This document shows positions 1 through 64,000 of a DNA stretch of 64,000 nucleotides, in pieces. Source of the stretch: Pedobacter sp. (GTDB taxonomy: Bacteria; Desulfobacterota; Desulfuromonadia; Desulfuromonadales; Syntrophotaleaceae); contig JBFWJC010000003.1 of NCBI GenBank assembly GCA_050253415.1, positions 1-64,000 of the forward strand. The letters are read 5' to 3'. The notes under the pieces were generated by a model that was given only the letters and a program-made list of their open reading frames with translations, was not told the DNA's origin and searched no databases. Numbering within the stretch: position 1 is the stretch's first letter; each line of letters begins with the position of its first letter. Both the position numbers and the translations under genes were made by a program.

Positions 1-124
1 ACGCGCACCGACCACATCGTTCGCTCAACCAACTGACCCCGGAGGAATTTGCTGCAAACTTCAATCAGCACATAAAGGCTGGAATCACTAACCTAAAACT
101 GGTCCAGTCAACGGGGTAAGGTCA
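1..124 (+). mobile_element. Right end of an IS3-family (IS407-like) insertion sequence: C-terminus of transposase OrfB plus right inverted repeat
   Basis: Reading from base 3 gives AHRPHRSLNQLTPEEFAANF...QSTG* (IS3 OrfB 'RPHxSLxxLTPxEF' tail); ends ...ctggtccagtcaacggggtaaggtCA at 124, an IS3-type terminus. Confidence 0.85.
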
Positions 125-1322
125 CTTCTTGCTCATTCACAAAAAGAAAAGGGTGATCGTCGAAACCCATGTGACAACGACGAGTCATGATAACTTCGCG
201 ACGAGGGATATAGTTTCGATACAATTCCCAGAAAAGTGCGGAAGCAGTAGGATCTGTGAAGTATAGAACGGCGTAATGGTCCTTTGTGGTCGTTTTTGAA
301 TTTTTCCAGCCAACTTTATAGCTTCCGGTTCCCCGCGTTCTTGGAACCATTTGGTTATAATTTCGACGAAGGTGTTCTGCTCTAGTTGATTTCATTTGGC
401 GACCATTTGGTCCGTCGATGTATGCGAGGCCATGCTCCGGATGGTATAGGAAGACGGATGCTAATCCAGGGTTATTGGGATCTTCAATTACATCAAAAAT
501 CCAAAGGTGGTATGGTTCATGAGGTCTGAGACCAGCATAAGCGCATAACAAACAGACCATCATGTCTCGGATATTGTAGTCGTTCCAGGATTCTCCCTGT
601 TTTCCTGGTTTTTTGAATCCCTCCCAGATGAGCTCCTCGATTCTTTTTGGTGGAAAACTATATAGGTAAGATCCTTCGTGGTTGAAGTTACTGCCAACTT
701 TAGGCAAATGAATCAAACTTGTGGGGGAAGGAGAATTGGAATTTAGATACCCTAAGAGTTGAAAACCTCTTTTGCGAGTCTCATGAACTATTGAAACGAT
801 TGTTCTTCCTCCAATGCTGGATATAGCCATGGAAGGTTTTATGGAAGGGATTTCTTTTTTTTCACGAGCAATCCAGAGGCCAAAGCGCTCGATGTTTGAA
901 ACATATCGACGAACTGTGCTGATCGATTGAGCGGGCCAATACAATTTGAGTGGGTCATGTATGTCGTCAGTGATGGTTCCAAAAAGTAAGGCGTTGCCAA
1001 ATCCTCGCAAGAGTTCTCGTGCTTGTTCCCAAGTAGACATACTTTTAGGAAGAAACGGAAGGCGTGAAATTAGGTAGTCCCAAAATAATCCTAATGCTCT
1101 AGCATTTTCTGTTTGCCAGGAATCACTATAGGTCCATTTTGCGACGAAATATTCATATAAATCTAGATATGGTTTTGCTGTACCGTCAGGATATCTAAGA
1201 ATAAGTACTCTCGCTGTCCAGCTTTGTGGTAGGCGTCCACTATCAGTTTTGACCAGATATTTTTTAACCGTGTGGTGGAATCCGGTTATGCTTGAAAGAA
1301 AGTTCATATAACCTCTTGGCAA
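108..1322 (-). pseudogene. Tyrosine recombinase (gamma-mobile-trio GmtY-like), C-terminally truncated by the IS3 insertion
   Basis: Box I-like 'LLCAYAGLRPHEPYHLWIFDV', plus 'DPLKLYWP', 'YHPEHG', 'GWK', 'HPFLFVN'; HxxR and catalytic Tyr region absent; last codons and stop lie inside the IS end. Confidence 0.7.
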
Positions 1323-1534
1323 CTTTAATGATAAACTTAACCTGTTGGTTTTGAAACTATTTTGGTAATGTTTGAAAGTTTAGAGTGATTTACTTTTTTC
1401 GTCCCATGTATTTTTGTCACAGACTTTTATTTGTTTTTTTCACTCTTTTCATTTTTTGATATATGAGCGAACCAAAAATAAAAAGTTAATAAAATGGTTT
1501 TTTTTTGTTTTCTTCCTAACAACATTGCAAGAAC

Positions 1535-1565
1535 AAAAAAAGGGCCAGCTTAGCTGGCCCTTTTT
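1535..1565. terminator. Bidirectional intrinsic terminator-like hairpin
   Basis: aaaaaaagggccagc-tta-gctggcccttttt: perfect stem flanked by A and T tracts. Confidence 0.6.
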
Positions 1566-2263
1566 GTTTGTCTCCTTGACTATTGAATTTTTTATATAAG
1601 CCCAAGTTGGCTCTTTATCTTGTCTGATAGGTGTCATTTTGTTTTACGTATATATCCCTAATTATACGATTTGGAAGAAAATGGCCAATTCGGTTCCAAT
1701 TGATTTCTGTCCCCATCACCATTCCAGGCTATCTGGTTATGTGCACAAAATCCCTGCTTAGTGATAGCGTATGTCAAAACTGCTGGAGGTTCTCGCTTAA
1801 GCAGAATAAACATTTAAGCAGGTGAGGTCGCATGCCAATTGGCACATCATTGCGCAACGGGAGCGATGAGCTTCTTTGTAGCTGCTGTGGGCAAATTTCT
1901 GGCAGATTGCTAACTGCTTGTCCCCCTCGGGAGAGAGTTGTCCTCAGTATGCCCCTCGAGGTGCGGCTTTTGTACATTTGTCCCCTGGTCACAACCCTAT
2001 CAGTGATGGTTCCGGAAATCAAGGGGAAAAAACTAAGAAACGTCAATGGAAATAGATAGTTAGCTAACAATTTTGTTAGGAAGGCAACCCACGACTCCCC
2101 TCAAAATTTCAATTTTCAAACACTTAAACACCTTTGTACAAACCTCGCAAAAAAGAGGTGCTGATAGTAATCCCTCCATCCAATAAGACTGCCTGCATTT
2201 TTCAAGTTATTTCTCAAATTCGTTCATTTGCTGTTTTATCATTGCAATGCCCAAAATGAACGG

Positions 2264-2316
2264 ATAAAGGCTGTAATCACTAACCCCGAACTGTTAGAAT
2301 CAATGGGGTAAGGTCA
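2264..2316 (+). mobile_element. Degenerate copy of the IS3 right end seen at 72-124
   Basis: ataaaggctgtaatcactaaccccgaactgttagaatcaatggggtaaggtca aligns gap-free over 53 bp with 72-124. Confidence 0.75.
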
Positions 2317-2399
2317 ACAATCACCTAGATAAATGTACCGCCCCTCTGTGGCCCTGACATTTCCTCTATCTCTTTCCAATGGGTTTCTCCATCCGGTGA

Positions 2400-2532
2400 A
2401 AAGGAAATATTTAGGCAGGCAGGCTGTTCAGTGCCATTGACCTTGAGCGTGCCTGCGCAATGATTGCGCTGGAGTTCTAACATCTTGAAGAGCACTTTTA
2501 CTTCATCCTCAGTAAATTTCAGTTCGAAAGAT
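2400..2532 (-). pseudogene. Fragment of a YybH/SnoaL-like (NTF2-fold) gene
   Basis: Translates FELKFTEDEVKVL...HCAGTLKVNGTEQPA, homologous to HLAGTLKVNGSDQPA of the pseudogene at 3819-4260. Confidence 0.55.
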
Positions 2533-2715
2533 TCAGTCTCCGAACAGTTTGCCTTCTCCGGCCCAATTCGCTAGAGCCACGTCCTCAAAGATAACGTAAA
2601 TGTATTTCGGATCCGTACCGGTATTGCGGACGATACTTTCTGTGATTTCGGCGGCAACAGTCTGTTTTGTGAGGGTATTTTTACCTTCAAACCAGGTGAC
2701 ACGTACAACGGGCAT
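2533..2715 (-). CDS. 4-oxalocrotonate tautomerase family protein
   Basis: 60 aa, catalytic Pro-1 (MPVV), 'IYVIFEDV...NWAGEG' family pattern. Confidence 0.85.
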   Translation of the reverse strand: MPVVRVTWFEGKNTLTKQTVAAEITESIVRNTGTDPKYIYVIFEDVALANWAGEGKLFGD

Positions 2716-2792
2716 AGTGTTTTCCTTACTTTGAAAAAACAGTTTTGGATTATCTGCTGATGTGCTCAGGCAGGCGAATGCTTATCAAGAAA

Positions 2793-3794
2793 TCAGTGTT
2801 CGAGAAAATTGCGCAGATCCTGCGTAAACTTGAACGGATTCTTAAACATCAAAAAATGATCTCCTTGCTCTGCCTTGGTATAGACATACAGCTTTGACCC
2901 TGGAATAACTGAATGGGCCCAACGCTGGCTCGGCAAATTGGTACTGTACTCACCGGTGAAAATAGCGACTGGCATTCTGATTTTGTAGCGCAGAACATCA
3001 CGCCAATCGGCGGAGGCATGGTTATACATTATTCGCATCATGGCCGTTGGATCGTTCCTGATCACAGACTCTGCAAATCCTTCGGAATTGGAAAAGTAAG
3101 GTGAGTCACGTAATTTAAACCGGGCGTTAAAATCAGTTGTCTCCGGATCGGGGTTCTCCAGAACCGGAGTCTGAAGTGCTTTGATCAACGCATCAGGGGA
3201 ATCAACAAAGGCTCCTGCATCCCTGCGCTCCTGCTCAGACCAGTCGGCATGTGCAACGATGGAAATCGGCTCATCAACAAAAATAGCTTTGCGTATGCCC
3301 TCGCTTCCAAAAAGGTCGATATAACTCCATAGGACAGATGCCCCCATAGACCAGCCGCAATAATCAGCTAACTTAATATCCAGGTGCTCGTTCAGTTCTC
3401 TGAGATCCATTGCGTATCGGGCAATGCGGTTTCCAAAATTAACATGATCCGATAACCCTTGGTTACGCTGGTCAAGAACAATAACCCGGTAGTGCTTAGA
3501 CAGGAGATACATGACGTTGATGTACTCCGCGCCATTGGCTGACCAGCCAGGAATGAATATCAGCGGCTTGCCTGAACCGGCTTCCCAATAGGCCAGTTTG
3601 ACGCCATCTTTGGTTTTATAAAAATTGATGCTTAGACCGGAGAAATCTGAAAGTTTTGCCGGCAGTCCCTGAATACGGTTCTGGAAGGCATAATCCTTGC
3701 CAAGCACTGACAAAGCAGGCGCTGCAAAGGATACGCTGGACAATGTGCTACTTAGTAACAATACCCACAAATAACGGGAGATAGACTTAAACAA
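2793..3794 (-). CDS. Exported alpha/beta-fold hydrolase (arylesterase / non-heme haloperoxidase-like)
   Basis: Signal-peptide-like N-terminus, 'PGWS', 'DQRNQGLS', nucleophile elbow GWSMG, C-terminal GDH. Confidence 0.85.
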   Translation of the reverse strand: MFKSISRYLWVLLLSSTLSSVSFAAPALSVLGKDYAFQNRIQGLPAKLSDFSGLSINFYKTKDGVKLAYWEAGSGKPLIFIPGWSANGAEYINVMYLLSKHYRVIVLDQRNQGLSDHVNFGNRIARYAMDLRELNEHLDIKLADYCGWSMGASVLWSYIDLFGSEGIRKAIFVDEPISIVAHADWSEQERRDAGAFVDSPDALIKALQTPVLENPDPETTDFNARFKLRDSPYFSNSEGFAESVIRNDPTAMMRIMYNHASADWRDVLRYKIRMPVAIFTGEYSTNLPSQRWAHSVIPGSKLYVYTKAEQGDHFLMFKNPFKFTQDLRNFLEH

Positions 3795-3818
3795 GATGAA
3801 TCCTTTCTGTTATATATT

Positions 3819-4260
3819 TCACTGTACAGGGGTTTTTGAAAAGCTATAGTGCCAGAACTTCCACTGGTTATCATGCTAGCGTTTCAAAATGAAAAGTTCT
3901 TTAAATGATGGGGAGGGTTGCCGGTTGGTCGCTACCGTTGACCTTGAGCGTTCCTGCCAAGTGGCTGAGTAGCAACGCGGCATTTTTGTCGAGCAAAGTC
4001 ACTTCATGATGGTGAAATGGAGATTAAGGTAATGGATTCAAAGGTACCGTCGTAAGCGACAGTAATACCTTTACGCCCAACGGCTGCAGGAGCATCCGGT
4101 ACCATCTGGATGCCATCTACGGTGTACAGTTGCACGATGATGCTGGTATCTGTTGCGTTAAGGGCCTTTTCGTATTTCGCAAGGACCTCATGAATCGCTT
4201 TATTGCCTGAAGCATCGTTACTGCCTGCAAATGCAGGCAGTAACAACTGCTGTAAAAATT
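3819..4260 (-). pseudogene. Frameshifted YybH/SnoaL-like (DUF4440) protein
   Basis: 'AIHEVLAKYEKALNATD...LYTVDGIQMVPDAPAAVGRKGI' continues across frameshifts and a stop to 'ELFILKR*HDNQWKFWHYSFS'. Confidence 0.7.
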
Positions 4261-4473
4261 AGTGCCAAAAGTGCTGTTTTGATGATCTGGATCTGCCCCT
4301 AAAGTTTTTTGTGCATCCACCTTCCCCCCCCCCTCACTGAAAACCAATAAAAATAAAACATTTCCAAAGGAACCCATCCAAGAACAGCTTTAATAGAGTC
4401 CTCCAACAGCTTGATTTTATAGTTTTTCTATTTTTGCTTTTTATAATTAATGCATAGGTCACAGAAAGCCAAT

Positions 4474-5193
4474 CTAATTGACTACGAATTGTAACCACAT
4501 CGCAGAGATAGGCATGGCTAACAACATTGACGGTAGCATGCCCGCGACCGGGAAAGATGCGATGCCGCAAATCCGAAAACCGGTAGCGAACATAATTAAT
4601 CCCCCCACCGCGGAGAAATCCGCAATCATTTCTGGGGTTGTCAGCGGGAGGATGGTCGCAGCACCGAAAAAAAACCCCGTTTGGATAATAAACGTGGGAA
4701 TAGCTAAGATTGCCACTGGGTATCCGAGAGCTATGGCGAAGATTCCCGCCGTAAAAAGGTCCAGGAAAGCTTTGATGACCAACAGTGACGCATCACCTGT
4801 CATGCCCTCGTTTATCGAACCGAACACACCGGTACCACTGGCGCAAAACAAAACCAGAATGGCGATGAATTTCTCCATGTACTCTTCCTGCGACAGACCG
4901 TTGGTGGGAGGAGTAATCACTTTGTCAGTCATCCCGCGTACCACATCGGCAACTTTCTGGATTCCGGCTTCCAGGTGGATCAATTCACCGAGAATTGATC
5001 CCAGCAGCAAAGCCAAAATTACCACGGGTAAAAATTTAACCTTTATAACCATTGCGATTCCGAGTCCCATGGATGCACATCCGAAAATCATCGGCAGTTT
5101 TTTGCATAGATTTTCTGATATACGTTCACCAAGAAACGCACCGCTAATACCACCGGCGAGTATCGCCGCACCATTCACAAACGGCCCGATCAT
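4474..5193 (-). CDS. DUF554 family membrane protein (YqgA/YdfK-like)
   Basis: 'MIGPFVNGAAILAGG', 'LFCASGTGVFGSINEGMTGD', 'KAFLDLFTA'; multi-TM; start placed at the second Met. Confidence 0.85.
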   Translation of the reverse strand: MIGPFVNGAAILAGGISGAFLGERISENLCKKLPMIFGCASMGLGIAMVIKVKFLPVVILALLLGSILGELIHLEAGIQKVADVVRGMTDKVITPPTNGLSQEEYMEKFIAILVLFCASGTGVFGSINEGMTGDASLLVIKAFLDLFTAGIFAIALGYPVAILAIPTFIIQTGFFFGAATILPLTTPEMIADFSAVGGLIMFATGFRICGIASFPVAGMLPSMLLAMPISAMWLQFVVN

Positions 5194-5357
5194 AAGCAAT
5201 CTCACTTCCTGAAAATATAATCATAGGCAAACCTACTTTTAAAAAAGCCCCGAGCGAGTTCAAGCAGTCAACGCAACACACTCCTGTTGCTTCTCGGAAG
5301 GGGTGCAAAAATCAAATGTTTTACGTGGTCCAGAATTGTCTTGGATCTGGCTGGCAG

Positions 5358-6716
5358 CTAATGCAAACATTGTAGTAAGCCCATAGCCCATTGACATGCC
5401 CCGCAGGGTTCGGCCTTCGCATAACAGTCTCGCTCGAAGTCTTCCTCCTGCAAGAGATCGCAGGGAGCGATGGTACAGTTACTACAGTAAGGATAGTCGA
5501 AGGCATGAACATTTTCGCGGAAGGTGCGAAATGTCTCATCGTTCCAAATGTTCAGCAGCGGTCCCTCGTTGATGTTGCCGAAGATCTTGGGTTTGATAAG
5601 CCGATCCCAGTCGTTGATGAAACAACGGAATTGATGCCAGAGGAAGTAACATGGGTGTACGTCTCCATTCCAAGAGATAAAGGCTCCACCGTCTTCCACG
5701 AAATCGCATTTTCTTTCGCTGTGAGGGACCGCTAAGGGCAGGTTCAGTTCGATCCCCAGTTTCTCCGCCAGCCTTTCTGCTTCGGTGAACAGGGCCAACA
5801 TCTCCGTCGAGTGATCGGCGCTGCGTTGCAACAGGCGCGGCAGGTCAAGGAACACATCCTTGCGACGTGCTTCGGCCCGCATTTTGTCCACCATTTCTAA
5901 TATCCTGGCGGTTTCAGATTCGGGTTCATTATAAAACCGGTCCATTTCCCAACAGGGATTATAATTACGTACATCTAGTCCCATGTCGGCGATCTTGTCC
6001 CGCCAGTCGGCGAAGATCTTTATGGCCTGTTCGGTCGAATTATCGTAGGCAAGCTGGGCAATGGCGGAACTATTGTAAGCCGATGCCTGGGTGACGAGCA
6101 TAAAGTCGGCGCCCCGGTCCGCGGCCCAGCGTAGAGTTGCCAACAGTTGTTGCTTGTTTTCCTGCATCAGAACGAATTCGACACCGATCTTCAGCCGGGT
6201 ATCGGGCTGGCGTTTGCGGGAGGCGGCCAAAAAGTCAAAGGCTTTCTCCATGTCGCTGAGAGCTTCCCCTTCGCGCACTTTGCTGAACGTGTCGGGTTTG
6301 ATCCCGTCTACCGACAGGCAGAGGCGGTCAAGGCCGGAGGCCACCAGATCCCGCGCCCAACGCTCGTCGAGCAGCAGGCCGTTGGACTGAAAGCCGATCC
6401 AGGATTTTTCCGGCATGGCGTGCCGGGCCCGATGGATAAAATCAAGCAAATGGGGGTGCATCAGCGACTCGCCGATACCGTTGAGCAGCAGGGCTTCGAG
6501 TTGGGGAAAGACCGGTTCCAGAGCGCTGAAGGTCTCTTCGGTCATATCGCCGTCAATGATATTGCTGTCGGCTGCCTGTTTGACGCACATGGGGCAACGC
6601 AGATTGCAAAAGGTCGTGATTTCAACAAACAGTTTGCTCGGATGATCCATGAAAGGAGCCGGCAGGGCATCGGTAAGCTGAAAAGAGGGTTGGGGTCTCA
6701 TAAGTCCTCCGGACAT
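5358..6716 (-). CDS. Radical SAM/SPASM putative metalloenzyme maturase (Geobacter type, associated with Mo/W enzymes)
   Basis: CNLRCPMC SAM motif, 'LNGIGES', SPASM cysteines 'CDF...PCYFLWH...CSNC..APC..C...PCGACQWAMGLLQC'. Confidence 0.85.
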   Translation of the reverse strand: MSGGLMRPQPSFQLTDALPAPFMDHPSKLFVEITTFCNLRCPMCVKQAADSNIIDGDMTEETFSALEPVFPQLEALLLNGIGESLMHPHLLDFIHRARHAMPEKSWIGFQSNGLLLDERWARDLVASGLDRLCLSVDGIKPDTFSKVREGEALSDMEKAFDFLAASRKRQPDTRLKIGVEFVLMQENKQQLLATLRWAADRGADFMLVTQASAYNSSAIAQLAYDNSTEQAIKIFADWRDKIADMGLDVRNYNPCWEMDRFYNEPESETARILEMVDKMRAEARRKDVFLDLPRLLQRSADHSTEMLALFTEAERLAEKLGIELNLPLAVPHSERKCDFVEDGGAFISWNGDVHPCYFLWHQFRCFINDWDRLIKPKIFGNINEGPLLNIWNDETFRTFRENVHAFDYPYCSNCTIAPCDLLQEEDFERDCYAKAEPCGACQWAMGLLQCLH

Positions 6717-7139
6717 ATGGGCAAAATTTTAGTAGCCTGATTGTTTGTCAATAAGATTGAAAGCTCTCTTTGTTTTACTAAAATCCATGCCCATTCTTCA
6801 CTGGAATTTTAAGCCCAAGAAGCGTCCGATCCTCACAGGGTAGGAATGGACTCACCTTGAAAAATCAAACCATTTAAACTTAGGCATTTGGTTCTGTCCA
6901 GTCTTGGCAGGAAATCTCGATGTTCGACCGCACCATTTTCAATTGGATATACAGGCCATCCCAATTCAACCGGTAATATGGTCACCTGTTAGGTTATCGG
7001 TCACTACAAGCCAATAAAATTTGCGCGAAAGGACATTGCACTGGCCAATCCTGAATGGAAGGATCATTGCTCATTTACCAACATTTTTACACTTTTTTTC
7101 CAACAGTAATTATTGGCAAGTATTATCAAAATCCGTCGG

Positions 7140-8678
7140 CTAGATATTGACGCTGATTCGCTCTGAGGCGTTCAATGCCTTATTGATGGCACTGATGTAG
7201 CCTTTGGCACTGGCAACGATGATGTCGGAGTCTGCTCCTAGACCCAGCACTTCGTGGCCATCAAGTTCAAGACGGACAGTGCATTCGCCGAGGGCATCCG
7301 TGCCACCGGTGATTGACCCAACTGAGAAATTAATCAGGGTCGGGTTTAACTTGGTCATTTTTTTGATCGCCTTAAATGCTGCATCGACTGGCCCGTCGCC
7401 CATGACGGCGGCCTTTTTGATTTTTCCTCTTATCTCAAGTTCGATCGTCGCTGTTGGTGCGGCGAAAGAACCACATGTAACATTTATCTGAATCAACCTA
7501 ATGACTTCAGGATTTCGGATGATTTCATCGGCGACGAGTGCGTCAAGGTCTTCGTCAAATATTTCTTTCTTCTTGTCTGCCAGGGCCTTGAAACGCACGA
7601 AAGCACTCTCTATGTCCTCTTTGGGGAGTGCGTAGCCAAGATCGTTGAGGCGGGCAATGAAGGCATGACGTCCGGAATGCTTGCCAAGAACAAGTTTATT
7701 AGTATTGAGTCCAATTGATTCGGGGGTCATGATCTCGTAAGTCTCTTTTGCCATCATCACGCCGTGCTGGTGGATGCCAGCTTCATGGGAGAACGCATTA
7801 GCGCCAACTATAGCCTTGTTCGGTTGTACACTGATGCCGGTGATAGTCGACAAGAGCTTACTAGCACCGTAAATATGAGTGGTATCGATATTATTTGCAT
7901 AAGGCATAATGTCTCGCCTGGTGCGCAAAGCCATTACCACTTCTTCAAGAGAGCAGTTTCCTGCCCGCTCACCGATGCCGTTAACGGCGCATTCGACCTG
8001 CTCTGCACCAGCCTGGATGGCTGCCAGCGAGTTGGCCACGGCCAGTCCAAGGTCGTTGTGACAGTGAACCGAGAGGGTTGCTTGGTCAATGTTCGGTACA
8101 TTGTCCTTAAGGTGCTTTATCATCTTGGAGAACTCAAAAGGGATAGCGTATCCGACTGTGTCTGGGATATTGATAGTTGTTGCACCAGCTTCGATAACCG
8201 CCTCAACCATTTCGACAAGAAAGTCGAGTCTCGTGCGGGAGGCGTCCTCGCAAGAGAACTGGACATTTGACGTATAAGTAGCTGCATGCTTGACTGCTTT
8301 AACGGCTGCTACTTTAACCTCTGCCGGTGTCATCTGTAACTTGCGCTCCATGTGGATGTCTGAGGTGGCGATGAAGATATGGATGCGGCCTCGATCGCCG
8401 GCGAATTTGAGCGCTTCCCAAGCTCGATCAATATCCTTAAAGTCAGCTCGGCACAGGCCCGCAATCTCAGGGCCTTTAATGGTCTGGGCGATTCGTTTAA
8501 CCGCTTCAAAATCTCCTTCTGATGCGATCGGAAAGCCAGCCTCAATAATATCTACATTGAGCTTCGAAAGTTGGTTTGCAAATCGCAATTTTTCTTCAAC
8601 ATTCATGCTCGCTCCGGGGGACTGCTCACCATCACGCAAAGTTGTGTCAAATATCTTTACCCGTTTAATTTTGGTCAT
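7140..8678 (-). CDS. leuA: 2-isopropylmalate synthase
   Basis: DTTLRDGEQSPG, HCHNDLG, GERAGN, HEAGIHQHG, C-terminal regulatory domain 'GDGPVDA'; RBS aaggag before Met at 8678. Confidence 0.95.
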   Translation of the reverse strand: MTKIKRVKIFDTTLRDGEQSPGASMNVEEKLRFANQLSKLNVDIIEAGFPIASEGDFEAVKRIAQTIKGPEIAGLCRADFKDIDRAWEALKFAGDRGRIHIFIATSDIHMERKLQMTPAEVKVAAVKAVKHAATYTSNVQFSCEDASRTRLDFLVEMVEAVIEAGATTINIPDTVGYAIPFEFSKMIKHLKDNVPNIDQATLSVHCHNDLGLAVANSLAAIQAGAEQVECAVNGIGERAGNCSLEEVVMALRTRRDIMPYANNIDTTHIYGASKLLSTITGISVQPNKAIVGANAFSHEAGIHQHGVMMAKETYEIMTPESIGLNTNKLVLGKHSGRHAFIARLNDLGYALPKEDIESAFVRFKALADKKKEIFDEDLDALVADEIIRNPEVIRLIQINVTCGSFAAPTATIELEIRGKIKKAAVMGDGPVDAAFKAIKKMTKLNPTLINFSVGSITGGTDALGECTVRLELDGHEVLGLGADSDIIVASAKGYISAINKALNASERISVNI

Positions 8679-8707
8679 TTTAGTCTCCTTGTATTTTTTG
8701 CCATCCG

Positions 8708-8788
8708 CTAAGGGGGAGCATGTGCCCCTTTCTTTTCCGTCGTCCAACTTTTCAACAATGCGCCTAGGTCATTTAGGTCGGATTCCAT
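8708..8788 (-). CDS. Putative 26-aa Leu-rich upstream ORF (MESDLNDLGALLKSWTTEKKGAHAPP)
   Basis: Strong RBS gggaggtga; four Leu codons (CTA, CTA, TTG, TTG); lies between the T-box terminator and leuA. Confidence 0.4.
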   Translation of the reverse strand: MESDLNDLGALLKSWTTEKKGAHAPP

Positions 8789-8823
8789 ATAATCACCTCC
8801 CTTCGTTCAAAACTTTGATGCAG

Positions 8824-9076
8824 AAAATATAAAGCTCCCGCCCCGGTCAGGGGCGAGAGCTAATCTTCATAGTACCACCCTGGTTAGTTTCGCCATAACG
8901 AAACCATTCATTAGCCATTTACGCAGGCTCACGACGGAAATTACTTGGGTCCCATGAAACATCGCCCTTTGACGTCCCTAGCTCCAAGGCCAGTTCGGAT
9001 CCTATCTGTACAGGTTCGCAGAACCACCGGCTCTCTGTAGCAGTATCAGATCTTACTACTCCTTTTCAGCACCTTT
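8824..9076 (-). promoter_or_regulatory. T-box riboswitch (Leu) upstream of leuA
   Basis: Stem I motifs (gctgaaaaggagtagt, cagagagcc), specifier gaaCTGgcc (Leu; 8991-8993), T-box agggTGGTact (8871-8881), terminator agctctcgcccc-tgacc-ggggcgggagcttt. Confidence 0.85.
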
Positions 9077-9528
9077 AATTTTTTTGAAAGCCCCATGGCT
9101 TACTGAATCAAATGTCTAACTATTTTGAGATAGAGATCCGCATTGTATTTCTATTATAGGAATTATCGCGCAAAAAGTTTAAAATCTTATCGAATCGTAT
9201 TTAAATTTATTATACAGATATTGTCTATTTGTATATAAAGAATATTTATTATTGTTCTAACTGTAAATCAATAGTCATGTAAGTGTTATGATTGTAGTTG
9301 AAAATATTTTAAAAATTTTTATATCTTGCTAATGTAGTTAAAAGATTGATTTGTAAACAATTACAACCTGTTGGCCGAAAATGAAAAAGTTTGTAATTGA
9401 ATGAGCCAGGTGCTGTTTTTTGTGAGGCTCCTTGATATACCTGGCGTACGAGGAGTCGTTTTATAGGAAAATAATTACAAATAGTATTGATTAACAACGT
9501 CTTTGCGACAGGGAAAAGGAGCTCTCCA

Positions 9529-10296
9529 TTAACTAACAACAAAATTGATGCCCGCATCAACAAAGTGAGTTTCGCCGGTCACGCCGCTGGATAGTTCGGA
9601 CAGCAGATATAAAGCCGATTTGCCAACCTCGGCCTGGGTTACCCCCCTGCGTAGTGGGGCCTGCTCGTCCACAAGCTTCATTCTTTCCTTCAGTTGGCCG
9701 ACTGCAGACGCGGCCAAAGTTTTTATCGGGCCGGCAGAGATGGCATTGACACGAATACCTTTCTCGCCTAACTCGGCGGCCAGGTATCGCGTCGAAGCCT
9801 CCAAGGCAGCCTTTGCAACGCCCATGACGTTATAGTTGGGAACAGCCCGTTGGGCACCGAGGTAGGTCATGGTGACTATGCTGCCGCCCTTCTTCATCAA
9901 AGGCGTTGCGGCACGGCTTACAGCCACCAATGAATAGGCGCTTATATCCATAGCCAAGGCAAACCCTTCACGGCTTGTCTGGCTGAAGGGGTTCTGGAGG
10001 TCTTCACGATTGGCAAAGGCTACCGCATGAACCACAAAGTCGAGTTCTCCCCATTTTTCGCCGACTGTTTTGAACACTGCTTCCACATCCTCATTTTTGG
10101 ACAAGTCGCAAGGCAAGATTAGTTCGGCATCAAGTTTTTCCGCCAGAGGTCTGACCCGTTTTTCCAACGTATTGTTAAGATAGGTAAAAGCCAGCGTAGC
10201 GCCTGCGGCTTTGACTTGCTTGGCAATCCCCCAAGCGATACTCTTGTCGTTGGCAACGCCAAGAATAATTCCACGTTTCCCGGCCATCAAACCCAT
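9529..10296 (-). CDS. fabI: Enoyl-ACP reductase (NADH)
   Basis: 'GVANDKSIAWGIA', 'YNVMGVAKAALE', 'ISAGPIKTLAA'. Confidence 0.95.
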   Translation of the reverse strand: MGLMAGKRGIILGVANDKSIAWGIAKQVKAAGATLAFTYLNNTLEKRVRPLAEKLDAELILPCDLSKNEDVEAVFKTVGEKWGELDFVVHAVAFANREDLQNPFSQTSREGFALAMDISAYSLVAVSRAATPLMKKGGSIVTMTYLGAQRAVPNYNVMGVAKAALEASTRYLAAELGEKGIRVNAISAGPIKTLAASAVGQLKERMKLVDEQAPLRRGVTQAEVGKSALYLLSELSSGVTGETHFVDAGINFVVS

Positions 10297-10483
10297 ATTT
10301 CACTCCTTCTAAATTGCACGTTAAACCTGTCTTGTCTATAATCGGTGCTCTGGCAATTTTTGATGTTGTCTTGTTCAACCTGCCTCAAGGCGTAGACATT
10401 TCTTAAATATTCAATAAGTTTTATGTTAAAGAGTTGGGTCTTAAAGGAAGGTGTTCCATTTGAAAAAGAAAATGTAGAATGGC

Positions 10484-10520
10484 GGGGTAAGGGTACCCAC
10501 CCGGAAGGGTACCCTTACCC
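10484..10520 (-). terminator. Hairpin downstream of aor
   Basis: gggtaagggtaccc-acccggaa-gggtacccttaccc perfect inverted repeat. Confidence 0.6.
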
Positions 10521-10553
10521 AGATTGGCGAAAGAAAGAGGCACTTTCGCCTAC

Positions 10554-12284
10554 TTAGAAATTCCAGAATGTGTCTAGTTCCTCGTTACTCATGTCCCACC
10601 CAACATTGTGAGGAGGAAGTGGCTCTGCAAAAAATTCAGGTAGGCGGTCATGTACATTGGTAAATCCCGCACCCTGATTGAATGCACGTTCGGTCTTGAG
10701 GATAGCTTTACCCATCTCTTCGTACTCTTCTATTGTCTGATTGAGGCCGTACCTTGCGTTAATCATTTCGACTAGAGCCTCATAACTCTCGGGTACAGCC
10801 GACAAAATCATGCAAGGTATATGGCAAAGTCCAATTGAGTCGGTAAGCGCATCTTCAATCTGAAGGTGTCGGCCTTTCTCTACCTGACCTTCATTTTTTA
10901 GGGGATCGAGGCGGCCGCCAATGCCAAAAAGATTGGGACCAACAGCCCATCCTGCAGTATGGTCGGCGCCCATTGGTGATGTGGCATAGGTAACGCCAAA
11001 ACCCTTGATGGTCCTGGGGTCATAAGCGGAAATTGCTTGGTTTTTTACAACGGGTACCCTTGAAACGCCATAGGCTTTCCCAACCGAACCGGCGCCGTTG
11101 CCAAGAATGCGGCCGAGCGGTGTCCCTTGGCGTATTTCCTCATTGATCAAACGATATGCTTCCTCACCATCACCCCAAGGCAGAATATCGGCATCCATGG
11201 CAACACCTATGGCTACCGCAGTGTCAATGGAATCGACACCAATATCGTCCATGGCCCAGTCGCATCTTGCAACGATATCCAGATCGTTTATAAGAGTGTT
11301 GCTGCCCATGAGATTGATGGTTTCGTATTCAAAACCCGATGTTACATAATTACCATCTTTGTCATTGTAGGTTTGCGAACACTTCACGATGCAACCGTTC
11401 AGGCAACCATGAGACGGATGGCCGTTGCGGGATACGATCACGTCATACATGTGTTCACCAGATATTTCCTCCGCCCTTTCGTTTTGCCCGTACCGGAAGT
11501 TTTTAGTGGGGAAGGCCCCAGCACCATTGATGATGTTGACCATCAAGTTGGTACCGTATTTAGGCAGCCCTTCACCGGTTACCGGAAAACTAATCAGGGC
11601 TTTGGCAAAATTTTTGGCATTCTCTTTGAATTTTTCGGGATCCGCAAGCGTGACCGCGGTCGCGCCGGTGTCATCAATGGTAATGTATTTGAGCCTTTTA
11701 GAACCCATTACTGCGCCGCCACCACCGCGCCCATGGCTGCGGATGTTACCGTCAGGGTCTTTTACGGAAATATTGGAGGCGGTCATTTTGAATTCGCCTG
11801 CAGGACCAATGGCGAGGGCGCCGATCTTTTTGCCCATTTTTTCATTGAGTGCACGAAATACCTCGTAGTTTCCTTTTCCGATGTATTCAGCGTCTTCTTT
11901 AATGGTTGCACCATCCTTGTTGATATGGATGCTGTACCACTTGTCTTCCTGGGGCATTCCTTCGATTATTACTGCTTTAAATCTAAGCTTTACCAGGTTC
12001 AGCGCCGCATTTCCTCCTGCGCTGCTTTCTTTGATGCCACCGGTGAGAGGACTTTTAAATCCGGCGGAAAGGCGTCCGCAATTCGCGGCTGCGGTACCCG
12101 ATAAGAGGCCGGGCGCAAATACGAGTTTATTGTTCTTTCCGAGGGGGTCACACGTTGGGGGCACTTCCTCTGAAATAATAGTGGAAGTCAATCCACGTCC
12201 ACCGAGATAGGCCCAGTTATCTGGTACTGGCTCAATGGTACTCGTCAGACTGGTCATGTTAATGCGAAGAATCTTTGTTTCCAT
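10554..12284 (-). CDS. aor: Aldehyde:ferredoxin oxidoreductase (tungsten-type AOR family)
   Basis: 'KSPLTGGIKESSAGG', 'GRGGGGAVMGSKRLK', Fe-S cysteines 'GCLNGCIVKC' and 'DSIGLC', 'EYET', 'DRLPEFF'. Confidence 0.93.
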   Translation of the reverse strand: METKILRINMTSLTSTIEPVPDNWAYLGGRGLTSTIISEEVPPTCDPLGKNNKLVFAPGLLSGTAAANCGRLSAGFKSPLTGGIKESSAGGNAALNLVKLRFKAVIIEGMPQEDKWYSIHINKDGATIKEDAEYIGKGNYEVFRALNEKMGKKIGALAIGPAGEFKMTASNISVKDPDGNIRSHGRGGGGAVMGSKRLKYITIDDTGATAVTLADPEKFKENAKNFAKALISFPVTGEGLPKYGTNLMVNIINGAGAFPTKNFRYGQNERAEEISGEHMYDVIVSRNGHPSHGCLNGCIVKCSQTYNDKDGNYVTSGFEYETINLMGSNTLINDLDIVARCDWAMDDIGVDSIDTAVAIGVAMDADILPWGDGEEAYRLINEEIRQGTPLGRILGNGAGSVGKAYGVSRVPVVKNQAISAYDPRTIKGFGVTYATSPMGADHTAGWAVGPNLFGIGGRLDPLKNEGQVEKGRHLQIEDALTDSIGLCHIPCMILSAVPESYEALVEMINARYGLNQTIEEYEEMGKAILKTERAFNQGAGFTNVHDRLPEFFAEPLPPHNVGWDMSNEELDTFWNF

Positions 12285-12354
12285 TTTTTATGCTCCTCTT
12301 CCCTTTGATGAAACTTCTCTTGGGGGGACCTCAAACCTGCTGGAACGGTTCCTG

Positions 12355-12462
12355 ATAAAATCTCCTTTTCAAGCATGGGAGGCACCGCTGTTTCCAACGG
12401 AACCCATCGGCCTGGCCTCCATAAGGACCTTCCCCGTAGGAAACCACGCTCGGAGATCAAAA
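12355..12462 (-). ncRNA. Moco/Tuco RNA motif (putative Mo/W-cofactor riboswitch) in the aor leader
   Basis: Minus strand: atCTCCGAGC...cctacgg...ccttatgg...ggccgatGGGTTccgttgGAAAcagcggtGCCTCCC...gaaaAGGAGat, matching the conserved Moco-motif segments. Confidence 0.8.
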
Positions 12463-12631
12463 GTTCGATGATGCCGTTTGCCACTGACGCAATGTTAAGA
12501 AATTAGACCCAAACCATTAGGTCGCAACTTTGTTGTTTTTTGTTATGTTAAGAACGAATAGGGTAAATTGGGTTTTATATAGCTTTGTAACTGCTATTAA
12601 ACATTGCTGGCGCGTTTTTTTGATTTATATA

Positions 12632-12647
12632 GGCAACACTTGTGCCA
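12632..12647 (-). promoter_or_regulatory. sigma54 (-24/-12) promoter of aor
   Basis: TGGCACAAGTGTTGCC (GG-N10-GC). Confidence 0.8.
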
Positions 12648-12794
12648 AAGCATAATAGTTAAACATAGCTCTTTGATAACAACCTGTTATTGGTAATCTG
12701 CTCATTACTTGGATTAGAAAAAGGGTGCGCCATTATAGACAGCTAAACAGTGATTTTTTAAAAACAGTCTTTATGTTCAGGGAAGGGGAGTGGT

Positions 12795-12830
12795 TGTCGT
12801 AAAAGACGACAGGTGTAAAAATGCTTTACA
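12795..12830. promoter_or_regulatory. Tandem enhancer (UAS) sites, TGT-N11-ACA
   Basis: tgtcgtaaaagacgaca and tgtaaaaatgctttaca, about 148 bp upstream of the aor sigma54 site. Confidence 0.65.
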
Positions 12831-13490
12831 TGGCTTTAGATAGTTACTTACCGTTGATTTTTCCAGTAGATAGTTTTTGCCGAGGGATAAAATCAGTTTG
12901 TCGCCCTTTTAGTAGGGATAATGCTTGTGAATGAAGGAAGCCCTTTGCACTTTTTTTAACATTTGGCGCGGGCGTGTTTTTGAGTTTCAATTTGGCAGGG
13001 GTTCCAAAAGAAGTAGATGGTCGCTTGGCGCCCATGGGGCCCATCAGGTTTCGGAAATGCCCCTGTTTTGCTCAGGTAAATAGAAAATCCCGATAAACAA
13101 CTTGATGTTGCTGAATTAGTGAATGTTTATATTGTTTTTATTGGATAACGGATAATGGGCTATGCTCGTTTGTCTTTTGGCGATAGTCTTGCAGGAAAAC
13201 AACGGACGGGCTTTTTTTTAGAGAGTTTTGGTAAGATTTGGTCAAGCACGATAAGAGGTCTGTTAAGTTGAGAGGCCAGTTAAGTGTCAGAGACCGGGCG
13301 ATGTCGTCGGGGTAGAAAAAGCTTGTGGTTGTTTGAATCGCCCCAGGTTTACTAAACACTCATATTTTGTCGGTGCTATTGCCTTGAACTCTATCAGTTA
13401 TGATTTTGGCGCTGAAAAATAAAAGTGCCAGCTAATGCTTGTTGGAGATTTGGCAGGAGAAAACTACCTTAAAAACGGGAGGCCACAAGT

Positions 13491-15419
13491 ATGGCTGATG
13501 TTTCCAATGAAAAAATGTATTTGAGAATTCTTAAGTCGATGACTGGGCTCAAATGGGTAATTGACCGAGACTTTTATATTGTTTTTAGCAATTGCCAAGA
13601 TGAAATCATGTATGGGGCTCATGTACAACAGGATAAAAGAGTACATTGCTATAATGTTCATAGCAGAAATCTAAGGTGTGACCCCTGCCATTTAGAGAGG
13701 GTGTTTAGAAATGGCCTTCCGGAATTTACAGAAATAATGTGTCCTTCTGCTCAACGTGAGAAGGTTTATATTTTCCCAATATTTGATGAGGAAGGCACCG
13801 TCTGTATGGCAGGTGTGATGCCTAGAAATGCAAATACTCCTTTACGTCAAATGGTAGAAGAAGCGCTCGGGACAAAAGAAGTATTAATGGCATTTGTTGA
13901 GACGGCACCATTTGCTATACATGCTATGGACAATGAAAAAAAAGTTATCATTTGGAATAAGGCCGCGGAAAAAATATTTGGATGGAAGAAAGAAGAAGTG
14001 CTGGGTAAAGTTCATCCGTTCCATTTTACAAGCTATGCCGATGAAATACTGGGTAATATGTTGCAAGCCCGAATGGGAGAATCTCTTAAATTTTTTGAGA
14101 CTCAGAGAATTAATAAAGACGGAATTGTTTTAGATTTACGTCTATCAAATATGCCCCTGAAAAACAGTAAGAATGTTGTAATAGGTTATATTGAGATCAT
14201 TGAAGATATAACCGAGCGCAATAAAGTACAAATGGCGCTCAAAGATTCAAACGAAAGTTACCGAACTATTTTTGATGCAGCTAATGACGCACATTTTGTT
14301 TTAGACGCCGAGAATGCAGGAATTCTCGATGTAAATTTGAAAACATGCGAAATGTTCGGCTTCGAAAATCGTGAAGAGGTTTTGCTGCACAACTTGGAAG
14401 ACATGATTCCAGAAGAACATTCTGCCAACATAATTGACTTTTTGCGGCGGGTCAAAACAACAAAGATTGGAAAAACGCAAACTTTCGAATCTTTGGCTAA
14501 GCACACATCGGGCCGTCTTTTTTGGGTTGAAGTTGTCATGAAGGGGGTCATCATAGGCGGCAAGTACAGGGTGTTGGCGGTTGTTCGGGATATCATGCAG
14601 CGTAAAACCGCAGAAGAAGAAAATAAAAGAATGCAGGAAAAGCTTTTACATGCAGATAAAATGGCTGCTATCGGCACTTTGGCATCGGGTATTGCCCATG
14701 AGATAAACAATCCCAATAATTTTATCCTTTCCAACGCACAATTTCTGTCAGAGGTTTGGCCTGATATCAAAAATGTTCTTACGTACTATGTCAAAGAGAA
14801 TGGAGACTTTTTTGTACGGAAAATGCCCTACTCCCTTGCAGCACCAAAAATCCCAAAAATAATCGACGGTATAGCTGAAGGGGCATATCGCATCAAGGGG
14901 ATCATTACTAGTTTGAAAGACTTCTCTAGACAAGAGACAACTTTTGAAGATAAGAAAGTTGATATAAATAAAGTAATTGAAGCAGCCTTAACAATGCTTC
15001 AGAATAAGATCAAGAATCATACCGACTTCTTTGAATGCAAATTAGGTGAAAATATTCCTCCTGTAAAGGGTAACTTTCGGCAACTCGAGCAAGTAATCCT
15101 GAACCTAATACTTAACGCTCTTGAGTCTCTTCCTTCCAGAGAACGCAAGGTAGGAATCGTTACATCTTACTCAAAACAAAAAGGTAAAGTTGAAATAAAA
15201 GTGAGTGATGAGGGTGGAGGAATGAATGAAGAAATACAAAAGTCAATCTTTGACCCTTTCTTTACAACAAAGTTTGATACAGGAGGGACTGGTCTGGGTC
15301 TCTTCATATCGTTTACAATTATAAATAAACATAACGGTACTATTGAATGTAAATCAAAGTTAGGGGAAGGAACAAGCTTTCTCGTGATGATACCTAGTCT
15401 TGAAGGTAAAGAAATATAG
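13491..15419 (+). CDS. Cytoplasmic multi-PAS sensor histidine kinase
   Basis: Two PAS/PAC repeats, H-box 'GIAHEINNP', N-box 'QLEQVILNLILNA', 'DEGGGM', 'FDPFFTTK', 'GTGLGL'; no TM segment. Confidence 0.92.
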   Translation: MADVSNEKMYLRILKSMTGLKWVIDRDFYIVFSNCQDEIMYGAHVQQDKRVHCYNVHSRNLRCDPCHLERVFRNGLPEFTEIMCPSAQREKVYIFPIFDEEGTVCMAGVMPRNANTPLRQMVEEALGTKEVLMAFVETAPFAIHAMDNEKKVIIWNKAAEKIFGWKKEEVLGKVHPFHFTSYADEILGNMLQARMGESLKFFETQRINKDGIVLDLRLSNMPLKNSKNVVIGYIEIIEDITERNKVQMALKDSNESYRTIFDAANDAHFVLDAENAGILDVNLKTCEMFGFENREEVLLHNLEDMIPEEHSANIIDFLRRVKTTKIGKTQTFESLAKHTSGRLFWVEVVMKGVIIGGKYRVLAVVRDIMQRKTAEEENKRMQEKLLHADKMAAIGTLASGIAHEINNPNNFILSNAQFLSEVWPDIKNVLTYYVKENGDFFVRKMPYSLAAPKIPKIIDGIAEGAYRIKGIITSLKDFSRQETTFEDKKVDINKVIEAALTMLQNKIKNHTDFFECKLGENIPPVKGNFRQLEQVILNLILNALESLPSRERKVGIVTSYSKQKGKVEIKVSDEGGGMNEEIQKSIFDPFFTTKFDTGGTGLGLFISFTIINKHNGTIECKSKLGEGTSFLVMIPSLEGKEI

Positions 15420-15433
15420 GGAGATCGTTAGAC

Positions 15434-16849
15434 ATGATAAAAGATAATTCTCAGAACGTTTTGCTGGTTGACGACGAACAGCATATTCTTCTTTCTTCAG
15501 AGTCTGCACTTCATCTTCATGGAATCCATGGGGTTGTAACCCTCGATGACAGCCGTCAGGTTCTCCCAATTCTGGAAATAAAAAATATAAGCATTATTGT
15601 CCTTGATCTTTTCATGCCTTATCTATCAGGTATCGAATTGCTTAATATTATTAAGGTCAAATATCCGCATATTCTGATTATTGTTATGACCGCAGCCGAT
15701 GAGGTCAAAATAGCCGTTGATTGTATGAAAGCCGGTGCCTTCGACTATTTGGTAAAGCCGGTTGATAATACGCGCCTGATTACTTCAGTGAAGAGGGGGT
15801 TGGAGATATGTAGCTTGAAGAACGAGGTCACACAATTACGTGAACATCTTCTTTTAAACAAAGTTAAGCAACCAGATGCATTTGAGTCTATTATTTCGGT
15901 CAGTCCGGTAATGTCCTCGATGTTTCAATATTGCGAGGTCGTTGCGGTCTCAGGTCAACCTGTCACCATCCTTGGTGAGACAGGAGTTGGTAAAGAATTG
16001 GTTGCAAAAGCTATTCATGATTTAAGTGGGAAAAGTGGCAAGTTCGTTCCTGTTAATGTTGCGGGACTTGATGATAATATGTTTTCAGATACTCTTTTTG
16101 GCCATAAAAAAGGGGCTTTTACCGGTGCCGATCATAATCGTCCCGGGCTAATTGCTCAAGCTGCGGGAGGAACGGTGTTTCTCGACGAAATCGGCGATTT
16201 GCCGGTGGGTTCACAGGTGAAGTTGCTCAGGTTGCTACAGGAAAAAGAGTATTACCAGGTAGGTTCCGACATCCCTCAAATGAGCGATGCCAGGATTATA
16301 GCAGCAACCAATAGGGATTTGCAGGCCATGGCAACAGACGGCAAATTTCGAAATGATCTGTACTTTCGGCTTTGCACTCATAAGGTTGTTATTCCTCCTT
16401 TAAGGAAGCGATTGGAAGATATTCAGCTTTTGCTCGAATATTTCATTGAAGAGGCGGCCAGCACCATGAAAAAGAAAAGGCCGTCCTACCCTGGAGAGCT
16501 GGTAACGCTTCTTTGTACTTACGATTTCCCGGGCAATGTGCGGGAAATGAAAGCCATGGTGTTCGATGCTGTGGCGCGTCATGGAGCGGGGATGTTATCG
16601 ATGGAAAGTTTTAAGGAGGTCATAGGCGATAGACCCTCGCCTCACGGTTTAGGTGTGCAGCAGATGGATTCAGTAGTCGGCATGTTAAAAAGCTCGATGA
16701 ATCGTCTGCCGAAGATAAAGGAAGTCGAAGGCTATCTGATAGAGGAAGCAATGAAGCAGGCGAAAGGCAACCAAGGCATCGCCGCTTCTCTTGTCGGGCT
16801 GAGTCGCCAAACTCTCAATAAAAGATTACAAATGATGAAAAAGCAATAG
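15434..16849 (+). CDS. sigma54-dependent NtrC-family response regulator
   Basis: Receiver domain (LLVDDE, DLFMP), Walker A GETGVGKE, GAFTGA, FLDEIG, C-terminal Fis-type HTH. Confidence 0.95.
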   Translation: MIKDNSQNVLLVDDEQHILLSSESALHLHGIHGVVTLDDSRQVLPILEIKNISIIVLDLFMPYLSGIELLNIIKVKYPHILIIVMTAADEVKIAVDCMKAGAFDYLVKPVDNTRLITSVKRGLEICSLKNEVTQLREHLLLNKVKQPDAFESIISVSPVMSSMFQYCEVVAVSGQPVTILGETGVGKELVAKAIHDLSGKSGKFVPVNVAGLDDNMFSDTLFGHKKGAFTGADHNRPGLIAQAAGGTVFLDEIGDLPVGSQVKLLRLLQEKEYYQVGSDIPQMSDARIIAATNRDLQAMATDGKFRNDLYFRLCTHKVVIPPLRKRLEDIQLLLEYFIEEAASTMKKKRPSYPGELVTLLCTYDFPGNVREMKAMVFDAVARHGAGMLSMESFKEVIGDRPSPHGLGVQQMDSVVGMLKSSMNRLPKIKEVEGYLIEEAMKQAKGNQGIAASLVGLSRQTLNKRLQMMKKQ

Positions 16850-17069
16850 CTGCTTTTTTCTTATCCCCCTAAAAGAAGGTGATTTTATAAAAAATGGAAA
16901 TGCATAGCTTATATCCTCGGAAATCACGGTTTTGGTAATTCCGATAAGTTCTTTATGAACTGCAAATTCACCAATCTAAAACTCTGTCCGATAATGGTAG
17001 TTTCTTAACTTTCCTTCTGGTGATAAGGGGGCAGCGGTTGCCAAATAACTTTTTTATTATGTTTGATGT

Positions 17070-17608
17070 TCCCCGGGCTTTGCTGGTGAATGGTGCGAAT
17101 TTTCTAACGTCACTTTGCGTTTTGCTTTCTGCTGCGTCGTTTTGGTCTTTTCGGCCAAGCATAATAGCCGCTGAGGGGGACCAGCAGCACGTCACTCATA
17201 ACATTGATGAGATTCATCGTCCGATGCTGATGTATGAAACGATAGATCACTTCGAGTCTACGTAGAAGATGATCATGGTATTTTTTTTAGGATATCGCAC
17301 TCCATAAGAAGGCGTTGAACCCAGCGCTTAAGCTGCCGCAATTCTTCTGCCTCAGAAGTTTGTTTACCTTTTCCGGGGAAGGCCTCTGTGGGATTTTCGC
17401 GATATTGAGTCATCCATTTTGTCCGGCGCAATGGGATGGAAGTTTAGATCGGTGGTTACGTCTTCAACTCTTTGATTGTTCTCGACTATCAAAGGAACTG
17501 GTTCGGTCCTAAACTCACGGGCGAAGCGTCTTCTGCTAGAAACCATAATAGCCCTCCTTGTGCTGTTATAGTAGTTTATCGGACTATCCACAATTTCGGG
17601 GAATATCA
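17070..17608 (-). mobile_element. Degraded IS3-family element (left end, orfA and start of orfB)
   Basis: IRL-like TGATATTCCCCGAAATTGTGGATAG; OrfA 'RRRFAREFRTE...AFPGKGKQTSEAEELRQLKR...DILKK' with A-run frameshift site; OrfB 'IYRFI...SGYYAW'; multiple frameshifts. Confidence 0.8.
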
Positions 17609-17877
17609 TATTTGTTCTTTGGGTTGTAAAAACTCACGTCCAAAATTCTCTATTGTAGCCCTCTATTGCCTGCGACCGTTGCAATTTTACAACGGTTAAG
17701 GCCTGTCGCAGGGTAAATGAGATCCCTCTCTAGGTAATCTATAATTTTCTTGGTTAAAAAATTTCACTTTAAGAACGGGTATTTAGAAAAAAATCTTCTG
17801 TTCTAAATTTTTTTTGAGGGGGGAGTGGGGCTTTCTTTTTATATTGCGGATATATTTAATAAGAAGTAAGTGAAAAG

Positions 17878-17912
17878 TGTCGTTAAATTTGATTCTGTCT
17901 AAAAAGTTGACA
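17878..17912. promoter_or_regulatory. Tandem UAS sites upstream of adh copy 1
   Basis: tgtcgttaaatttgatt and tgtctaaaaagttgaca, about 146 bp upstream of the sigma54 site. Confidence 0.65.
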
Positions 17913-18057
17913 CTTCTACTGTGCTTGATTAAGTGCGAGTTTTTAAGTAGTAAGCGAGTTGGCCTGTATGTTTTTTTGCACCCATTTACTGTTCAGTAGG
18001 TTTGCTACTAATAGAAAAAGATATGTTATTTAGGGTGTTTTTTGCGTTTGTTACAAT

Positions 18058-18073
18058 TGGCATGATAGGTGCT
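18058..18073 (+). promoter_or_regulatory. sigma54 promoter of adh copy 1
   Basis: TGGCATGATAGGTGCT (GG-N10-GC). Confidence 0.75.
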
Positions 18074-18384
18074 ATGTTTAAGTTTGATTATAATCGCGTT
18101 TTTTTTGATGCAGTATTTAGCGCAAATACTAAGATGGTTACAAAATTTCATCTTTTTAGTGAGTTTATGAATCATTGTTTAACTAAACATTGTAAATGAT
18201 TTATGATTATAAAAATTACCCATTGATGAAAAAATTTATTATTGTCATTTGTCCCTGAATCGTAAGCTTTTGATTCATGGGAATTAGAGGTAAAAAGCTT
18301 GTATTTCTACTGCCTTTGTTTGATTTAGATATGTTTTCGTTTACGCTTTTACTATTTTGTAGATACGAAGTACTGAAGCAAATA

Positions 18385-19595
18385 TTTTCTTGAATGGATC
18401 CATAACAACGATCAAGGGAGAGGGAAAATTATGAACATCAAAGCTGCTGTGGTACGGGAAAAGGATGGGGCGTTCAATATCGAGGATGTAGAACTTGATG
18501 AGCCCAGAAATGATGAAGTGATCGTCCGTGTTGCCGGTTGTGGGATTTGTCATACGGACTTTATGCCGTGGAAAGGTACTGTACCCTCCCAATTTCCTGC
18601 CGTTTACGGCCATGAGGGATCGGGGGTTGTGGAAAAGGTAGGGGCTGGGGTTAAGAAGGTTAAGCCTGGCGATCACGTGGTAATGAGTTTTAACTCCTGT
18701 GGAGTTTGTGTTCCGTGTAGAAATGGTCAAATCGCTTACTGTGTAGATCACTTCAAGAGTAACTTTGGGCAGGCCCGCTTTTCAGACGGATCGCCGACGA
18801 TGAAGAAGGGCGATGAAGTAATTCATGCGGCTTTCTTTAATCAATCGTCCTTTGCTACGCATGCTCTCGTGTCCGAGCGCACTGTGGTCAAAATTCCGAA
18901 CGACGCCCCCCTTGAACTTATGGGTCCCCTGGGTTGTGGTATTCAGACCGGCGCAGGGGCGGTCATCAATTCGCTTAATCCTAACGCCGGGGACAATATC
19001 GCGATTTTCGGAACAGGTTCGGTAGGTATGTCGGCGCTTCTTGAGGCAGTCGTCAGTGGTTGTGGAAAAATCATGGTTGTCGATATCAATGAAGAACGGC
19101 TTGAGCTTGCCCGTGAGCTTGGCGCAACCCATACGATTAACCCGATGAAGGTTAATGCCGTTGAAGAAATTCAAAAATTGACAGGGCTTGGTGCCGATTA
19201 CTCTCTGGTTTGCACGGGAAATACTACGGCCTTGCGGCAAGCGGTGGATTGTATCCGGCTCAAGGGTGTGTGCGGCATTGTCGGTGCTCCCGCTTTTGGT
19301 ACCGAAATTAGTCTGGATATTTGGGGTCTGTTGCTGGGACGCACTGTCCGCGGTATTTGTCAGGGTGACGCGGTTCCCGACCTTTTTATTCCCAAATTGG
19401 TAGATCTTTATAAACAGGGTCGGTTCCCCATTGATAGGATCGTAAAATACTATTCGTTGGACCAGATCAACGAAGCAGTGGCCGATACCTTGGCGGGTTC
19501 AACGATAAAGGGCATTGTGCGGCCGTAGAAATAACATTGGTTTAGGGATAGGGAGGGGCTGCTCCTGTAGGGCTCCTTCCCCTTCTACGAATTTT
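18385..19595 (+). repeat. Direct repeat copy 1 (1211 bp: adh, RBS and downstream hairpin)
   Basis: Matches 24719-25929 at offset 6334; main and alternative-frame ORF translations are identical. Confidence 0.95.
18431..19528 (+). CDS. Zn-dependent NAD(P) alcohol dehydrogenase, benzyl/aryl-alcohol dehydrogenase family (copy 1)
   Basis: CGICHTD, GHEGSG, structural Zn CGVCVPC...C, 'FFNQSSFATHAL', 'PLGCGIQTGAGAV', GTGSVG. Confidence 0.9.
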   Translation: MNIKAAVVREKDGAFNIEDVELDEPRNDEVIVRVAGCGICHTDFMPWKGTVPSQFPAVYGHEGSGVVEKVGAGVKKVKPGDHVVMSFNSCGVCVPCRNGQIAYCVDHFKSNFGQARFSDGSPTMKKGDEVIHAAFFNQSSFATHALVSERTVVKIPNDAPLELMGPLGCGIQTGAGAVINSLNPNAGDNIAIFGTGSVGMSALLEAVVSGCGKIMVVDINEERLELARELGATHTINPMKVNAVEEIQKLTGLGADYSLVCTGNTTALRQAVDCIRLKGVCGIVGAPAFGTEISLDIWGLLLGRTVRGICQGDAVPDLFIPKLVDLYKQGRFPIDRIVKYYSLDQINEAVADTLAGSTIKGIVRP

Positions 19596-20002
19596 GCGTG
19601 TCTCAATATTGTGTTTACGTAGGATACCTACCCTGTATTGAAAAATATTCGGAAGTATAGGATGCGCTATTAGTTGAGAATTGCTCACAGGAAAAGGAAC
19701 CAATTTTGTCGCTTTCGTCTCGATTTATGCAGCCCTGATTACGAAATTATTTTTTTGCTTATAGTTTATAGAGTGTTTTTATTAAATGCTTTAAAAAGCT
19801 TGTGTTAGTCGGTTTTGGGTCTTTCTATGTAGTAATGATTGATATTTTGTTATTTGTCTAAAAAAGTTTAAAACTCGGTGTTTTGATATAGCCTTGTGGA
19901 GAATTGGGTAAAAATAAAAAATAGAAAACAAGAAAAATTCAAATATTTATATAAGTACATAGCTTAAATAATGTAAGCAAAATTGACAAAAAGTGGGGTG
20001 TC

Positions 20003-20890
20003 TTGAAAAATTTAATTATTCTTTTGTTTGTAATTTTATTAACATATTCTTCAGCTAACTCATACGCAGCCAATGCTAGGGGTTATATAGCACAGCCTGA
20101 AGGTACGTCAATTATTTTCGCTTATTATAAGTATAACACTGGAGATAGTCTTTATTCCAATGGTGATAAGGTGAGTAACGATCTTGATTTTAACTCACAT
20201 GTCGGAATTATTAGACCTATTTATTATGCTAAAATTGGTGAAGCATTGTACGGAGATGGAGGATTTGTGATTGATCCACAGGTCTGGTTAATGTTCGGAG
20301 ACAAAGACATGGATAGACCAGGGGTGGATTTGTCGTCTTCAGGGTTTATGGATCCGATGGTTACTGCAACATTCTGGTTTGTTAATGCTCCAAAAGAAAA
20401 ATTCTGGATGGGCTTTACTCCAATGGTATATATGCCATTGGGGCGTTACGATAAAAAGAAATCTTTTAATGTTGGTGAAAATCGTTGGACTTTTAAACCA
20501 GAGCTTGGATTGGTTAAAGGTTTTGGGGATAACTTTTATTGTGATTTTGTTATAAACACAGCTTTTTATACCGACAATAATGATTTTTTTAATGGAACAG
20601 GGAAGGTTGAAAAGTCCCAGGATCCTTTATTAGGAATGGAGACACATTTAAGCTATAACTTTACCCCGAAATGGTTTGTATCTTTAGATTATTTTTATTC
20701 AAATGGTGGAGAAACTGAGGTTGGTGGTTTTAAACAAGAAGACGAACAAGATAATCATGCTCTTGGAATTTCTAGTTTTTGGAAAATTGGTAAAAATCAA
20801 CTTTTGATGGTTGAGTATGTCAATAGGTTTGCGGTTGAAAATGGCATTGGCGTAGACACTTTTGGTTTGAGGTGGGGGTGTATTTTTTGA
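20003..20890 (+). CDS. Outer-membrane beta-barrel channel, SphA/MetA-pathway (COG4313-like) family
   Basis: Signal peptide, 'SSSGFMDP', 'PLGRYD...NVGENRW..KPELG', 'FYTDNND', terminal Phe. Confidence 0.8.
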   Translation: MKNLIILLFVILLTYSSANSYAANARGYIAQPEGTSIIFAYYKYNTGDSLYSNGDKVSNDLDFNSHVGIIRPIYYAKIGEALYGDGGFVIDPQVWLMFGDKDMDRPGVDLSSSGFMDPMVTATFWFVNAPKEKFWMGFTPMVYMPLGRYDKKKSFNVGENRWTFKPELGLVKGFGDNFYCDFVINTAFYTDNNDFFNGTGKVEKSQDPLLGMETHLSYNFTPKWFVSLDYFYSNGGETEVGGFKQEDEQDNHALGISSFWKIGKNQLLMVEYVNRFAVENGIGVDTFGLRWGCIF

Positions 20891-20987
20891 GGGAGTAAGA
20901 ACTAAATGTTTCCCTTACATAAAAAACGTCAAAGCTGTTGTTCGTGTTGGAAATTTATTATTTATAGACATTTTATAGTGAATAATT

Positions 20988-21557
20988 ATGAACCTTTACT
21001 TTAGGTTGCTGTGGATGAGCCTGCGAGTTCTTTTTGGATCGCGGACGGCTGGGTTTATAGAGCCCTTTCGTCGTTCGTTCCGGGTGCTTCCAACTGATTG
21101 CGATATGAATCTGCATCTGACTAACAGTCGCTATTTTAGTCTTCTAGATATCGTACGGGTGGAACACCTAGCAGTTATGAAACTTATTCGTCCCTTGCTT
21201 AAGCGGGGTTGGATGCCGGTGCTTAATGCTACCGAAATGACTTTTATCCGGCCTATCGCGCCTCTGCGGAAGTTTGATGTTGTCATTAATATTGTTACCT
21301 GGGATGAGAAGTATCTTTATATGGAGCAACGCTTTGAGTCGCCCGGAACCTTGCATGCTGTATCCATGGCTCGTGCGGCCTTTGTTTGCGAGGGTGAAGT
21401 GGTGCATCCTGACAGGATTGCTGCGCTTGCAGGGTACTCTGGGAATGCTCCCTCTCGCTCGGATATAGTTGGTAGTTGGCAGACATTTTTCTCGGATAAA
21501 AAACAACATTTTTCTGCTAAGAAGCCTGATAAGCAAGTAGTTAATTTATATCCGTAG
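20988..21557 (+). CDS. Hotdog-fold acyl-CoA thioesterase (4HBT-like)
   Basis: 'RVLPTDCDMNLHLTNSRY', 'WDEKYLYMEQRF'. Confidence 0.85.
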   Translation: MNLYFRLLWMSLRVLFGSRTAGFIEPFRRSFRVLPTDCDMNLHLTNSRYFSLLDIVRVEHLAVMKLIRPLLKRGWMPVLNATEMTFIRPIAPLRKFDVVINIVTWDEKYLYMEQRFESPGTLHAVSMARAAFVCEGEVVHPDRIAALAGYSGNAPSRSDIVGSWQTFFSDKKQHFSAKKPDKQVVNLYP

Positions 21558-21999
21558 AAGGCTCTTTCCCGCGATTGAAAACCTTATGTGTTTCTGGCTT
21601 TTCTGGCAGATCTGAAATGGCAAATCGATTTAAAAATAAGGTTAAAATAATATCTGCATATTTAAAAAGCCAGCAGGGTCCTATTCTTAGGGTCACTACC
21701 AATCCCAACCCAGGGGCGGCCATCGCTGGCCTTTCCAGGCGGGGGCCACCTCCCGCCTGGAACATTATTTATTGCTGTTATTTGGTGAGTGCCAGGATAT
21801 CGCTACCTGTCTTTTGTCCCCCGCATGCGGGATGAAAATCCGTATTTCGGGCGATGGCTATTACTACATTTTTTTCTCAAACGGAATACCGGCCTCTTGT
21901 TTTGCCGTGATGATCGATCCTAGCGATATATTTTAGTGCCCTGAGATCGATTGCTACACGGAAAGTCGCATTTGCCCATTTTGTCAAGGACGGACAGGC

Positions 22000-23337
22000 A
22001 TGGCTTATACCGAAATGTATGGACAAAAGCTTGTAACGGCCGACCAGGCCGTCAAAATCGTAAAACCGGGGGATTGGGTAGATTATGGCTGGTGTCTCGG
22101 TCATCCTGTAGCTACCGATAGAGCTCTGGCGGGTCGGGTCGCGGAGCTTTCGGATATCAAAGTTCGGGGTGGAGTCTCGCTTTGGATGCCGGAAATCTGT
22201 AAAGTTCCAGAGCCGCAAAATCACTTTACCTGGAATGCTTGGCACTGTTCCGGCATCGACCGTAAGATTATAGACTTGGGGTGTGGCTATTACGGACCGA
22301 TGCGCTATTCGGAACTCCCCCGGTTTTACAGGGAAGGCCTCGATCCCATCGATGTGGCCATGTTCCAGGTCGCGCCGATGGATGAGGACGGCTATTTTAA
22401 TTTCGGACCGCAGGCCTCCCACTTGATGGCGGTTTGCGAGCGTGCCAAGGTTATCATTGTAGAGGTAAACCGTAATATGCCCCGTTGTCTGGGCGGGATC
22501 GAGGCGGCCATTCATATCTCACGGGTGGACCATGTCGTCGAAGGGGACCATCCGCCTTTGGCGCAGTTGAATGCCGCTCCCCTCACCGATGTGGATCAAA
22601 AGGTTGCGGAGTTCATTGTGGAAGAGATCCACGACGGCGCCTGTTTGCAGCTCGGGATCGGTGGCATGCCCAATGCCGTCGGAACCCTGATCGCCGAATC
22701 CGATCTGAAGGACCTCGGCGTGCATACGGAAATGTACGTCGATTCTTTTGTCGAGATGTCCCTGCGGGGCAAGATCAACGGTGCGCGCAAATCGATCGAT
22801 CGTTTCCGCCAGGTCTTTGCTTTTGCTGCCGGGTCGCAAAAGATGTACGACTTCATTGATAATAATCCAGAAATGATGAGTTGTCCTGTAGATTATTGCA
22901 ATGATGTTCGCAATGTTGCCGCCATCGACAATTTTGTATCGATCAACAACGCCGTAGAAATAGATCTTTTTGGGCAGGTTTCCTCAGAATCCGCCGGGAT
23001 CCGGCACATAAGTGGTACAGGTGGGCAACTCGATTTTGTTATGGGTGCTTATCTCTCCAGAGGGGGGAAAAGCTTTATCTGCCTGTCTTCTACTTATAGC
23101 AGGGGCGGGGAGGTAAAATCCCGCATCGTACCGACCCTGGCCCCGGGCAGTATCGTCACCGACAGTCGTACCTGTGTACAGTGGGTGGTAACGGAATTCG
23201 GCAAGGTCAATCTCAAAGGCAAGAGTACTTGGGAGCGTACCGAAGCCCTTATCTCCATTGCTCATCCCGATTTTCGTAATGAATTGCTTCGGGAGGCGGA
23301 TAGGATGAATATTTGGCGAAACAGAAACCGGGTTTAA
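22000..23337 (+). CDS. Acyl-CoA:acetate CoA-transferase (butyryl-CoA:acetate CoA-transferase / acetyl-CoA hydrolase family)
   Basis: '[11 protein letters not shown]', '[13 protein letters not shown]', 'GVHTEM', '[10 protein letters not shown]', 'IAHPDFR'. Confidence 0.9.
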
Positions 23338-23634
23338 CCTTTCCCAAAGACTAAATATTTACGAAGAAAGCCTTTCCTAAGCCGGGAAATTTGGGGTAAC
23401 AAAAGAGAATTATACGGTATCTCTAAGAGCATTCTGATCATCTGCTGTGATTTTGTTGGGGATTATTAAGCGATCAGACCTTTTAAGGTCTTACAGCCAT
23501 GGGGTTATGCCGACACTGTCTATGCGGGCAAAAAGTCCTAGAATAAAGTCTGCACGTGTCCTTCACAATTGTAAAGGGCATCATAGCTATTCTAGAAAAC
23601 CCATGCATCGTCTGTCGGCAAAAAGCGAGGGGTA

Positions 23635-24170
23635 TAGAGCCACTCCTCTCTCAGGCTGTCATTGAACGATTCAAGCAGCACCCTATCCATCGGTTTTCCC
23701 GGTCTGGCTAAGAACGCGTCCCTGCCCCATTTACATAATCCCATCGATCCAATTCCTTCGAAATTAATTATCCAATGTGTTGAGCTGAATCAGCTTCGGA
23801 CAATGATTCTTGAATAGGCTGAGTCGTTTCATGACGGTCACGACGTCCTGGCCCTTAATCGCCTGATCGACGTAAATGGCCAGATGCTCGCTGCTCCAAT
23901 TATGGACAACAGTTAACGCCCTGATCTTGCATCCGTTAAACAGATTAATCCTACCCAAATCCATGTTTCCGCACAGATCAATACAGGCTTCCCTCCTATA
24001 TTGCCACGGTCCTTTGCAACCGTTTTTCATGTTTCGCCTGCAAGGGGAGATTGTTTTGTTCCTCTGTAACCTTCGATGTTTTCATGGGAAACATTTTCTC
24101 TGTTGAGAAGTCATTTTCCCCGAAACCTTCGTTTTTGATTTATTCAATTTTTAGGGGTTACTTTTTTGAT
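23635..24170 (-). mobile_element. Degraded, internally deleted IS3-family (IS407-like) element
   Basis: OrfA start 'MKTSKVTEEQ'; integrase-core remnants 'LFNGCKIRALTVV...LAIYVDQAIKGQDVV' and 'RPGKPMD...ESFNDSLREEWL'. Confidence 0.8.
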
Positions 24171-24200
24171 GCTAGAGGCAATGCAGTGTGGGAAGAAAGG

Positions 24201-24235
24201 TGTCAACGATGTTGACTGTGTCAAAAATGACGACA
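24201..24235. promoter_or_regulatory. Tandem UAS sites upstream of adh copy 2
   Basis: tgtcaacgatgttgact and tgtcaaaaatgacgaca, about 145 bp upstream of the sigma54 site. Confidence 0.65.
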
Positions 24236-24379
24236 ATGCCTTCTATTGGCCCCTTTATGCGATTGTGGCTGTAAATTGTGTTTTTCGCTGTAAAAAAATT
24301 TGCACCACGATGGGAATGATAATTTATCAAGACAACTAAAAAGTGCTGTTTACATGAGATGAAATCAAAATTTTATGAT

Positions 24380-24395
24380 TGGCATGATGTATGCT
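24380..24395 (+). promoter_or_regulatory. sigma54 promoter of adh copy 2
   Basis: TGGCATGATGTATGCT (GG-N10-GC). Confidence 0.75.
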
Positions 24396-24718
24396 AAAGC
24401 TAATTGCGTTTGTTTTAGTTAAAACGCGGTTATGGAGCTGTGTTTTATACTTACATATAATGACTTATGTATCAGACCACTTAAAAACTGATTTAAAAAA
24501 AATAGTTTCTTTTTTAAATAACTATTATCTTTTATTTGTAAATCAGTATTTGTAAATACCGAAAATAATTATGCACTGTTTTTTTGATAGTAAAAAAAAT
24601 GAAAACCTATGTTTGATTTATCTTAAATTTATAATTCCTTTGCAATTTAATGGTGGTCCAGTGGAAAAACTCCGGTTTTTGCTGGGCCGTAAGTGGGGCC
24701 GGAGTACTGAAGAGTATT

Positions 24719-25929
24719 TTTTCTTGAATGGATCCATAACAACGATCAAGGGAGAGGGAAAATTATGAACATCAAAGCTGCTGTGGTACGGGAAAAGGAT
24801 GGGGCGTTCAATATCGAGGATGTAGAACTTGATGAGCCCAGAAATGATGAAGTGATCGTCCGTGTTGCCGGTTGTGGGATTTGTCATACGGACTTTATGC
24901 CGTGGAAAGGTACTGTACCCTCCCAATTTCCTGCCGTTTACGGCCATGAGGGATCGGGGGTTGTGGAAAAGGTAGGGGCTGGGGTTAAGAAGGTTAAGCC
25001 TGGCGATCACGTGGTAATGAGTTTTAACTCCTGTGGAGTTTGTGTTCCGTGTAGAAATGGTCAAATCGCTTACTGTGTAGATCACTTCAAGAGTAACTTT
25101 GGGCAGGCCCGCTTTTCAGACGGATCGCCGACGATGAAGAAGGGCGATGAAGTAATTCATGCGGCTTTCTTTAATCAATCGTCCTTTGCTACGCATGCTC
25201 TCGTGTCCGAGCGCACTGTGGTCAAAATTCCGAACGACGCCCCCCTTGAACTTATGGGTCCCCTGGGTTGTGGTATTCAGACCGGCGCAGGGGCGGTCAT
25301 CAATTCGCTTAATCCTAACGCCGGGGACAATATCGCGATTTTCGGAACAGGTTCGGTAGGTATGTCGGCGCTTCTTGAGGCAGTCGTCAGTGGTTGTGGA
25401 AAAATCATGGTTGTCGATATCAATGAAGAACGGCTTGAGCTTGCCCGTGAGCTTGGCGCAACCCATACGATTAACCCGATGAAGGTTAATGCCGTTGAAG
25501 AAATTCAAAAATTGACAGGGCTTGGTGCCGATTACTCTCTGGTTTGCACGGGAAATACTACGGCCTTGCGGCAAGCGGTGGATTGTATCCGGCTCAAGGG
25601 TGTGTGCGGCATTGTCGGTGCTCCCGCTTTTGGTACCGAAATTAGTCTGGATATTTGGGGTCTGTTGCTGGGACGCACTGTCCGCGGTATTTGTCAGGGT
25701 GACGCGGTTCCCGACCTTTTTATTCCCAAATTGGTAGATCTTTATAAACAGGGTCGGTTCCCCATTGATAGGATCGTAAAATACTATTCGTTGGACCAGA
25801 TCAACGAAGCAGTGGCCGATACCTTGGCGGGTTCAACGATAAAGGGCATTGTGCGGCCGTAGAAATAACATTGGTTTAGGGATAGGGAGGGGCTGCTCCT
25901 GTAGGGCTCCTTCCCCTTCTACGAATTTT
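24719..25929 (+). repeat. Direct repeat copy 2 (1211 bp)
   Basis: Matches 18385-19595; flanks diverge on both sides. Confidence 0.95.
24765..25862 (+). CDS. Zn-dependent aryl-alcohol dehydrogenase family protein (copy 2)
   Basis: Protein identical to 18431..19528. Confidence 0.9.
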   Translation: MNIKAAVVREKDGAFNIEDVELDEPRNDEVIVRVAGCGICHTDFMPWKGTVPSQFPAVYGHEGSGVVEKVGAGVKKVKPGDHVVMSFNSCGVCVPCRNGQIAYCVDHFKSNFGQARFSDGSPTMKKGDEVIHAAFFNQSSFATHALVSERTVVKIPNDAPLELMGPLGCGIQTGAGAVINSLNPNAGDNIAIFGTGSVGMSALLEAVVSGCGKIMVVDINEERLELARELGATHTINPMKVNAVEEIQKLTGLGADYSLVCTGNTTALRQAVDCIRLKGVCGIVGAPAFGTEISLDIWGLLLGRTVRGICQGDAVPDLFIPKLVDLYKQGRFPIDRIVKYYSLDQINEAVADTLAGSTIKGIVRP

Positions 25930-26166
25930 ATTGGCTAATTAGGTGCTTGAAGCTAAGGCCAGTAAAAATTTAATGACTTGCCGATCTTGATGGGAATTAG
26001 GAAATAGAGAACTGGTTTCTTTTGAATGTATGTAATGTCCATAATCCAAAGATTGTGGAAATTTAACCTGGTGAGGGTGCTTGTATATCGTTGGAAAAGC
26101 ACATTTCACGTTGATTCATGGGGATAGTGTCTAAATTGAGGAGAATCAATAACCGGAGGTGTTCTA

Positions 26167-27039
26167 ATGAAGCACTCGTTGGCGAAGGTTTTATTTACAG
26201 TAGCATTCGCGATTATGTTAGGGGGAGTAGGGAGTTCGTTTAAAGCAAATGCTGGGATTATACCCAATAGTGTTATTGTTCCGCACGAATACCAGTTTCC
26301 ACCTGCTGAAGTTATTCCAGATGAAGGTTTCAGTGGACTTCTTAGCTACAATATTTATAGGGAAGAAGGGGTAGGCTGGGACGGTGAAACCGGTACGAGA
26401 AGCTTATTCGCTACTGTAAATAAGCTCTTTCATGTTTTTGACGTTGATGGTGTTGATAATGTTGGATTTGCAGCAGAGGCTTTGTTCGGTTACGGTCGCG
26501 TTTTGACCAAAAATGATCAAAGTTTAAACGGTTTGCTTGATGTTCAGGTCGGTATGGTTGCTTTTATGAAGCCCACGGATAACTGGACAACTGCACTGGA
26601 GTACTGGTTGGTTCTTCCAATTGGTGATGAAGACTTTTCTGGCCATTCTTGGGATCAACAATTTGCTTTCTTAACAAATTACGTTTATGGAGATTTCACC
26701 TTTGACGGTGACGTTGGTTATAAACTTAGGGGTGAATCTAAACATGATGGTCTTCGCTCTCAAGGGGGAGACGTGATTTATGCAAGCGCATGTTGGGGAT
26801 ATAAGTTTGCAAATATGATTGAGCCATTTTTTAAACTTGATTATATGACAGTTGACTCTGGTAAAGATAAAAACACAGGATTGACTATTCCTAGTAGTTC
26901 TGAACTTACCTGGGGGGTAGGTAACTTTTTCAAAATTAATGATAATGTGGCAGTCTCACTACATTATATTAAAGGTTTAACTGGTAGAAATACAAGCAGA
27001 GCCAATGGTGTCGAGTTTAATCTTTACTGGGTATTTTAA
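26167..27039 (+). CDS. Outer-membrane beta-barrel channel (SphA/COG4313-like, divergent)
   Basis: Signal peptide, 'PHEYQFP', 'NGLLD', 'LPIGD', amphipathic strands, terminal 'YWVF'; RBS ggaggt. Confidence 0.7.
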   Translation: MKHSLAKVLFTVAFAIMLGGVGSSFKANAGIIPNSVIVPHEYQFPPAEVIPDEGFSGLLSYNIYREEGVGWDGETGTRSLFATVNKLFHVFDVDGVDNVGFAAEALFGYGRVLTKNDQSLNGLLDVQVGMVAFMKPTDNWTTALEYWLVLPIGDEDFSGHSWDQQFAFLTNYVYGDFTFDGDVGYKLRGESKHDGLRSQGGDVIYASACWGYKFANMIEPFFKLDYMTVDSGKDKNTGLTIPSSSELTWGVGNFFKINDNVAVSLHYIKGLTGRNTSRANGVEFNLYWVF

Positions 27040-27377
27040 GTAAAAAAACATGAAAACCATGGGTTTTACACGATTCTAAATTTCAAAAAAAGTCAATGGA
27101 CAATTAGTTTTTTATAAAGTATATGGCAACCAAACACCTTCATACGGTTAGGCGCTGCTTAGTACAGCGCCTATTTTTCTCTTAATGTAAATGATGTCCA
27201 AAGACAAAAAGTTTTTAAACACTTTTTAGTATATAAAAAAATATAAGTTGTATGTTGGTTGTTTCGTAAAAGTATTATGGAGACAATATCAATGATGTTG
27301 TTTAGTTATTAATTTAAATCAAGAAAGTGATTTAGTAATTTTAAAAACATTGGCATTACTATCTTAGGAGTAAAGAC

Positions 27378-28595
27378 ATGGTCGATGCAGTAACTAAGCG
27401 AATGTTTAATAATAAACTTGCAGAGGGTTTCGCGGGGATCACTTTGTGTTTTGTAGCATCAATGGTCTTGTGGCCCCTCTGGTCACTTGTTGCACAGAAA
27501 TTTTTCTCTCTTATAGCAAGTCAGGGATTGGCTGCTGCAGGTCCAGAGCTCTCAGTCAAGCTTCTCGGTGCGATGGTTGAGAGCAGTTTTATGTGGATGG
27601 TGGTCTGTGCATGGATTTGGATGTCACTTATTTTCGATAATTTCGGTAAAACCGTATTTACCAAAAAACAACCATTTGCCGGAATCTCTTATTTTGTTGT
27701 TGGAATGGTATTGGGGACCATCGGTTTTCTTGTACTGATTGGGTTCATTGGCATTTGGTGGAAGCCCTTTAATCTTGGAGTTATGTTTAGCCCTGCAAAT
27801 GCATCTGAAGCTGAAATGGCTCTTAAGGGGTGGGAGGCATCCAATTTTTATTCTCTGATGGTTGTGATGGTGCAGATCGCATTCGCTTCGTTAATGCATA
27901 AGTGGCCCTTTGCTGGTACATCGAAGGAGCCGATCGCTAGCTTTGGTGTTTTTGCTTTTAGTACTTGCGCTACTTACATCGGCTGGGTGGCTCTTGTTGT
28001 GCCGAGCTTTATGCCCCTGAGCATCGATGGGGCAACGATTATTAATGTTCCGTTTGGCTCTTTCCCTTCCTTTGTTGCTTTTGCTCTCGGGTTTATTTTC
28101 TTTTCGGTACTGCCTGTCGAGGGCGGTGAGTTGTATCCGATGGTATTTTTTGCCAAAAAGCAGCCTTATATGGGGATGGTCGGAGTGCTGTTTGCTATTG
28201 CTGGTGGGTTTGTTCTCCCGGCTGTCACCAGGGGTATTGTTGAACCCTTGAATCTCCTTCCGGGAGCACCTGTAGACATCGTTGTCTCTTCCCTTGAGCT
28301 TACCGTGATTATAATGATGCTGGCTTGGCATCATCTGTTTGAAAGTTATCCGAGTCCCAATCTTGTTCCAAACTCCGGTGTCAGGATTTTGGTACGCATA
28401 ACCATCTGGGTCGTAAGTGGCTCTGTTCTTGGAGTTCTCTGGATTAAGTTTTTCCCGCTCTTGCCGATTGGTGGAAACAATCTTGGTCTGGGCTTTCATA
28501 CAATGGGTGTATTGGCCGGACAGTTTACCTTTTTGTTGACGTTGCTCTTTTTCGATACGTTTTGGGATAAGTGGCCGTTAATTCGTAAAGCGTGA
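27378..28595 (+). CDS. Polytopic inner-membrane protein, putative transporter of unknown specificity
   Basis: About 10 hydrophobic segments; internal repeated 'KKQP' and 'KWP/YP' motifs; RBS aggag. Confidence 0.75.
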   Translation: MVDAVTKRMFNNKLAEGFAGITLCFVASMVLWPLWSLVAQKFFSLIASQGLAAAGPELSVKLLGAMVESSFMWMVVCAWIWMSLIFDNFGKTVFTKKQPFAGISYFVVGMVLGTIGFLVLIGFIGIWWKPFNLGVMFSPANASEAEMALKGWEASNFYSLMVVMVQIAFASLMHKWPFAGTSKEPIASFGVFAFSTCATYIGWVALVVPSFMPLSIDGATIINVPFGSFPSFVAFALGFIFFSVLPVEGGELYPMVFFAKKQPYMGMVGVLFAIAGGFVLPAVTRGIVEPLNLLPGAPVDIVVSSLELTVIIMMLAWHHLFESYPSPNLVPNSGVRILVRITIWVVSGSVLGVLWIKFFPLLPIGGNNLGLGFHTMGVLAGQFTFLLTLLFFDTFWDKWPLIRKA

Positions 28596-28625
28596 TTCTT
28601 ACTCGTTTAACTATACGAAGGCTTC

Positions 28626-28666
28626 ACCGTATCTTTCTCCCGGTTTTCGGGAGAAAGATACGGCGA
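28626..28666 (+). terminator. Long hairpin after the membrane protein gene
   Basis: ccgtatctttctcccg-gtttt-cgggagaaagatacgg. Confidence 0.65.
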
Positions 28667-28889
28667 GTATGAAAGATACCGAATCAACTTTTACCTTGTG
28701 GGCAAATCTTGATGAAAGCGGTGAATAGTTCATTAGATGTTTGTCGCCTCGTATATCGGCGGACAGGAAGCTCATTTACTTTCATTCTGGTTTCTCGATT
28801 AGAAACATTCCTTTCCACTTGAAGGGACAAGCAATTTAGTCACTTGGAAGCCTTCTTAAGTTTATTTGTGAATAATGCGGAGAATTTTC

Positions 28890-29732
28890 ATGGCGCAGGC
28901 AAAACTTACTATCCCAGATATTAGAAACCGTAAAAAGGGCAAAGTCATTAGTGCATTGACTGCTTACGATTATCCTTCGGCTAAAGCCGTCGATTCAGCC
29001 GGAATTGATATTGTGTTAGTGGGGGATAGTTTGGGGATGGTGGTTCTCGGTTATCCGGACACGGTTTCCGTCACTATGGAAGATATGATTCATCATACCA
29101 GGGCGGTAGTGCGTGGTGTGGAGCGTGCTCTAGTGATAACTGATATGCCTTTTGGTTCTTACAATAGTTCTGTTCCGGTAGCAATTAAAAATGCAACCCG
29201 CATTCTTAAGGAGGGGCGGGCGGATGCGGTCAAGGTCGAAGGCGGCGCAAATATGGCAAAAACTGTTGAGGCGTTAGTTAATGCAGGTATTCCTGTACAA
29301 GGGCACATTGGTTTGACGCCACAAACGGCTTCTAGTCTCGGTGGTTTCAAGGTTCAGGGGAAGAGTGCCGATGAAGCTAAACGGCTGATTGAGGATGCGC
29401 GAGCACTTGAAGCAGCAGGTTGTTTTTCTATTGTATTAGAGGCTATTCCGGCTACTTTAGGAAAACAAATCAGTAAAGAGATCGGTATTCCTACTATTGG
29501 TATTGGTGCTGGGCCTGATTGCGATGGACAGCTTTTAGTTTATCATGATTTGTTGGGTATTTATGATCAATTTTGCCCGAAATTTGTCAAGCGGTATGCC
29601 GACATTAATGATTGTATTAGTCACGCTTTGTCCCAATTTAGATATGAAATAGAAGCACGTATTTTTCCTGAAGAAATTCATAGTTTTGCAATGAAATGTG
29701 GAGAAATAGAAAAACTTACACATTTGTACTAA
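28890..29732 (+). CDS. panB: 3-methyl-2-oxobutanoate hydroxymethyltransferase
   Basis: 'LTAYDY', 'LVGDSLGM', 'DMPFGSY', 'VKVEGG', 'GHIGLTPQ', 'IGIGAG'. Confidence 0.95.
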   Translation: MAQAKLTIPDIRNRKKGKVISALTAYDYPSAKAVDSAGIDIVLVGDSLGMVVLGYPDTVSVTMEDMIHHTRAVVRGVERALVITDMPFGSYNSSVPVAIKNATRILKEGRADAVKVEGGANMAKTVEALVNAGIPVQGHIGLTPQTASSLGGFKVQGKSADEAKRLIEDARALEAAGCFSIVLEAIPATLGKQISKEIGIPTIGIGAGPDCDGQLLVYHDLLGIYDQFCPKFVKRYADINDCISHALSQFRYEIEARIFPEEIHSFAMKCGEIEKLTHLY

Positions 29733-29841
29733 AATTGTATAACGATTCATTTTTTACTATAAATACAATATTATTAACTATTTTATAACAAAACAGGTGT
29801 TTACAAAAACAATAAAATTTATAAAAAATTACACTTAAATA

Positions 29842-30195
29842 ATGGTAAACCAAATGGACGTTATAATAGATGATGAAATGTTAGAACGCTTTGTTTTATA
29901 CGAACATTATATTTATGAATTATTTGAACAAGCTTCTCATAGTCGCTGGTTCGGAATGAGTGCAAATGTTGTGCAAGAATATGAACGTGTTAAGCTATTG
30001 AGAAAACATGTATCTATACTTGTAGATATGGCATTTACAATTTACGGCATTAAAAACAAATTTATGAAAGACAGATACAATAACTTGATAAAAGACTTTC
30101 TTGATGATTTTGAAGCACTCGCATATCAGTTGATGAAAATTGATTGTATAGTTAGCAGTTCATCTACACCTCTAAAAATAGTCAATGTTCTATGA
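29842..30195 (+). CDS. Hypothetical protein (AT-rich)
   Basis: 117-aa open frame with protein-like composition; no recognisable motif. Confidence 0.4.
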   Translation: MVNQMDVIIDDEMLERFVLYEHYIYELFEQASHSRWFGMSANVVQEYERVKLLRKHVSILVDMAFTIYGIKNKFMKDRYNNLIKDFLDDFEALAYQLMKIDCIVSSSSTPLKIVNVL

Positions 30196-30475
30196 AACTT
30201 CATTTTGAGATAAAAAATTAAATATGAAGTTATAATGCAGTAATAAGATTTTTTATGAATATTGTGAAAAAATAATTTATAGTTGTTTTTGTAAATAGCA
30301 ATTATAAATAATATATATTTAAAAAATAAGACGTTATTTGAAATTATACTTTATACAAAATAGCGTTTTGATCAGTCTTAAATTGTGAAATGTTTGGAAA
30401 ACCAGTTTTTCTACATCCGGTAAAAAATCATTATGTTGATTGTTTTTGCTGGATGTAGTCTCAAGAGGCTAAAGG

Positions 30476-31525
30476 ATGATTAAAAGAGCTATTGCACGTG
30501 TTGTCCTAGGAATGAGCTTGAATGAAAGCGAAATGGTTGAAGTGATGAACCAGATAATGTCCGGCGAGGCAACAGGTGCTCAGATCGGTGCTTTTATAAC
30601 TGCTTTGCGTTTTAAAGGGGAGACTATCGATGAAATCACCGGTGCCGCCAGGGTTATGCGGGCGCATGCGACGCCGGTGCAGGTGGGTAGGGTTCTCGAC
30701 ATGGATCGTGATGAAATCAATGTCGAACGGGAAACAATTCTCGATACCTGCGGAACAGGCGGTAGCGGCACCAGGAGTTTTAATATTTCCACTACCGTTG
30801 CTTTTGTGGTGGCGGCCTGCGGCGTTAAGGTCGCTAAACACGGTAACCGCTCTGTATCGTCACTATGTGGCAGTGCCGATGTTATGGAAAAGTTGGGTAT
30901 AAACCTGAATATTCGTCCAGAAAGCGTCGAGCGGTGCATCCGGGAAGTTGGTATCGGATTTTTATTCGCGCCAGCGTTACATGGAGCTATGAAGTATGCT
31001 ATCGGCCCACGACAGGAAATTGGTATCCGGACCATTTTCAATATTCTGGGACCTCTGACCAACCCTGCTGGGGCTGATTGCCAGGTAATGGGCGTATATG
31101 ATTCAGAATTGGTGGCGAAGCTTGCCTGTGTCTTGGTAAAGCTCGGTTGTCGTCGTGGGTTTGTAGTGTGCGGTGAGGAAGGCATGGATGAGATCACCAC
31201 CACCGGCAAAACTTTGGTCGCCGAGATTAATACAGGGACGGTAAAAATTACAAACATATGCCCAGAAAATTTTGGTATTTCCAGATGTAAGATAGAAGAC
31301 TTGCAGGGGGGGGACGCAACTGTAAATGCTACCATCGTTGAAGCTGTTCTTCGCGGGGAAAGAGGCCCAAAAAGAGATGTTGTTTTGCTCAATGCGGGCT
31401 ATGCCCTGGTAGCAGCAGATAAAACAAAAACAGTTCGAGAAGGCATGCTTTTGGCGGAAAATGCTATTGATGAAGGTCTGGCGATTGATCGGTTGGAAAG
31501 ATTGAAGGAAATAACGAATCGATAG
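30476..31525 (+). CDS. trpD: Anthranilate phosphoribosyltransferase
   Basis: 'DTCGTGG', 'FNISTT', '[14 protein letters not shown]', '[14 protein letters not shown]'. Confidence 0.95.
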
Positions 31526-31780
31526 AATGAGTTGGTATGCTTTCGTTGAACCGATGTTGCTGATCAAACATACTTTTTAATTAATGAAATAGGTATATAA
31601 GACAGACTAATACAGTTAGGGGCACGAGGTATTGCCTCCTTTCTGCCTAAAATTGTATGAAGCTTATGTGGGTTACCCTTTTAAGTAATCTTTAAAAAAG
31701 AAAACACGACTTTCACCAAAAATTGTCATGTTTGTACAAGACAAAAGTTGTAAAGGTGATCTTCTGCGAGGTTACCTATT

Positions 31781-31819
31781 GCCGGGAGGAGTACCTCCTA
31801 GTTTCCTCCCGGTTTTTTT
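31781..31819 (+). terminator. Intrinsic terminator-like hairpin
   Basis: gccgggagga...tcctcccggttttttt. Confidence 0.55.
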
Positions 31820-32146
31820 ATTAATAGTGTCTGTGGTTTGTTTTATCAGGTTTTAAAGCATGCTTTCCTTGTATCGGGCCAGATCCGGTGTCTTAAAAAA
31901 TTATTCAATATTTGTTTTCCGATCTGATTGGTGGTTAGAGTGAAGGCGATATTTATTTGCCATCGTTCGGTCACATGTGGGGAAAATCTCTGGCGACACA
32001 CTAGAAAAGCATTTTTTACCTACGTCGTATTGGCGGAATTGAAGGCTATTGGGAAGCTCAAAAGTTTTTAAGACATAATTCCCTAAACAAATGCAGTGAT
32101 TTATGAGAATTGCAAACATAATTCCTGCTCTGGGACTCAAAAAAGT

Positions 32147-32223
32147 GGGCCTGTGGCGCAACTGGATAGCGCTCGCAGCTCATAATCGTGTGGTTTCAGG
32201 TTTGAGTCCTGGCGGGCCGACAA
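32147..32223 (+). pseudogene. Degenerate tRNA gene with CAT anticodon (Ile2/Met-like pseudo-tRNA)
   Basis: GGGCCTG-TG-GCGC AACTGGATA GCGC-T-CGCAG CTCATAA TCGTG...TCAGG TTTGAGT CCTGG-CGGGCCG-A-CAA: cloverleaf with G1:G72 mismatch, weak anticodon stem, TTT in place of TTC, CAA in place of CCA. Confidence 0.75.
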
Positions 32224-32644
32224 GCTTTATCAAAGAATGAGCAAGAACGACTCGAGAATTGTAGCGTGAAGGGAAAAATGAACCTTTAGCAAGCTTGTTG
32301 TTTGAGTTGTACCTTTGAATACGGATGCTCAAAAATTAGCAATATTAAATTTTATATGGAAAAATCTTTATGTCGAAAACATATGGTCAAAAAGAATCCT
32401 TCCTTTAAAAGTAATTATTTTACTATTTTATGGTCTAAATTAATTCTCAAAGATTGCAGATTAACTAAGCATATATTTAAGTATTTATGAAATATATGTT
32501 TTTGAGCATAGGACATTGCCGACAGGTTTCGGAAAGTTGTTTTGATTTTTGATTTTATTGAAATAGCACTTCTGTTTTTAATTACAGTTGCTCGGGATCT
32601 TATGTGTGGGGCCGATCTTTTTGGAATGATAATACGGGGGTAAA

Positions 32645-34744
32645 ATGAAATTGAAACTGCGTGGGAAATTGATATTGCCGATTCTTGCCGGCATTTTGAT
32701 TGGAATGGTAATTGTTGGTAGTTTGTCTTACCGGGCTTCTCGGTTCGCGTTGGAGGATCTCACTCAGGTTCAACTTGCTGAGAGATCCACCGAACTAGCT
32801 AGGCGGTACGCAGAGTTTTTCGATGACGTTAGCGTAAATGTGGCCGTGATGAGCAAGCAGAGCTTTGCGCTCGATCTTTTCGATGAAAATGGCAATGTTT
32901 CCTATGCCGGGGTTCCTTCCGCCAACCGTGCGTTGAAGGAAATGTGTGACGATCTCGGTGGGTATGAATATTTGGCTTTGCTCGGTATTGATGGAATGGT
33001 TGTCGCGTCATCGCATCTTTCAACTGTCGGGAAGATGGACCTTTCTCAGCGTTCCTATTTCAAGGATGCCATGGCAGGAAAGACGACTTTCTCTGAGGTC
33101 TTTCGAAGTAATGTGACTGGAAACCCGACCCTAATTGTAGCTGCCCCGGTTGTTAAGAACGGTCGGCCAGCAGGAGTATGCCTTGGTTCTGTAAATCTTA
33201 ATTATTTCAGCAAAGAATATATAAATCCAGTACGTATTGGTAAACGTGGTTATGCGTATGTGGTCGATCGCCAGGGGATTTTTCTAGCACACCCAAATGC
33301 TGAAAATATTTTAAATAAGGGGATTTCTGAATACGATTGGGGGCAACAGATTCTCAGCACTGAGAAGGGTATGCAACATTATCTCTGGCAGGGTAATCAG
33401 AGAATCGTGGCTTATCAGCGCGTATTGAAGACGGGCATGGTGGTCGTTGTAGGTGCCGAAAAGAACGATATATATGCGCCCTTGGCGCGTATTCGTAATT
33501 TGACCATACTGGTTACCGTTCTGACTCTGATTGTGGTTGGTAGCATCATCCTTATAATAGCCAATTCCATCGTTAGGGCGTTGCATTCCGCGGTGGCATT
33601 TGCAGGGGATATTTCAATAGGTGACGTAACTAAACGACTCAGCTTCAAGCGGGATGATGAGCTTAAAGAGTTGGCTGAAGCACTCAATATCATTGCCGAA
33701 GGGGAGGAGAAAAAAGTAGAGCTAGCCGGGCTAATCGCCGATGGTAACATGGATATTGAAATCAAACCGGCCTCGGATAAAGATCTCCACGGCAAGGCGT
33801 TGGTAGTGATGATGGATAAGCTAAACGAGGTATTAGCGCAGATGCAGTTGGCAGGAGTGCAAATAGCCGCTGGCTCAGAACAGATTTCGGATGCCAGTCA
33901 GAGCTTGTCGCAGGGAGCAACCGAGTCCGCATCTTCCCTCGAAGAGGTTTCTGCTTCAATGGTTGAACTTGGATCTCAAACCCGATTTAATGCAGATAAT
34001 GCAAACAAGGCGAATGAGCTGGCAATGCACTCGAGAGATGCCGCACAGAAAGGCAATCGTCAAATGTCGCAGATGGTTGAGGCCATGGAGGAGATCAGTG
34101 TATCCGGGCAGAACATTTCCAAGATAATAAAAGTCATTGACGAAATCGCATTCCAAACTAATCTACTTGCCCTTAATGCCGCCGTCGAAGCAGCTCGTGC
34201 CGGTCAGCATGGCAAGGGATTTGCTGTGGTCGCAGAGGAGGTGCGTAGCTTGGCGGCCCGCAGTGCTACCGCTGCCCGTGAAACGGCAGAACTGATCGAG
34301 GGGTCGGTCAGTAAAACGCAAAATGGAAAAATGATAGCCAACCAAACGGCTGTGGCGTTGAAGGAGATAGTTGAAGGTGTCTCCAAGGTCACCGATCTGA
34401 TAAGTGAAATCGCGGCTGCTTCCAATGAGCAGGCGACCGGAATCGATCAGATCAATCAGGGCTTGTCACAGATCGATCAAGTAACCCAACAAAATACGGC
34501 AAATGCCGAAGAAAGTGCGGCGGCGGCCGAAGAGCTTGCTGGTCAGGCAGAGCATATGAGGATAATGCTTTCACATTTTACTGTGCGTCAAATGAAACGC
34601 AGTCCGGTTTTCTCTCCTAGCAATGGATCGTCTTCGATAACCACATTTGAGAATGCTAAGCATCGCAGGGATTTGCCGATTCTAGCGAGCGAACCTGCGC
34701 CAGGACAGGTTATCGCTCTTGACGATGGCCATATCGGAAGATAG
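32645..34744 (+). CDS. Methyl-accepting chemotaxis protein (dCache sensor, HAMP)
   Basis: Two TM segments, Cache motifs 'RSYFKDAM' and 'GYAYVVDRQG..LAHP', signalling hairpin 'IAFQTNLLALNAAVEAARAGQHGKGFAVVAEEVR'. Confidence 0.95.
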   Translation: MKLKLRGKLILPILAGILIGMVIVGSLSYRASRFALEDLTQVQLAERSTELARRYAEFFDDVSVNVAVMSKQSFALDLFDENGNVSYAGVPSANRALKEMCDDLGGYEYLALLGIDGMVVASSHLSTVGKMDLSQRSYFKDAMAGKTTFSEVFRSNVTGNPTLIVAAPVVKNGRPAGVCLGSVNLNYFSKEYINPVRIGKRGYAYVVDRQGIFLAHPNAENILNKGISEYDWGQQILSTEKGMQHYLWQGNQRIVAYQRVLKTGMVVVVGAEKNDIYAPLARIRNLTILVTVLTLIVVGSIILIIANSIVRALHSAVAFAGDISIGDVTKRLSFKRDDELKELAEALNIIAEGEEKKVELAGLIADGNMDIEIKPASDKDLHGKALVVMMDKLNEVLAQMQLAGVQIAAGSEQISDASQSLSQGATESASSLEEVSASMVELGSQTRFNADNANKANELAMHSRDAAQKGNRQMSQMVEAMEEISVSGQNISKIIKVIDEIAFQTNLLALNAAVEAARAGQHGKGFAVVAEEVRSLAARSATAARETAELIEGSVSKTQNGKMIANQTAVALKEIVEGVSKVTDLISEIAAASNEQATGIDQINQGLSQIDQVTQQNTANAEESAAAAEELAGQAEHMRIMLSHFTVRQMKRSPVFSPSNGSSSITTFENAKHRRDLPILASEPAPGQVIALDDGHIGR

Positions 34745-34952
34745 TGATTTGTATTGGGTTTTGTATTGAGTGCATTATGTTGTCGTGTTAATAAACCTTG
34801 GATAGAGAAAATGAGACGGTTTTATTTCATTTGTGAGTAGTTATTAATTAATCGCAGCGACATAGGATTTGGATTAAGTGAGAAAGAATCCGGAACGGTA
34901 TTTTTCCGCCGTATAAAAAGGTTGTCTTTTTCGTAGTTGGTGGAGGAGGACT

Positions 34953-35426
34953 TTGGAATATAAAGAACAGGATGTGGACACTTACTTCTCTGTAAATTTG
35001 AGCGGGGAGGTGGGCTGGCTATCCTTTGATGCTCCTTCCCTGATGGGGGATTCTCTGCGTTTCGTTTCCGGGGAAAAAAATGGAAAGCGTTATCGTGTCC
35101 ATTATTACAAAGATACCAATGGACAATTGTGTGCACGCATTTGGTTCGGGCCTGATACTGAGGGGCCTCGTGGGCATTCTCATGGTGGAGCTATAGCGGC
35201 GGTTCTCGACGAAGCATTGAGCCTTGCTGCTTGTGCCAGAGGATTTTCGGCTGTAATGGGCCATCTCAGTGTCAGGTTCCGTAACATGCTTCCCCTTGAG
35301 CATGTTGTGACGGTTCAGACTGAGGTTATGTCGGTCAAAGGCCGCAGGGTTTCTGTACGAGGTCGAATATGTTTGGGTAAGAAGATTTTTGCCGAGGCAG
35401 AAGGGCTTTGTATTGTCATTTCATAG
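34953..35426 (+). CDS. PaaI-family thioesterase
   Basis: 'EGPRGHSHGGAIAAVLDE'; RBS ggaggagg before TTG. Confidence 0.85.
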   Translation: MEYKEQDVDTYFSVNLSGEVGWLSFDAPSLMGDSLRFVSGEKNGKRYRVHYYKDTNGQLCARIWFGPDTEGPRGHSHGGAIAAVLDEALSLAACARGFSAVMGHLSVRFRNMLPLEHVVTVQTEVMSVKGRRVSVRGRICLGKKIFAEAEGLCIVIS

Positions 35427-35542
35427 GGGTATTCTTTTTGAAGTATTTATTGTGTATTCAATCCGATTTTGAATCGTATGTGGGATTTATGGGATCGCCA
35501 ATATGTACTTATGAAAATTTGTAGATAATATACGTCATCTTC

Positions 35543-35572
35543 CAACGCCACTGTCTGAAAAGACAGTGGCGT
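35543..35572. terminator. Hairpin terminator-like element
   Basis: aacgccactgtct-gaaa-agacagtggcgtt. Confidence 0.6.
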
Positions 35573-36723
35573 TATTGCATAATTGAGATAGTTATGTAAT
35601 TAAAAACGCTTAGACAGTTATGAAGCCGGAGTAGAGCATATACCCAATTATTAGAATCAGCATTTCATTTATCTCTTTAGATGATTATTTCTTGTCAGCT
35701 TTGTATATATCTCATCAGCTAATTACTAGTATTCTCTGTTTTACCAAATGCTAAACCACTTAGACTATAATTTAAGCCGATAAGTAATGCTGTCAGTGCC
35801 CATCATGATACCGTTTTTTTTATAGATGCCATTGTACTAAAATGGTGGCAGATATAAACTAAAATCCAAAAATCAAATAACTTTCACTTTTACATATATT
35901 TTTTGTTTCCAGATATATATCTGCTCAGAGGTTGGTAAATTGCCTCAATGTTTTTATCAAAGTAAGTTTGTTTAATCCATGTATAAGAAATCTTTATCAA
36001 TTTCGTGTAGTTTTTAGAAGTTTTTTTCCTCTTACAGCCTTCCTTTTTTATTATCCCATAAATTTTCTGATGTCATATGTGCACGTGTAGTAATCCTATT
36101 CCTCCCCCCGTTTTATATTGCTAGAGGTACATTTTGTCCTTAGCTACTTAAAACCTTTCTATTGTCGCTTTTGAAAATACTTCAAGCAAAAGGTTCTTAT
36201 CTTCAAAAAGTTCTTCATTCATGAAAAACATGGGACTTGGGGCTGTACATATTTGGCCAGGTTTGTTGGGGAAATATAGTTGATGGACTTTTTTTTTATG
36301 GGGGGGTGAAAAAAACTACTTAACTGTCTTTAAATTTGACAAATCCCTTGTTTGTAGGTTGGGACCTCTTGAGGTGGAGGCTTAGGGGGGGGCGCTAAAA
36401 AAGTTACTTTCTATGGGTAGCTATGTTTTTCCGAGGAACAATATCGCAGTGAGAAGCAAAAGAAATCAAGCTGCAAAGAATTATGGTCCCGATATTGATC
36501 GACTCACCAAGTATCTCAGTGACTAATTGATAAGGATAGAGTCTGAGTCTTAAAGTTTAGATTGTTTACGAAAAACGTTTTTTAGCTCTAAAAAGTAGTA
36601 TTCAAATTCAAACAAAAAATCACTGTATGTGTAACAATTTTTTCAATACCCTGTATGCCAAGAAATAATTTACCATGCTGCATAAGTATTTGAAAACACA
36701 GTGAATTTTATTGTTCTTTAAAC

Positions 36724-36739
36724 TGGCACACAAATTGAA
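36724..36739 (+). promoter_or_regulatory. Candidate sigma54 promoter for the ALDH-buk-ptb genes
   Basis: TGGCACACAAATTGAA: perfect -24, -12 is TTGA rather than TTGC; a TGTC-N9-GACA site lies at 36325-36341. Confidence 0.45.
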
Positions 36740-37107
36740 AATAGGAAAGCCTGTATTGATGCTATTTGGGAAATAATGACATGTATATTTTGGTGAATAG
36801 AAAGGTAAATTATTTATTAATATTTAAAAGTATTTTTAGCGAATTGATAGGTAGAGAATATTATAAAAAAGATATAATCGAAATGCATGTACATAGTCTT
36901 ATTATTTAACTAAACAATTCACCTATATAATTTGTCAAAAATCCTGAACTAGTGTTACTTGACATGCTTTTAGTTTATAAATGTCGCTTATTTTATAATT
37001 ATTTGTTCAAGTTTCGCTAAAAATGTTTTTGTTCTATGTTCGAAAATATTGGTCAGTATTTCGGAAGTTCAACATTAATACCTAAGTAGCTCATGGAGGT
37101 CATTTTC

Positions 37108-38481
37108 ATGTCTGATGTAACTAGTCAAATCGATTCGTATGTAGCGAAGGCTCAAGAAGCATTAAAGGTGATGTGGACCCTGGATCAGGAACAGGTTGAT
37201 AAAATTGTTCATAATATGGCTGTTGCAGGTGCGGAAAATGCCCGGAGGCTAGCTCAGCTCGGCATTGACGAAACAGGTATGGGGAATCTTGACCATCAGG
37301 AGTACAAAAATTGGGCCGCAACTGAGCTGCTGTGGAAAATGCAGCTCGAAGGCAAAAAATCGGTAGGCGTAATTGGGGAGAAGGACGGCATTATAGAGGT
37401 CGCCGAACCTTTTGGTATCGTGGTAGCAGTCACCCCCGCGCCCCATCCCGGCTCAAATCCTTTGTTCAAGAGTTTGATTGCCTTAAAGGGAAGAAACGTT
37501 CTTATCGTATCTTATCATCCAAAAGCAAAAGAATCTACGATCGCCACATGCCGTGTTATGAGAGACGCTGCTATAGCATCAGGAGCACCAGAAAACTGCA
37601 TTCAGTGGGTGGAAGAGCCGTCTATGGAGGCCACCAACTATCTCATGAAACACCCCAAAGTAAGCATGGTTGCGGCTACTGGTGGTGGCGCCCTGGTGAA
37701 GGCAGCTTATAGTTCTGGGCATCCTGCGTTGGGTGTTGGTGCAGGTAACTGTCCTGCATATATCGATAAAACTGCAAATTTGAGTGCATCGGTTAATACC
37801 ATAATCGCCAGCAAGACTTTTGATAATGGGTCGATTTGCTCGTCTGAGCAGGTTCTTATTTTTGATGATCAAGCAGTTGCCGACAAAACCCTCAAGCTTT
37901 TTTCTGAGAGGGGTGCGTATGTATGTAATGAAGAGGAGAAGGCAAAGCTTTTGGAAATTATGTTTGATCTGGAGCGCGGGGTTCCGTCGATCCAAATCGT
38001 TGCAAAGCCTGCTACTCGAATTGCTGAACTTGCCGGAATTGAAGTTCCTCATGATACCAAGATGCTTTTGGTTCCTGTTAAAGAAATCGGACCTAGTGAT
38101 TACATGAGCCACGAAAAACTTTCACCTGTTTTAGGTTGGTATGTTGCTGACGGCAAGGACGCTGCCATTAAAGCTGCAGTTGACGTGCTTGAATTTGGAG
38201 GCGCCGGTCATACTGCTGCGCTTCACTCCAATGATGAAGATGTTCAGATGGAATATGGGATGGCTGTACCTGCAGGTAGGGTACTTTTCAATCAAGGTTC
38301 TGCCCCCGGCAGTTTCGGAACCTATAATCCGGCGATTGGTTTGACTTTCATGATCGGATGCGGTGCCCGCGGAGGAAATATCTTCTCCGAAAATATTACT
38401 TTTAAGCATATGCTTAATATTAAACGAATGGTTAAAAGGTCTAATCCTATGACTGAAGAAGATAATTTTGGCAAGAAATAA
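37108..38481 (+). CDS. CoA-acylating aldehyde dehydrogenase (AdhE N-domain / EutE-like, stand-alone)
   Basis: 'ATGGGALVKAAYSSGHPALGVGAGN', catalytic 'KTFDNGSICSSEQ', 'HEKLSPVL', 'GAGHTA'; RBS ggaggt before Met at 37108. Confidence 0.9.
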   Translation: MSDVTSQIDSYVAKAQEALKVMWTLDQEQVDKIVHNMAVAGAENARRLAQLGIDETGMGNLDHQEYKNWAATELLWKMQLEGKKSVGVIGEKDGIIEVAEPFGIVVAVTPAPHPGSNPLFKSLIALKGRNVLIVSYHPKAKESTIATCRVMRDAAIASGAPENCIQWVEEPSMEATNYLMKHPKVSMVAATGGGALVKAAYSSGHPALGVGAGNCPAYIDKTANLSASVNTIIASKTFDNGSICSSEQVLIFDDQAVADKTLKLFSERGAYVCNEEEKAKLLEIMFDLERGVPSIQIVAKPATRIAELAGIEVPHDTKMLLVPVKEIGPSDYMSHEKLSPVLGWYVADGKDAAIKAAVDVLEFGGAGHTAALHSNDEDVQMEYGMAVPAGRVLFNQGSAPGSFGTYNPAIGLTFMIGCGARGGNIFSENITFKHMLNIKRMVKRSNPMTEEDNFGKK

Positions 38482-38745
38482 TATATTGTAGTTGTTAACA
38501 GGTATTACATAGATTTCTAAAACTACATAAATATAACCTATATATTAATAAATAAGTTTCGCCAATGTATAATATGTAGGTTAGTAGTTAATTATAATGA
38601 TTTGGTAGAAATGTCCTTCTTCAGATGTAAATATTAGAAGGTCATTTCTACTTATTTAATTAAAAATTTAAACCAATATAACTTATGTGAAAATAATCGA
38701 TTTATAAACATGCTTGAAAAATTATAATATTAAGAAAGGTTGTTT

Positions 38746-39819
38746 ATGCCAAAAACTCCAAAAACTTTAGTTTTAAATTTCGGATCAACTTCTTCAAAGG
38801 TTGCAATTTACACGGGTTCAGATGTAGAAAAATCAGAGTCAATAAGTCATCCTACAGATGAACTTAAACAGTTTGTGACTATTTGGGATCAGTTCGAGTA
38901 TAGGCAGGAGAAAGTACTCAAGTTACTTGAAGAATGGAATGTTGACATCTCTGATATTGATGTAATTTCCTGCCGTGGCGGTTGCATAAAGCCTTGTCCA
39001 GCAGGAATATATGCAATAAACGATAAAATGATTGAAGACATTAAAAGCCAAAAGTATGGTATTCATCCAACTGGATTAGGAAATATTATAGCTGTAAATC
39101 TTAGTAAAAAATATAATATACCTGCAATAACTGTAGATACCCCTGCTTCAGACGAATTTTGTCCAGAGGCTAGGTTCTCCGGCCTTCCACAAATATCCAG
39201 AAGAAGTTCGTTCCATGTGTTGAATCAAAAAGCAACGGCAAGAAAAGTCGCTGCTGAAATGAATAAAACATATGAAGAAATGAACATGGTTGTCGCGCAT
39301 CTTGGAGGGGGGATCTCTGTCGGTGCTCATAAACAAGGTAAGATTATCGACGCAAATAATGCACTCGATGGTGATGGACCTTTTTCACCAGAGCGCGCTG
39401 GGACTCTTCCTGCTGCAGATTTTGCCAGATTGTGCTTCAGTGGTGAATACACCGAGCCGGAGGTCAAAAAGCTTGTGACAAACGGTGGTGGACTTATGGG
39501 CTATTTAAATACAACTGATGCAAGGGAAGTCGAATCGCGTATTGCCAATGGGGATAGTAAAGCTGAACTGGTTTATAACTCCATGATTTATCAGGTAGCT
39601 AAAGAAATTGGTGCCTGTGCGGCCGTTTTGGATGGGGAAGTAGACGCGATAGCGCTCACCGGAAGCTTGTCTTATTCTGACTATGTAATCAGCCGACTTA
39701 CAAAAAAGATTTCATTTATAGCCAAAGTGTACGTGAACCCCGGCGAAAACGAACTGCAAGCGTTGGCAGAAGGGGCGGTTAGATTCTATAACGGAACTGA
39801 AAAGTTGCTCGAATATTGA
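38746..39819 (+). CDS. buk: Butyrate / branched-chain carboxylate kinase
   Basis: 'NFGSTSSK', 'CRGG', 'HVLNQKA', 'VAHLGGGISV', 'GPFSPERAG', 'PGENE'. Confidence 0.92.
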   Translation: MPKTPKTLVLNFGSTSSKVAIYTGSDVEKSESISHPTDELKQFVTIWDQFEYRQEKVLKLLEEWNVDISDIDVISCRGGCIKPCPAGIYAINDKMIEDIKSQKYGIHPTGLGNIIAVNLSKKYNIPAITVDTPASDEFCPEARFSGLPQISRRSSFHVLNQKATARKVAAEMNKTYEEMNMVVAHLGGGISVGAHKQGKIIDANNALDGDGPFSPERAGTLPAADFARLCFSGEYTEPEVKKLVTNGGGLMGYLNTTDAREVESRIANGDSKAELVYNSMIYQVAKEIGACAAVLDGEVDAIALTGSLSYSDYVISRLTKKISFIAKVYVNPGENELQALAEGAVRFYNGTEKLLEY

Positions 39820-39834
39820 TAGAGGATTGATAAT

Positions 39835-40731
39835 ATGATTAAAAACCTGAATGAAATTTTTGAAAAAATAAAAAACAGTGACAAAAAAACGATTGCAATT
39901 GCGTGTCCTGAAAATGATGTCACTATAAAAACAGTTATTGCGTGCCGTGAAAAAGAAATAGCCGATTTTATCTTGGTTGGAGATAAGGAAATAATTTCAC
40001 AACTTTTATTAGACGCTGATCAAGATACATCACAATTCGAAATCGTTGATATTAAAACTCATAAGGAAGCAGCCGAAAAAGCCGTTCATCTCGTTGTAGA
40101 TGGGAAGGCAGATGTTGTAATGAAGGGAGACTTACATACAAGCGTATTTATGAGGGCTGTCCTGAATAAAGAAAAAGGTCTTAATGCAGGGCAAAAGATG
40201 AGTGAATGCACGATTATTGAAAAAATTCAAGGTGAAGGTCTTCAATGTATCACTGATTGTGCAATGAATATCAGCCCGAACTTGGAAGATAAAAAGCAAA
40301 TTATTGACAATGCCGTTAACTTACTTATCAAGCTTGGGGTCCAAAAGCCGAAAGTAGCGCTTTTGTCCGCTCTTGAAGTTGTAAACCCTTCAATGCCCGA
40401 TACGATAGATGCAGCAGTGCTGTGCAAAATGGCTGATAGAGGGCAAATTAAAAATGCTATCATTGATGGTCCACTTGCTCTTGATAATATTTTATCTTTA
40501 GAGGCTGCAAAGAAAAAGAAAATTGAAAGCCCGGTAGCAGGTGATGCCGATATTATAGTCGCTCCAGATATGACCGTGGCAAACGTTCTCCGAAAAGCTA
40601 TTACTTTTTACGCTAATAAGATGACTACAACTACTTTGGTTGGTGCCAAAGCTCCAGTTGTCATGACATCTAGAACTGAGCCAGTAGAAGGTAAATTACT
40701 TTCAATTGCAATAGCAGTATATACCTCCTAA
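39835..40731 (+). CDS. ptb: Phosphate butyryltransferase / phosphate acyltransferase
   Basis: 'VMKG', 'TDCAMNISP', 'DGPLALDN', 'SPVAGDADI', 'PVVMTSR'; adjacent to buk. Confidence 0.88.
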   Translation: MIKNLNEIFEKIKNSDKKTIAIACPENDVTIKTVIACREKEIADFILVGDKEIISQLLLDADQDTSQFEIVDIKTHKEAAEKAVHLVVDGKADVVMKGDLHTSVFMRAVLNKEKGLNAGQKMSECTIIEKIQGEGLQCITDCAMNISPNLEDKKQIIDNAVNLLIKLGVQKPKVALLSALEVVNPSMPDTIDAAVLCKMADRGQIKNAIIDGPLALDNILSLEAAKKKKIESPVAGDADIIVAPDMTVANVLRKAITFYANKMTTTTLVGAKAPVVMTSRTEPVEGKLLSIAIAVYTS

Positions 40732-41379
40732 AAAACAATTTAGAATAAAAGTACAAAATTTTATAAATTTCCGCGATAAAATAGAAACAACAATACATTT
40801 ATATGGTTGATATTAGTCAGTCAACTAAAAAAGGCAATATGACAAAAAACTAAGCCGCGTGCTTAAAGTCAATCACTACAAATAGTTAAAACTTAGTAGT
40901 GGAAGGATTTTAAGTACAACAGTAAGTTGTATGAACAAATATGGTTTTTTTTAAAGGTTTTTTTGTGTTTATAGAGGCGTGATAATGTGTCAAGCATCAT
41001 CTGCTTGATTATTGTCATTGAAAAAGCCGAGAATGTGGGCTTGCAGGACCTGCCATTTTCGGTGTTCCAAATGGGGGGGATTCCTCCCCCCCCCCATTTG
41101 GAACGGTTTGTTATTGAAAAAATTCGTTAGAGTAAACTATTGTTTTAGATTCGCTTTGGCGCAATTTATGAAATTCTCACGTAAAGTACCAATATTTTCA
41201 ATCTACTACATTTTTAATTTCGATATTTTCCGTGTCACTATTCAAACTTTAAGCCACCTCGTAATAGGACACCTAGAAAATGACGTTACGTTGCAACCTT
41301 TCTTTACGGATATATTGGTTAGGTGATGTCCGGTGCAATTTAAGACAAAATATTCAAAATTTGCATTCATGGAGTTTCT

Positions 41380-42567
41380 TTGAAGGCTGAACATTATAAA
41401 CCAACACATCTTGTTTTTGGCGGTGGTACGCTATCGCAGCTCGGCAAAGATGTACGAAGGTACGGTCAAAAGGCCCTTGTCGTTACTGGAGTCAACAGTG
41501 TTAAGCGTTATGGAACGATGCCTCGCGTGATTGCTAGCCTGCAGGCATTCGGTATTGCAGTAGTCGAATGCTCCGGTGTCGAGTCGAATCCACGAATATC
41601 CTCGGTTGTGCGCGGGGTGCAGATTGCCCGTGACCAAAATTGTGACGTTATTATTGCTTTGGGCGGTAGCAGTGTTATAGATGCTGCTAAGGTTATGGCT
41701 GCTGCCGTCTATTACGAAGGCGAGCCCTGGGACATGTTCTATCACAGCCTGGGAAAGGTGTACTTGCCGACCCGAGCTTTGCCCATCGTTACTGTGCCGA
41801 CCTTGATCACTACCGGTTCTGAAAGAAACAACGCTGCCGTTGTTTATAATGATAAAACTAACCTGAAATCGTTCATCGTATCCGATCTCCTGTATCCCCG
41901 TATTACCCTAGTGGATCCTGAACTAACCTTGAGTGTACCTCAGGATCAAACCGCTTACGGGGTATGTGATCTAATTACCCGGGTGACCGAAGGTTACTTG
42001 ACCGGCTTTGATGGATCGCAGCGCCAGGAAGGTTTTTTAGCCAGAGTTATCCAAACTGCTATGGAATGGGGACCGAAGTCGGTCTTCAATGGCAGCGACC
42101 TCGAAGCACGTACACAAATACAATGGGCCTCAGTGGTCGCTTTTAACGGTTGGGCACAGGTCAGTATCAACTATGCACCGCTGGTGTTTTTGTTGGCCCA
42201 TACCCTATGCGCTTATCACGATATTTCCCACGGTGCTGCTCTGGCGGTGGTTAACCTGGCATGGATGCGTTTTGCTGTCAGGACCCACCCTGCGAGATTT
42301 GCCCAATTTGCCCGCCGCATTTTCGGCCTCCGTTTGAACGGTGAAAATGTTGCCGAATTGGCAAAATCGGGCATTGATCATTTCGAGGCTTTCTTGAAAT
42401 ACATTGGTTGCCCGACACGCCTGCCAGAATTAGGCATCGGCGACAAGTTATTACATAGATATGCGAAGGATACGTTGCTCTTCCTTCGGGACGATAATAG
42501 TAACCTTCCCGGAAGTATAGTAATAAGTGAGTCGGATATTATCAATGTATTGATGTTGGCACTGTAG
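41380..42567 (+). CDS. Iron-containing (butanol dehydrogenase-like) alcohol dehydrogenase, apparently degenerate
   Basis: 'GVESNPR', 'ALGGSSVIDAAK', 'VDPELT', 'HGAAL'; expected metal-ligand histidines replaced. Confidence 0.75.
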   Translation: MKAEHYKPTHLVFGGGTLSQLGKDVRRYGQKALVVTGVNSVKRYGTMPRVIASLQAFGIAVVECSGVESNPRISSVVRGVQIARDQNCDVIIALGGSSVIDAAKVMAAAVYYEGEPWDMFYHSLGKVYLPTRALPIVTVPTLITTGSERNNAAVVYNDKTNLKSFIVSDLLYPRITLVDPELTLSVPQDQTAYGVCDLITRVTEGYLTGFDGSQRQEGFLARVIQTAMEWGPKSVFNGSDLEARTQIQWASVVAFNGWAQVSINYAPLVFLLAHTLCAYHDISHGAALAVVNLAWMRFAVRTHPARFAQFARRIFGLRLNGENVAELAKSGIDHFEAFLKYIGCPTRLPELGIGDKLLHRYAKDTLLFLRDDNSNLPGSIVISESDIINVLMLAL

Positions 42568-42829
42568 GGAAACAGTGGTTCTGAGGGGTCTGACGTCGGG
42601 GCTACTACAGGGAGCTTAATTATGGTTATGGGCAGGGGATACTTTGCCGAAATCCAATATGCCGATCAAAAAGCTCGCAAGTTCCCTAAAGTATCTGATA
42701 CAAGAAGGAAAGGTAAAGCACTTTGGATTTTTCGAAACCGGAGCAGCAACTATTCCTACAGCACCTGTCGTCCTTTCCGCTACCCCCCTTATAAAAAACC
42801 ATTTGCTCACTATTGACAAGGAGACCTGA
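42568..42829 (+). pseudogene. Aldo/keto reductase remnant
   Basis: 'PIKKLASSLKYLIQEGKVKHFGFFETGAATI' matches the AKR segment 'DLIQEGKVKHFGLSEAGAATI'; most of the gene is missing. Confidence 0.7.
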
Positions 42830-43090
42830 TAAAGAAATGCTCTCCATCTGTGAAGAAACAGGCAAACTATGAAATGGAGGTAACTCTTTCCTGTATAGAG
42901 GATTTAATGGATATTGACAATATGTAGAGAATTTATGGCCGAGTAACAAAACTTTTTGATGCCTCTCTAGGTAAAGTTGGTAAAAGAATTACCTGCTAAA
43001 ATTTGCTTGGCAATTTGATATCAGGCTTTATTCCCCCCCCAATACACCCTTAGTTGGTGTGATATAGTAGTGTGCATTAACCCCAGATAT

Positions 43091-43156
43091 GACGCAAGGG
43101 ACTTAAAATCCCTCGGCCTTATGGCTGTACGAGTTCGATTCTCGTCCCGGGTACCA
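43091..43156 (+). mobile_element. 3' fragment of tRNA-Leu(TAA): probable att site at the island's right boundary
   Basis: gacgca-aggga-cTTAAaa-tccct-cggccttatggctg-tacgag-TTCGATT-ctcgt-cccgggtaCCA; 5' acceptor strand and D-loop absent. Confidence 0.85.
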
Positions 43157-43160
43157 TATA

Positions 43161-43202
43161 AAATAAGGGCTTAGCCGAAACCGGCTAAGCCCTTATTTTT
43201 TT
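43161..43202. terminator. Bidirectional terminator
   Basis: aaataagggcttagccg-aaac-cggctaagcccttatttt. Confidence 0.85.
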
Positions 43203-43217
43203 CAGAGTGTACCTTCA

Positions 43218-44579
43218 CTAGTTGGTCAACGCCTGAATGGGCGCGGGAATCTTGCCGCCGCGGCCGATGAAAACTTCAGAGCTGAAATTGTGTACCGGCA
43301 TGACCGGTGCGGTACCGAGTAATCCACCGAACTCGACCATGTCTCCCACCTTGGTTCCCGGTGCGGGGATGATGCGCACGGCGGTGGTTTTCTTGTTAAT
43401 CATGCCGATAGCCATTTCATCGGCGATGATGGCTGAAATGGTGGCCGGTGAGGTGTCACCCGGGACGGCGATCATGTCCAGGCCGACGGAGCAGACACAG
43501 GTCATGGCTTCCAGTTTGTCCAGCGAGAGGGAACCACGCTGCACTGCGCGAATCATACCTTGGTCCTCGCTTACCGGAATGAACGCACCACTGAGCCCGC
43601 CCACGGATGATGACGCCATGGCGCCGCCTTTTTTGACGGCGTCGTTAAGAAGGGCCAGTGCTGCAGTAGTACCGTGGGTGCCGCAGCTTTCAAGTCCCAT
43701 GGCCTCCAGAATGGCAGCAACGCTGTCGCCAACCGCCGGAGTCGGCGCCAGTGATAGATCGAGCACGCCAAACTGCGCATTGAGCCTGCGAGCCACTTCC
43801 TTGCCAACCATTTCGCCCATGCGGGTTATTTTGAAAGCAGTCTTTTTAATGCATTCAGAGATATCGCCCAAGTCGGGATTCTGCAGTGCACGCACTGCGG
43901 AATTAACCACCCCGGGGCCGCTGACGCCGACGTTGATCACGCAGTCCGGTTCGCCGATACCATGGAAAGCCCCCGCCATGAAGGGATTGTCATCAGGCGC
44001 GTTGGCAAACACCACCAGCTTCGCACAGCCGATGCCTGCACGATCGCCGGTCAACTCAGCCGTCCGTTTGATAATATGCCCCATCATGGCCACGGCATCC
44101 ATGTTGATGCCCGCCTTGGTGGTTGCAACATTGATCGAAGAACAGACCTTCTTGGTCGTTGCCAGGGCCTGTGGAATGGAGTTGATGAGCTTGAGGTCAC
44201 CAGGGGTCATGCCCTTTTGTACCAGGGCGCTGAAACCGCCGATAAAGTCGATACCCGCTTCCTGCGCTGCGCGATCGAGGGTTTCCGCCACCGAACAATA
44301 ATCGTCGACATGGCAGCTCTCAGCCACGATGGCAATGGGGGTGACGGAGATTCGCTTATTGATGATGGGGATACCATACAGGTTCTGGATGTCTTCGGTG
44401 GTGGCAACCAGTTTCTCGGCGCAGCGCATGATGCGGGTATAGACCTGCTCATTGAATATCTTGATATCGGGATGGCTGCAACCGCGCAGGTTGATACCCA
44501 TGGTGACCGTCCTGATATCCAGGTGTTCATTGGTTACCATGTTAATGGTTTCGAGGATTTCCTCCGGATGGATAAGCAT
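43218..44579 (-). CDS. DUF711 / UPF0210 (PFL-like) family protein
   Basis: '[10 protein letters not shown]', 'INKRISVTP', '[11 protein letters not shown]', '[12 protein letters not shown]', '[14 protein letters not shown]'. Confidence 0.92.
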
Positions 44580-44591
44580 GGTTGGGCCTCC

Positions 44592-44870
44592 TCAGATCCT
44601 GTGCATGAAACGAAAGGCGTCTTCATGCTGTACGATGACCTGTACACCCAACTCCTTACCGATATTCGACATGGCTTCCTGGAAGGCTGCCAGATCAAAA
44701 TTCTCGGATGTAACTTCCGCCAGCATGATCATGGTGAACAGATCGTTCATGATGGTCTGCCGGATGTCGGCGATATTCACGCTATGCTCAGCCATGACCC
44801 GGGTGATGCCCGCCACGATACCTACTCTGTCCAGACCGATGACTGTGATAACAAAACGACTCGATGACAT
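44592..44870 (-). CDS. ACT-domain protein (UPF0237)
   Basis: 'ITVIGLDRVGIVAGI', 'NIADIRQTI', 'QHEDAFRFMHRI'; usual partner of DUF711. Confidence 0.9.
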   Translation of the reverse strand: MSSSRFVITVIGLDRVGIVAGITRVMAEHSVNIADIRQTIMNDLFTMIMLAEVTSENFDLAAFQEAMSNIGKELGVQVIVQHEDAFRFMHRI

Positions 44871-45220
44871 GCATTTTCCTTTTTGTAATATTTTAGAAAT
44901 TATGAGCAATGTGCGTGACGACTATTTTAAATCATAGCGACTTCTTCAACTGCCGGAGAATAGCAGATCTGTTGGATTTTGTACAAGCCGTCACACCTCA
45001 GAATTTTACAGGCCGTATTTTGACACAAACGGTACGGAAGGCACAAGTTTTCAGGCCGTATTTTGCTTATTCAAATAACGATATTTTCGCCATTTGAGAT
45101 AGATGTTACCGGATAGGGGGTGAAAAAAATTTCTTCACCAGACCGCTTTACTCCCGGGCTAATTAAATCACAATAGAGAGAGTAATTTATTTACGTTTAT
45201 AGAGTGATAGCTGCTATCAG

Positions 45221-46108
45221 ATGTCTCTGATGAAGGAATGCGCTATGCCTGCCCCCGACTCTTTCCCCTATCGTCTGCTTGCACTTTGCCTGGTTGGCTT
45301 TTGGATGGTCATGCCTGGCGGATGTGCGCCTTTTGGGAAAAATCCGGATTTAAACCTGCCGCCCTATGATCTGCATGTCCGATTGCCGCAACAAAAGATC
45401 GCTGTTTTGGCCTACTCCGAAAATCAAACCGATCTATTGGAATTGCCGGCTGAAAGTCGTCCTGCCGGAGCTATTCATGGGGCTGGTGAAGGCTTTGTGA
45501 CCGTGCTCTCCGGCTTTGGCGGAGGCTCCTGCAGCGGTGCCGGTTGCGGTGTTGTCGCCTTGGGTATTTTAGCCGTGGCAGTGGTGGGCGGTTTGGTGGG
45601 AGCGGTTGCCGGTGCAGTAGGGACCCCAGCCAAGGGTCAGGTTCGTAACATGGAAACAATGCTTGGCGCAGCCCTGGTCGAAGCGGCTCATGGAGAGCTT
45701 GCTCAAAAATTACGGACTGAAGCTCTCATTTATAATCATGAGAACCTTCATGTTGTTACCTCCGTCTACCCTGGACGGGAAATCGAAGCGAACTACCCCG
45801 CTATCAGGCAACTTGGCTATGACAGCGTCCTCGAGTTGATGGTGAACAGGATCGAATTCGTCGGTGGTAAAGGTAAAGACCCTGAGTTGACCCTTCACCT
45901 GGAAGTAAAAGCCCGTCTTGTCGAATTGAACAGTCCTGCAAAGCCTTATCAACGGATGTTTCGTTATGTCAGTCGTCCTGCCCGGTTTTCCTGGTGGGTA
46001 ACACCGGATCAAACCAAAACTCGGAGAGTCTTCGATAACGGCTTGGCTTTGCTGGCCAGACAGATATTCCAAGGGGTATTTATCCGTTATGAACCTCAGG
46101 GAAAATAA
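45221..46108 (+). CDS. Hypothetical lipoprotein with glycine-zipper segment
   Basis: Hydrophobic stretch ending 'PGGC'; Gly/Ala-rich 'VVGGLVGAVAGAVG'. Confidence 0.65.
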   Translation: MSLMKECAMPAPDSFPYRLLALCLVGFWMVMPGGCAPFGKNPDLNLPPYDLHVRLPQQKIAVLAYSENQTDLLELPAESRPAGAIHGAGEGFVTVLSGFGGGSCSGAGCGVVALGILAVAVVGGLVGAVAGAVGTPAKGQVRNMETMLGAALVEAAHGELAQKLRTEALIYNHENLHVVTSVYPGREIEANYPAIRQLGYDSVLELMVNRIEFVGGKGKDPELTLHLEVKARLVELNSPAKPYQRMFRYVSRPARFSWWVTPDQTKTRRVFDNGLALLARQIFQGVFIRYEPQGK

Positions 46109-46141
46109 GATTTCTCTATCTATGGAAATGGTGCCACGCGT

Positions 46142-47431
46142 ATGACTTTTAAAGAAGCTTGTACCCGCGCACGAGAAGTCCTGCCAGGCAATGTGCTGGC
46201 TTTGGGGATGGTCAGTCTGTTTACGGATTTTTCCAGTGAGATGATCTATCCGTTGTTGCCGACATTTTTTACCGGACTGGTGTCTCCCGCTGTGGCGGCG
46301 GTATATATCGGGGTCATGGACGGGGTTGCCGATAGTGCCGCGAGCCTCCTGAAAGTCGCAAGTGGTCATCTGAGTGACCGCTCGGGTCGTCGCAAGTTAT
46401 TGGCTTTGGGCGGCTATGGACTGTCAACGGTGGCGCGACCGCTAATGGCAATTGCGGTTACGGGCTGGCAGGTGGTGGGGATGCGGTTTCTAGACCGCAT
46501 CGGCAAAGGCGTACGTACTGCACCCCGTGATGCCCTTATCGTTCGATCCGTAGGCGGAGGGCGGCGAAGCCTGGCCTTCAGCTTCCACCGCATGATGGAC
46601 CATGCCGGCGCGGTGGCAGGTCCATTGGTTGCCATCGTGTTTTTATCCACTTTTTTAGGGCATACTCTGCTGTGGCAGCAAGGTGATGGCGTCGCGACCG
46701 CCGAGCAGATGCATGTCTTACGTTGGTTGTTTGCCCTGGCTCTGCTGCCCGGGATCGCGTCTATGCTGATTCTGCAATTCGGAGTGCGCGAGGTGGCAAC
46801 CCTGCCACCACCACGGCAGCCTGTCAAGGCGGCGCTGAAAACGATCGCAATTGATCCGTATTGGCGCTCCCGGCTCAAACATTACCTGGCGGCTTTCACC
46901 CTGTTTGCACTGGGCAACAGTTCCGATCTGTTTCTGATTTTCTTTGCCCAGACCCGCTTTGGTTTGGGAATGGGCTATCTCATCGTGCTTTGGGTATATC
47001 TTCACTTATCCAAGGTAATTTTGAGTCTGCCCGGTGGCTGGTTGGCTGATCGTTGGGGAAAGCGGCCGGCGATTATATGCGGCTGGTTGATCTATGTGAC
47101 GGTTTATCTGCTGTTGCCCGAAATTGAGACCTTCGGTTGGATATGGGGTGCATTCTTCGCCTATGGTGCTTATTACGGTTTAACCGAAGGGGCGGAACGT
47201 GCCCTGATGGCTGATGTCGCACCCGTGGAGTTCTGGGGCAGGGCGTATGGATGGTATCACGGATTGGTGGGGCTGGCGGCTTTGCCGGCAAGTCTTCTGT
47301 TTGGGGTGTTCTGGGCGACCCTCGGGCCGCGTAACGCGTTTCGCATCAGTGCCGGCCTGGCCCTGGTTGCCTTGGTTCTGTTGGTCGGGATAAAGCGGAA
47401 AATCAAGCAACCAGAGTCGACCGATAACTGA
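46142..47431 (+). CDS. MFS transporter
   Basis: 'SLFTDFSSEMIYPLLP', 'GHLSDRSGRRK', 'DRIGKGVRTAPRDALI'; about 12 TM. Confidence 0.9.
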   Translation: MTFKEACTRAREVLPGNVLALGMVSLFTDFSSEMIYPLLPTFFTGLVSPAVAAVYIGVMDGVADSAASLLKVASGHLSDRSGRRKLLALGGYGLSTVARPLMAIAVTGWQVVGMRFLDRIGKGVRTAPRDALIVRSVGGGRRSLAFSFHRMMDHAGAVAGPLVAIVFLSTFLGHTLLWQQGDGVATAEQMHVLRWLFALALLPGIASMLILQFGVREVATLPPPRQPVKAALKTIAIDPYWRSRLKHYLAAFTLFALGNSSDLFLIFFAQTRFGLGMGYLIVLWVYLHLSKVILSLPGGWLADRWGKRPAIICGWLIYVTVYLLLPEIETFGWIWGAFFAYGAYYGLTEGAERALMADVAPVEFWGRAYGWYHGLVGLAALPASLLFGVFWATLGPRNAFRISAGLALVALVLLVGIKRKIKQPESTDN

Positions 47432-47754
47432 ACCTCTATTGGCACGGGATAGCTGTCCACAAGTGGCCACATGCGTTGTCACGCAATCCGGGGCACTCTT
47501 TTCATGTACTTGATTTTTTGGTTTAAATTGCTAATAAAAAAATTCACATCGACCTATACCTCTCATGATGATTGAAGTTTATTACAGTATTCTTCTGCTA
47601 TGGTGTTGTGTGTATATAATATTTATTCGCTAATGAGATGGTTTTATGTTACCCTGCAGTAGTATTTTGTTGACATAGTGGGTCACTAGCTCCGATGTAA
47701 CTGAGTTTGATCAGATTTTATTAAGCAAAACTATAAATGTAGATGGAGGAAAAA

Positions 47755-48750
47755 ATGAAAAAAGTATTAATTTTGACTGTTTTTTTATTGTTTGTGAATG
47801 GGGTTGTGTGGGCCGAATCGGTGAACGTTTACAATGCTGTTGAGGGAGTGTATCTCGGCCTATCCGCTCAATATCTCCGTCTGGATCTCCCGGATTACTC
47901 TCCTATTGCCCTGGAAGACTCTTCCTTTAATTTTATTACGTATCTGGATGGTAGTGATGGTCGGGAAGAAGCTGTGATGCCGGGTGTGATTATTGGATTT
48001 CCTATCCCCGCCCTTAATATCGTTGTAGAATTTGGGGCCGAGGTTGCCGATTGGAACAGCGAGACTAATAAAATTTACGACTATAGTTCATCTTACAGGG
48101 TGGGCTATTTGTCTCTCGATGGCAATCATGGAACCGTTGGTGTTTCATCTGGGGGGGATGTTGCCGCCAGAATCAATCGTTCAGGTGATTACTCTCGCTT
48201 TGAATTAATTGGCAAATATCCCATGCATTTAAAAGGTCTTGAGGTTATACCTTTTGTTGGGCCTAGCTTCATGTCACTTGAGGAAGATTTCGCTCTGAGA
48301 GCAAACAGCGTTCAGGTTCCCTCATACCAGCTTTTACAGGACGAACAGCTTGATTCCGATTATATCGGTGCGCGACTGGGGATAAAGCTGGCTGGGCGCT
48401 TTTGCGATTTTGCCGGTTGGGAGTTGACACCCGCTATCGGGGTTTACCATCTCGATGCGGATTATAAAGGCTCTCAGCAGGAATCTGTCATTGGGTATAC
48501 TGCAACGATAAAAGATGGTAAATCTCGGACTACTACCGCAGCAAGCGTCCTTGGCAAGATAGTTTTAGAATACCAACAGTTGACCTTGAGCTTCGTTGCA
48601 GGCCTTGACTATCTTGAAGATGTTGCCAAAATTCGTCATAGCACTCTCGGTAATGGATCTGCCAACAATTACGGCGACCCAGCCCATATCGAATTTGACT
48701 CTTCTCTTAACAGTCGTTTTGGTGTCGAATTGGGAGTTAAGTTCTGGTAA
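47755..48750 (+). CDS. Putative outer-membrane beta-barrel protein
   Basis: Signal peptide MKKVLIL...VWA, amphipathic strands, C-terminal 'GVELGVKFW'. Confidence 0.65.
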   Translation: MKKVLILTVFLLFVNGVVWAESVNVYNAVEGVYLGLSAQYLRLDLPDYSPIALEDSSFNFITYLDGSDGREEAVMPGVIIGFPIPALNIVVEFGAEVADWNSETNKIYDYSSSYRVGYLSLDGNHGTVGVSSGGDVAARINRSGDYSRFELIGKYPMHLKGLEVIPFVGPSFMSLEEDFALRANSVQVPSYQLLQDEQLDSDYIGARLGIKLAGRFCDFAGWELTPAIGVYHLDADYKGSQQESVIGYTATIKDGKSRTTTAASVLGKIVLEYQQLTLSFVAGLDYLEDVAKIRHSTLGNGSANNYGDPAHIEFDSSLNSRFGVELGVKFW

Positions 48751-48875
48751 GAGAATCACGATACAAACAGCTATTTATCATTTGAAAAAATGTACATTTC
48801 AAAGGGAGCCGGCCTTAGAGCCGGCTCTTTTTTTCTCCCCCGGATTCACCTTACTGGTGCAACAGGTATCTTTAG

Positions 48876-50438
48876 CTACAACAGATCCTCTGGAGCAAAT
48901 ACAGACAGCAGGCTGTTTTTAAGATGTTGCCACCTGTTGATCATCGGCTCTTTTTTTAAGATTGTCGACTCGCCGTTTTCTACTGTATGCCACACTAGCC
49001 TGGCCCGCCGGTTCGTCCTCGACTCCAATTGCAGGCGGTAGCTGTTGCGCGGTTGGGTGTAGCGCTCGAATAATGCGGCCATTTGGTGGGCAAGCTCCGG
49101 GCTCTCCACCAGGATGCCGACCTCTGTGTTCAAGGTCGCGGAGCGCGGATCGTGATTGAATGAGCCGATGAAAACCCGCTGGCGATCAATTACATAGGCT
49201 TTGGCGTGCATGCAGGCCTGGGAAGATCCGGCAAAACCTTCACTTTTATTGCGCTGTGGTAGCGGCGAAACAAAAGTTGGCTTGAATTCGAACAGTTCGA
49301 TATCTTCAGCCAACAGGGGCAAGCGATAACGGCTATAGCCCGCTTGCACGACTTTCAGGTCGGTGGCTGCGTACGAATTGGTCAGAATCTTTACACTGAT
49401 CCCTTTTTGTCTTAACTGGTGGAACAGCGCGATGCCTTCCTTGCCTGGAATAAAATAGGGGGAAATAATCAGTAATTCTGAGGTGGCCAGACTGAACAGG
49501 TTATAAAAACGGTCAAAATGCAGGCTGGCGCAATCCGGTTGATCTGGGGCGAGCTTGCAGGGAAAGTCAGCCAGGACCTGTCCCCTGGCCCATACCTGGG
49601 GCATCGGGTTGACGAGGTTGTCGGCAAGATATTGCAGGTAGATGGCTACATCAGGATGCTGTTTATGATTTTTCAGAAGGATGCGTAGATCTTGCAGATA
49701 TGTATCGGATCGATGCGTTGCTAAAGTGGATACCGGTAAGGTTTGCTTGTAGTTCCAGTAAGAATCAAAACTGGTGGACAGTTGCGGGACGACCGGACCG
49801 ATAGCGAGGAGATCGATATCGCGCAGATCAAGACGCGGATGTGCTTCGAAATATTCATCGCCGAGATTGCGGCCTCCGATCAGGGCTACGGTATTGTCGG
49901 CGATATAAACCTTGTTGTGCATGCGGCGCTGGATGCGGTTGAAGTCGGAAAGAACTTCAAAAAGGCGGCCGAGGCCGGGTGCGTATCGGTGCAAAAACGG
50001 GTTTATGATGCGCACTTCGACATTGGGGTGGGTGTCCAGTGCTAACAGAGGCTGGCCACTCTGGTCAAAATGCAGGTCGTCAATGAGGATGCGAACCCTG
50101 ACACCCCGATCGGCGGCGGCCAGAAGGTGCTCAACCAGAAGCAGCCCACTGATATCGCTACGCAGGATGTAGTATTGCAGATCGAGAGTTTTTTCCGCCT
50201 GATCAGCCAGTTCAAGACGCTGCGAAAGCGCTTCCCGTCCACTATCGATGAGGCGGAATCCGGAGAGGCCGGGATGATCCGTTACGAGCGCGCGGCTTCG
50301 CATCGCCAGACCTGTGTCGGCCGGATCGTACAGCGCGTGGCTAAAGGGGCGGTCGATGCGAGCCAGATCGATGGCTATGCAACCGCCCAGAAGCAGAAGG
50401 CAAAGGCCGTGCAGGCAGAATAAGAGTTTCATTGCCAT
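48876..50438 (-). CDS. Phospholipase D family protein (ClsC/YmdC-like)
   Basis: Two HKD motifs 'RMHNKVYIAD' and 'MHAKAYVID'; 'GGRNLGDEYF'; lipobox-like LGGC. Confidence 0.9.
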   Translation of the reverse strand: MAMKLLFCLHGLCLLLLGGCIAIDLARIDRPFSHALYDPADTGLAMRSRALVTDHPGLSGFRLIDSGREALSQRLELADQAEKTLDLQYYILRSDISGLLLVEHLLAAADRGVRVRILIDDLHFDQSGQPLLALDTHPNVEVRIINPFLHRYAPGLGRLFEVLSDFNRIQRRMHNKVYIADNTVALIGGRNLGDEYFEAHPRLDLRDIDLLAIGPVVPQLSTSFDSYWNYKQTLPVSTLATHRSDTYLQDLRILLKNHKQHPDVAIYLQYLADNLVNPMPQVWARGQVLADFPCKLAPDQPDCASLHFDRFYNLFSLATSELLIISPYFIPGKEGIALFHQLRQKGISVKILTNSYAATDLKVVQAGYSRYRLPLLAEDIELFEFKPTFVSPLPQRNKSEGFAGSSQACMHAKAYVIDRQRVFIGSFNHDPRSATLNTEVGILVESPELAHQMAALFERYTQPRNSYRLQLESRTNRRARLVWHTVENGESTILKKEPMINRWQHLKNSLLSVFAPEDLL

Positions 50439-50489
50439 CAGTATAGCGCAGGCACTTCACTTTGCAGGTGCCGGGCGTTTACCGATGTG

Positions 50490-51332
50490 TTAGCCGAGGC
50501 TACCGAGACTGGCAAGGGCTACGGCTTTCTCGGGTGGTTGCCCCATGGTAGAACCGGAGACCATCAAAGCGCAGTCCCCGCAACGGGTGAATCCGCAATC
50601 TTCAAGCATCGCGCCCGCTCCGGAGGATGTGAGGATATCGGTGTAGAGGGTTCCCCCTCCGCCAGCGCGGGTCGCGGCCAGAATGATAGCGGCATGTTCT
50701 TTGGCTGTATCCTCCAACGCCAGCCATGGGCCAAGCACCTTGATCGGACCGTAATTTTGCACCAGGGCCATGCTTTTGCCCACCCGCAGTATTTCACCGC
50801 CGGTGGCAAGATATTGCAGCACCAGACGGCGATCAGTGCCCCAGGCCCGGCAATCGGCTTTGCACAGAATTTCCAGGTCGGCAGGGAGAGTCGGGCTGTA
50901 GTTATGGTGATGCGCCGGGATAAACATTTTCCAGCGCTCCACCCGGTCGCATTCCCGAAAACCGCGCGAGGCGTAAAGTGGTTTTCCCTGATCGGAGGCC
51001 GTCAACCATATAGTCTCTGTGCCGGTTTGACGGAGCTTGTGACAGACCTGGTCCAACAGCAGACTGCCGAGTCCCTGCCCACGCATTTCCGGGGCGATCA
51101 TTAAATTGCCGATCCAGCCGAAGTCCGGGTACGGAACCGCAGTAACAAATCCGCACGTTTGATCATCGTGGCGCAAAGCAAAGGCCCATTCTGCCAGAGG
51201 GCCTCTGAAAAGTGCGGCTTCCGGTGGCAGAACCTGCCAGCATTCATCCTGAGCCCAAAAGAAGAACGCACCCCAATCATGAATTTCGGGTTTTACGAGG
51301 GTCAGGTGCTCGTTCATAAGGGTGGTAGCCAC
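50490..51332 (-). CDS. GNAT-family N-acetyltransferase
   Basis: 'WIGNLMIAPEMRGQGLGSLL', 'GKPLYASRGF'. Confidence 0.85.
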   Translation of the reverse strand: MATTLMNEHLTLVKPEIHDWGAFFFWAQDECWQVLPPEAALFRGPLAEWAFALRHDDQTCGFVTAVPYPDFGWIGNLMIAPEMRGQGLGSLLLDQVCHKLRQTGTETIWLTASDQGKPLYASRGFRECDRVERWKMFIPAHHHNYSPTLPADLEILCKADCRAWGTDRRLVLQYLATGGEILRVGKSMALVQNYGPIKVLGPWLALEDTAKEHAAIILAATRAGGGGTLYTDILTSSGAGAMLEDCGFTRCGDCALMVSGSTMGQPPEKAVALASLGSLG

Positions 51333-51364
51333 GTGAATGTCCCTATTCTTTCAAGGGTGAAATT

Positions 51365-51880
51365 TTAGCCGATTTGCCGACCGAATTGATAAAACTCATC
51401 CAGATTACTGAATTCGGCATTTGCCAGGTATTCATTCGGAGCGTTAACAAATTCGTAAAATTCCTCGACCATGTTGTAGTCCTGTTGCTCCTGGTCGATC
51501 ATCTGCTGCAGAAGGCTACGCATGGGGCTGGAAGAAGCAAGCCGTTTCAGTTCGACATAAAAATCGGCTGTGGTTGATTCCAGCTCCATGATGGTGCGGA
51601 TAGACTGCTCCACATCCTGACGGTTCCGATCCGATCGTGCCGCGAGCAGGTGCTCAAGCAGCATCTTGGCAATGGAACTGAGACTTTTGGAGGCATCGGT
51701 GGGGCAGTTGCTGGTGCCGGTCAAAGCGTTCAGGGTGCGGTAACGCTCCTGATGGTCAGCGGCCAGGTCGTTGATGAGAGTTCTCAGGCTGCTGGCTGTG
51801 GTATGCCGGGCCAGTTTGTTGTAAAGTTCGGAAGCATCCTTTTCCAGTTTTTTGGCAACAGTAAAAGCGTTCATGTTCAC
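51365..51880 (-). CDS. Ferritin-like / rubrerythrin-family protein
   Basis: Two 'LE...Y...L' helical repeats and a C-terminal 'LANAEF' motif. Confidence 0.7.
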   Translation of the reverse strand: MNMNAFTVAKKLEKDASELYNKLARHTTASSLRTLINDLAADHQERYRTLNALTGTSNCPTDASKSLSSIAKMLLEHLLAARSDRNRQDVEQSIRTIMELESTTADFYVELKRLASSSPMRSLLQQMIDQEQQDYNMVEEFYEFVNAPNEYLANAEFSNLDEFYQFGRQIG

Positions 51881-51929
51881 TCCTTGCCGTTGGATGTTAA
51901 TGGATCATTTTTCTTTGTGTCGCTCCGGT

Positions 51930-53132
51930 TCAAGCTTGAGCGACTTTTTTCAAATCCGGGGTCGATTCAGTAAGCGGGCTATCATCGACCTGTGGGGAAG
52001 ACTGGGCCAGGGAACGGAACAGACCTTCGAGTTCGGAGTCTTCAATCGGGCGTTTCCGTCGCTGGGAAATAGCCCGGACGCGTCGTAAAAGCGTCGACAG
52101 GCAGATAGCTGACGAATCCAGGCCAAGACCTTGTATGCGGGCGGCGAGCCCGTGACGCCCGGTATGCTTGCCCAACACCAGCTGGCGGCTCGATCCGACC
52201 TCGCCCGGTTCAAATGGCTCGTAATTGCGTGGATCTTTCAAAACGCCATCGACATGGAGCCCTGATTCATGGGCGAATACACTCTCACCGACCACAGGCT
52301 TCCAGGCGGGGACCGGCCGTTTACTGGCCGCGCCGACATAACGCGAAATTTCCACAAAACGGCTGGTGTCGATGGGGCAATTCACGCCACAGGCATGCTT
52401 AAGCCCCATGACGACTTCTTCGAGAGCCGCGTTGCCGGCCCGCTCGCCGAGTCCGTTGACCGTAGTGTTGATAAAACGGGCTCCGGCGCGCACCCCGGCG
52501 ATCGCATTGGCCGTGGCCATGCCGAGATCATTATGGGTGTGAATCTCAAGGTCCATGTCGACGCGTTGGCTTAAATAACGGACTTTTTCAAAGGTGACAA
52601 AGGGATCGAGCAGGCCAAGGGTATCGCAGAAGCGGAAACGATCCGCTCCGAAGCTGCGGGCCAGTTCCATCAACTCAACCAAAAAATCAAGATCGGCCCG
52701 GCTGGCATCCTCCCCGCCTACGGAAACATACAGATCGTGTTGCTTGGCAAATCCCAGGGCCCGCTTGAGTTGTTCGCGCACCCATTCACGATCCTTGCGC
52801 AGTTTATGGCGGATATGGAGATCGGAAACGGACAGGGAAATATCCACGGCTGAAATGCCGCAATCCAATGAAGCTTGAATGTCGTCAACCAGCGCGCGAT
52901 TCCAGGTGATCAGACGGGCATTTAACCCCAGGTCGACGAGTGCTTTAACGCTACGCTGTTCTTCGCGTCCCATGGCAGGGATGCCGCATTCGAGTTCCTG
53001 CACGCCGATGTTGTCAAGCATGCGGGCGATGGTCTTTTTTTCTTCCAGGGAAAACACCACCCCGGCGGTCTGTTCGCCATCCCGCAAAGTGGTATCGTCA
53101 ATAATAATGTCGGGATGTGCGTCAGTATGCAT
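51930..53132 (-). CDS. nifV: Homocitrate synthase
   Basis: 'DDTTLRDGEQTAGV', 'GGEDASRA', 'EIHTHNDLGMATAN', 'FAHESGLHVDG'; nif context. Confidence 0.92.
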   Translation of the reverse strand: MHTDAHPDIIIDDTTLRDGEQTAGVVFSLEEKKTIARMLDNIGVQELECGIPAMGREEQRSVKALVDLGLNARLITWNRALVDDIQASLDCGISAVDISLSVSDLHIRHKLRKDREWVREQLKRALGFAKQHDLYVSVGGEDASRADLDFLVELMELARSFGADRFRFCDTLGLLDPFVTFEKVRYLSQRVDMDLEIHTHNDLGMATANAIAGVRAGARFINTTVNGLGERAGNAALEEVVMGLKHACGVNCPIDTSRFVEISRYVGAASKRPVPAWKPVVGESVFAHESGLHVDGVLKDPRNYEPFEPGEVGSSRQLVLGKHTGRHGLAARIQGLGLDSSAICLSTLLRRVRAISQRRKRPIEDSELEGLFRSLAQSSPQVDDSPLTESTPDLKKVAQA

Positions 53133-53176
53133 GGTGCCTCATTTCTTTACATAGTAAACCTTAGGGGTGAAGCGGT

Positions 53177-53212
53177 AGGCATCATTGCCTTTTCCGGCGC
53201 CGTTGCAGGAAA
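53177..53212 (-). promoter_or_regulatory. ANTAR-type dual-hairpin RNA element in the nifV leader
   Basis: Minus strand ttcctgCAACGGcgccggaa-aaggCAATGAtgcct. Confidence 0.6.
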
Positions 53213-53227
53213 GTTAACTTATACTTT

Positions 53228-53243
53228 TGCAATGTATGTACCA
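53228..53243 (-). promoter_or_regulatory. sigma54 promoter of nifV
   Basis: TGGTACATACATTGCA (GG-N10-GC). Confidence 0.75.
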
Positions 53244-53386
53244 TGTTGTAAGTAGCTGAAAAAAGGTGGTAAGTTTAGGGGCGTAGCCAGGTTTTTTGCT
53301 GATAAATAAGGCATTGCCGATTTTTTAGCGATGATTTATAGGGCAGGGTCGATCCGTGGATGAAAAATAACATGGGATCAAGCTCT

Positions 53387-53525
53387 TTACCGCGGAGTTC
53401 GCAAAGAACGCAAGGAAAGCCGGCGTGATGAAAAAATGCCGAACAAATGCATTTCCATAGGATGTCGTGAACGAAGTAAACGGCATCGACTCTCTCGCAG
53501 CTTACTCTGCGCACTCTGCGGTGAA
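53387..53525. repeat. REP-like imperfect palindrome built from 9-mer units
   Basis: ttaccgcggagttcgcaaag ... ctctgcgcactctgcggtgaa. Confidence 0.55.
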
Positions 53526-53530
53526 TACCA

Positions 53531-54586
53531 TCAATAAACCCGGCGAAAAGCGTCGGCCTTGATGGCGGCAAAGATCTCTCTGCCCGGGGCGATGTCCAAC
53601 TCATCCGCAGCCTGTTGCACAATGGTAGCTACAAGAGACTGTCCATGACAATCGAGTTCGACCCCGATGCGCTGATCCAGGTCGAACAGGTTGCGTACCG
53701 TGCCCTGCAACAGGTTACGGGCACTGATCGATTCCGGATGTCGTCGAAACAGCACGATATCTTTGGATGGCAGCGTAAACAGTGCTTCTGTCTCGGCGGC
53801 GTAGTGGGTAAGCACCAGCCTGTTGTCCCCCCACGGATACGACCACAGTTGGTCGCTGGGGGAAGGATCACGCAGGGTGAAAAAATTGAGGTAGCCCATG
53901 GGACAGTCCTTCATGCGCAGTCGTGCCAGTGTTTCAGGCGAGGTCTGCGATGCCAGGAGACCGTTTTCCATGACCAGAACTTCATCGACCAGCATGCGCA
54001 TTTCGTTCATGGAATGGGAAACATACACCAGAGGGATCTCATACCGCTGCAAAACGTCTTTGAGGTAGGGGATGATCTGGTATTTGAGTTTTTCGTCCAG
54101 GCCACTCAGGGGTTCATCCATCAGCAGCAGATGCGGGTTGGCGAGTACGCCCCTGCCGAGGGCTACGCGCTGGCGTTCGCCGCCGGACAAATCGCCAACC
54201 GATCGCTTCAATAGATGACCAATGTCGAGAACCCGGCACAGCTCTTCCGGATCGATCGTGCGGTCGCCTGCCGGGATGCGGCGATACCCATACAGCAGGT
54301 TGCGTTCCACATTCAGATGAGGGAACAGATGGCTGTGCTGAAATACTACGGCGATGCGGCGCTTTTGAGGGGAGACGCAGATACGCTTGGCGGAATCGAA
54401 CAGTACCCGATCGGCGAAACGAAATACTCCGGCGTCGGGGGTGAGCAGACCGGCGAGCAGATTGACCAGGGTTGATTTGCCGCTTCCGGAACGACCAAAA
54501 ATACCGAGCCGTTTGCTGTCGGTACGAAATGCGACGTCGAATTCGAATGCGCCGATCTTTTTTTGCAGAGCCAGGTTCAGGTTCAT
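53531..54586 (-). CDS. modC: Molybdate ABC transporter ATP-binding protein
   Basis: GRSGSGKS, LSGGERQRVALGR, LMDEP, C-terminal TOBE 'SARNLL'; ATGA overlap with modB. Confidence 0.92.
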   Translation of the reverse strand: MNLNLALQKKIGAFEFDVAFRTDSKRLGIFGRSGSGKSTLVNLLAGLLTPDAGVFRFADRVLFDSAKRICVSPQKRRIAVVFQHSHLFPHLNVERNLLYGYRRIPAGDRTIDPEELCRVLDIGHLLKRSVGDLSGGERQRVALGRGVLANPHLLLMDEPLSGLDEKLKYQIIPYLKDVLQRYEIPLVYVSHSMNEMRMLVDEVLVMENGLLASQTSPETLARLRMKDCPMGYLNFFTLRDPSPSDQLWSYPWGDNRLVLTHYAAETEALFTLPSKDIVLFRRHPESISARNLLQGTVRNLFDLDQRIGVELDCHGQSLVATIVQQAADELDIAPGREIFAAIKADAFRRVY

Positions 54587-55272
54587 GCCTTGCTCCTGCG
54601 GGCCAGGGCCCTGATCAGAGTTTCGCTGCACAACAGTACTGCAAGCGAGAGGCCGATGGATAACAGGCATAACGCCAAGGCCCCATGGTCGCCGCCGGGG
54701 GTATTGACGTAATCGTAGATGGCCAGCGGAATAGTCTGGGTCAGGCCGGGGATATTGCCCGCCAGTACAATCGTGGCGCCGAACTCGCCGAGACTGCGGG
54801 CGAACATCAGTGACGCGCCGGCCAGTACCGCCCGGCCCGATAGCGGCAGCACGATAGTTAACAGCGTGTCGTACCAGGGAGCGCCGAGAGTGCGGGCGGC
54901 TTGCAGAAGTTTTTCGTCGATATCCTCAAGTCCGATACGGATGGAACGCACCAACAAAGGAAAGCCCACCACCAGCGAGGCCAGTACTGCTGCCCACCAG
55001 GTGAAAATGATACGAATGCCTGTAGCGCGCATGAAAGCCCCGAAAGGTCCATTCTCACCCAGCAACAACAGCAACAGATAGCCGACCACTACCGGGGGAA
55101 GCACCATGGGCAGGTGCAGTATCCCCTCCAATAGGCCTTTGCCGCGGAAACGGCCAAAGGCCAGCAGGCTGGCCATGAGGAAACCAGCCGGCAACGCGAG
55201 CAATGTTGCCGTCAGGGCGACTCTGGCGGAGAGCCATACAGCCTGGTAATCGGTGGCGGTCAGATCGAACAT
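54583..55272 (-). CDS. modB: Molybdate ABC transporter permease
   Basis: 'LPMVLPPVVVGY', 'FARSLGEFGAT'. Confidence 0.93.
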   Translation of the reverse strand: MFDLTATDYQAVWLSARVALTATLLALPAGFLMASLLAFGRFRGKGLLEGILHLPMVLPPVVVGYLLLLLLGENGPFGAFMRATGIRIIFTWWAAVLASLVVGFPLLVRSIRIGLEDIDEKLLQAARTLGAPWYDTLLTIVLPLSGRAVLAGASLMFARSLGEFGATIVLAGNIPGLTQTIPLAIYDYVNTPGGDHGALALCLLSIGLSLAVLLCSETLIRALARRSKA

Positions 55273-55344
55273 AATAACGGTGCCTCGGTGGGGTTGCAGG
55301 GGCGGTCCCTGTGATCGCCCAATAACGAAAAAAAACGTATGAAT

Positions 55345-56124
55345 CTATGGGGCTTTTGCAAGGGTTGCAGATCGTGAATCAACCAGAAACCCATACTTTG
55401 AGAATATCGTCGCTGCGTCAGACGAGCCGAGATATTGCATAAACCCACGCGCTTCATCGTTGGCTGTTCCCATGCTCGTCAATCCGGCTGGATAGCTAAC
55501 ACTCGGATACAATTCCTGCGGTACTTCCATTAGTGTAATGGCCTGTTTTGCAAGCAGGGCGTCGGTGCGGTAAACGAACGCCGCATTCACTTCCCCGCGT
55601 TCGGCGTACATCAATGCCTGGCGTACATCTTTGGTCAGGACCAGCTTTTGACTGTCTTTCATCCCCTGGTAGAGGCCGGCTGCGATGAGAGCCTGTTCCG
55701 CATATTTCCCGGCAGGTACACTGGCCGGGCTGCCCATGGCGATGCGGGGTAGCGAAGTCAGATCAGCTAAAACCCGGACCTTTGAACAAGGACGGCCGAC
55801 AACCACTACCTTGTTATGGGCAATGATTCGGATACTGGTGGGCTCGATAAGTCCCTTGTCTTTTAAAAAATCCATCCATTTGGGGTTGGCTGAAACAAAC
55901 AGGTCGGCCGGTGCGCTGGCAGCGATCTGCTTGGCCAGCGTGCCGGAACTGGCGTAGTTCCGCACGAACCGGGTCTGTGGATGGCTTAAGGCGTAATCGG
56001 AACACAGGGCGTTGACCACATCGGTCATGCTGGCCGCCACCGCAAGGTGGATTTCGCCAGCGAAGGCCGGTGAGGCCACAAAAAGCAGGCTCAGGGACAA
56101 CAACAAACGGATAAAAGTCGCCAT
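55345..56124 (-). CDS. modA: Molybdate ABC transporter substrate-binding protein
   Basis: Signal peptide, 'AVAASM', 'ASSGTLAKQI', 'SVPAGKYA', 'DVRQAL', 'VYRTD'. Confidence 0.93.
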   Translation of the reverse strand: MATFIRLLLSLSLLFVASPAFAGEIHLAVAASMTDVVNALCSDYALSHPQTRFVRNYASSGTLAKQIAASAPADLFVSANPKWMDFLKDKGLIEPTSIRIIAHNKVVVVGRPCSKVRVLADLTSLPRIAMGSPASVPAGKYAEQALIAAGLYQGMKDSQKLVLTKDVRQALMYAERGEVNAAFVYRTDALLAKQAITLMEVPQELYPSVSYPAGLTSMGTANDEARGFMQYLGSSDAATIFSKYGFLVDSRSATLAKAP

Positions 56125-56161
56125 GGTCTTCAGTCCTTTGCGTTTCACAGTGGTTCAAAAA

Positions 56162-57052
56162 TTAACAACAAAACCCTTTGGATGGGGCTTGCGGGGCTGC
56201 TTCAAGGGTGGACAGATTAAGATCCTCGCCGAGCATGCCGGCGGCATCGGCACGGCACTGCTTGCAATGGCGCGCTTGCGGTAAAATCTGTTCCGCCTGG
56301 TCGCGAATCATGGCCATCTCCACATCCGTTGGAACCCTGTGGTCGCGGAAGGCACCCTGAGCGATGAGCGGCAGAATATTCATCATGTCTGCCCCCAGGC
56401 GTTTGGCGACCAGGGCTAAAGGCAGGGTTTCGTGATGGTTGACTCCAGGGATGTAAACACTGTTGACCTTGACCAGCATCCCTGCGCGGGCGGCGGCTTC
56501 GAGACCGGTCAACTGGGCATCGATCAAAGCAGAAGCACCGGTTTCTCCACGCACCACCGTACCACCGAGATTGACCCATTGGTAAACCTTGGCGCCGGTC
56601 TGCGGAGTCAGGGCATTCATGGTGACCGTGATGCTGCCGACGCCGATTTCTTTTAGTGCATCCAGACGTTCCGACAGTAGCAGGCCGTTGGTGGAAAGGC
56701 ATAACTGCAGATGGGGATACGCCGCTTTCACCAGTCGGAGTGTTTCGAAAGTTTTTTCGTTGGCAAGGGGATCGCCCGGGCCTGCAATGCCGACAACTTT
56801 TAAATTGGGGCCGACCTCGGGGTGAGCCAGCAAAGCCCGTACACGGTCCAGGGCTTGAGAGGGTGTAAGTACCCGGCTGGTAACGCCCGGACGATTTTCA
56901 TTGGCGCAATCGAAACGGCGCTCGCAGAATCCGCAACTGATGTTACAACCCGGTGCTACAGGCAAATGGATACGGGCATTGTTTTTGTGATTGGCACCGA
57001 AACAAGGGTGACCGGCGGCCTGATGATTTTTTCCGGAGCAGGATTTGGACAT
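56162..57052 (-). CDS. nifB: NifB radical SAM protein (SAM-domain-only architecture)
   Basis: HPC, CxxxCxxC (CNISCGFC), ENRP, AGPG, TVTMN and CKQCRADA motifs; RBS aaggag before Met at 57052. Confidence 0.82.
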   Translation of the reverse strand: MSKSCSGKNHQAAGHPCFGANHKNNARIHLPVAPGCNISCGFCERRFDCANENRPGVTSRVLTPSQALDRVRALLAHPEVGPNLKVVGIAGPGDPLANEKTFETLRLVKAAYPHLQLCLSTNGLLLSERLDALKEIGVGSITVTMNALTPQTGAKVYQWVNLGGTVVRGETGASALIDAQLTGLEAAARAGMLVKVNSVYIPGVNHHETLPLALVAKRLGADMMNILPLIAQGAFRDHRVPTDVEMAMIRDQAEQILPQARHCKQCRADAAGMLGEDLNLSTLEAAPQAPSKGFCC

Positions 57053-57100
57053 GAAACATCTCCTTTCGGTTTCGCTAAAGCTGCCAACGGGAGCTTGCGA

Positions 57101-57178
57101 AATAAATAAAGAAAGGCCCAAGCGGGATTTCCCACTGGGCCTCGTTGCCTTAAATCAGCTGGGCACGCCATTGTGCCG
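57101..57178 (-). promoter_or_regulatory. ANTAR dual hairpin overlapping an intrinsic terminator (attenuator) upstream of nifB-modABC
   Basis: Minus strand ggcaCAATGGcgtgcc...aaggCAACGAggcc; second hairpin overlaps aggccca-gtgggaaatcccgc-ttgggcctttctttattt. Confidence 0.75.
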
Positions 57179-57199
57179 TCTGCTGTCGGATAAGGGTAC

Positions 57200-57215
57200 T
57201 GCATCGGGTGTGCCA
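57200..57215 (-). promoter_or_regulatory. sigma54 promoter of nifB-modABC
   Basis: TGGCACACCCGATGCA (GG-N10-GC). Confidence 0.8.
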
Positions 57216-57418
57216 AAGGCGCAAACCCCGTAAATAGGGGGCTTTGGAGGAGTCGGGCTGCCTGCATCAAGCACAAACAGCAAAAGGGTGTCTAAAAAGC
57301 AGGCAGATCTATGTCATGGGGTAAAACAGTGTTGGAAGATAATTTTCACACGAAGGCGGGTAGGATTTGTTGTGGAAGAAACGCCAAATTATAAAACAAG
57401 GCAAAAGCACGGTGTTAA

Positions 57419-57532
57419 TCGCACGAAGCCGCAAAGACACAAAGACTCCTTAAAACCATTGCCTTACCCCATGATCGTATGGGGAGTGTTTATGATTTGG
57501 CCTTACCTTGGTATTTTTGCGGATCCGTGCGA
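57419..57532. repeat. REP-like imperfect palindrome
   Basis: tcgcacgaagccgcaaagacacaaag ... ccttggtatttttgcggatccgtgcga. Confidence 0.55.
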
Positions 57533-57557
57533 GATAAAATGGGCTGTTGCCGTGTTT

Positions 57558-58613
57558 TTACTCTAATTCGTCCTGCTCGGCAGGGCACAGACATTCCGCC
57601 AGAAAATCATCGAGATCGAATTCGAGGCGCTGGCCATGGCGCACGCGGTCGCGGAGTTCGGAAAATTTGCGGTCGAAGCTGTTCAGTTTGCGCAGCAGGG
57701 TCCGTTCGGAATCGCTGGTGTCGATGATGTCGGCAATTCCACCGTTGCGAATCACCAGACGACGCTGACCCAGCAGGGCCAGGAGTGGATCGTGGGTGGC
57801 CAGCAGCACGATTTTCTCTTGTTTGACCAGCAGATCGAGGGCCTGACGCCGGTCGACGCCGGCGTTTTCGATCTCGTCGATGAGAACGATGGGGGATGCA
57901 CTGAGACAGGCAACGTCGGCAATCATCAGTGCGCGTGACTGTCCGCCGGATAAGGCGGTGACTGGGGTGTCGAGGGTGAAAGGTTCCCCCGCCAGCAGTA
58001 CGGCGGTGGAAAAAATCTGGGTCACAGCCGCATCGATATCGTCTACCAGGCGGCTTTCGGCGTGCAGGGTCAGAAATTCGCGCACCGACACGTCCATGAC
58101 AAAATTCATGTTTTGGGAAAGTTGAGCTACCAGTCGTTGTTCGCCGCCAAGCCACAGACTTTCATCGGGTGGTTGGCCGTCGAGCAGCACACGTCGTCCG
58201 GATGGCGTATCCCCTTGTGCCAGGCATTCCACATCGGCCAGCAGCCGACTTTTTCCGGAACCGGTTGGGCCGACCACGCTCACCACATCGCCAGGGCGCA
58301 GCTCCAGGCTAATGTTTTCCGGGTGTCCGTCCTTGTTCCGCCCGCCGCATAGCGTGATGCTTTGCAGTGTTGGCGCCTTGCCGGTTTTAAGTTTTTCCAT
58401 CTGGACGATGAAGTCATGCAGGCGTGAGCATAGTTCATCACGCACCAAGCCCAGGTTTTCGATGTGATCCTGATCCAAAGAGTCGAAGAAAACTTTGACC
58501 GTTGTATGACATGACGTGGAAGGTAACCCCAGCAGGGTAAAAAAATCCTTTGCGTAGGGGTGGTTAAGCAGCAGGTCGGAAATAGGGGTGTGCAGCAAAT
58601 CCAGGTCTGTCAT
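57558..58613 (-). CDS. ABC-type ATPase with small N-terminal DUF1858-like domain
   Basis: GPTGSGKS, LSGGQSRAL, IDEIEN, THDP; N-terminus 'ISDLLLNHPYAKDFF'; ATGA overlap with the upstream GTPase. Confidence 0.85.
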   Translation of the reverse strand: MTDLDLLHTPISDLLLNHPYAKDFFTLLGLPSTSCHTTVKVFFDSLDQDHIENLGLVRDELCSRLHDFIVQMEKLKTGKAPTLQSITLCGGRNKDGHPENISLELRPGDVVSVVGPTGSGKSRLLADVECLAQGDTPSGRRVLLDGQPPDESLWLGGEQRLVAQLSQNMNFVMDVSVREFLTLHAESRLVDDIDAAVTQIFSTAVLLAGEPFTLDTPVTALSGGQSRALMIADVACLSASPIVLIDEIENAGVDRRQALDLLVKQEKIVLLATHDPLLALLGQRRLVIRNGGIADIIDTSDSERTLLRKLNSFDRKFSELRDRVRHGQRLEFDLDDFLAECLCPAEQDELE

Positions 58614-59296
58614 GAGAAATCCATGGTTTTGATGTTGCCGATCTGGCAATCGGGGCCGATACGGGTCTCGCCAAGGCAGTAGGAACACAGGGCCGCCGGC
58701 ATGGAAAAGCGCAACCGCACTCCCTCCAAAGCCTGCGTTTCGGGTGCGCTGCGCAACTGCCTCTGTACCATCAGACTACCCTGACCGGTAAGACCGTTAA
58801 CCGGCAGGACCGCCGCGCGGGGATTAACCTGTTTGACGCGAAAAGCAAACACCTCGCGTTCGGCCTGGGAAACCACGTCACCCTTTGTGATAACGACTAC
58901 ATCGGCGGTTTTCAACATTGGGCCGATTTTAGCTGGAGTATGCACGCCACTCAGATTGTCGACCACGCAAACAGCCAGTACATCGCGAATATGCGGCGAG
59001 CATCGGTTGCACAGACCGGCACTTTCGCAGATCAAAAGATCGAATCCGCTGCGATGTCCCCATTGCACGCCTTCTTCTATGTTGGCCACGAAAAAATGGT
59101 CCGGGCACAGGCCACCGGCCAGACCGAGTTTTACCGGTATTCCGGCTTTGGCGTAGCGGTGTTCGTCTTCGCTTGACAGGCAATCGAATTTAATGACCCC
59201 CAAACTCAAGCCATCTTTAGCCAGTTCCTCGGCAAGGCGCAGAATAACCGAGGTCTTGCCGCTGGAAGGTGGACCTGCCACGGTAACCAGTTTCAT
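58610..59296 (-). CDS. HypB/UreG/CobW-family metal-binding GTPase
   Basis: GPPSSGKT, 'KFDC', 'LCPDH', 'ESAGLCNRC', TKGD, 'CSYC'. Confidence 0.88.
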   Translation of the reverse strand: MKLVTVAGPPSSGKTSVILRLAEELAKDGLSLGVIKFDCLSSEDEHRYAKAGIPVKLGLAGGLCPDHFFVANIEEGVQWGHRSGFDLLICESAGLCNRCSPHIRDVLAVCVVDNLSGVHTPAKIGPMLKTADVVVITKGDVVSQAEREVFAFRVKQVNPRAAVLPVNGLTGQGSLMVQRQLRSAPETQALEGVRLRFSMPAALCSYCLGETRIGPDCQIGNIKTMDFS

Positions 59297-60522
59297 GATG
59301 ACTCCGACCGAACAACAGGAAGAAAGATCTTATCGATAGCCGCGTTCAACGCAGCCAGATCGTTGTTGCGCAGGTAATCCCAACCCAGCCACTTAAGGCT
59401 GGCCTGGGGTGGCAGGGCGTTGGTTACCTCGGGATGCGGGGTCGGGAACCAGGCACCTGCGAATACCTTGGCAAGTTCCGGGCCGGTAAGAAAATCCGTA
59501 ATGGCTTTTAGCTCTGCGGCGCGATGTTTCTTAACCAGCATGGTCACCGGGCTTATAAGTCCGCCATCCTCAGGCCAGATGATGCGTACCCTTTCAGGTC
59601 GGGCAATTTTATGTGCAAAAAAATCAGGCATAACGTACAGAGCGGCCCCGTCGGGGCGATCTGCTCCGGCTTCCTTGACCATCTGTGCCGGATGCTGCCC
59701 GCGTAGTACATTGTGGGCAAGGGCGGTCATGGCCGCAGGGCCGTTCTCCTTGAAAAACGGCAATAACACGGCATGGCAGAAGAACTGCCGATCGCCGCGC
59801 AAGGTAATGCTGTGGTGCCAGACGGGATCCAGCAAATCGGCCCAACGGCGTGGCAGGGGACGGTTTCCGACCCGGGCCAAATCAGCCACAATGATCAGCG
59901 GGTTGACATTGAGCATGGTGAATTGACCGAGGGGATCCAGGATGCCGGTATCGTCAAAGGACGGATTAAGTTGGTGCGGTGAGACATCGACAAAATACCC
60001 CGGGTCAATAAAACGCTGCCGGAACCGGCGATAAAAAAAGGCATTAAAGTCGGATGAAACGATGATGTCCGGGAGTTCGTCAAGGCTTTCGACCTGATCG
60101 ACGAACTTGTAGTAGGAGAGTTCCTGATTGACGTTGCCTTCGACAGCGTAGGTAATGGGGGGATTACCTTCAGCCTGGTATTTTTCGAAGAAACTTGTGA
60201 CAGCCTTGCCGAAGGGGACCTTGAGTCCGCAGGGTAACAGTCCCAGAAGGCTCAACCGGCCATTTTTGTCCACTTCATGCAGTCCGGGAGCTTCCATGGG
60301 CGCGCATTCTTTTAAATGTTGCTGGAGACTGCGTAAAAAGTTATCAACCGGAATACCTCGAGTCCGCAAGGCCGTGCCGAGGGTCAAAAAGGGGGCCAGC
60401 AGGCGCAAGGCATCTTCACCGACCAGTTCCTCAAGCCCGTAGGTGGCAAATACCGACAGGCTTTCGGGGTGGGCTGCAACCAGTTCAGCGATACGCATTT
60501 CCGGATGAATTTTATCTGGCAT
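59293..60522 (-). CDS. Solute-binding-protein-fold protein with N-terminal DUF1858-like domain and no signal peptide
   Basis: N-terminus 'MRIAELVAAHPESLSVF'; 'LLPCG', 'PRRWADLLDP', 'IIWPEDG..ISP' of Fe/polyamine-type SBPs. Confidence 0.8.
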   Translation of the reverse strand: MPDKIHPEMRIAELVAAHPESLSVFATYGLEELVGEDALRLLAPFLTLGTALRTRGIPVDNFLRSLQQHLKECAPMEAPGLHEVDKNGRLSLLGLLPCGLKVPFGKAVTSFFEKYQAEGNPPITYAVEGNVNQELSYYKFVDQVESLDELPDIIVSSDFNAFFYRRFRQRFIDPGYFVDVSPHQLNPSFDDTGILDPLGQFTMLNVNPLIIVADLARVGNRPLPRRWADLLDPVWHHSITLRGDRQFFCHAVLLPFFKENGPAAMTALAHNVLRGQHPAQMVKEAGADRPDGAALYVMPDFFAHKIARPERVRIIWPEDGGLISPVTMLVKKHRAAELKAITDFLTGPELAKVFAGAWFPTPHPEVTNALPPQASLKWLGWDYLRNNDLAALNAAIDKIFLPVVRSESS

Positions 60523-60561
60523 GGCGTCCCTTCTTTAAAAAGTCTGTTCGATGCTGATTTG

Positions 60562-60835
60562 TCGCACAAAGGCACGAAGACACGAAGGAATCCCGTCATA
60601 CCACTTAGACCAAAAAGTTATTTGTATTTCGGGGGTCTTCTTCTTTGGCGTCTTGGAGGCTTACGTGTTGCCAGTAAGCCTCTTTAACCGATTTTTTTAC
60701 AAGGATATTCAGGATACACAGGATAAAAACCAAAAGCCTCGGGTTTAAGATTTTATCCTGAATATCCTGATCATCCCTGTTGCTAGAGGATTTATTGTCG
60801 TTGAGTTTCTTTGTGTTCTTCGTGGCTTCGTGCGA
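60562..60835. repeat. Nested REP-like palindromic repeats
   Basis: Outer pair tcgcacaaaggcacgaagacacgaag / ctttgtgttcttcgtggcttcgtgcga; inner pair (60699-60780) aggatattcaggatacacaggataaaa / ttttatcctgaatatcctgatcatccct. Confidence 0.7.
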
Positions 60836-60850
60836 GAAAAAGCCTTCAGC

Positions 60851-61201
60851 TTAAGCTGTTGCGGAAGCATCCTTGAGTTGCTTCACCGCCTCGGGCAAAG
60901 CGGTGGATACGGGGCCGCTGATATCGACGTGGGCAATGCCGGCATCGGCCAACGCCTGACGCGGCAGGTCCCCTATGCGTACACTGACTACAGCGGCGCA
61001 GCCGCGAAGGGCTTTGGCGATAGACTGAAAGCGCGTTTCGTGAAATTTGTGGGTAGGGTCCGCGTTGCAGTATTTTTCGACTTCGACAAAATCTTCCTGG
61101 CGGATGGCGTCGTCTCCGACCTCATAAATGTAAAAAGCGGTAGCCTGTCCGAAATGCAGGTCGACGGTGTATCCATCCATGGAGGCGACAGCGAGGCGCA
61201 T
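60851..61201 (-). CDS. NifB/NifX-family FeMo-cofactor-binding protein
   Basis: 'RLAVASMDGYTVDLHFGQA', 'EKYC', 'GCAAVVSVRIG'. Confidence 0.85.
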   Translation of the reverse strand: MRLAVASMDGYTVDLHFGQATAFYIYEVGDDAIRQEDFVEVEKYCNADPTHKFHETRFQSIAKALRGCAAVVSVRIGDLPRQALADAGIAHVDISGPVSTALPEAVKQLKDASATA

Positions 61202-61262
61202 GACTTGGTTCTCCTTCAAAAAGCTAAGGCCGCCGGAGCTTGGCACACCGGCGGCCTGCAGA

Positions 61263-61526
61263 TCAGATTTCCAGCGGTTTGAACGAAAAAGCTTTTTTGG
61301 GGCAGGTTACGCCGCAGGCAGCGCAACCGATACAAGCACCGGGATTGTCCACGAACATGAACATGCGGGCGGAATCTTCTTCATCAATTTCTTTGAAGCC
61401 CAAAACCTTGCGGGAGCAGGCTTTGTAACAGCGACCACAGCCAAGGCATTTTTCGTCATCGATGTTTTCAACGAAAGTAGGGGTCCAGGAACTTCCGTCT
61501 TTGGTTTTACCAGCGTAGTAAGCCAT
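61263..61526 (-). CDS. nif-associated 2[4Fe-4S] ferredoxin (ferredoxin III-like)
   Basis: 'WTP', CLGCGRCYKAC and CIGCAACGVTCP. Confidence 0.9.
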   Translation of the reverse strand: MAYYAGKTKDGSSWTPTFVENIDDEKCLGCGRCYKACSRKVLGFKEIDEEDSARMFMFVDNPGACIGCAACGVTCPKKAFSFKPLEI

Positions 61527-61613
61527 CGTTGAGTCTCCTTCTGGTACGTATCATTTGGTGAATAATGTTTCAAGCATTCAACTAAACACTGCGAGGGCGT
61601 AATAATCGATATC

Positions 61614-61973
61614 TTATTTGTTCATAGCCCGGCGTAGCCAGGGGGGAGGATTGCCCTGCAAAACTTGCTGGAGTTTGTTGACAACCTCCTCGATTTTTTC
61701 ATTGCCCTTGCTTTTAACCGGGTGAATTTTGTTCGCTACCAAACGGGCAGCTGCAGGTCCGCCGATCTGAGTTACATAAATGATCGTGCAGTGGTCAAGC
61801 ACTTTGAGCCGGGCGTCGATCTTGTCATCTTCATATTCTGTGGTAGCTTCGATCTCGGCCATGCCAGAAAAACTCGCCTTGTCGGTCGTGATTTCCCATA
61901 CGGCAAATTTGGTTGCCAGGCCGAAATGCTGGTCGATTGTTTCATTGTCCGAGGTGGCAAATGCGACTTTCAT
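61614..61973 (-). CDS. nifX: Nitrogenase FeMo-cofactor biosynthesis protein NifX
   Basis: 'MKVAFAT...IDQHFG', 'IGGPAAARLV', 'NPPPWLRRAM'. Confidence 0.92.
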   Translation of the reverse strand: MKVAFATSDNETIDQHFGLATKFAVWEITTDKASFSGMAEIEATTEYEDDKIDARLKVLDHCTIIYVTQIGGPAAARLVANKIHPVKSKGNEKIEEVVNKLQQVLQGNPPPWLRRAMNK

Positions 61974-62100
61974 GGCGATACCTTTCTAGCTTTGAGCGGC
62001 GATATGGCAAAATCTTGCAAAAAGGGAGACTCCAAGTGGCAGGCGTAAACATGACACCTGGAGCCGACTTCGTTTTTCCGGGATTTTTAGGGTGGTACCG

Positions 62101-62132
62101 GGCGGCCAGGGGGGAATAATCACCCCCGGCCG
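62101..62132 (-). terminator. Hairpin after nifK
   Basis: gcggccaggggg...cccccggccgc. Confidence 0.5.
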
Positions 62133-62141
62133 CATGGGGTA

Positions 62142-63605
62142 CTAACGCATCATTTCAAAATGCTTGTCATCGCAAGTACGATCCACAATGTCGAGGAAGG
62201 TGTTGGCGATGGAGGTCAACAGATTGATGGTCCCCTGGTAACCGATGTACGGGCTGCGATGCAGGTTGACCCGGTCGATAATGGGGAATCCAACGCGGAT
62301 CAAGGGGATGCCGGCGTCGCGCGCCACGAACTTGCCGTGGGTGTCGCCGATCATGGCATCGACAGGATCGGTTGCGACCAGGCTGTGCAGATGCCACAGG
62401 TCCTTGTTCACCCAGATCTGGCAACCTTCCCCGTAAGGGGATTTATCCAACAGAGCCTGCAGGTACTTGGCGACCTTCTTGTTGCCGCGGCTGCAGAGGA
62501 TATGGTAGGGCCGCGCGCCCATTTCGAGCAGGAAGGAGATCATGCCGGCCAAGAAGTCCGGGTCGCCGTAAATAGCGAATTTTTTGTTATGCAGATACTG
62601 GTGGGCGTCGGTCATGGCGTCCACGGCGCGGCCGCGTTCGTCCTTGAGGGAAGCCGGTACGTCCTTGCCGAACAATTCGCCGAGTTTCATCAGGAATGCG
62701 TCGGTATTGGCTACGCCGATAGGGGAAGGCATCACTTCCACCGGAGCTTCGGTTTCGCTGTTGAACCACTTGATGGTTTCCTTGGTAGCGTGTTCCTGCA
62801 GCGAAAGGGTTGCGTGGGCGTTCAGGGCGTCGGCCGCTTCCACCAGAGGCGTACCGCCGGGATAGGGGCGGTAGGTGCCGTCCAGAGGCGAGTCGAAAGA
62901 CTCGGAAATGTCAGCCAGTACGGTCACGGGGATACCGAACTCTTTGCAGATTCGCTTGTATTCGCGGTAGTTGCCGGTGTTGGCATCAAACCCGGGAATC
63001 AGGTTGAGCTTACCGTTATCTTTCCCTTCGACCTTTTTGTCGGTGGTCAAATCCGCCATAATGGCTTTGAGCATCGCGTCGTACCCATGGATATGGGTGC
63101 CGTTAAAGCTCGGGGTGTTGGCGTAAGGGACGGGGAAATCCTGGGGAATGAGCCCGGCGTTACGCGCATTGATGATAAAGGCGTTAAGGTCGTCGCCGAT
63201 AACTTCCGGCATGCACGAGGTGAAAACCGCCATCATTTTAGGCTTATACAGATTGTAGGCGTTTTCCAAGCCTTCGTGCAGGTTGTTCTGGCCGCCGAAT
63301 ACGGCGCCGTCTTCGGTCATGGCGTCGGAAACGGCCGGTGCCGGCTCACGGAAGTGTCGGTTAAGGGTACTGCGGTAATACGACGCGCAGCCTTGGGAGC
63401 CGTGCACGAAAGGCAGGGTGCCTTCAAAACCGTGCGCGACCAGTTGTGCCCCGAGGGGCTGACAAGCATGGGCCGGGTTGATGACGGTTGCGGTACGGGC
63501 GAGGTTTTTTTCGCGGTACTCCTCGCTATTGATCCATTCTTTAACCCGAGCCACCTCTTCGGGGGTGATTTCGGTAACTTTTTTAACTGCGCATGTTTCA
63601 CTCAT
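62142..63605 (-). CDS. nifK: Nitrogenase MoFe protein beta chain
   Basis: P-cluster cysteines 'NPAHACQPLG', 'HGSQGC', 'TSCMPEVIGDD'; 'GFPIIDR'. Confidence 0.97.
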   Translation of the reverse strand: MSETCAVKKVTEITPEEVARVKEWINSEEYREKNLARTATVINPAHACQPLGAQLVAHGFEGTLPFVHGSQGCASYYRSTLNRHFREPAPAVSDAMTEDGAVFGGQNNLHEGLENAYNLYKPKMMAVFTSCMPEVIGDDLNAFIINARNAGLIPQDFPVPYANTPSFNGTHIHGYDAMLKAIMADLTTDKKVEGKDNGKLNLIPGFDANTGNYREYKRICKEFGIPVTVLADISESFDSPLDGTYRPYPGGTPLVEAADALNAHATLSLQEHATKETIKWFNSETEAPVEVMPSPIGVANTDAFLMKLGELFGKDVPASLKDERGRAVDAMTDAHQYLHNKKFAIYGDPDFLAGMISFLLEMGARPYHILCSRGNKKVAKYLQALLDKSPYGEGCQIWVNKDLWHLHSLVATDPVDAMIGDTHGKFVARDAGIPLIRVGFPIIDRVNLHRSPYIGYQGTINLLTSIANTFLDIVDRTCDDKHFEMMR

Positions 63606-63623
63606 GGCGAATACTCCTGTGCA

Positions 63624-63792
63624 AAGTGAGGTAGTGAGTAGCTAGGTAGTGAGAAAGCGGTGTTCTTAAGACTATCTCCCTATCTCGCTTTTAAGTGAGG
63701 TAGGCAGCGGTCGGACTGTGGGTAACCAACATCGTGCTGGACCATGTTGTTTCCTCTGCAGTTCCCTGTCTTCCTATCTCCCTTTCTCGCTG
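63624..63792. repeat. Octamer-unit palindromic repeats in the nifD-nifK spacer
   Basis: gtgaggta-gtgagtag-ctaggta-gtgagaaa paired with ctatctccctatctcgct and cctatctccctttctcgct. Confidence 0.5.
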
Positions 63793-63796
63793 TTCC

Positions 63797-64000
63797 TTAA
63801 AATGGCGCCTTTACCAGGCCCCAGGTCGGGCTGTTAATGGCCATGTCCATGTCCCGGGCGAAAATCGGGAAACCGTCATAGGCATGGTAGGGTCCGGAAT
63901 AATCCCAGCTGTGCATCTGGCGGAAAGGAATACCGGCTTTCTGGAAGACGTATTTTTCCTTAACACCGCTGGCTACCAGGTCGGGGCGGTAGACTTCAGC
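63797..64000 (-). CDS. nifD: Nitrogenase MoFe protein alpha chain, 3' end (partial)
   Basis: Translates [54 protein letters not shown]...APF*, including the Mo-ligand His of QMHSWDY. Confidence 0.96.

Follow-up and report, generated by a model that had tools for sequence, protein, structure and literature searches.

The left part of the 64,000-nt stretch of DNA that we analysed (the window) encodes two outer-membrane channels, a duplicated Zn-dependent alcohol dehydrogenase (Zn-ADH), an aldehyde:ferredoxin oxidoreductase (AOR), a CoA-acylating aldehyde dehydrogenase (ALDH), further CoA-level enzymes and a regulator pair. The features are, by position and strand:

5358–6716, minus: radical SAM/SPASM protein (TIGR04311, 635 bits; cut-off 400)
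7140–8747, minus: leuA
9529–10296, minus: fabI
10554–12284, minus: AOR (Pfam AFOR_N 214 bits, AFOR_C 230 bits)
12346–12467, minus: Moco/tungsten-cofactor riboswitch in the AOR leader (RF01055, full length, 67 bits; gathering score 36)
13491–15419, plus: soluble PAS-PAS histidine kinase (Pfam domains)
15434–16849, plus: NtrC-type sigma54 response regulator (Pfam domains)
18431–19528, plus: Zn-ADH copy 1 (ADH1)
20003–20890, plus: Phenol_MetA_deg outer-membrane channel (OM1; Pfam)
20988–21557, plus: 4HBT_2 thioesterase (thioesterase 1)
21733–21762: terminator-like hairpin after thioesterase 1
22000–23337, plus: family-I CoA-transferase, butyryl-CoA:acetate type (TIGR03948, 779 bits; cut-off 675)
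24765–25862, plus: Zn-ADH copy 2 (ADH2)
26167–27039, plus: Phenol_MetA_deg outer-membrane channel (OM2; Pfam)
27149–27173: terminator-like hairpin after OM2
27378–28595, plus: polytopic inner-membrane protein of unnamed family
28875–29732, plus: panB
30476–31525, plus: trpD
32147–32221: tRNA(CAT), between trpD and the chemoreceptor gene
32645–34744, plus: methyl-accepting chemotaxis protein with periplasmic dCache domain (MCPsignal 183 bits, dCache_1 106 bits)
34953–35426, plus: 4HBT hot-dog thioesterase (PF03061, 35.8 bits)
37093–38481, plus: CoA-acylating ALDH
38740–39819, plus: buk, butyrate-type kinase (TIGR02707, 463 bits; cut-off 289)
39835–40731, plus: ptb, Ptb-type phosphotransacylase (TIGR02706, 334 bits; cut-off of 410.5 missed)
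41380–42567, plus: iron-dependent ADH (Fe-ADH), butanol-dehydrogenase/YqhD type

Pfam and NCBIfam scans recovered every item of the first-pass annotation of this DNA where it had been placed. The same span also contains leuA, fabI, panB, trpD, the tRNA gene and the Fe-ADH, which that annotation omitted.

An insertion in a Desulfuromonadales genome

We observed that the window from position 1 to ~43,090 has a GC content of ~40%, compared to 54% elsewhere. Values stay at 0.38–0.44 across 12–42 kb, with the CoA-transferase gene at 0.50, and reach 0.49–0.57 to the right of the insertion and 0.54–0.55 in the large contigs. Recombinase genes lie beside the island, at window positions 108–1322 and at C4:122–3594. 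From ~43,091 rightward, synteny is kept in all three congeners searched, and in two of these the DUF711 gene directly adjoins the homolog of G000:C4:18496-onward. The insertion is absent from the corresponding locus in the congeners compared. Given the low GC, the adjoining recombinases and the empty congener locus, this part of the window is horizontally acquired DNA, and the term island used in the first-pass annotation was apt. The host is a Pelobacter-like anaerobe, which homolog names place in the Desulfuromonadales, probably in the Syntrophotaleaceae. Within the family, DNA-level relatives (67–83% identity) were found for the radical SAM gene, leuA, fabI, AOR, the kinase and regulator genes, the CoA-transferase gene, trpD and thioesterase 1, and none were found for ADH, OM2, the unnamed membrane protein, panB, ALDH or buk.

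Enzymes, channels and CoA-level genes

The two Zn-ADH proteins are 100% identical and are encoded within a 1230-nt repeat (18366–19595 and 24700–25929, 99.6% identity). Reads of the run that is probably the source cover the repeat contig at a depth of 95, compared to 41–47 for its neighbours, and this ~twofold depth supports the duplication. Each copy precedes a different outer-membrane channel; OM1 and OM2 both have signal-peptide-like N-termini and share no BLASTP similarity. The best solved relatives of the Zn-ADH are 5tnx (Burkholderia Zn-ADH, 382 bits) and 1f8f (Acinetobacter benzyl alcohol dehydrogenase, 336 bits), with class III ADH at 209 bits, and by these scores it belongs to the benzyl-alcohol-dehydrogenase clade. 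The alignments are full length at only ~45–50% identity, with GHE and Cys-rich zinc motifs visible, the residues of which we read as zinc ligands. After the HTD motif, the island ADH differs, with FMPWKG against LIVRDQ. Since identity is only ~45–50% and this stretch differs, the substrate range cannot be read off. In 233 genomes of the order, no relative exceeds 46% identity; the nearest relatives (59–72%) bear the JGI name 'aryl-alcohol dehydrogenase'. A channel, ALDH, buk or ptb lies near the ADH homolog in 0 of 74 ADH loci, and an AOR-family gene adjoins it in 2 of the 74, which come from other species.

The AOR resembles the solved 9mqx (270 bits) and 1aor (247 bits), and is 59–60% identical to four native AOR paralogs. 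It is a tungsten-type enzyme that would form the non-acylating aldehyde branch. The radical SAM protein, which scores 215 bits against the tungsten-cofactor maturase family TIGR04317 (under its cut-off of 380) and has three paralogs in the genome (80, 59 and 59% identity), is a putative metalloenzyme maturase. A distance of 3.8 kb, in which leuA and fabI lie, separates its gene from AOR. The AOR, cofactor RNA and radical SAM gene of the first-pass annotation are all present, and a link of this putative maturase to AOR is possible.

At the CoA level, the ALDH scores best among solved structures against 5j78, an acetylating acetaldehyde dehydrogenase (365 bits), and its nearest named relatives are ALDHs of acetaldehyde type from Geobacter and Desulfuromonadales. 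As in the clostridial Ptb–Buk pair, which serves substrate-level phosphorylation from butyryl-CoA or branched-chain acyl-CoA, buk and ptb are adjacent and Buk passes TIGR02707; in contrast, the island Ptb, single copy in the genome, falls under both Ptb equivalog cut-offs, and the pair follows an acylating ALDH. The pair is rare (10 of 233 genomes of the order, none of 16 other family genomes; best identity 57%), and an ALDH adjoins it in none of the eight buk–ptb loci fetched in the order. The 649 nt between ptb and Fe-ADH contain a G7/C10 hairpin (41070–41098), and the Fe-ADH has its nearest relatives among butanol dehydrogenases (NADH-dependent butanol dehydrogenase 1vlj, 253.5 bits). The CoA-transferase scores 259–303 bits against solved 4-hydroxybutyrate CoA-transferases and is 80% identical to a native copy on contig C2; its GC of 50% is unlike its surroundings. 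Thioesterase 1 is 63% identical to a thioesterase beside the native beta-oxidation genes, and the second thioesterase has THEM4 and THEM5 as best solved relatives (43–46 bits). A Pfam scan found no acyl-CoA synthetase in the island. Neither ring-cleavage nor beta-oxidation families occur among the window ORFs scanned, as the first reading had noted; beta-oxidation genes sit elsewhere in the genome (C2:229–236 kb).

The unnamed inner-membrane protein matches no Pfam or NCBIfam family. It has 113 relatives at 42–65% identity whose matches cover 93% or more of its length, and one more at 51% over 65%. The AlphaFold2 model (pLDDT 87, pTM 0.87) gave no fold match among solved structures. It is probably a permease partnering an outer-membrane channel. 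In another family of the class, its homolog lies after an acyl-CoA synthetase gene and a DcaP-like outer-membrane gene, beside a CoA-transferase gene (7 of 8 loci, all one syntenic locus). The chemoreceptor has two hydrophobic segments.

Regulators, sigma54-type elements and a shared palindrome

The PAS histidine kinase has no hydrophobic segment. In one congener (G196), a pair with 54% (kinase) and 72% (regulator) identity adjoins an AOR (68%), an Fe-ADH and two channels (45% and 52%). Upstream of the AOR, ADH and ALDH genes, we found the following elements:

12632–12647, minus: sigma54-type promoter of AOR, TGGCACAAGTGTTGCC, exact match to TGGCAC-N5-TTGC, 347 nt from the start codon
12795–12811: palindrome TGTCGTAAAAGACGACA, where the activator of AOR is predicted to bind, 147 nt upstream of the promoter
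17896–17912: palindrome TGTCTAAAAAGTTGACA before ADH copy 1
18058–18073, plus: sigma54-type promoter TGGCATGATAGGTGCT before ADH copy 1 (gap from palindrome 145 nt, leader 357 nt)
24219–24235: palindrome TGTCAAAAATGACGACA before ADH copy 2
24380–24395, plus: sigma54-type promoter TGGCATGATGTATGCT before ADH copy 2 (gap 144 nt, leader 369 nt)
36325–36341: palindrome TGTCTTTAAATTTGACA upstream of ALDH, exact match
36484: weak sigma54-like element TGGTCCCGATATTGAT, 142 nt downstream of the ALDH palindrome, lacking GC at -12; the leader from here would be 593 nt
36724: second candidate sigma54 element of ALDH, TGGCACACAAATTGA

The palindrome and promoter boxes are conserved between the upstream regions of the two ADH copies. 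The exact palindrome TGTC-N9-GACA occurs five times in the window, compared to 0.53 expected, and at least five occurrences were seen in 0 of 100 shuffles. Four of the five are intergenic, preceding AOR, ADH1, ADH2 and ALDH, and each of these lies 142–147 nt upstream of a GG-N10-type (sigma54-type) element. Genome-wide, there are 80 such palindromes, nine of which have a sigma54-like element at 120–175 nt; four of the nine are those of the island, with A/T-rich spacers, in contrast to the G+C-rich spacers of the other five. Neither paralogous cluster (G196, C2) contains the palindrome, so conservation cannot serve as a cross-check. This combination of TGTC-N9-GACA and sigma54 geometry is a new observation. 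Since the palindrome is shared at a fixed promoter distance, the sequence predicts that the AOR, ADH1, ADH2 and ALDH units form one regulon, apparently under joint control.

Proposed pathway, alternatives and known systems

With moderate confidence, we propose that the island holds a self-contained sigma54-dependent regulon that oxidises a primary alcohol, imported and fairly hydrophobic, to the carboxylic acid. The alcohol would cross the outer membrane through either of the two unrelated Phenol_MetA_deg-family barrels and be converted to the aldehyde by the Zn-ADH encoded ahead of each. The aldehyde would then be divided between AOR, yielding acid and reduced ferredoxin, and the CoA-acylating ALDH, yielding acyl-CoA and NADH. 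Ptb and Buk would convert the acyl-CoA to acid and ATP, with the CoA-transferase and the two thioesterases as other routes by which the CoA ester could be processed. The PAS kinase and its NtrC-type partner may activate four units (AOR, ADH1–OM1–thioesterase, ADH2–OM2 and ALDH–buk–ptb) by way of the TGTC-N9-GACA site that lies ~145 nt ahead of every promoter. What we observed are the identities of the genes, their insertion, the spacing of the motifs and the paralogous clusters, whereas the substrate, joint induction of the units and the way in which the flux runs are what we infer. We read the substrate as an alcohol, either C3–C8 (aliphatic, branched or allylic) or aryl-alkyl, with an acyl-CoA that would suit butyryl-type enzymes.

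The first-pass annotation had favoured an aryl or unsaturated substrate, for which the support comes from the ADH clade. In the aromatic version, the substrate would be benzyl, hydroxybenzyl or cinnamyl alcohol, and aroyl-CoA made by the ALDH would give ATP via Ptb and Buk, with excretion of the aromatic acid. Consistent with this, the nearest ADH relatives carry the aryl-alcohol name and the channel family is named after phenol degradation. The benzoyl-CoA pathway enzymes Had and Oah are also absent from the genome (TIGR03201 best 105 compared to 339 bits; TIGR03200 no match), so that an aromatic acid would not be degradable by that route, in line with excretion. In gut acetogens, Ptb/Buk homologs lie beside oxidoreductases making aromatic or branched acyl-CoAs, according to the available part of a preprint (10.64898/2026.01.29.702580). 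However, the ADH is distant from its solved relatives and the source names are automatic. The CoA-transferase and Buk both pass butyryl-specific equivalog cut-offs, the Fe-ADH is nearest to butanol dehydrogenases, one thioesterase is similar to THEM4 and THEM5, which act on acyl-CoA, and the ALDH relatives are of acetaldehyde type. In the native cluster on C2, a channel of the same family adjoins an acyl-CoA dehydrogenase gene, a FadB-like gene and a thiolase gene, and a narrow literature search found no Ptb or Buk acting on aroyl-CoA. These data weaken the aryl reading, which we consider unlikely, and make benzyl alcohol to benzoyl-CoA the less likely route.

Several features count against a single oxidation system. 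The modules are split by panB, trpD, leuA, fabI, the tRNA gene and predicted terminators; the ALDH promoter is weak, lacking the conserved GC at -12 and implying its long leader; Ptb misses its cut-offs; and none of the other loci searched has exactly this set of genes. The island could instead be a mosaic of unrelated cargo, in which AOR, the ADHs and the channels are an aldehyde/alcohol detoxification set, ALDH–buk–ptb and Fe-ADH an independent butyraldehyde/butyrate module, and panB, trpD, leuA, fabI and the chemoreceptor gene passenger DNA. The mixed origins of the genes, the 50% GC of the CoA-transferase gene, the hairpins after thioesterase 1, OM2 and ptb, and the tRNA gene before the chemoreceptor gene agree with a mosaic. 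We nevertheless judge it improbable, to the same degree as the aromatic substrate: the ALDH palindrome is one of only five in 64 kb, with the A/T-rich spacer also seen before AOR and the ADHs, and the native C2 cluster unites exactly these functions at one place. Every enzyme of the set is reversible, so the flux direction in our proposal is an assumption. In the opposite direction, an acid could enter through an outer-membrane channel together with the unnamed membrane protein; the CoA-transferase or Buk/Ptb would activate it, or AOR would reduce it directly using reduced ferredoxin, and ALDH and ADH would carry the reduction on to the alcohol, which would serve as an electron sink. The homolog of the membrane protein sits in what we regard as an acid uptake and activation context, which counts against oxidation, though its seven loci amount to one syntenic locus; and the available text of PMC3543383 describes acetyl-CoA reductase used reductively in P. 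carbinolicus fermentations. A chemoreceptor, two ADH-paired uptake channels and sigma54 induction are, however, more usual for a growth substrate, the island has no acyl-CoA synthetase, and the genus physiology in the available parts of PMC3543383 and PMC4275255 is alcohol oxidation. Reverse flux seems slightly less probable still.

The oxidation logic that we propose exists twice more, in the G196 congener cluster and in the native cluster at C2:226–253 kb. The latter contains AOR (59% identical to the island protein), Buk (44%), ALDH (56%) and the CoA-transferase, along with Pta, a sigma54 regulator (58%), Fe-ADH and an outer-membrane channel (42%). The island is a second edition of this AOR/Buk/ALDH/CoA-transferase/Pta cluster of the genus, in which Zn-ADH replaces Fe-ADH and Ptb replaces Pta. 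Both clusters and the gene content fit the claim of the first-pass annotation that two aldehyde branches and substrate-level phosphorylation follow the Pelobacter type. As far as the available text of PMC4275255 goes, two acetaldehyde-oxidising activities and ATP formation via acetyl phosphate were measured in ethanol oxidation by P. carbinolicus and P. acetylenicus: a viologen-linked, tungsten-dependent branch to the acid and an NAD-linked branch to the CoA ester, with ATP formed, as proposed here, through the acyl phosphate. That system uses acetaldehyde, Pta and Ack, whereas the island has a kinase and a CoA-transferase that are both butyryl-type, and an ADH of another superfamily.

The closest precedent is the P. 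carbinolicus 1-propanol/1-butanol route, itself a genome-based proposal, which in the available part of PMC3543383 runs from alcohol via aldehyde, acyl-CoA and acyl-phosphate to butanoate kinase. Its genes are acetaldehyde dehydrogenase Pcar_2851, phosphate acetyltransferase Pcar_2850, butanoate kinase Pcar_2852 and aorA4 Pcar_2853, and the native C2 cluster has the same composition. Set against this source, the island shares the chain to acid and ATP, the butyrate-type kinase and the AOR gene in the set. It differs in its Ptb-type enzyme instead of Pta, its benzyl-alcohol-clade Zn-ADH instead of Fe-ADHs and its foreign DNA, and adds two outer-membrane channels, the unnamed membrane protein and its own regulator pair. 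The novelty claimed at first was therefore overstated with respect to the route, already proposed beside an AOR gene; the exact gene combination was absent from the buk–ptb and ADH loci searched. In conclusion, the island set is a variant of an alcohol-to-acid pathway already proposed for this group.

A low-GC insertion at the start of contig C3

We observed that GC content is 0.38-0.44 across 12-42 kb of the window, the exception being the CoA-transferase gene (0.50), and 0.49-0.57 to the right of the island; the large contigs of the genome lie at 0.54-0.55. From ~43,091 on, the sequence is syntenic with all three congeners searched. In two of these three, the DUF711 gene that starts the right flank here abuts the homolog of contig C4 from position 18496 onward. 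Because of this junction and the right-flank synteny, C3:1-43,090 is inserted relative to the congeners. The deviant composition, the mobility genes (recombinases) and the absence from the locus in relatives are those of a genomic island, as the first-pass annotation had claimed. The window starts at a contig end, and the left junction of the island is unassembled. Identical (100%) copies of window bases 1-127 lie where C1 ends and where C2 starts, and a repeated mobile element, a recombinase trio, probably breaks the assembly at the window start.

The same insertion probably also includes C4:1-18,495 (locus L160), which opens with an integrase fragment and further carries a 1021-aa Integrase_2 protein, several family-less proteins, an epimerase, an Xre-type antitoxin and an Oxidored_FMN protein (old-yellow-enzyme type) adjoining a TetR regulator. 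An ene-reductase, if the Oxidored_FMN protein is one, would suit unsaturated aldehydes. Within the family, DNA-level relatives at 67-83% were found for the radical-SAM gene, leuA, fabI, AOR, kinase, regulator, CoA-transferase, trpD and thioesterase 1, and none for ADH, the second channel, the membrane protein, panB, ALDH or buk. Judged by these relatives, the island cargo is mosaic. A groundwater metagenome from a separate study also contains short, low-depth contigs that are identical to the island.

The genes of the island were mapped by searching six-frame ORFs against Pfam and NCBIfam, with RNAs called by Rfam and ARAGORN; C3 is one of 18 contigs of the 4.1 Mb genome, and its first 64 kb were covered.

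Features of the island (coordinates, strand, feature)
108-1322, -, GmtY-like recombinase (238 bits against a cut-off of 340)
between the recombinase and the radical SAM/SPASM gene in map order, -, alpha/beta hydrolase and DUF554 protein
5358-6716, -, radical SAM/SPASM protein (TIGR04311, 635 against a cut-off of 400)
7140-8747, -, leuA (75% identical to the other genomic copy)
9529-10296, -, fabI (79% identical to the other genomic copy)
10554-12284, -, AOR
12346-12467, -, Moco/tungsten riboswitch in the AOR leader (Rfam, 67 bits against a gathering threshold of 36)
13491-15419, +, PAS kinase
15434-16849, +, sigma54 response regulator
18431-19528, +, Zn-ADH copy 1 (ADH1)
20003-20890, +, Phenol_MetA_deg outer-membrane protein (OM1)
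20988-21557, +, 4HBT_2 thioesterase (thioesterase 1)
22000-23337, +, CoA-transferase
24765-25862, +, Zn-ADH copy 2 (ADH2)
26167-27039, +, Phenol_MetA_deg protein (OM2), behind ADH2
27378-28595, +, 405-aa membrane protein, no family
28875-29732, +, panB (51% identical to the other genomic copy), followed by a 117-aa ORF
30476-31525, +, trpD (68% identical to the other genomic copy)
32147-32221, +, tRNA(CAT) (ARAGORN)
32645-34744, +, dCache MCP
34953-35426, +, 4HBT thioesterase (thioesterase 2)
37093-38481, +, ALDH
38740-39819, +, buk
39835-40731, +, ptb
41380-42567, +, Fe-ADH

The map bears out the genes that had been listed from sequence alone and adds leuA, fabI, panB, trpD, the tRNA and Fe-ADH, which had been overlooked. 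A 104-aa ORF at 41012-41326, without a Pfam or NCBIfam match, was judged spurious from its odd composition. The Moco/tungsten riboswitch is the single Rfam family at gathering level in the window.

The putative alcohol-oxidation island also carries second, housekeeping-type copies of leuA, fabI, panB and trpD; 2-oxoisovalerate is a substrate common to LeuA and PanB. Its tRNA(CAT) lies in low-GC DNA, scores just 37 bits in Rfam and differs from the four other tRNA(CAT) genes of the genome (best match 81% over 42 nt). No direct repeat of this tRNA was found in the genome; the gene could belong to the island's cargo or be an integration-site remnant. In the right-hand core, 50490-63629 contains nitrogen-fixation-type genes: a homocitrate-synthase-like protein, a ModABC-like transporter with a TOBE domain, a radical SAM protein, a CobW-type GTPase and nitrogenase component 1.

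A duplicated Zn-ADH and the other enzymes of the island

The stretches 18366-19595 and 24700-25929 form a repeat of 1230 nt that is 99.6% identical, and the encoded ADH proteins are identical. In the contigs of the probable source run, the repeat is a single 1211-base contig at depth 95, with neighbours at 41-47; the duplication is real. The two channels behind the ADH genes, OM1 and OM2, show no similarity by BLASTP, and the regions upstream of ADH1 and ADH2 have diverged apart from a few boxes. From identical enzymes, unlike channels and diverged upstream regions, it follows that a single ADH gene has, by copying or by conversion, come to stand in two different cassettes.

Against solved structures, the Zn-ADH scores highest with 5tnx (382 bits) and 1f8f (336 bits), compared to at most 209 for class I and III enzymes. 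Being nearer to benzyl alcohol dehydrogenases than to these classes, it is placed by sequence in the benzyl-alcohol-dehydrogenase clade. It reaches no NCBIfam cut-off. Its nearest relatives are metagenomic (72-77% identity), and many at 59-72% are named 'aryl-alcohol dehydrogenase' by JGI, a label assigned automatically. In the 233 genomes of the order, no other match exceeds 46%.

AOR has full-length N- and C-terminal AFOR domains (PF02730, 214 bits; PF01314, 230 bits), which assign it to the AOR family, and over residues 4-558 it resembles 9mqx (270 bits) and 1aor (247 bits). The riboswitch in its leader points indirectly to a tungsten or molybdenum pterin cofactor. The 462-aa ALDH stands alone, without an ADH domain, and is like acetylating ALDHs over its full length; its best solved relative is 5j78 (365 bits), followed by AdhE N-terminal halves at 334-342 bits, and it scores 414 bits against TIGR02518, below the cut-off of 620. 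On these likenesses it is classed as a stand-alone CoA-acylating enzyme of the AdhE N-terminal type. Relatives come from metagenomes at 86-87% and 68-71%, the remainder being at most 59%, and the named hosts are all anaerobes, mostly Geobacter or Desulfuromonadales. A metagenome scan with ALDH returned 41 loci, all at 51% or less, with buk/ptb in none and the known 86-87% relatives not among them. In most of these loci an Fe-ADH-like stretch follows directly, and they read as AdhE-type fusions.

Buk exceeds the butyrate-kinase equivalog cut-offs (TIGR02707, 463 vs 289.1; NF002834, 469 vs 222). Ptb falls below those for its own equivalogs (TIGR02706, 333.8 vs 410.5; NF004472, 336.8 vs 399) and matches PF01515 PTA_PTB (148 vs 24) and, with its phosphotransacylase part, the NF006045 subfamily (305 vs 282); these scores make it a Ptb-like member of the PTA_PTB superfamily. 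The CoA-transferase exceeds the butyryl-CoA:acetate equivalog cut-off (TIGR03948, 778.9 vs 674.8), and Fe-ADH is nearest to the butanol dehydrogenase 1vlj (253.5 bits). Thioesterase 2 is weakly like THEM4 and THEM5; for thioesterase 1, a search up to E 0.001 gave no solved relative.

Predicted sigma54 promoters and a spaced palindrome

The island activator carries receiver, sigma54-interaction and HTH_8 domains. Its partner kinase would sense a cytoplasmic signal, since it has no membrane segment. An exact sigma54 consensus lies ahead of the riboswitch and AOR, and good -24/-12 elements precede ADH1 and ADH2; in all three promoters GG and GC are correctly spaced. Taken by itself, the consensus shows no enrichment in the window (8 vs 4.75 expected; 12 of 100 shuffles reach 8). 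It is informative only in combination with a palindrome, TGTC-N9-GACA, which we found by comparing the two ADH upstream regions and listing palindromes.

This palindrome occurs five times in the 64 kb, compared to 0.53 expected, and none of 100 shuffles reached five. Four of the five are intergenic with A/T-rich spacers, and each stands 142-147 nt upstream of a sigma54-type element.

Predicted control elements of the four units (palindrome; sigma54-type element; gap; leader)
AOR: palindrome 12795; element 12633-12647(-); 147 nt; leader 12285-12632, from predicted promoter to AOR start (347 nt)
ADH1: palindrome 17896; element 18058; 145 nt; leader 18074-18430
ADH2: palindrome 24219; element 24380; 144 nt; leader 24396-24764
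ALDH: palindrome 36325; element TGGTCCCGATATTGAT; 142 nt; leader 36500-37092 (593 nt)

The whole genome holds 80 such palindromes, nine with a sigma54-like element 120-175 nt away. The island accounts for four of the nine; at the other five, the spacers are G+C-rich and the elements poorer. Palindrome and promoter thus agree with a sigma54 regulon for AOR, ADH1 and ADH2. The ALDH element lacks the GC at -12, as does a second candidate at 36724, so that regulon membership of the ALDH unit rests mainly on the palindrome.

The leaders are unusually long, with 593 nt for ALDH and 347-369 nt for the other three units, and within 12-43.3 kb an Rfam search by E-value detected no element in them besides the Moco riboswitch of AOR. 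Terminator-like hairpins lie 3' of thioesterase 1 and of the second channel, and the 649-nt ptb/Fe-ADH spacer contains a G7/C10 hairpin at 41070-41098 (AATGGGGGGGATTCCTCCCCCCCCCCATT); the length of such homopolymer runs can vary. From promoters, palindromes and hairpins we predict the units AOR, ADH1-channel-thioesterase, ADH2-channel and ALDH-buk-ptb, whose co-regulation is probable. The predicted TGTC-N9-GACA regulon is a new observation here, and its four sites, as predicted activator sites at a fixed spacing, offer an uncharacterised sigma54 activator an operator that can be tested directly.

Candidate substrates and comparison with known systems

The 405-aa membrane protein matches no Pfam or NCBIfam model. 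Among 114 matches, 113 are relatives that share 42-65% identity with it across at least 93% of its length; the remaining one (51% over 65%) carries methyltransferase domains. The few named hosts are all anaerobes (Geobacter, Geomonas, Desulfosporosinus, Sporomusa, Syntrophorhabdaceae and Dehalococcoidia), and some relatives are auto-named 'AAT family amino acid transporter'. The predicted structure is confident (pLDDT 87, pTM 0.87). Foldseek gave a best E of 0.037 (TM 0.18) and VIA-align a Z of at most 4.6 for natural proteins, the two top rows being de novo helical designs; this lack of a convincing solved-fold match does not establish a new fold. The protein is rare, occurring in 2 of 401 genomes in a phylum sample and 10 of 401 in a class sample including this genome, and the other nine all belong to one family. 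A metagenome scan gave 30 pattern matches and no relatives, and the homolog in genome G384 is split over three frames. The protein is likely a permease that works with an outer-membrane channel, and its family a candidate new permease family.

In seven of eight loci fetched from that other family of the class (L161-L168), the homolog comes after genes for an acyl-CoA synthetase and a DcaP-like outer-membrane protein, with a dCache kinase, sigma54 regulator and CoA-transferase alongside. These are one syntenic locus and count as one independent context, which would fit uptake of acids rather than alcohols.

We lean towards reading the island as carrying, under sigma54 control, a variant of the alcohol-to-acid module that the genus already has. 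If this reading holds, a complete alcohol-oxidising, ATP-yielding module with sensor, promoters and channels could travel between anaerobes as one island, which bears on how landfill and aquifer syntrophs gain new solvent or alcohol substrates. The native cluster at C2:226-253 kb begins with a thioesterase (63%), acyl-CoA dehydrogenase, FadB-like protein, thiolase, acyl-CoA synthetase and PAS kinase, continues with AOR (59%), Buk (44%), a SatP-type protein, ALDH (56%) and CoA-transferase (80%), and ends with Pta, a sigma54 regulator (58%), Fe-ADH and a Phenol_MetA_deg channel (42%). In this region (G000:C2:226001-258000, loci L082 and L083), a consensus sigma54 promoter, TGGCACTTGGCTTGC, lies directly before Buk. 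A similar set occurs in the congener G196, where regulator (72%), kinase (54%) and AOR (68%) adjoin Fe-ADH and two channels (45%, 52%). The proposed split of the aldehyde between two branches thus recurs in the genus and is retained.

The aromatic substrate proposed alongside it did not hold up. The ADH clade argues for an aromatic or allylic alcohol, and Had and Oah are absent from the genome, so that an aromatic acid would not be degradable via benzoyl-CoA, which fits excretion. A short or medium aliphatic alcohol is suggested by the butyryl-type CoA-transferase and kinase, by the butanol-dehydrogenase-like Fe-ADH, and by the same channel and thioesterase families standing beside beta-oxidation genes in the native cluster. 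A truly aromatic substrate yielding ATP through Ptb and Buk seems unlikely to us. Equally doubtful is the fuller proposal that a Pelobacter-type syntroph owes to the island the use of aromatic, aryl-alkyl or allylic alcohols, a substrate class for which the Pelobacter group is not known, through dedicated barrels and the nameless membrane family, with Ptb/Buk drawing ATP from a non-butyryl acyl-CoA and one sigma54 activator acting on TGTC-N9-GACA at ~145 nt.

Elsewhere, in two uncultured deltaproteobacterial MAGs, the neighbours of an ADH homolog (56-63%) are an AOR-family gene and a LIV-type ABC transporter. Ptb is encoded by 10 of the 233 genomes of the order and by none of the family's 16 other genomes; all eight ptb loci fetched have a buk partner, one has an AOR neighbour and none has ALDH beside ptb. 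A narrow literature search found nothing on Ptb/Buk acting on aroyl-CoA. The excerpted text of a 2026 preprint (10.64898/2026.01.29.702580) describes Ptb/Buk homologs adjoining oxidoreductases that make branched and aromatic acyl-CoAs. For two Pelobacter species, the abstract of PMC4275255 reports two acetaldehyde-oxidising activities, with ATP gained via acetyl phosphate. In the excerpted text of PMC3543383, Pcar_2850-2853 are Pta, ALDH, Buk and aorA4, and a route is proposed for 1-propanol and 1-butanol in P. carbinolicus from propanal or butanal through acetaldehyde dehydrogenases and phosphate acetyltransferases to propanoate/butanoate kinase. The first-pass annotation had named no characterised pathway that gains ATP from an aroyl-CoA via Ptb/Buk; its claimed lack of precedent does not hold, as by this excerpt the logic of its pathway is already in print for C3 and C4 alcohols, and in its biochemical logic the module is not new.
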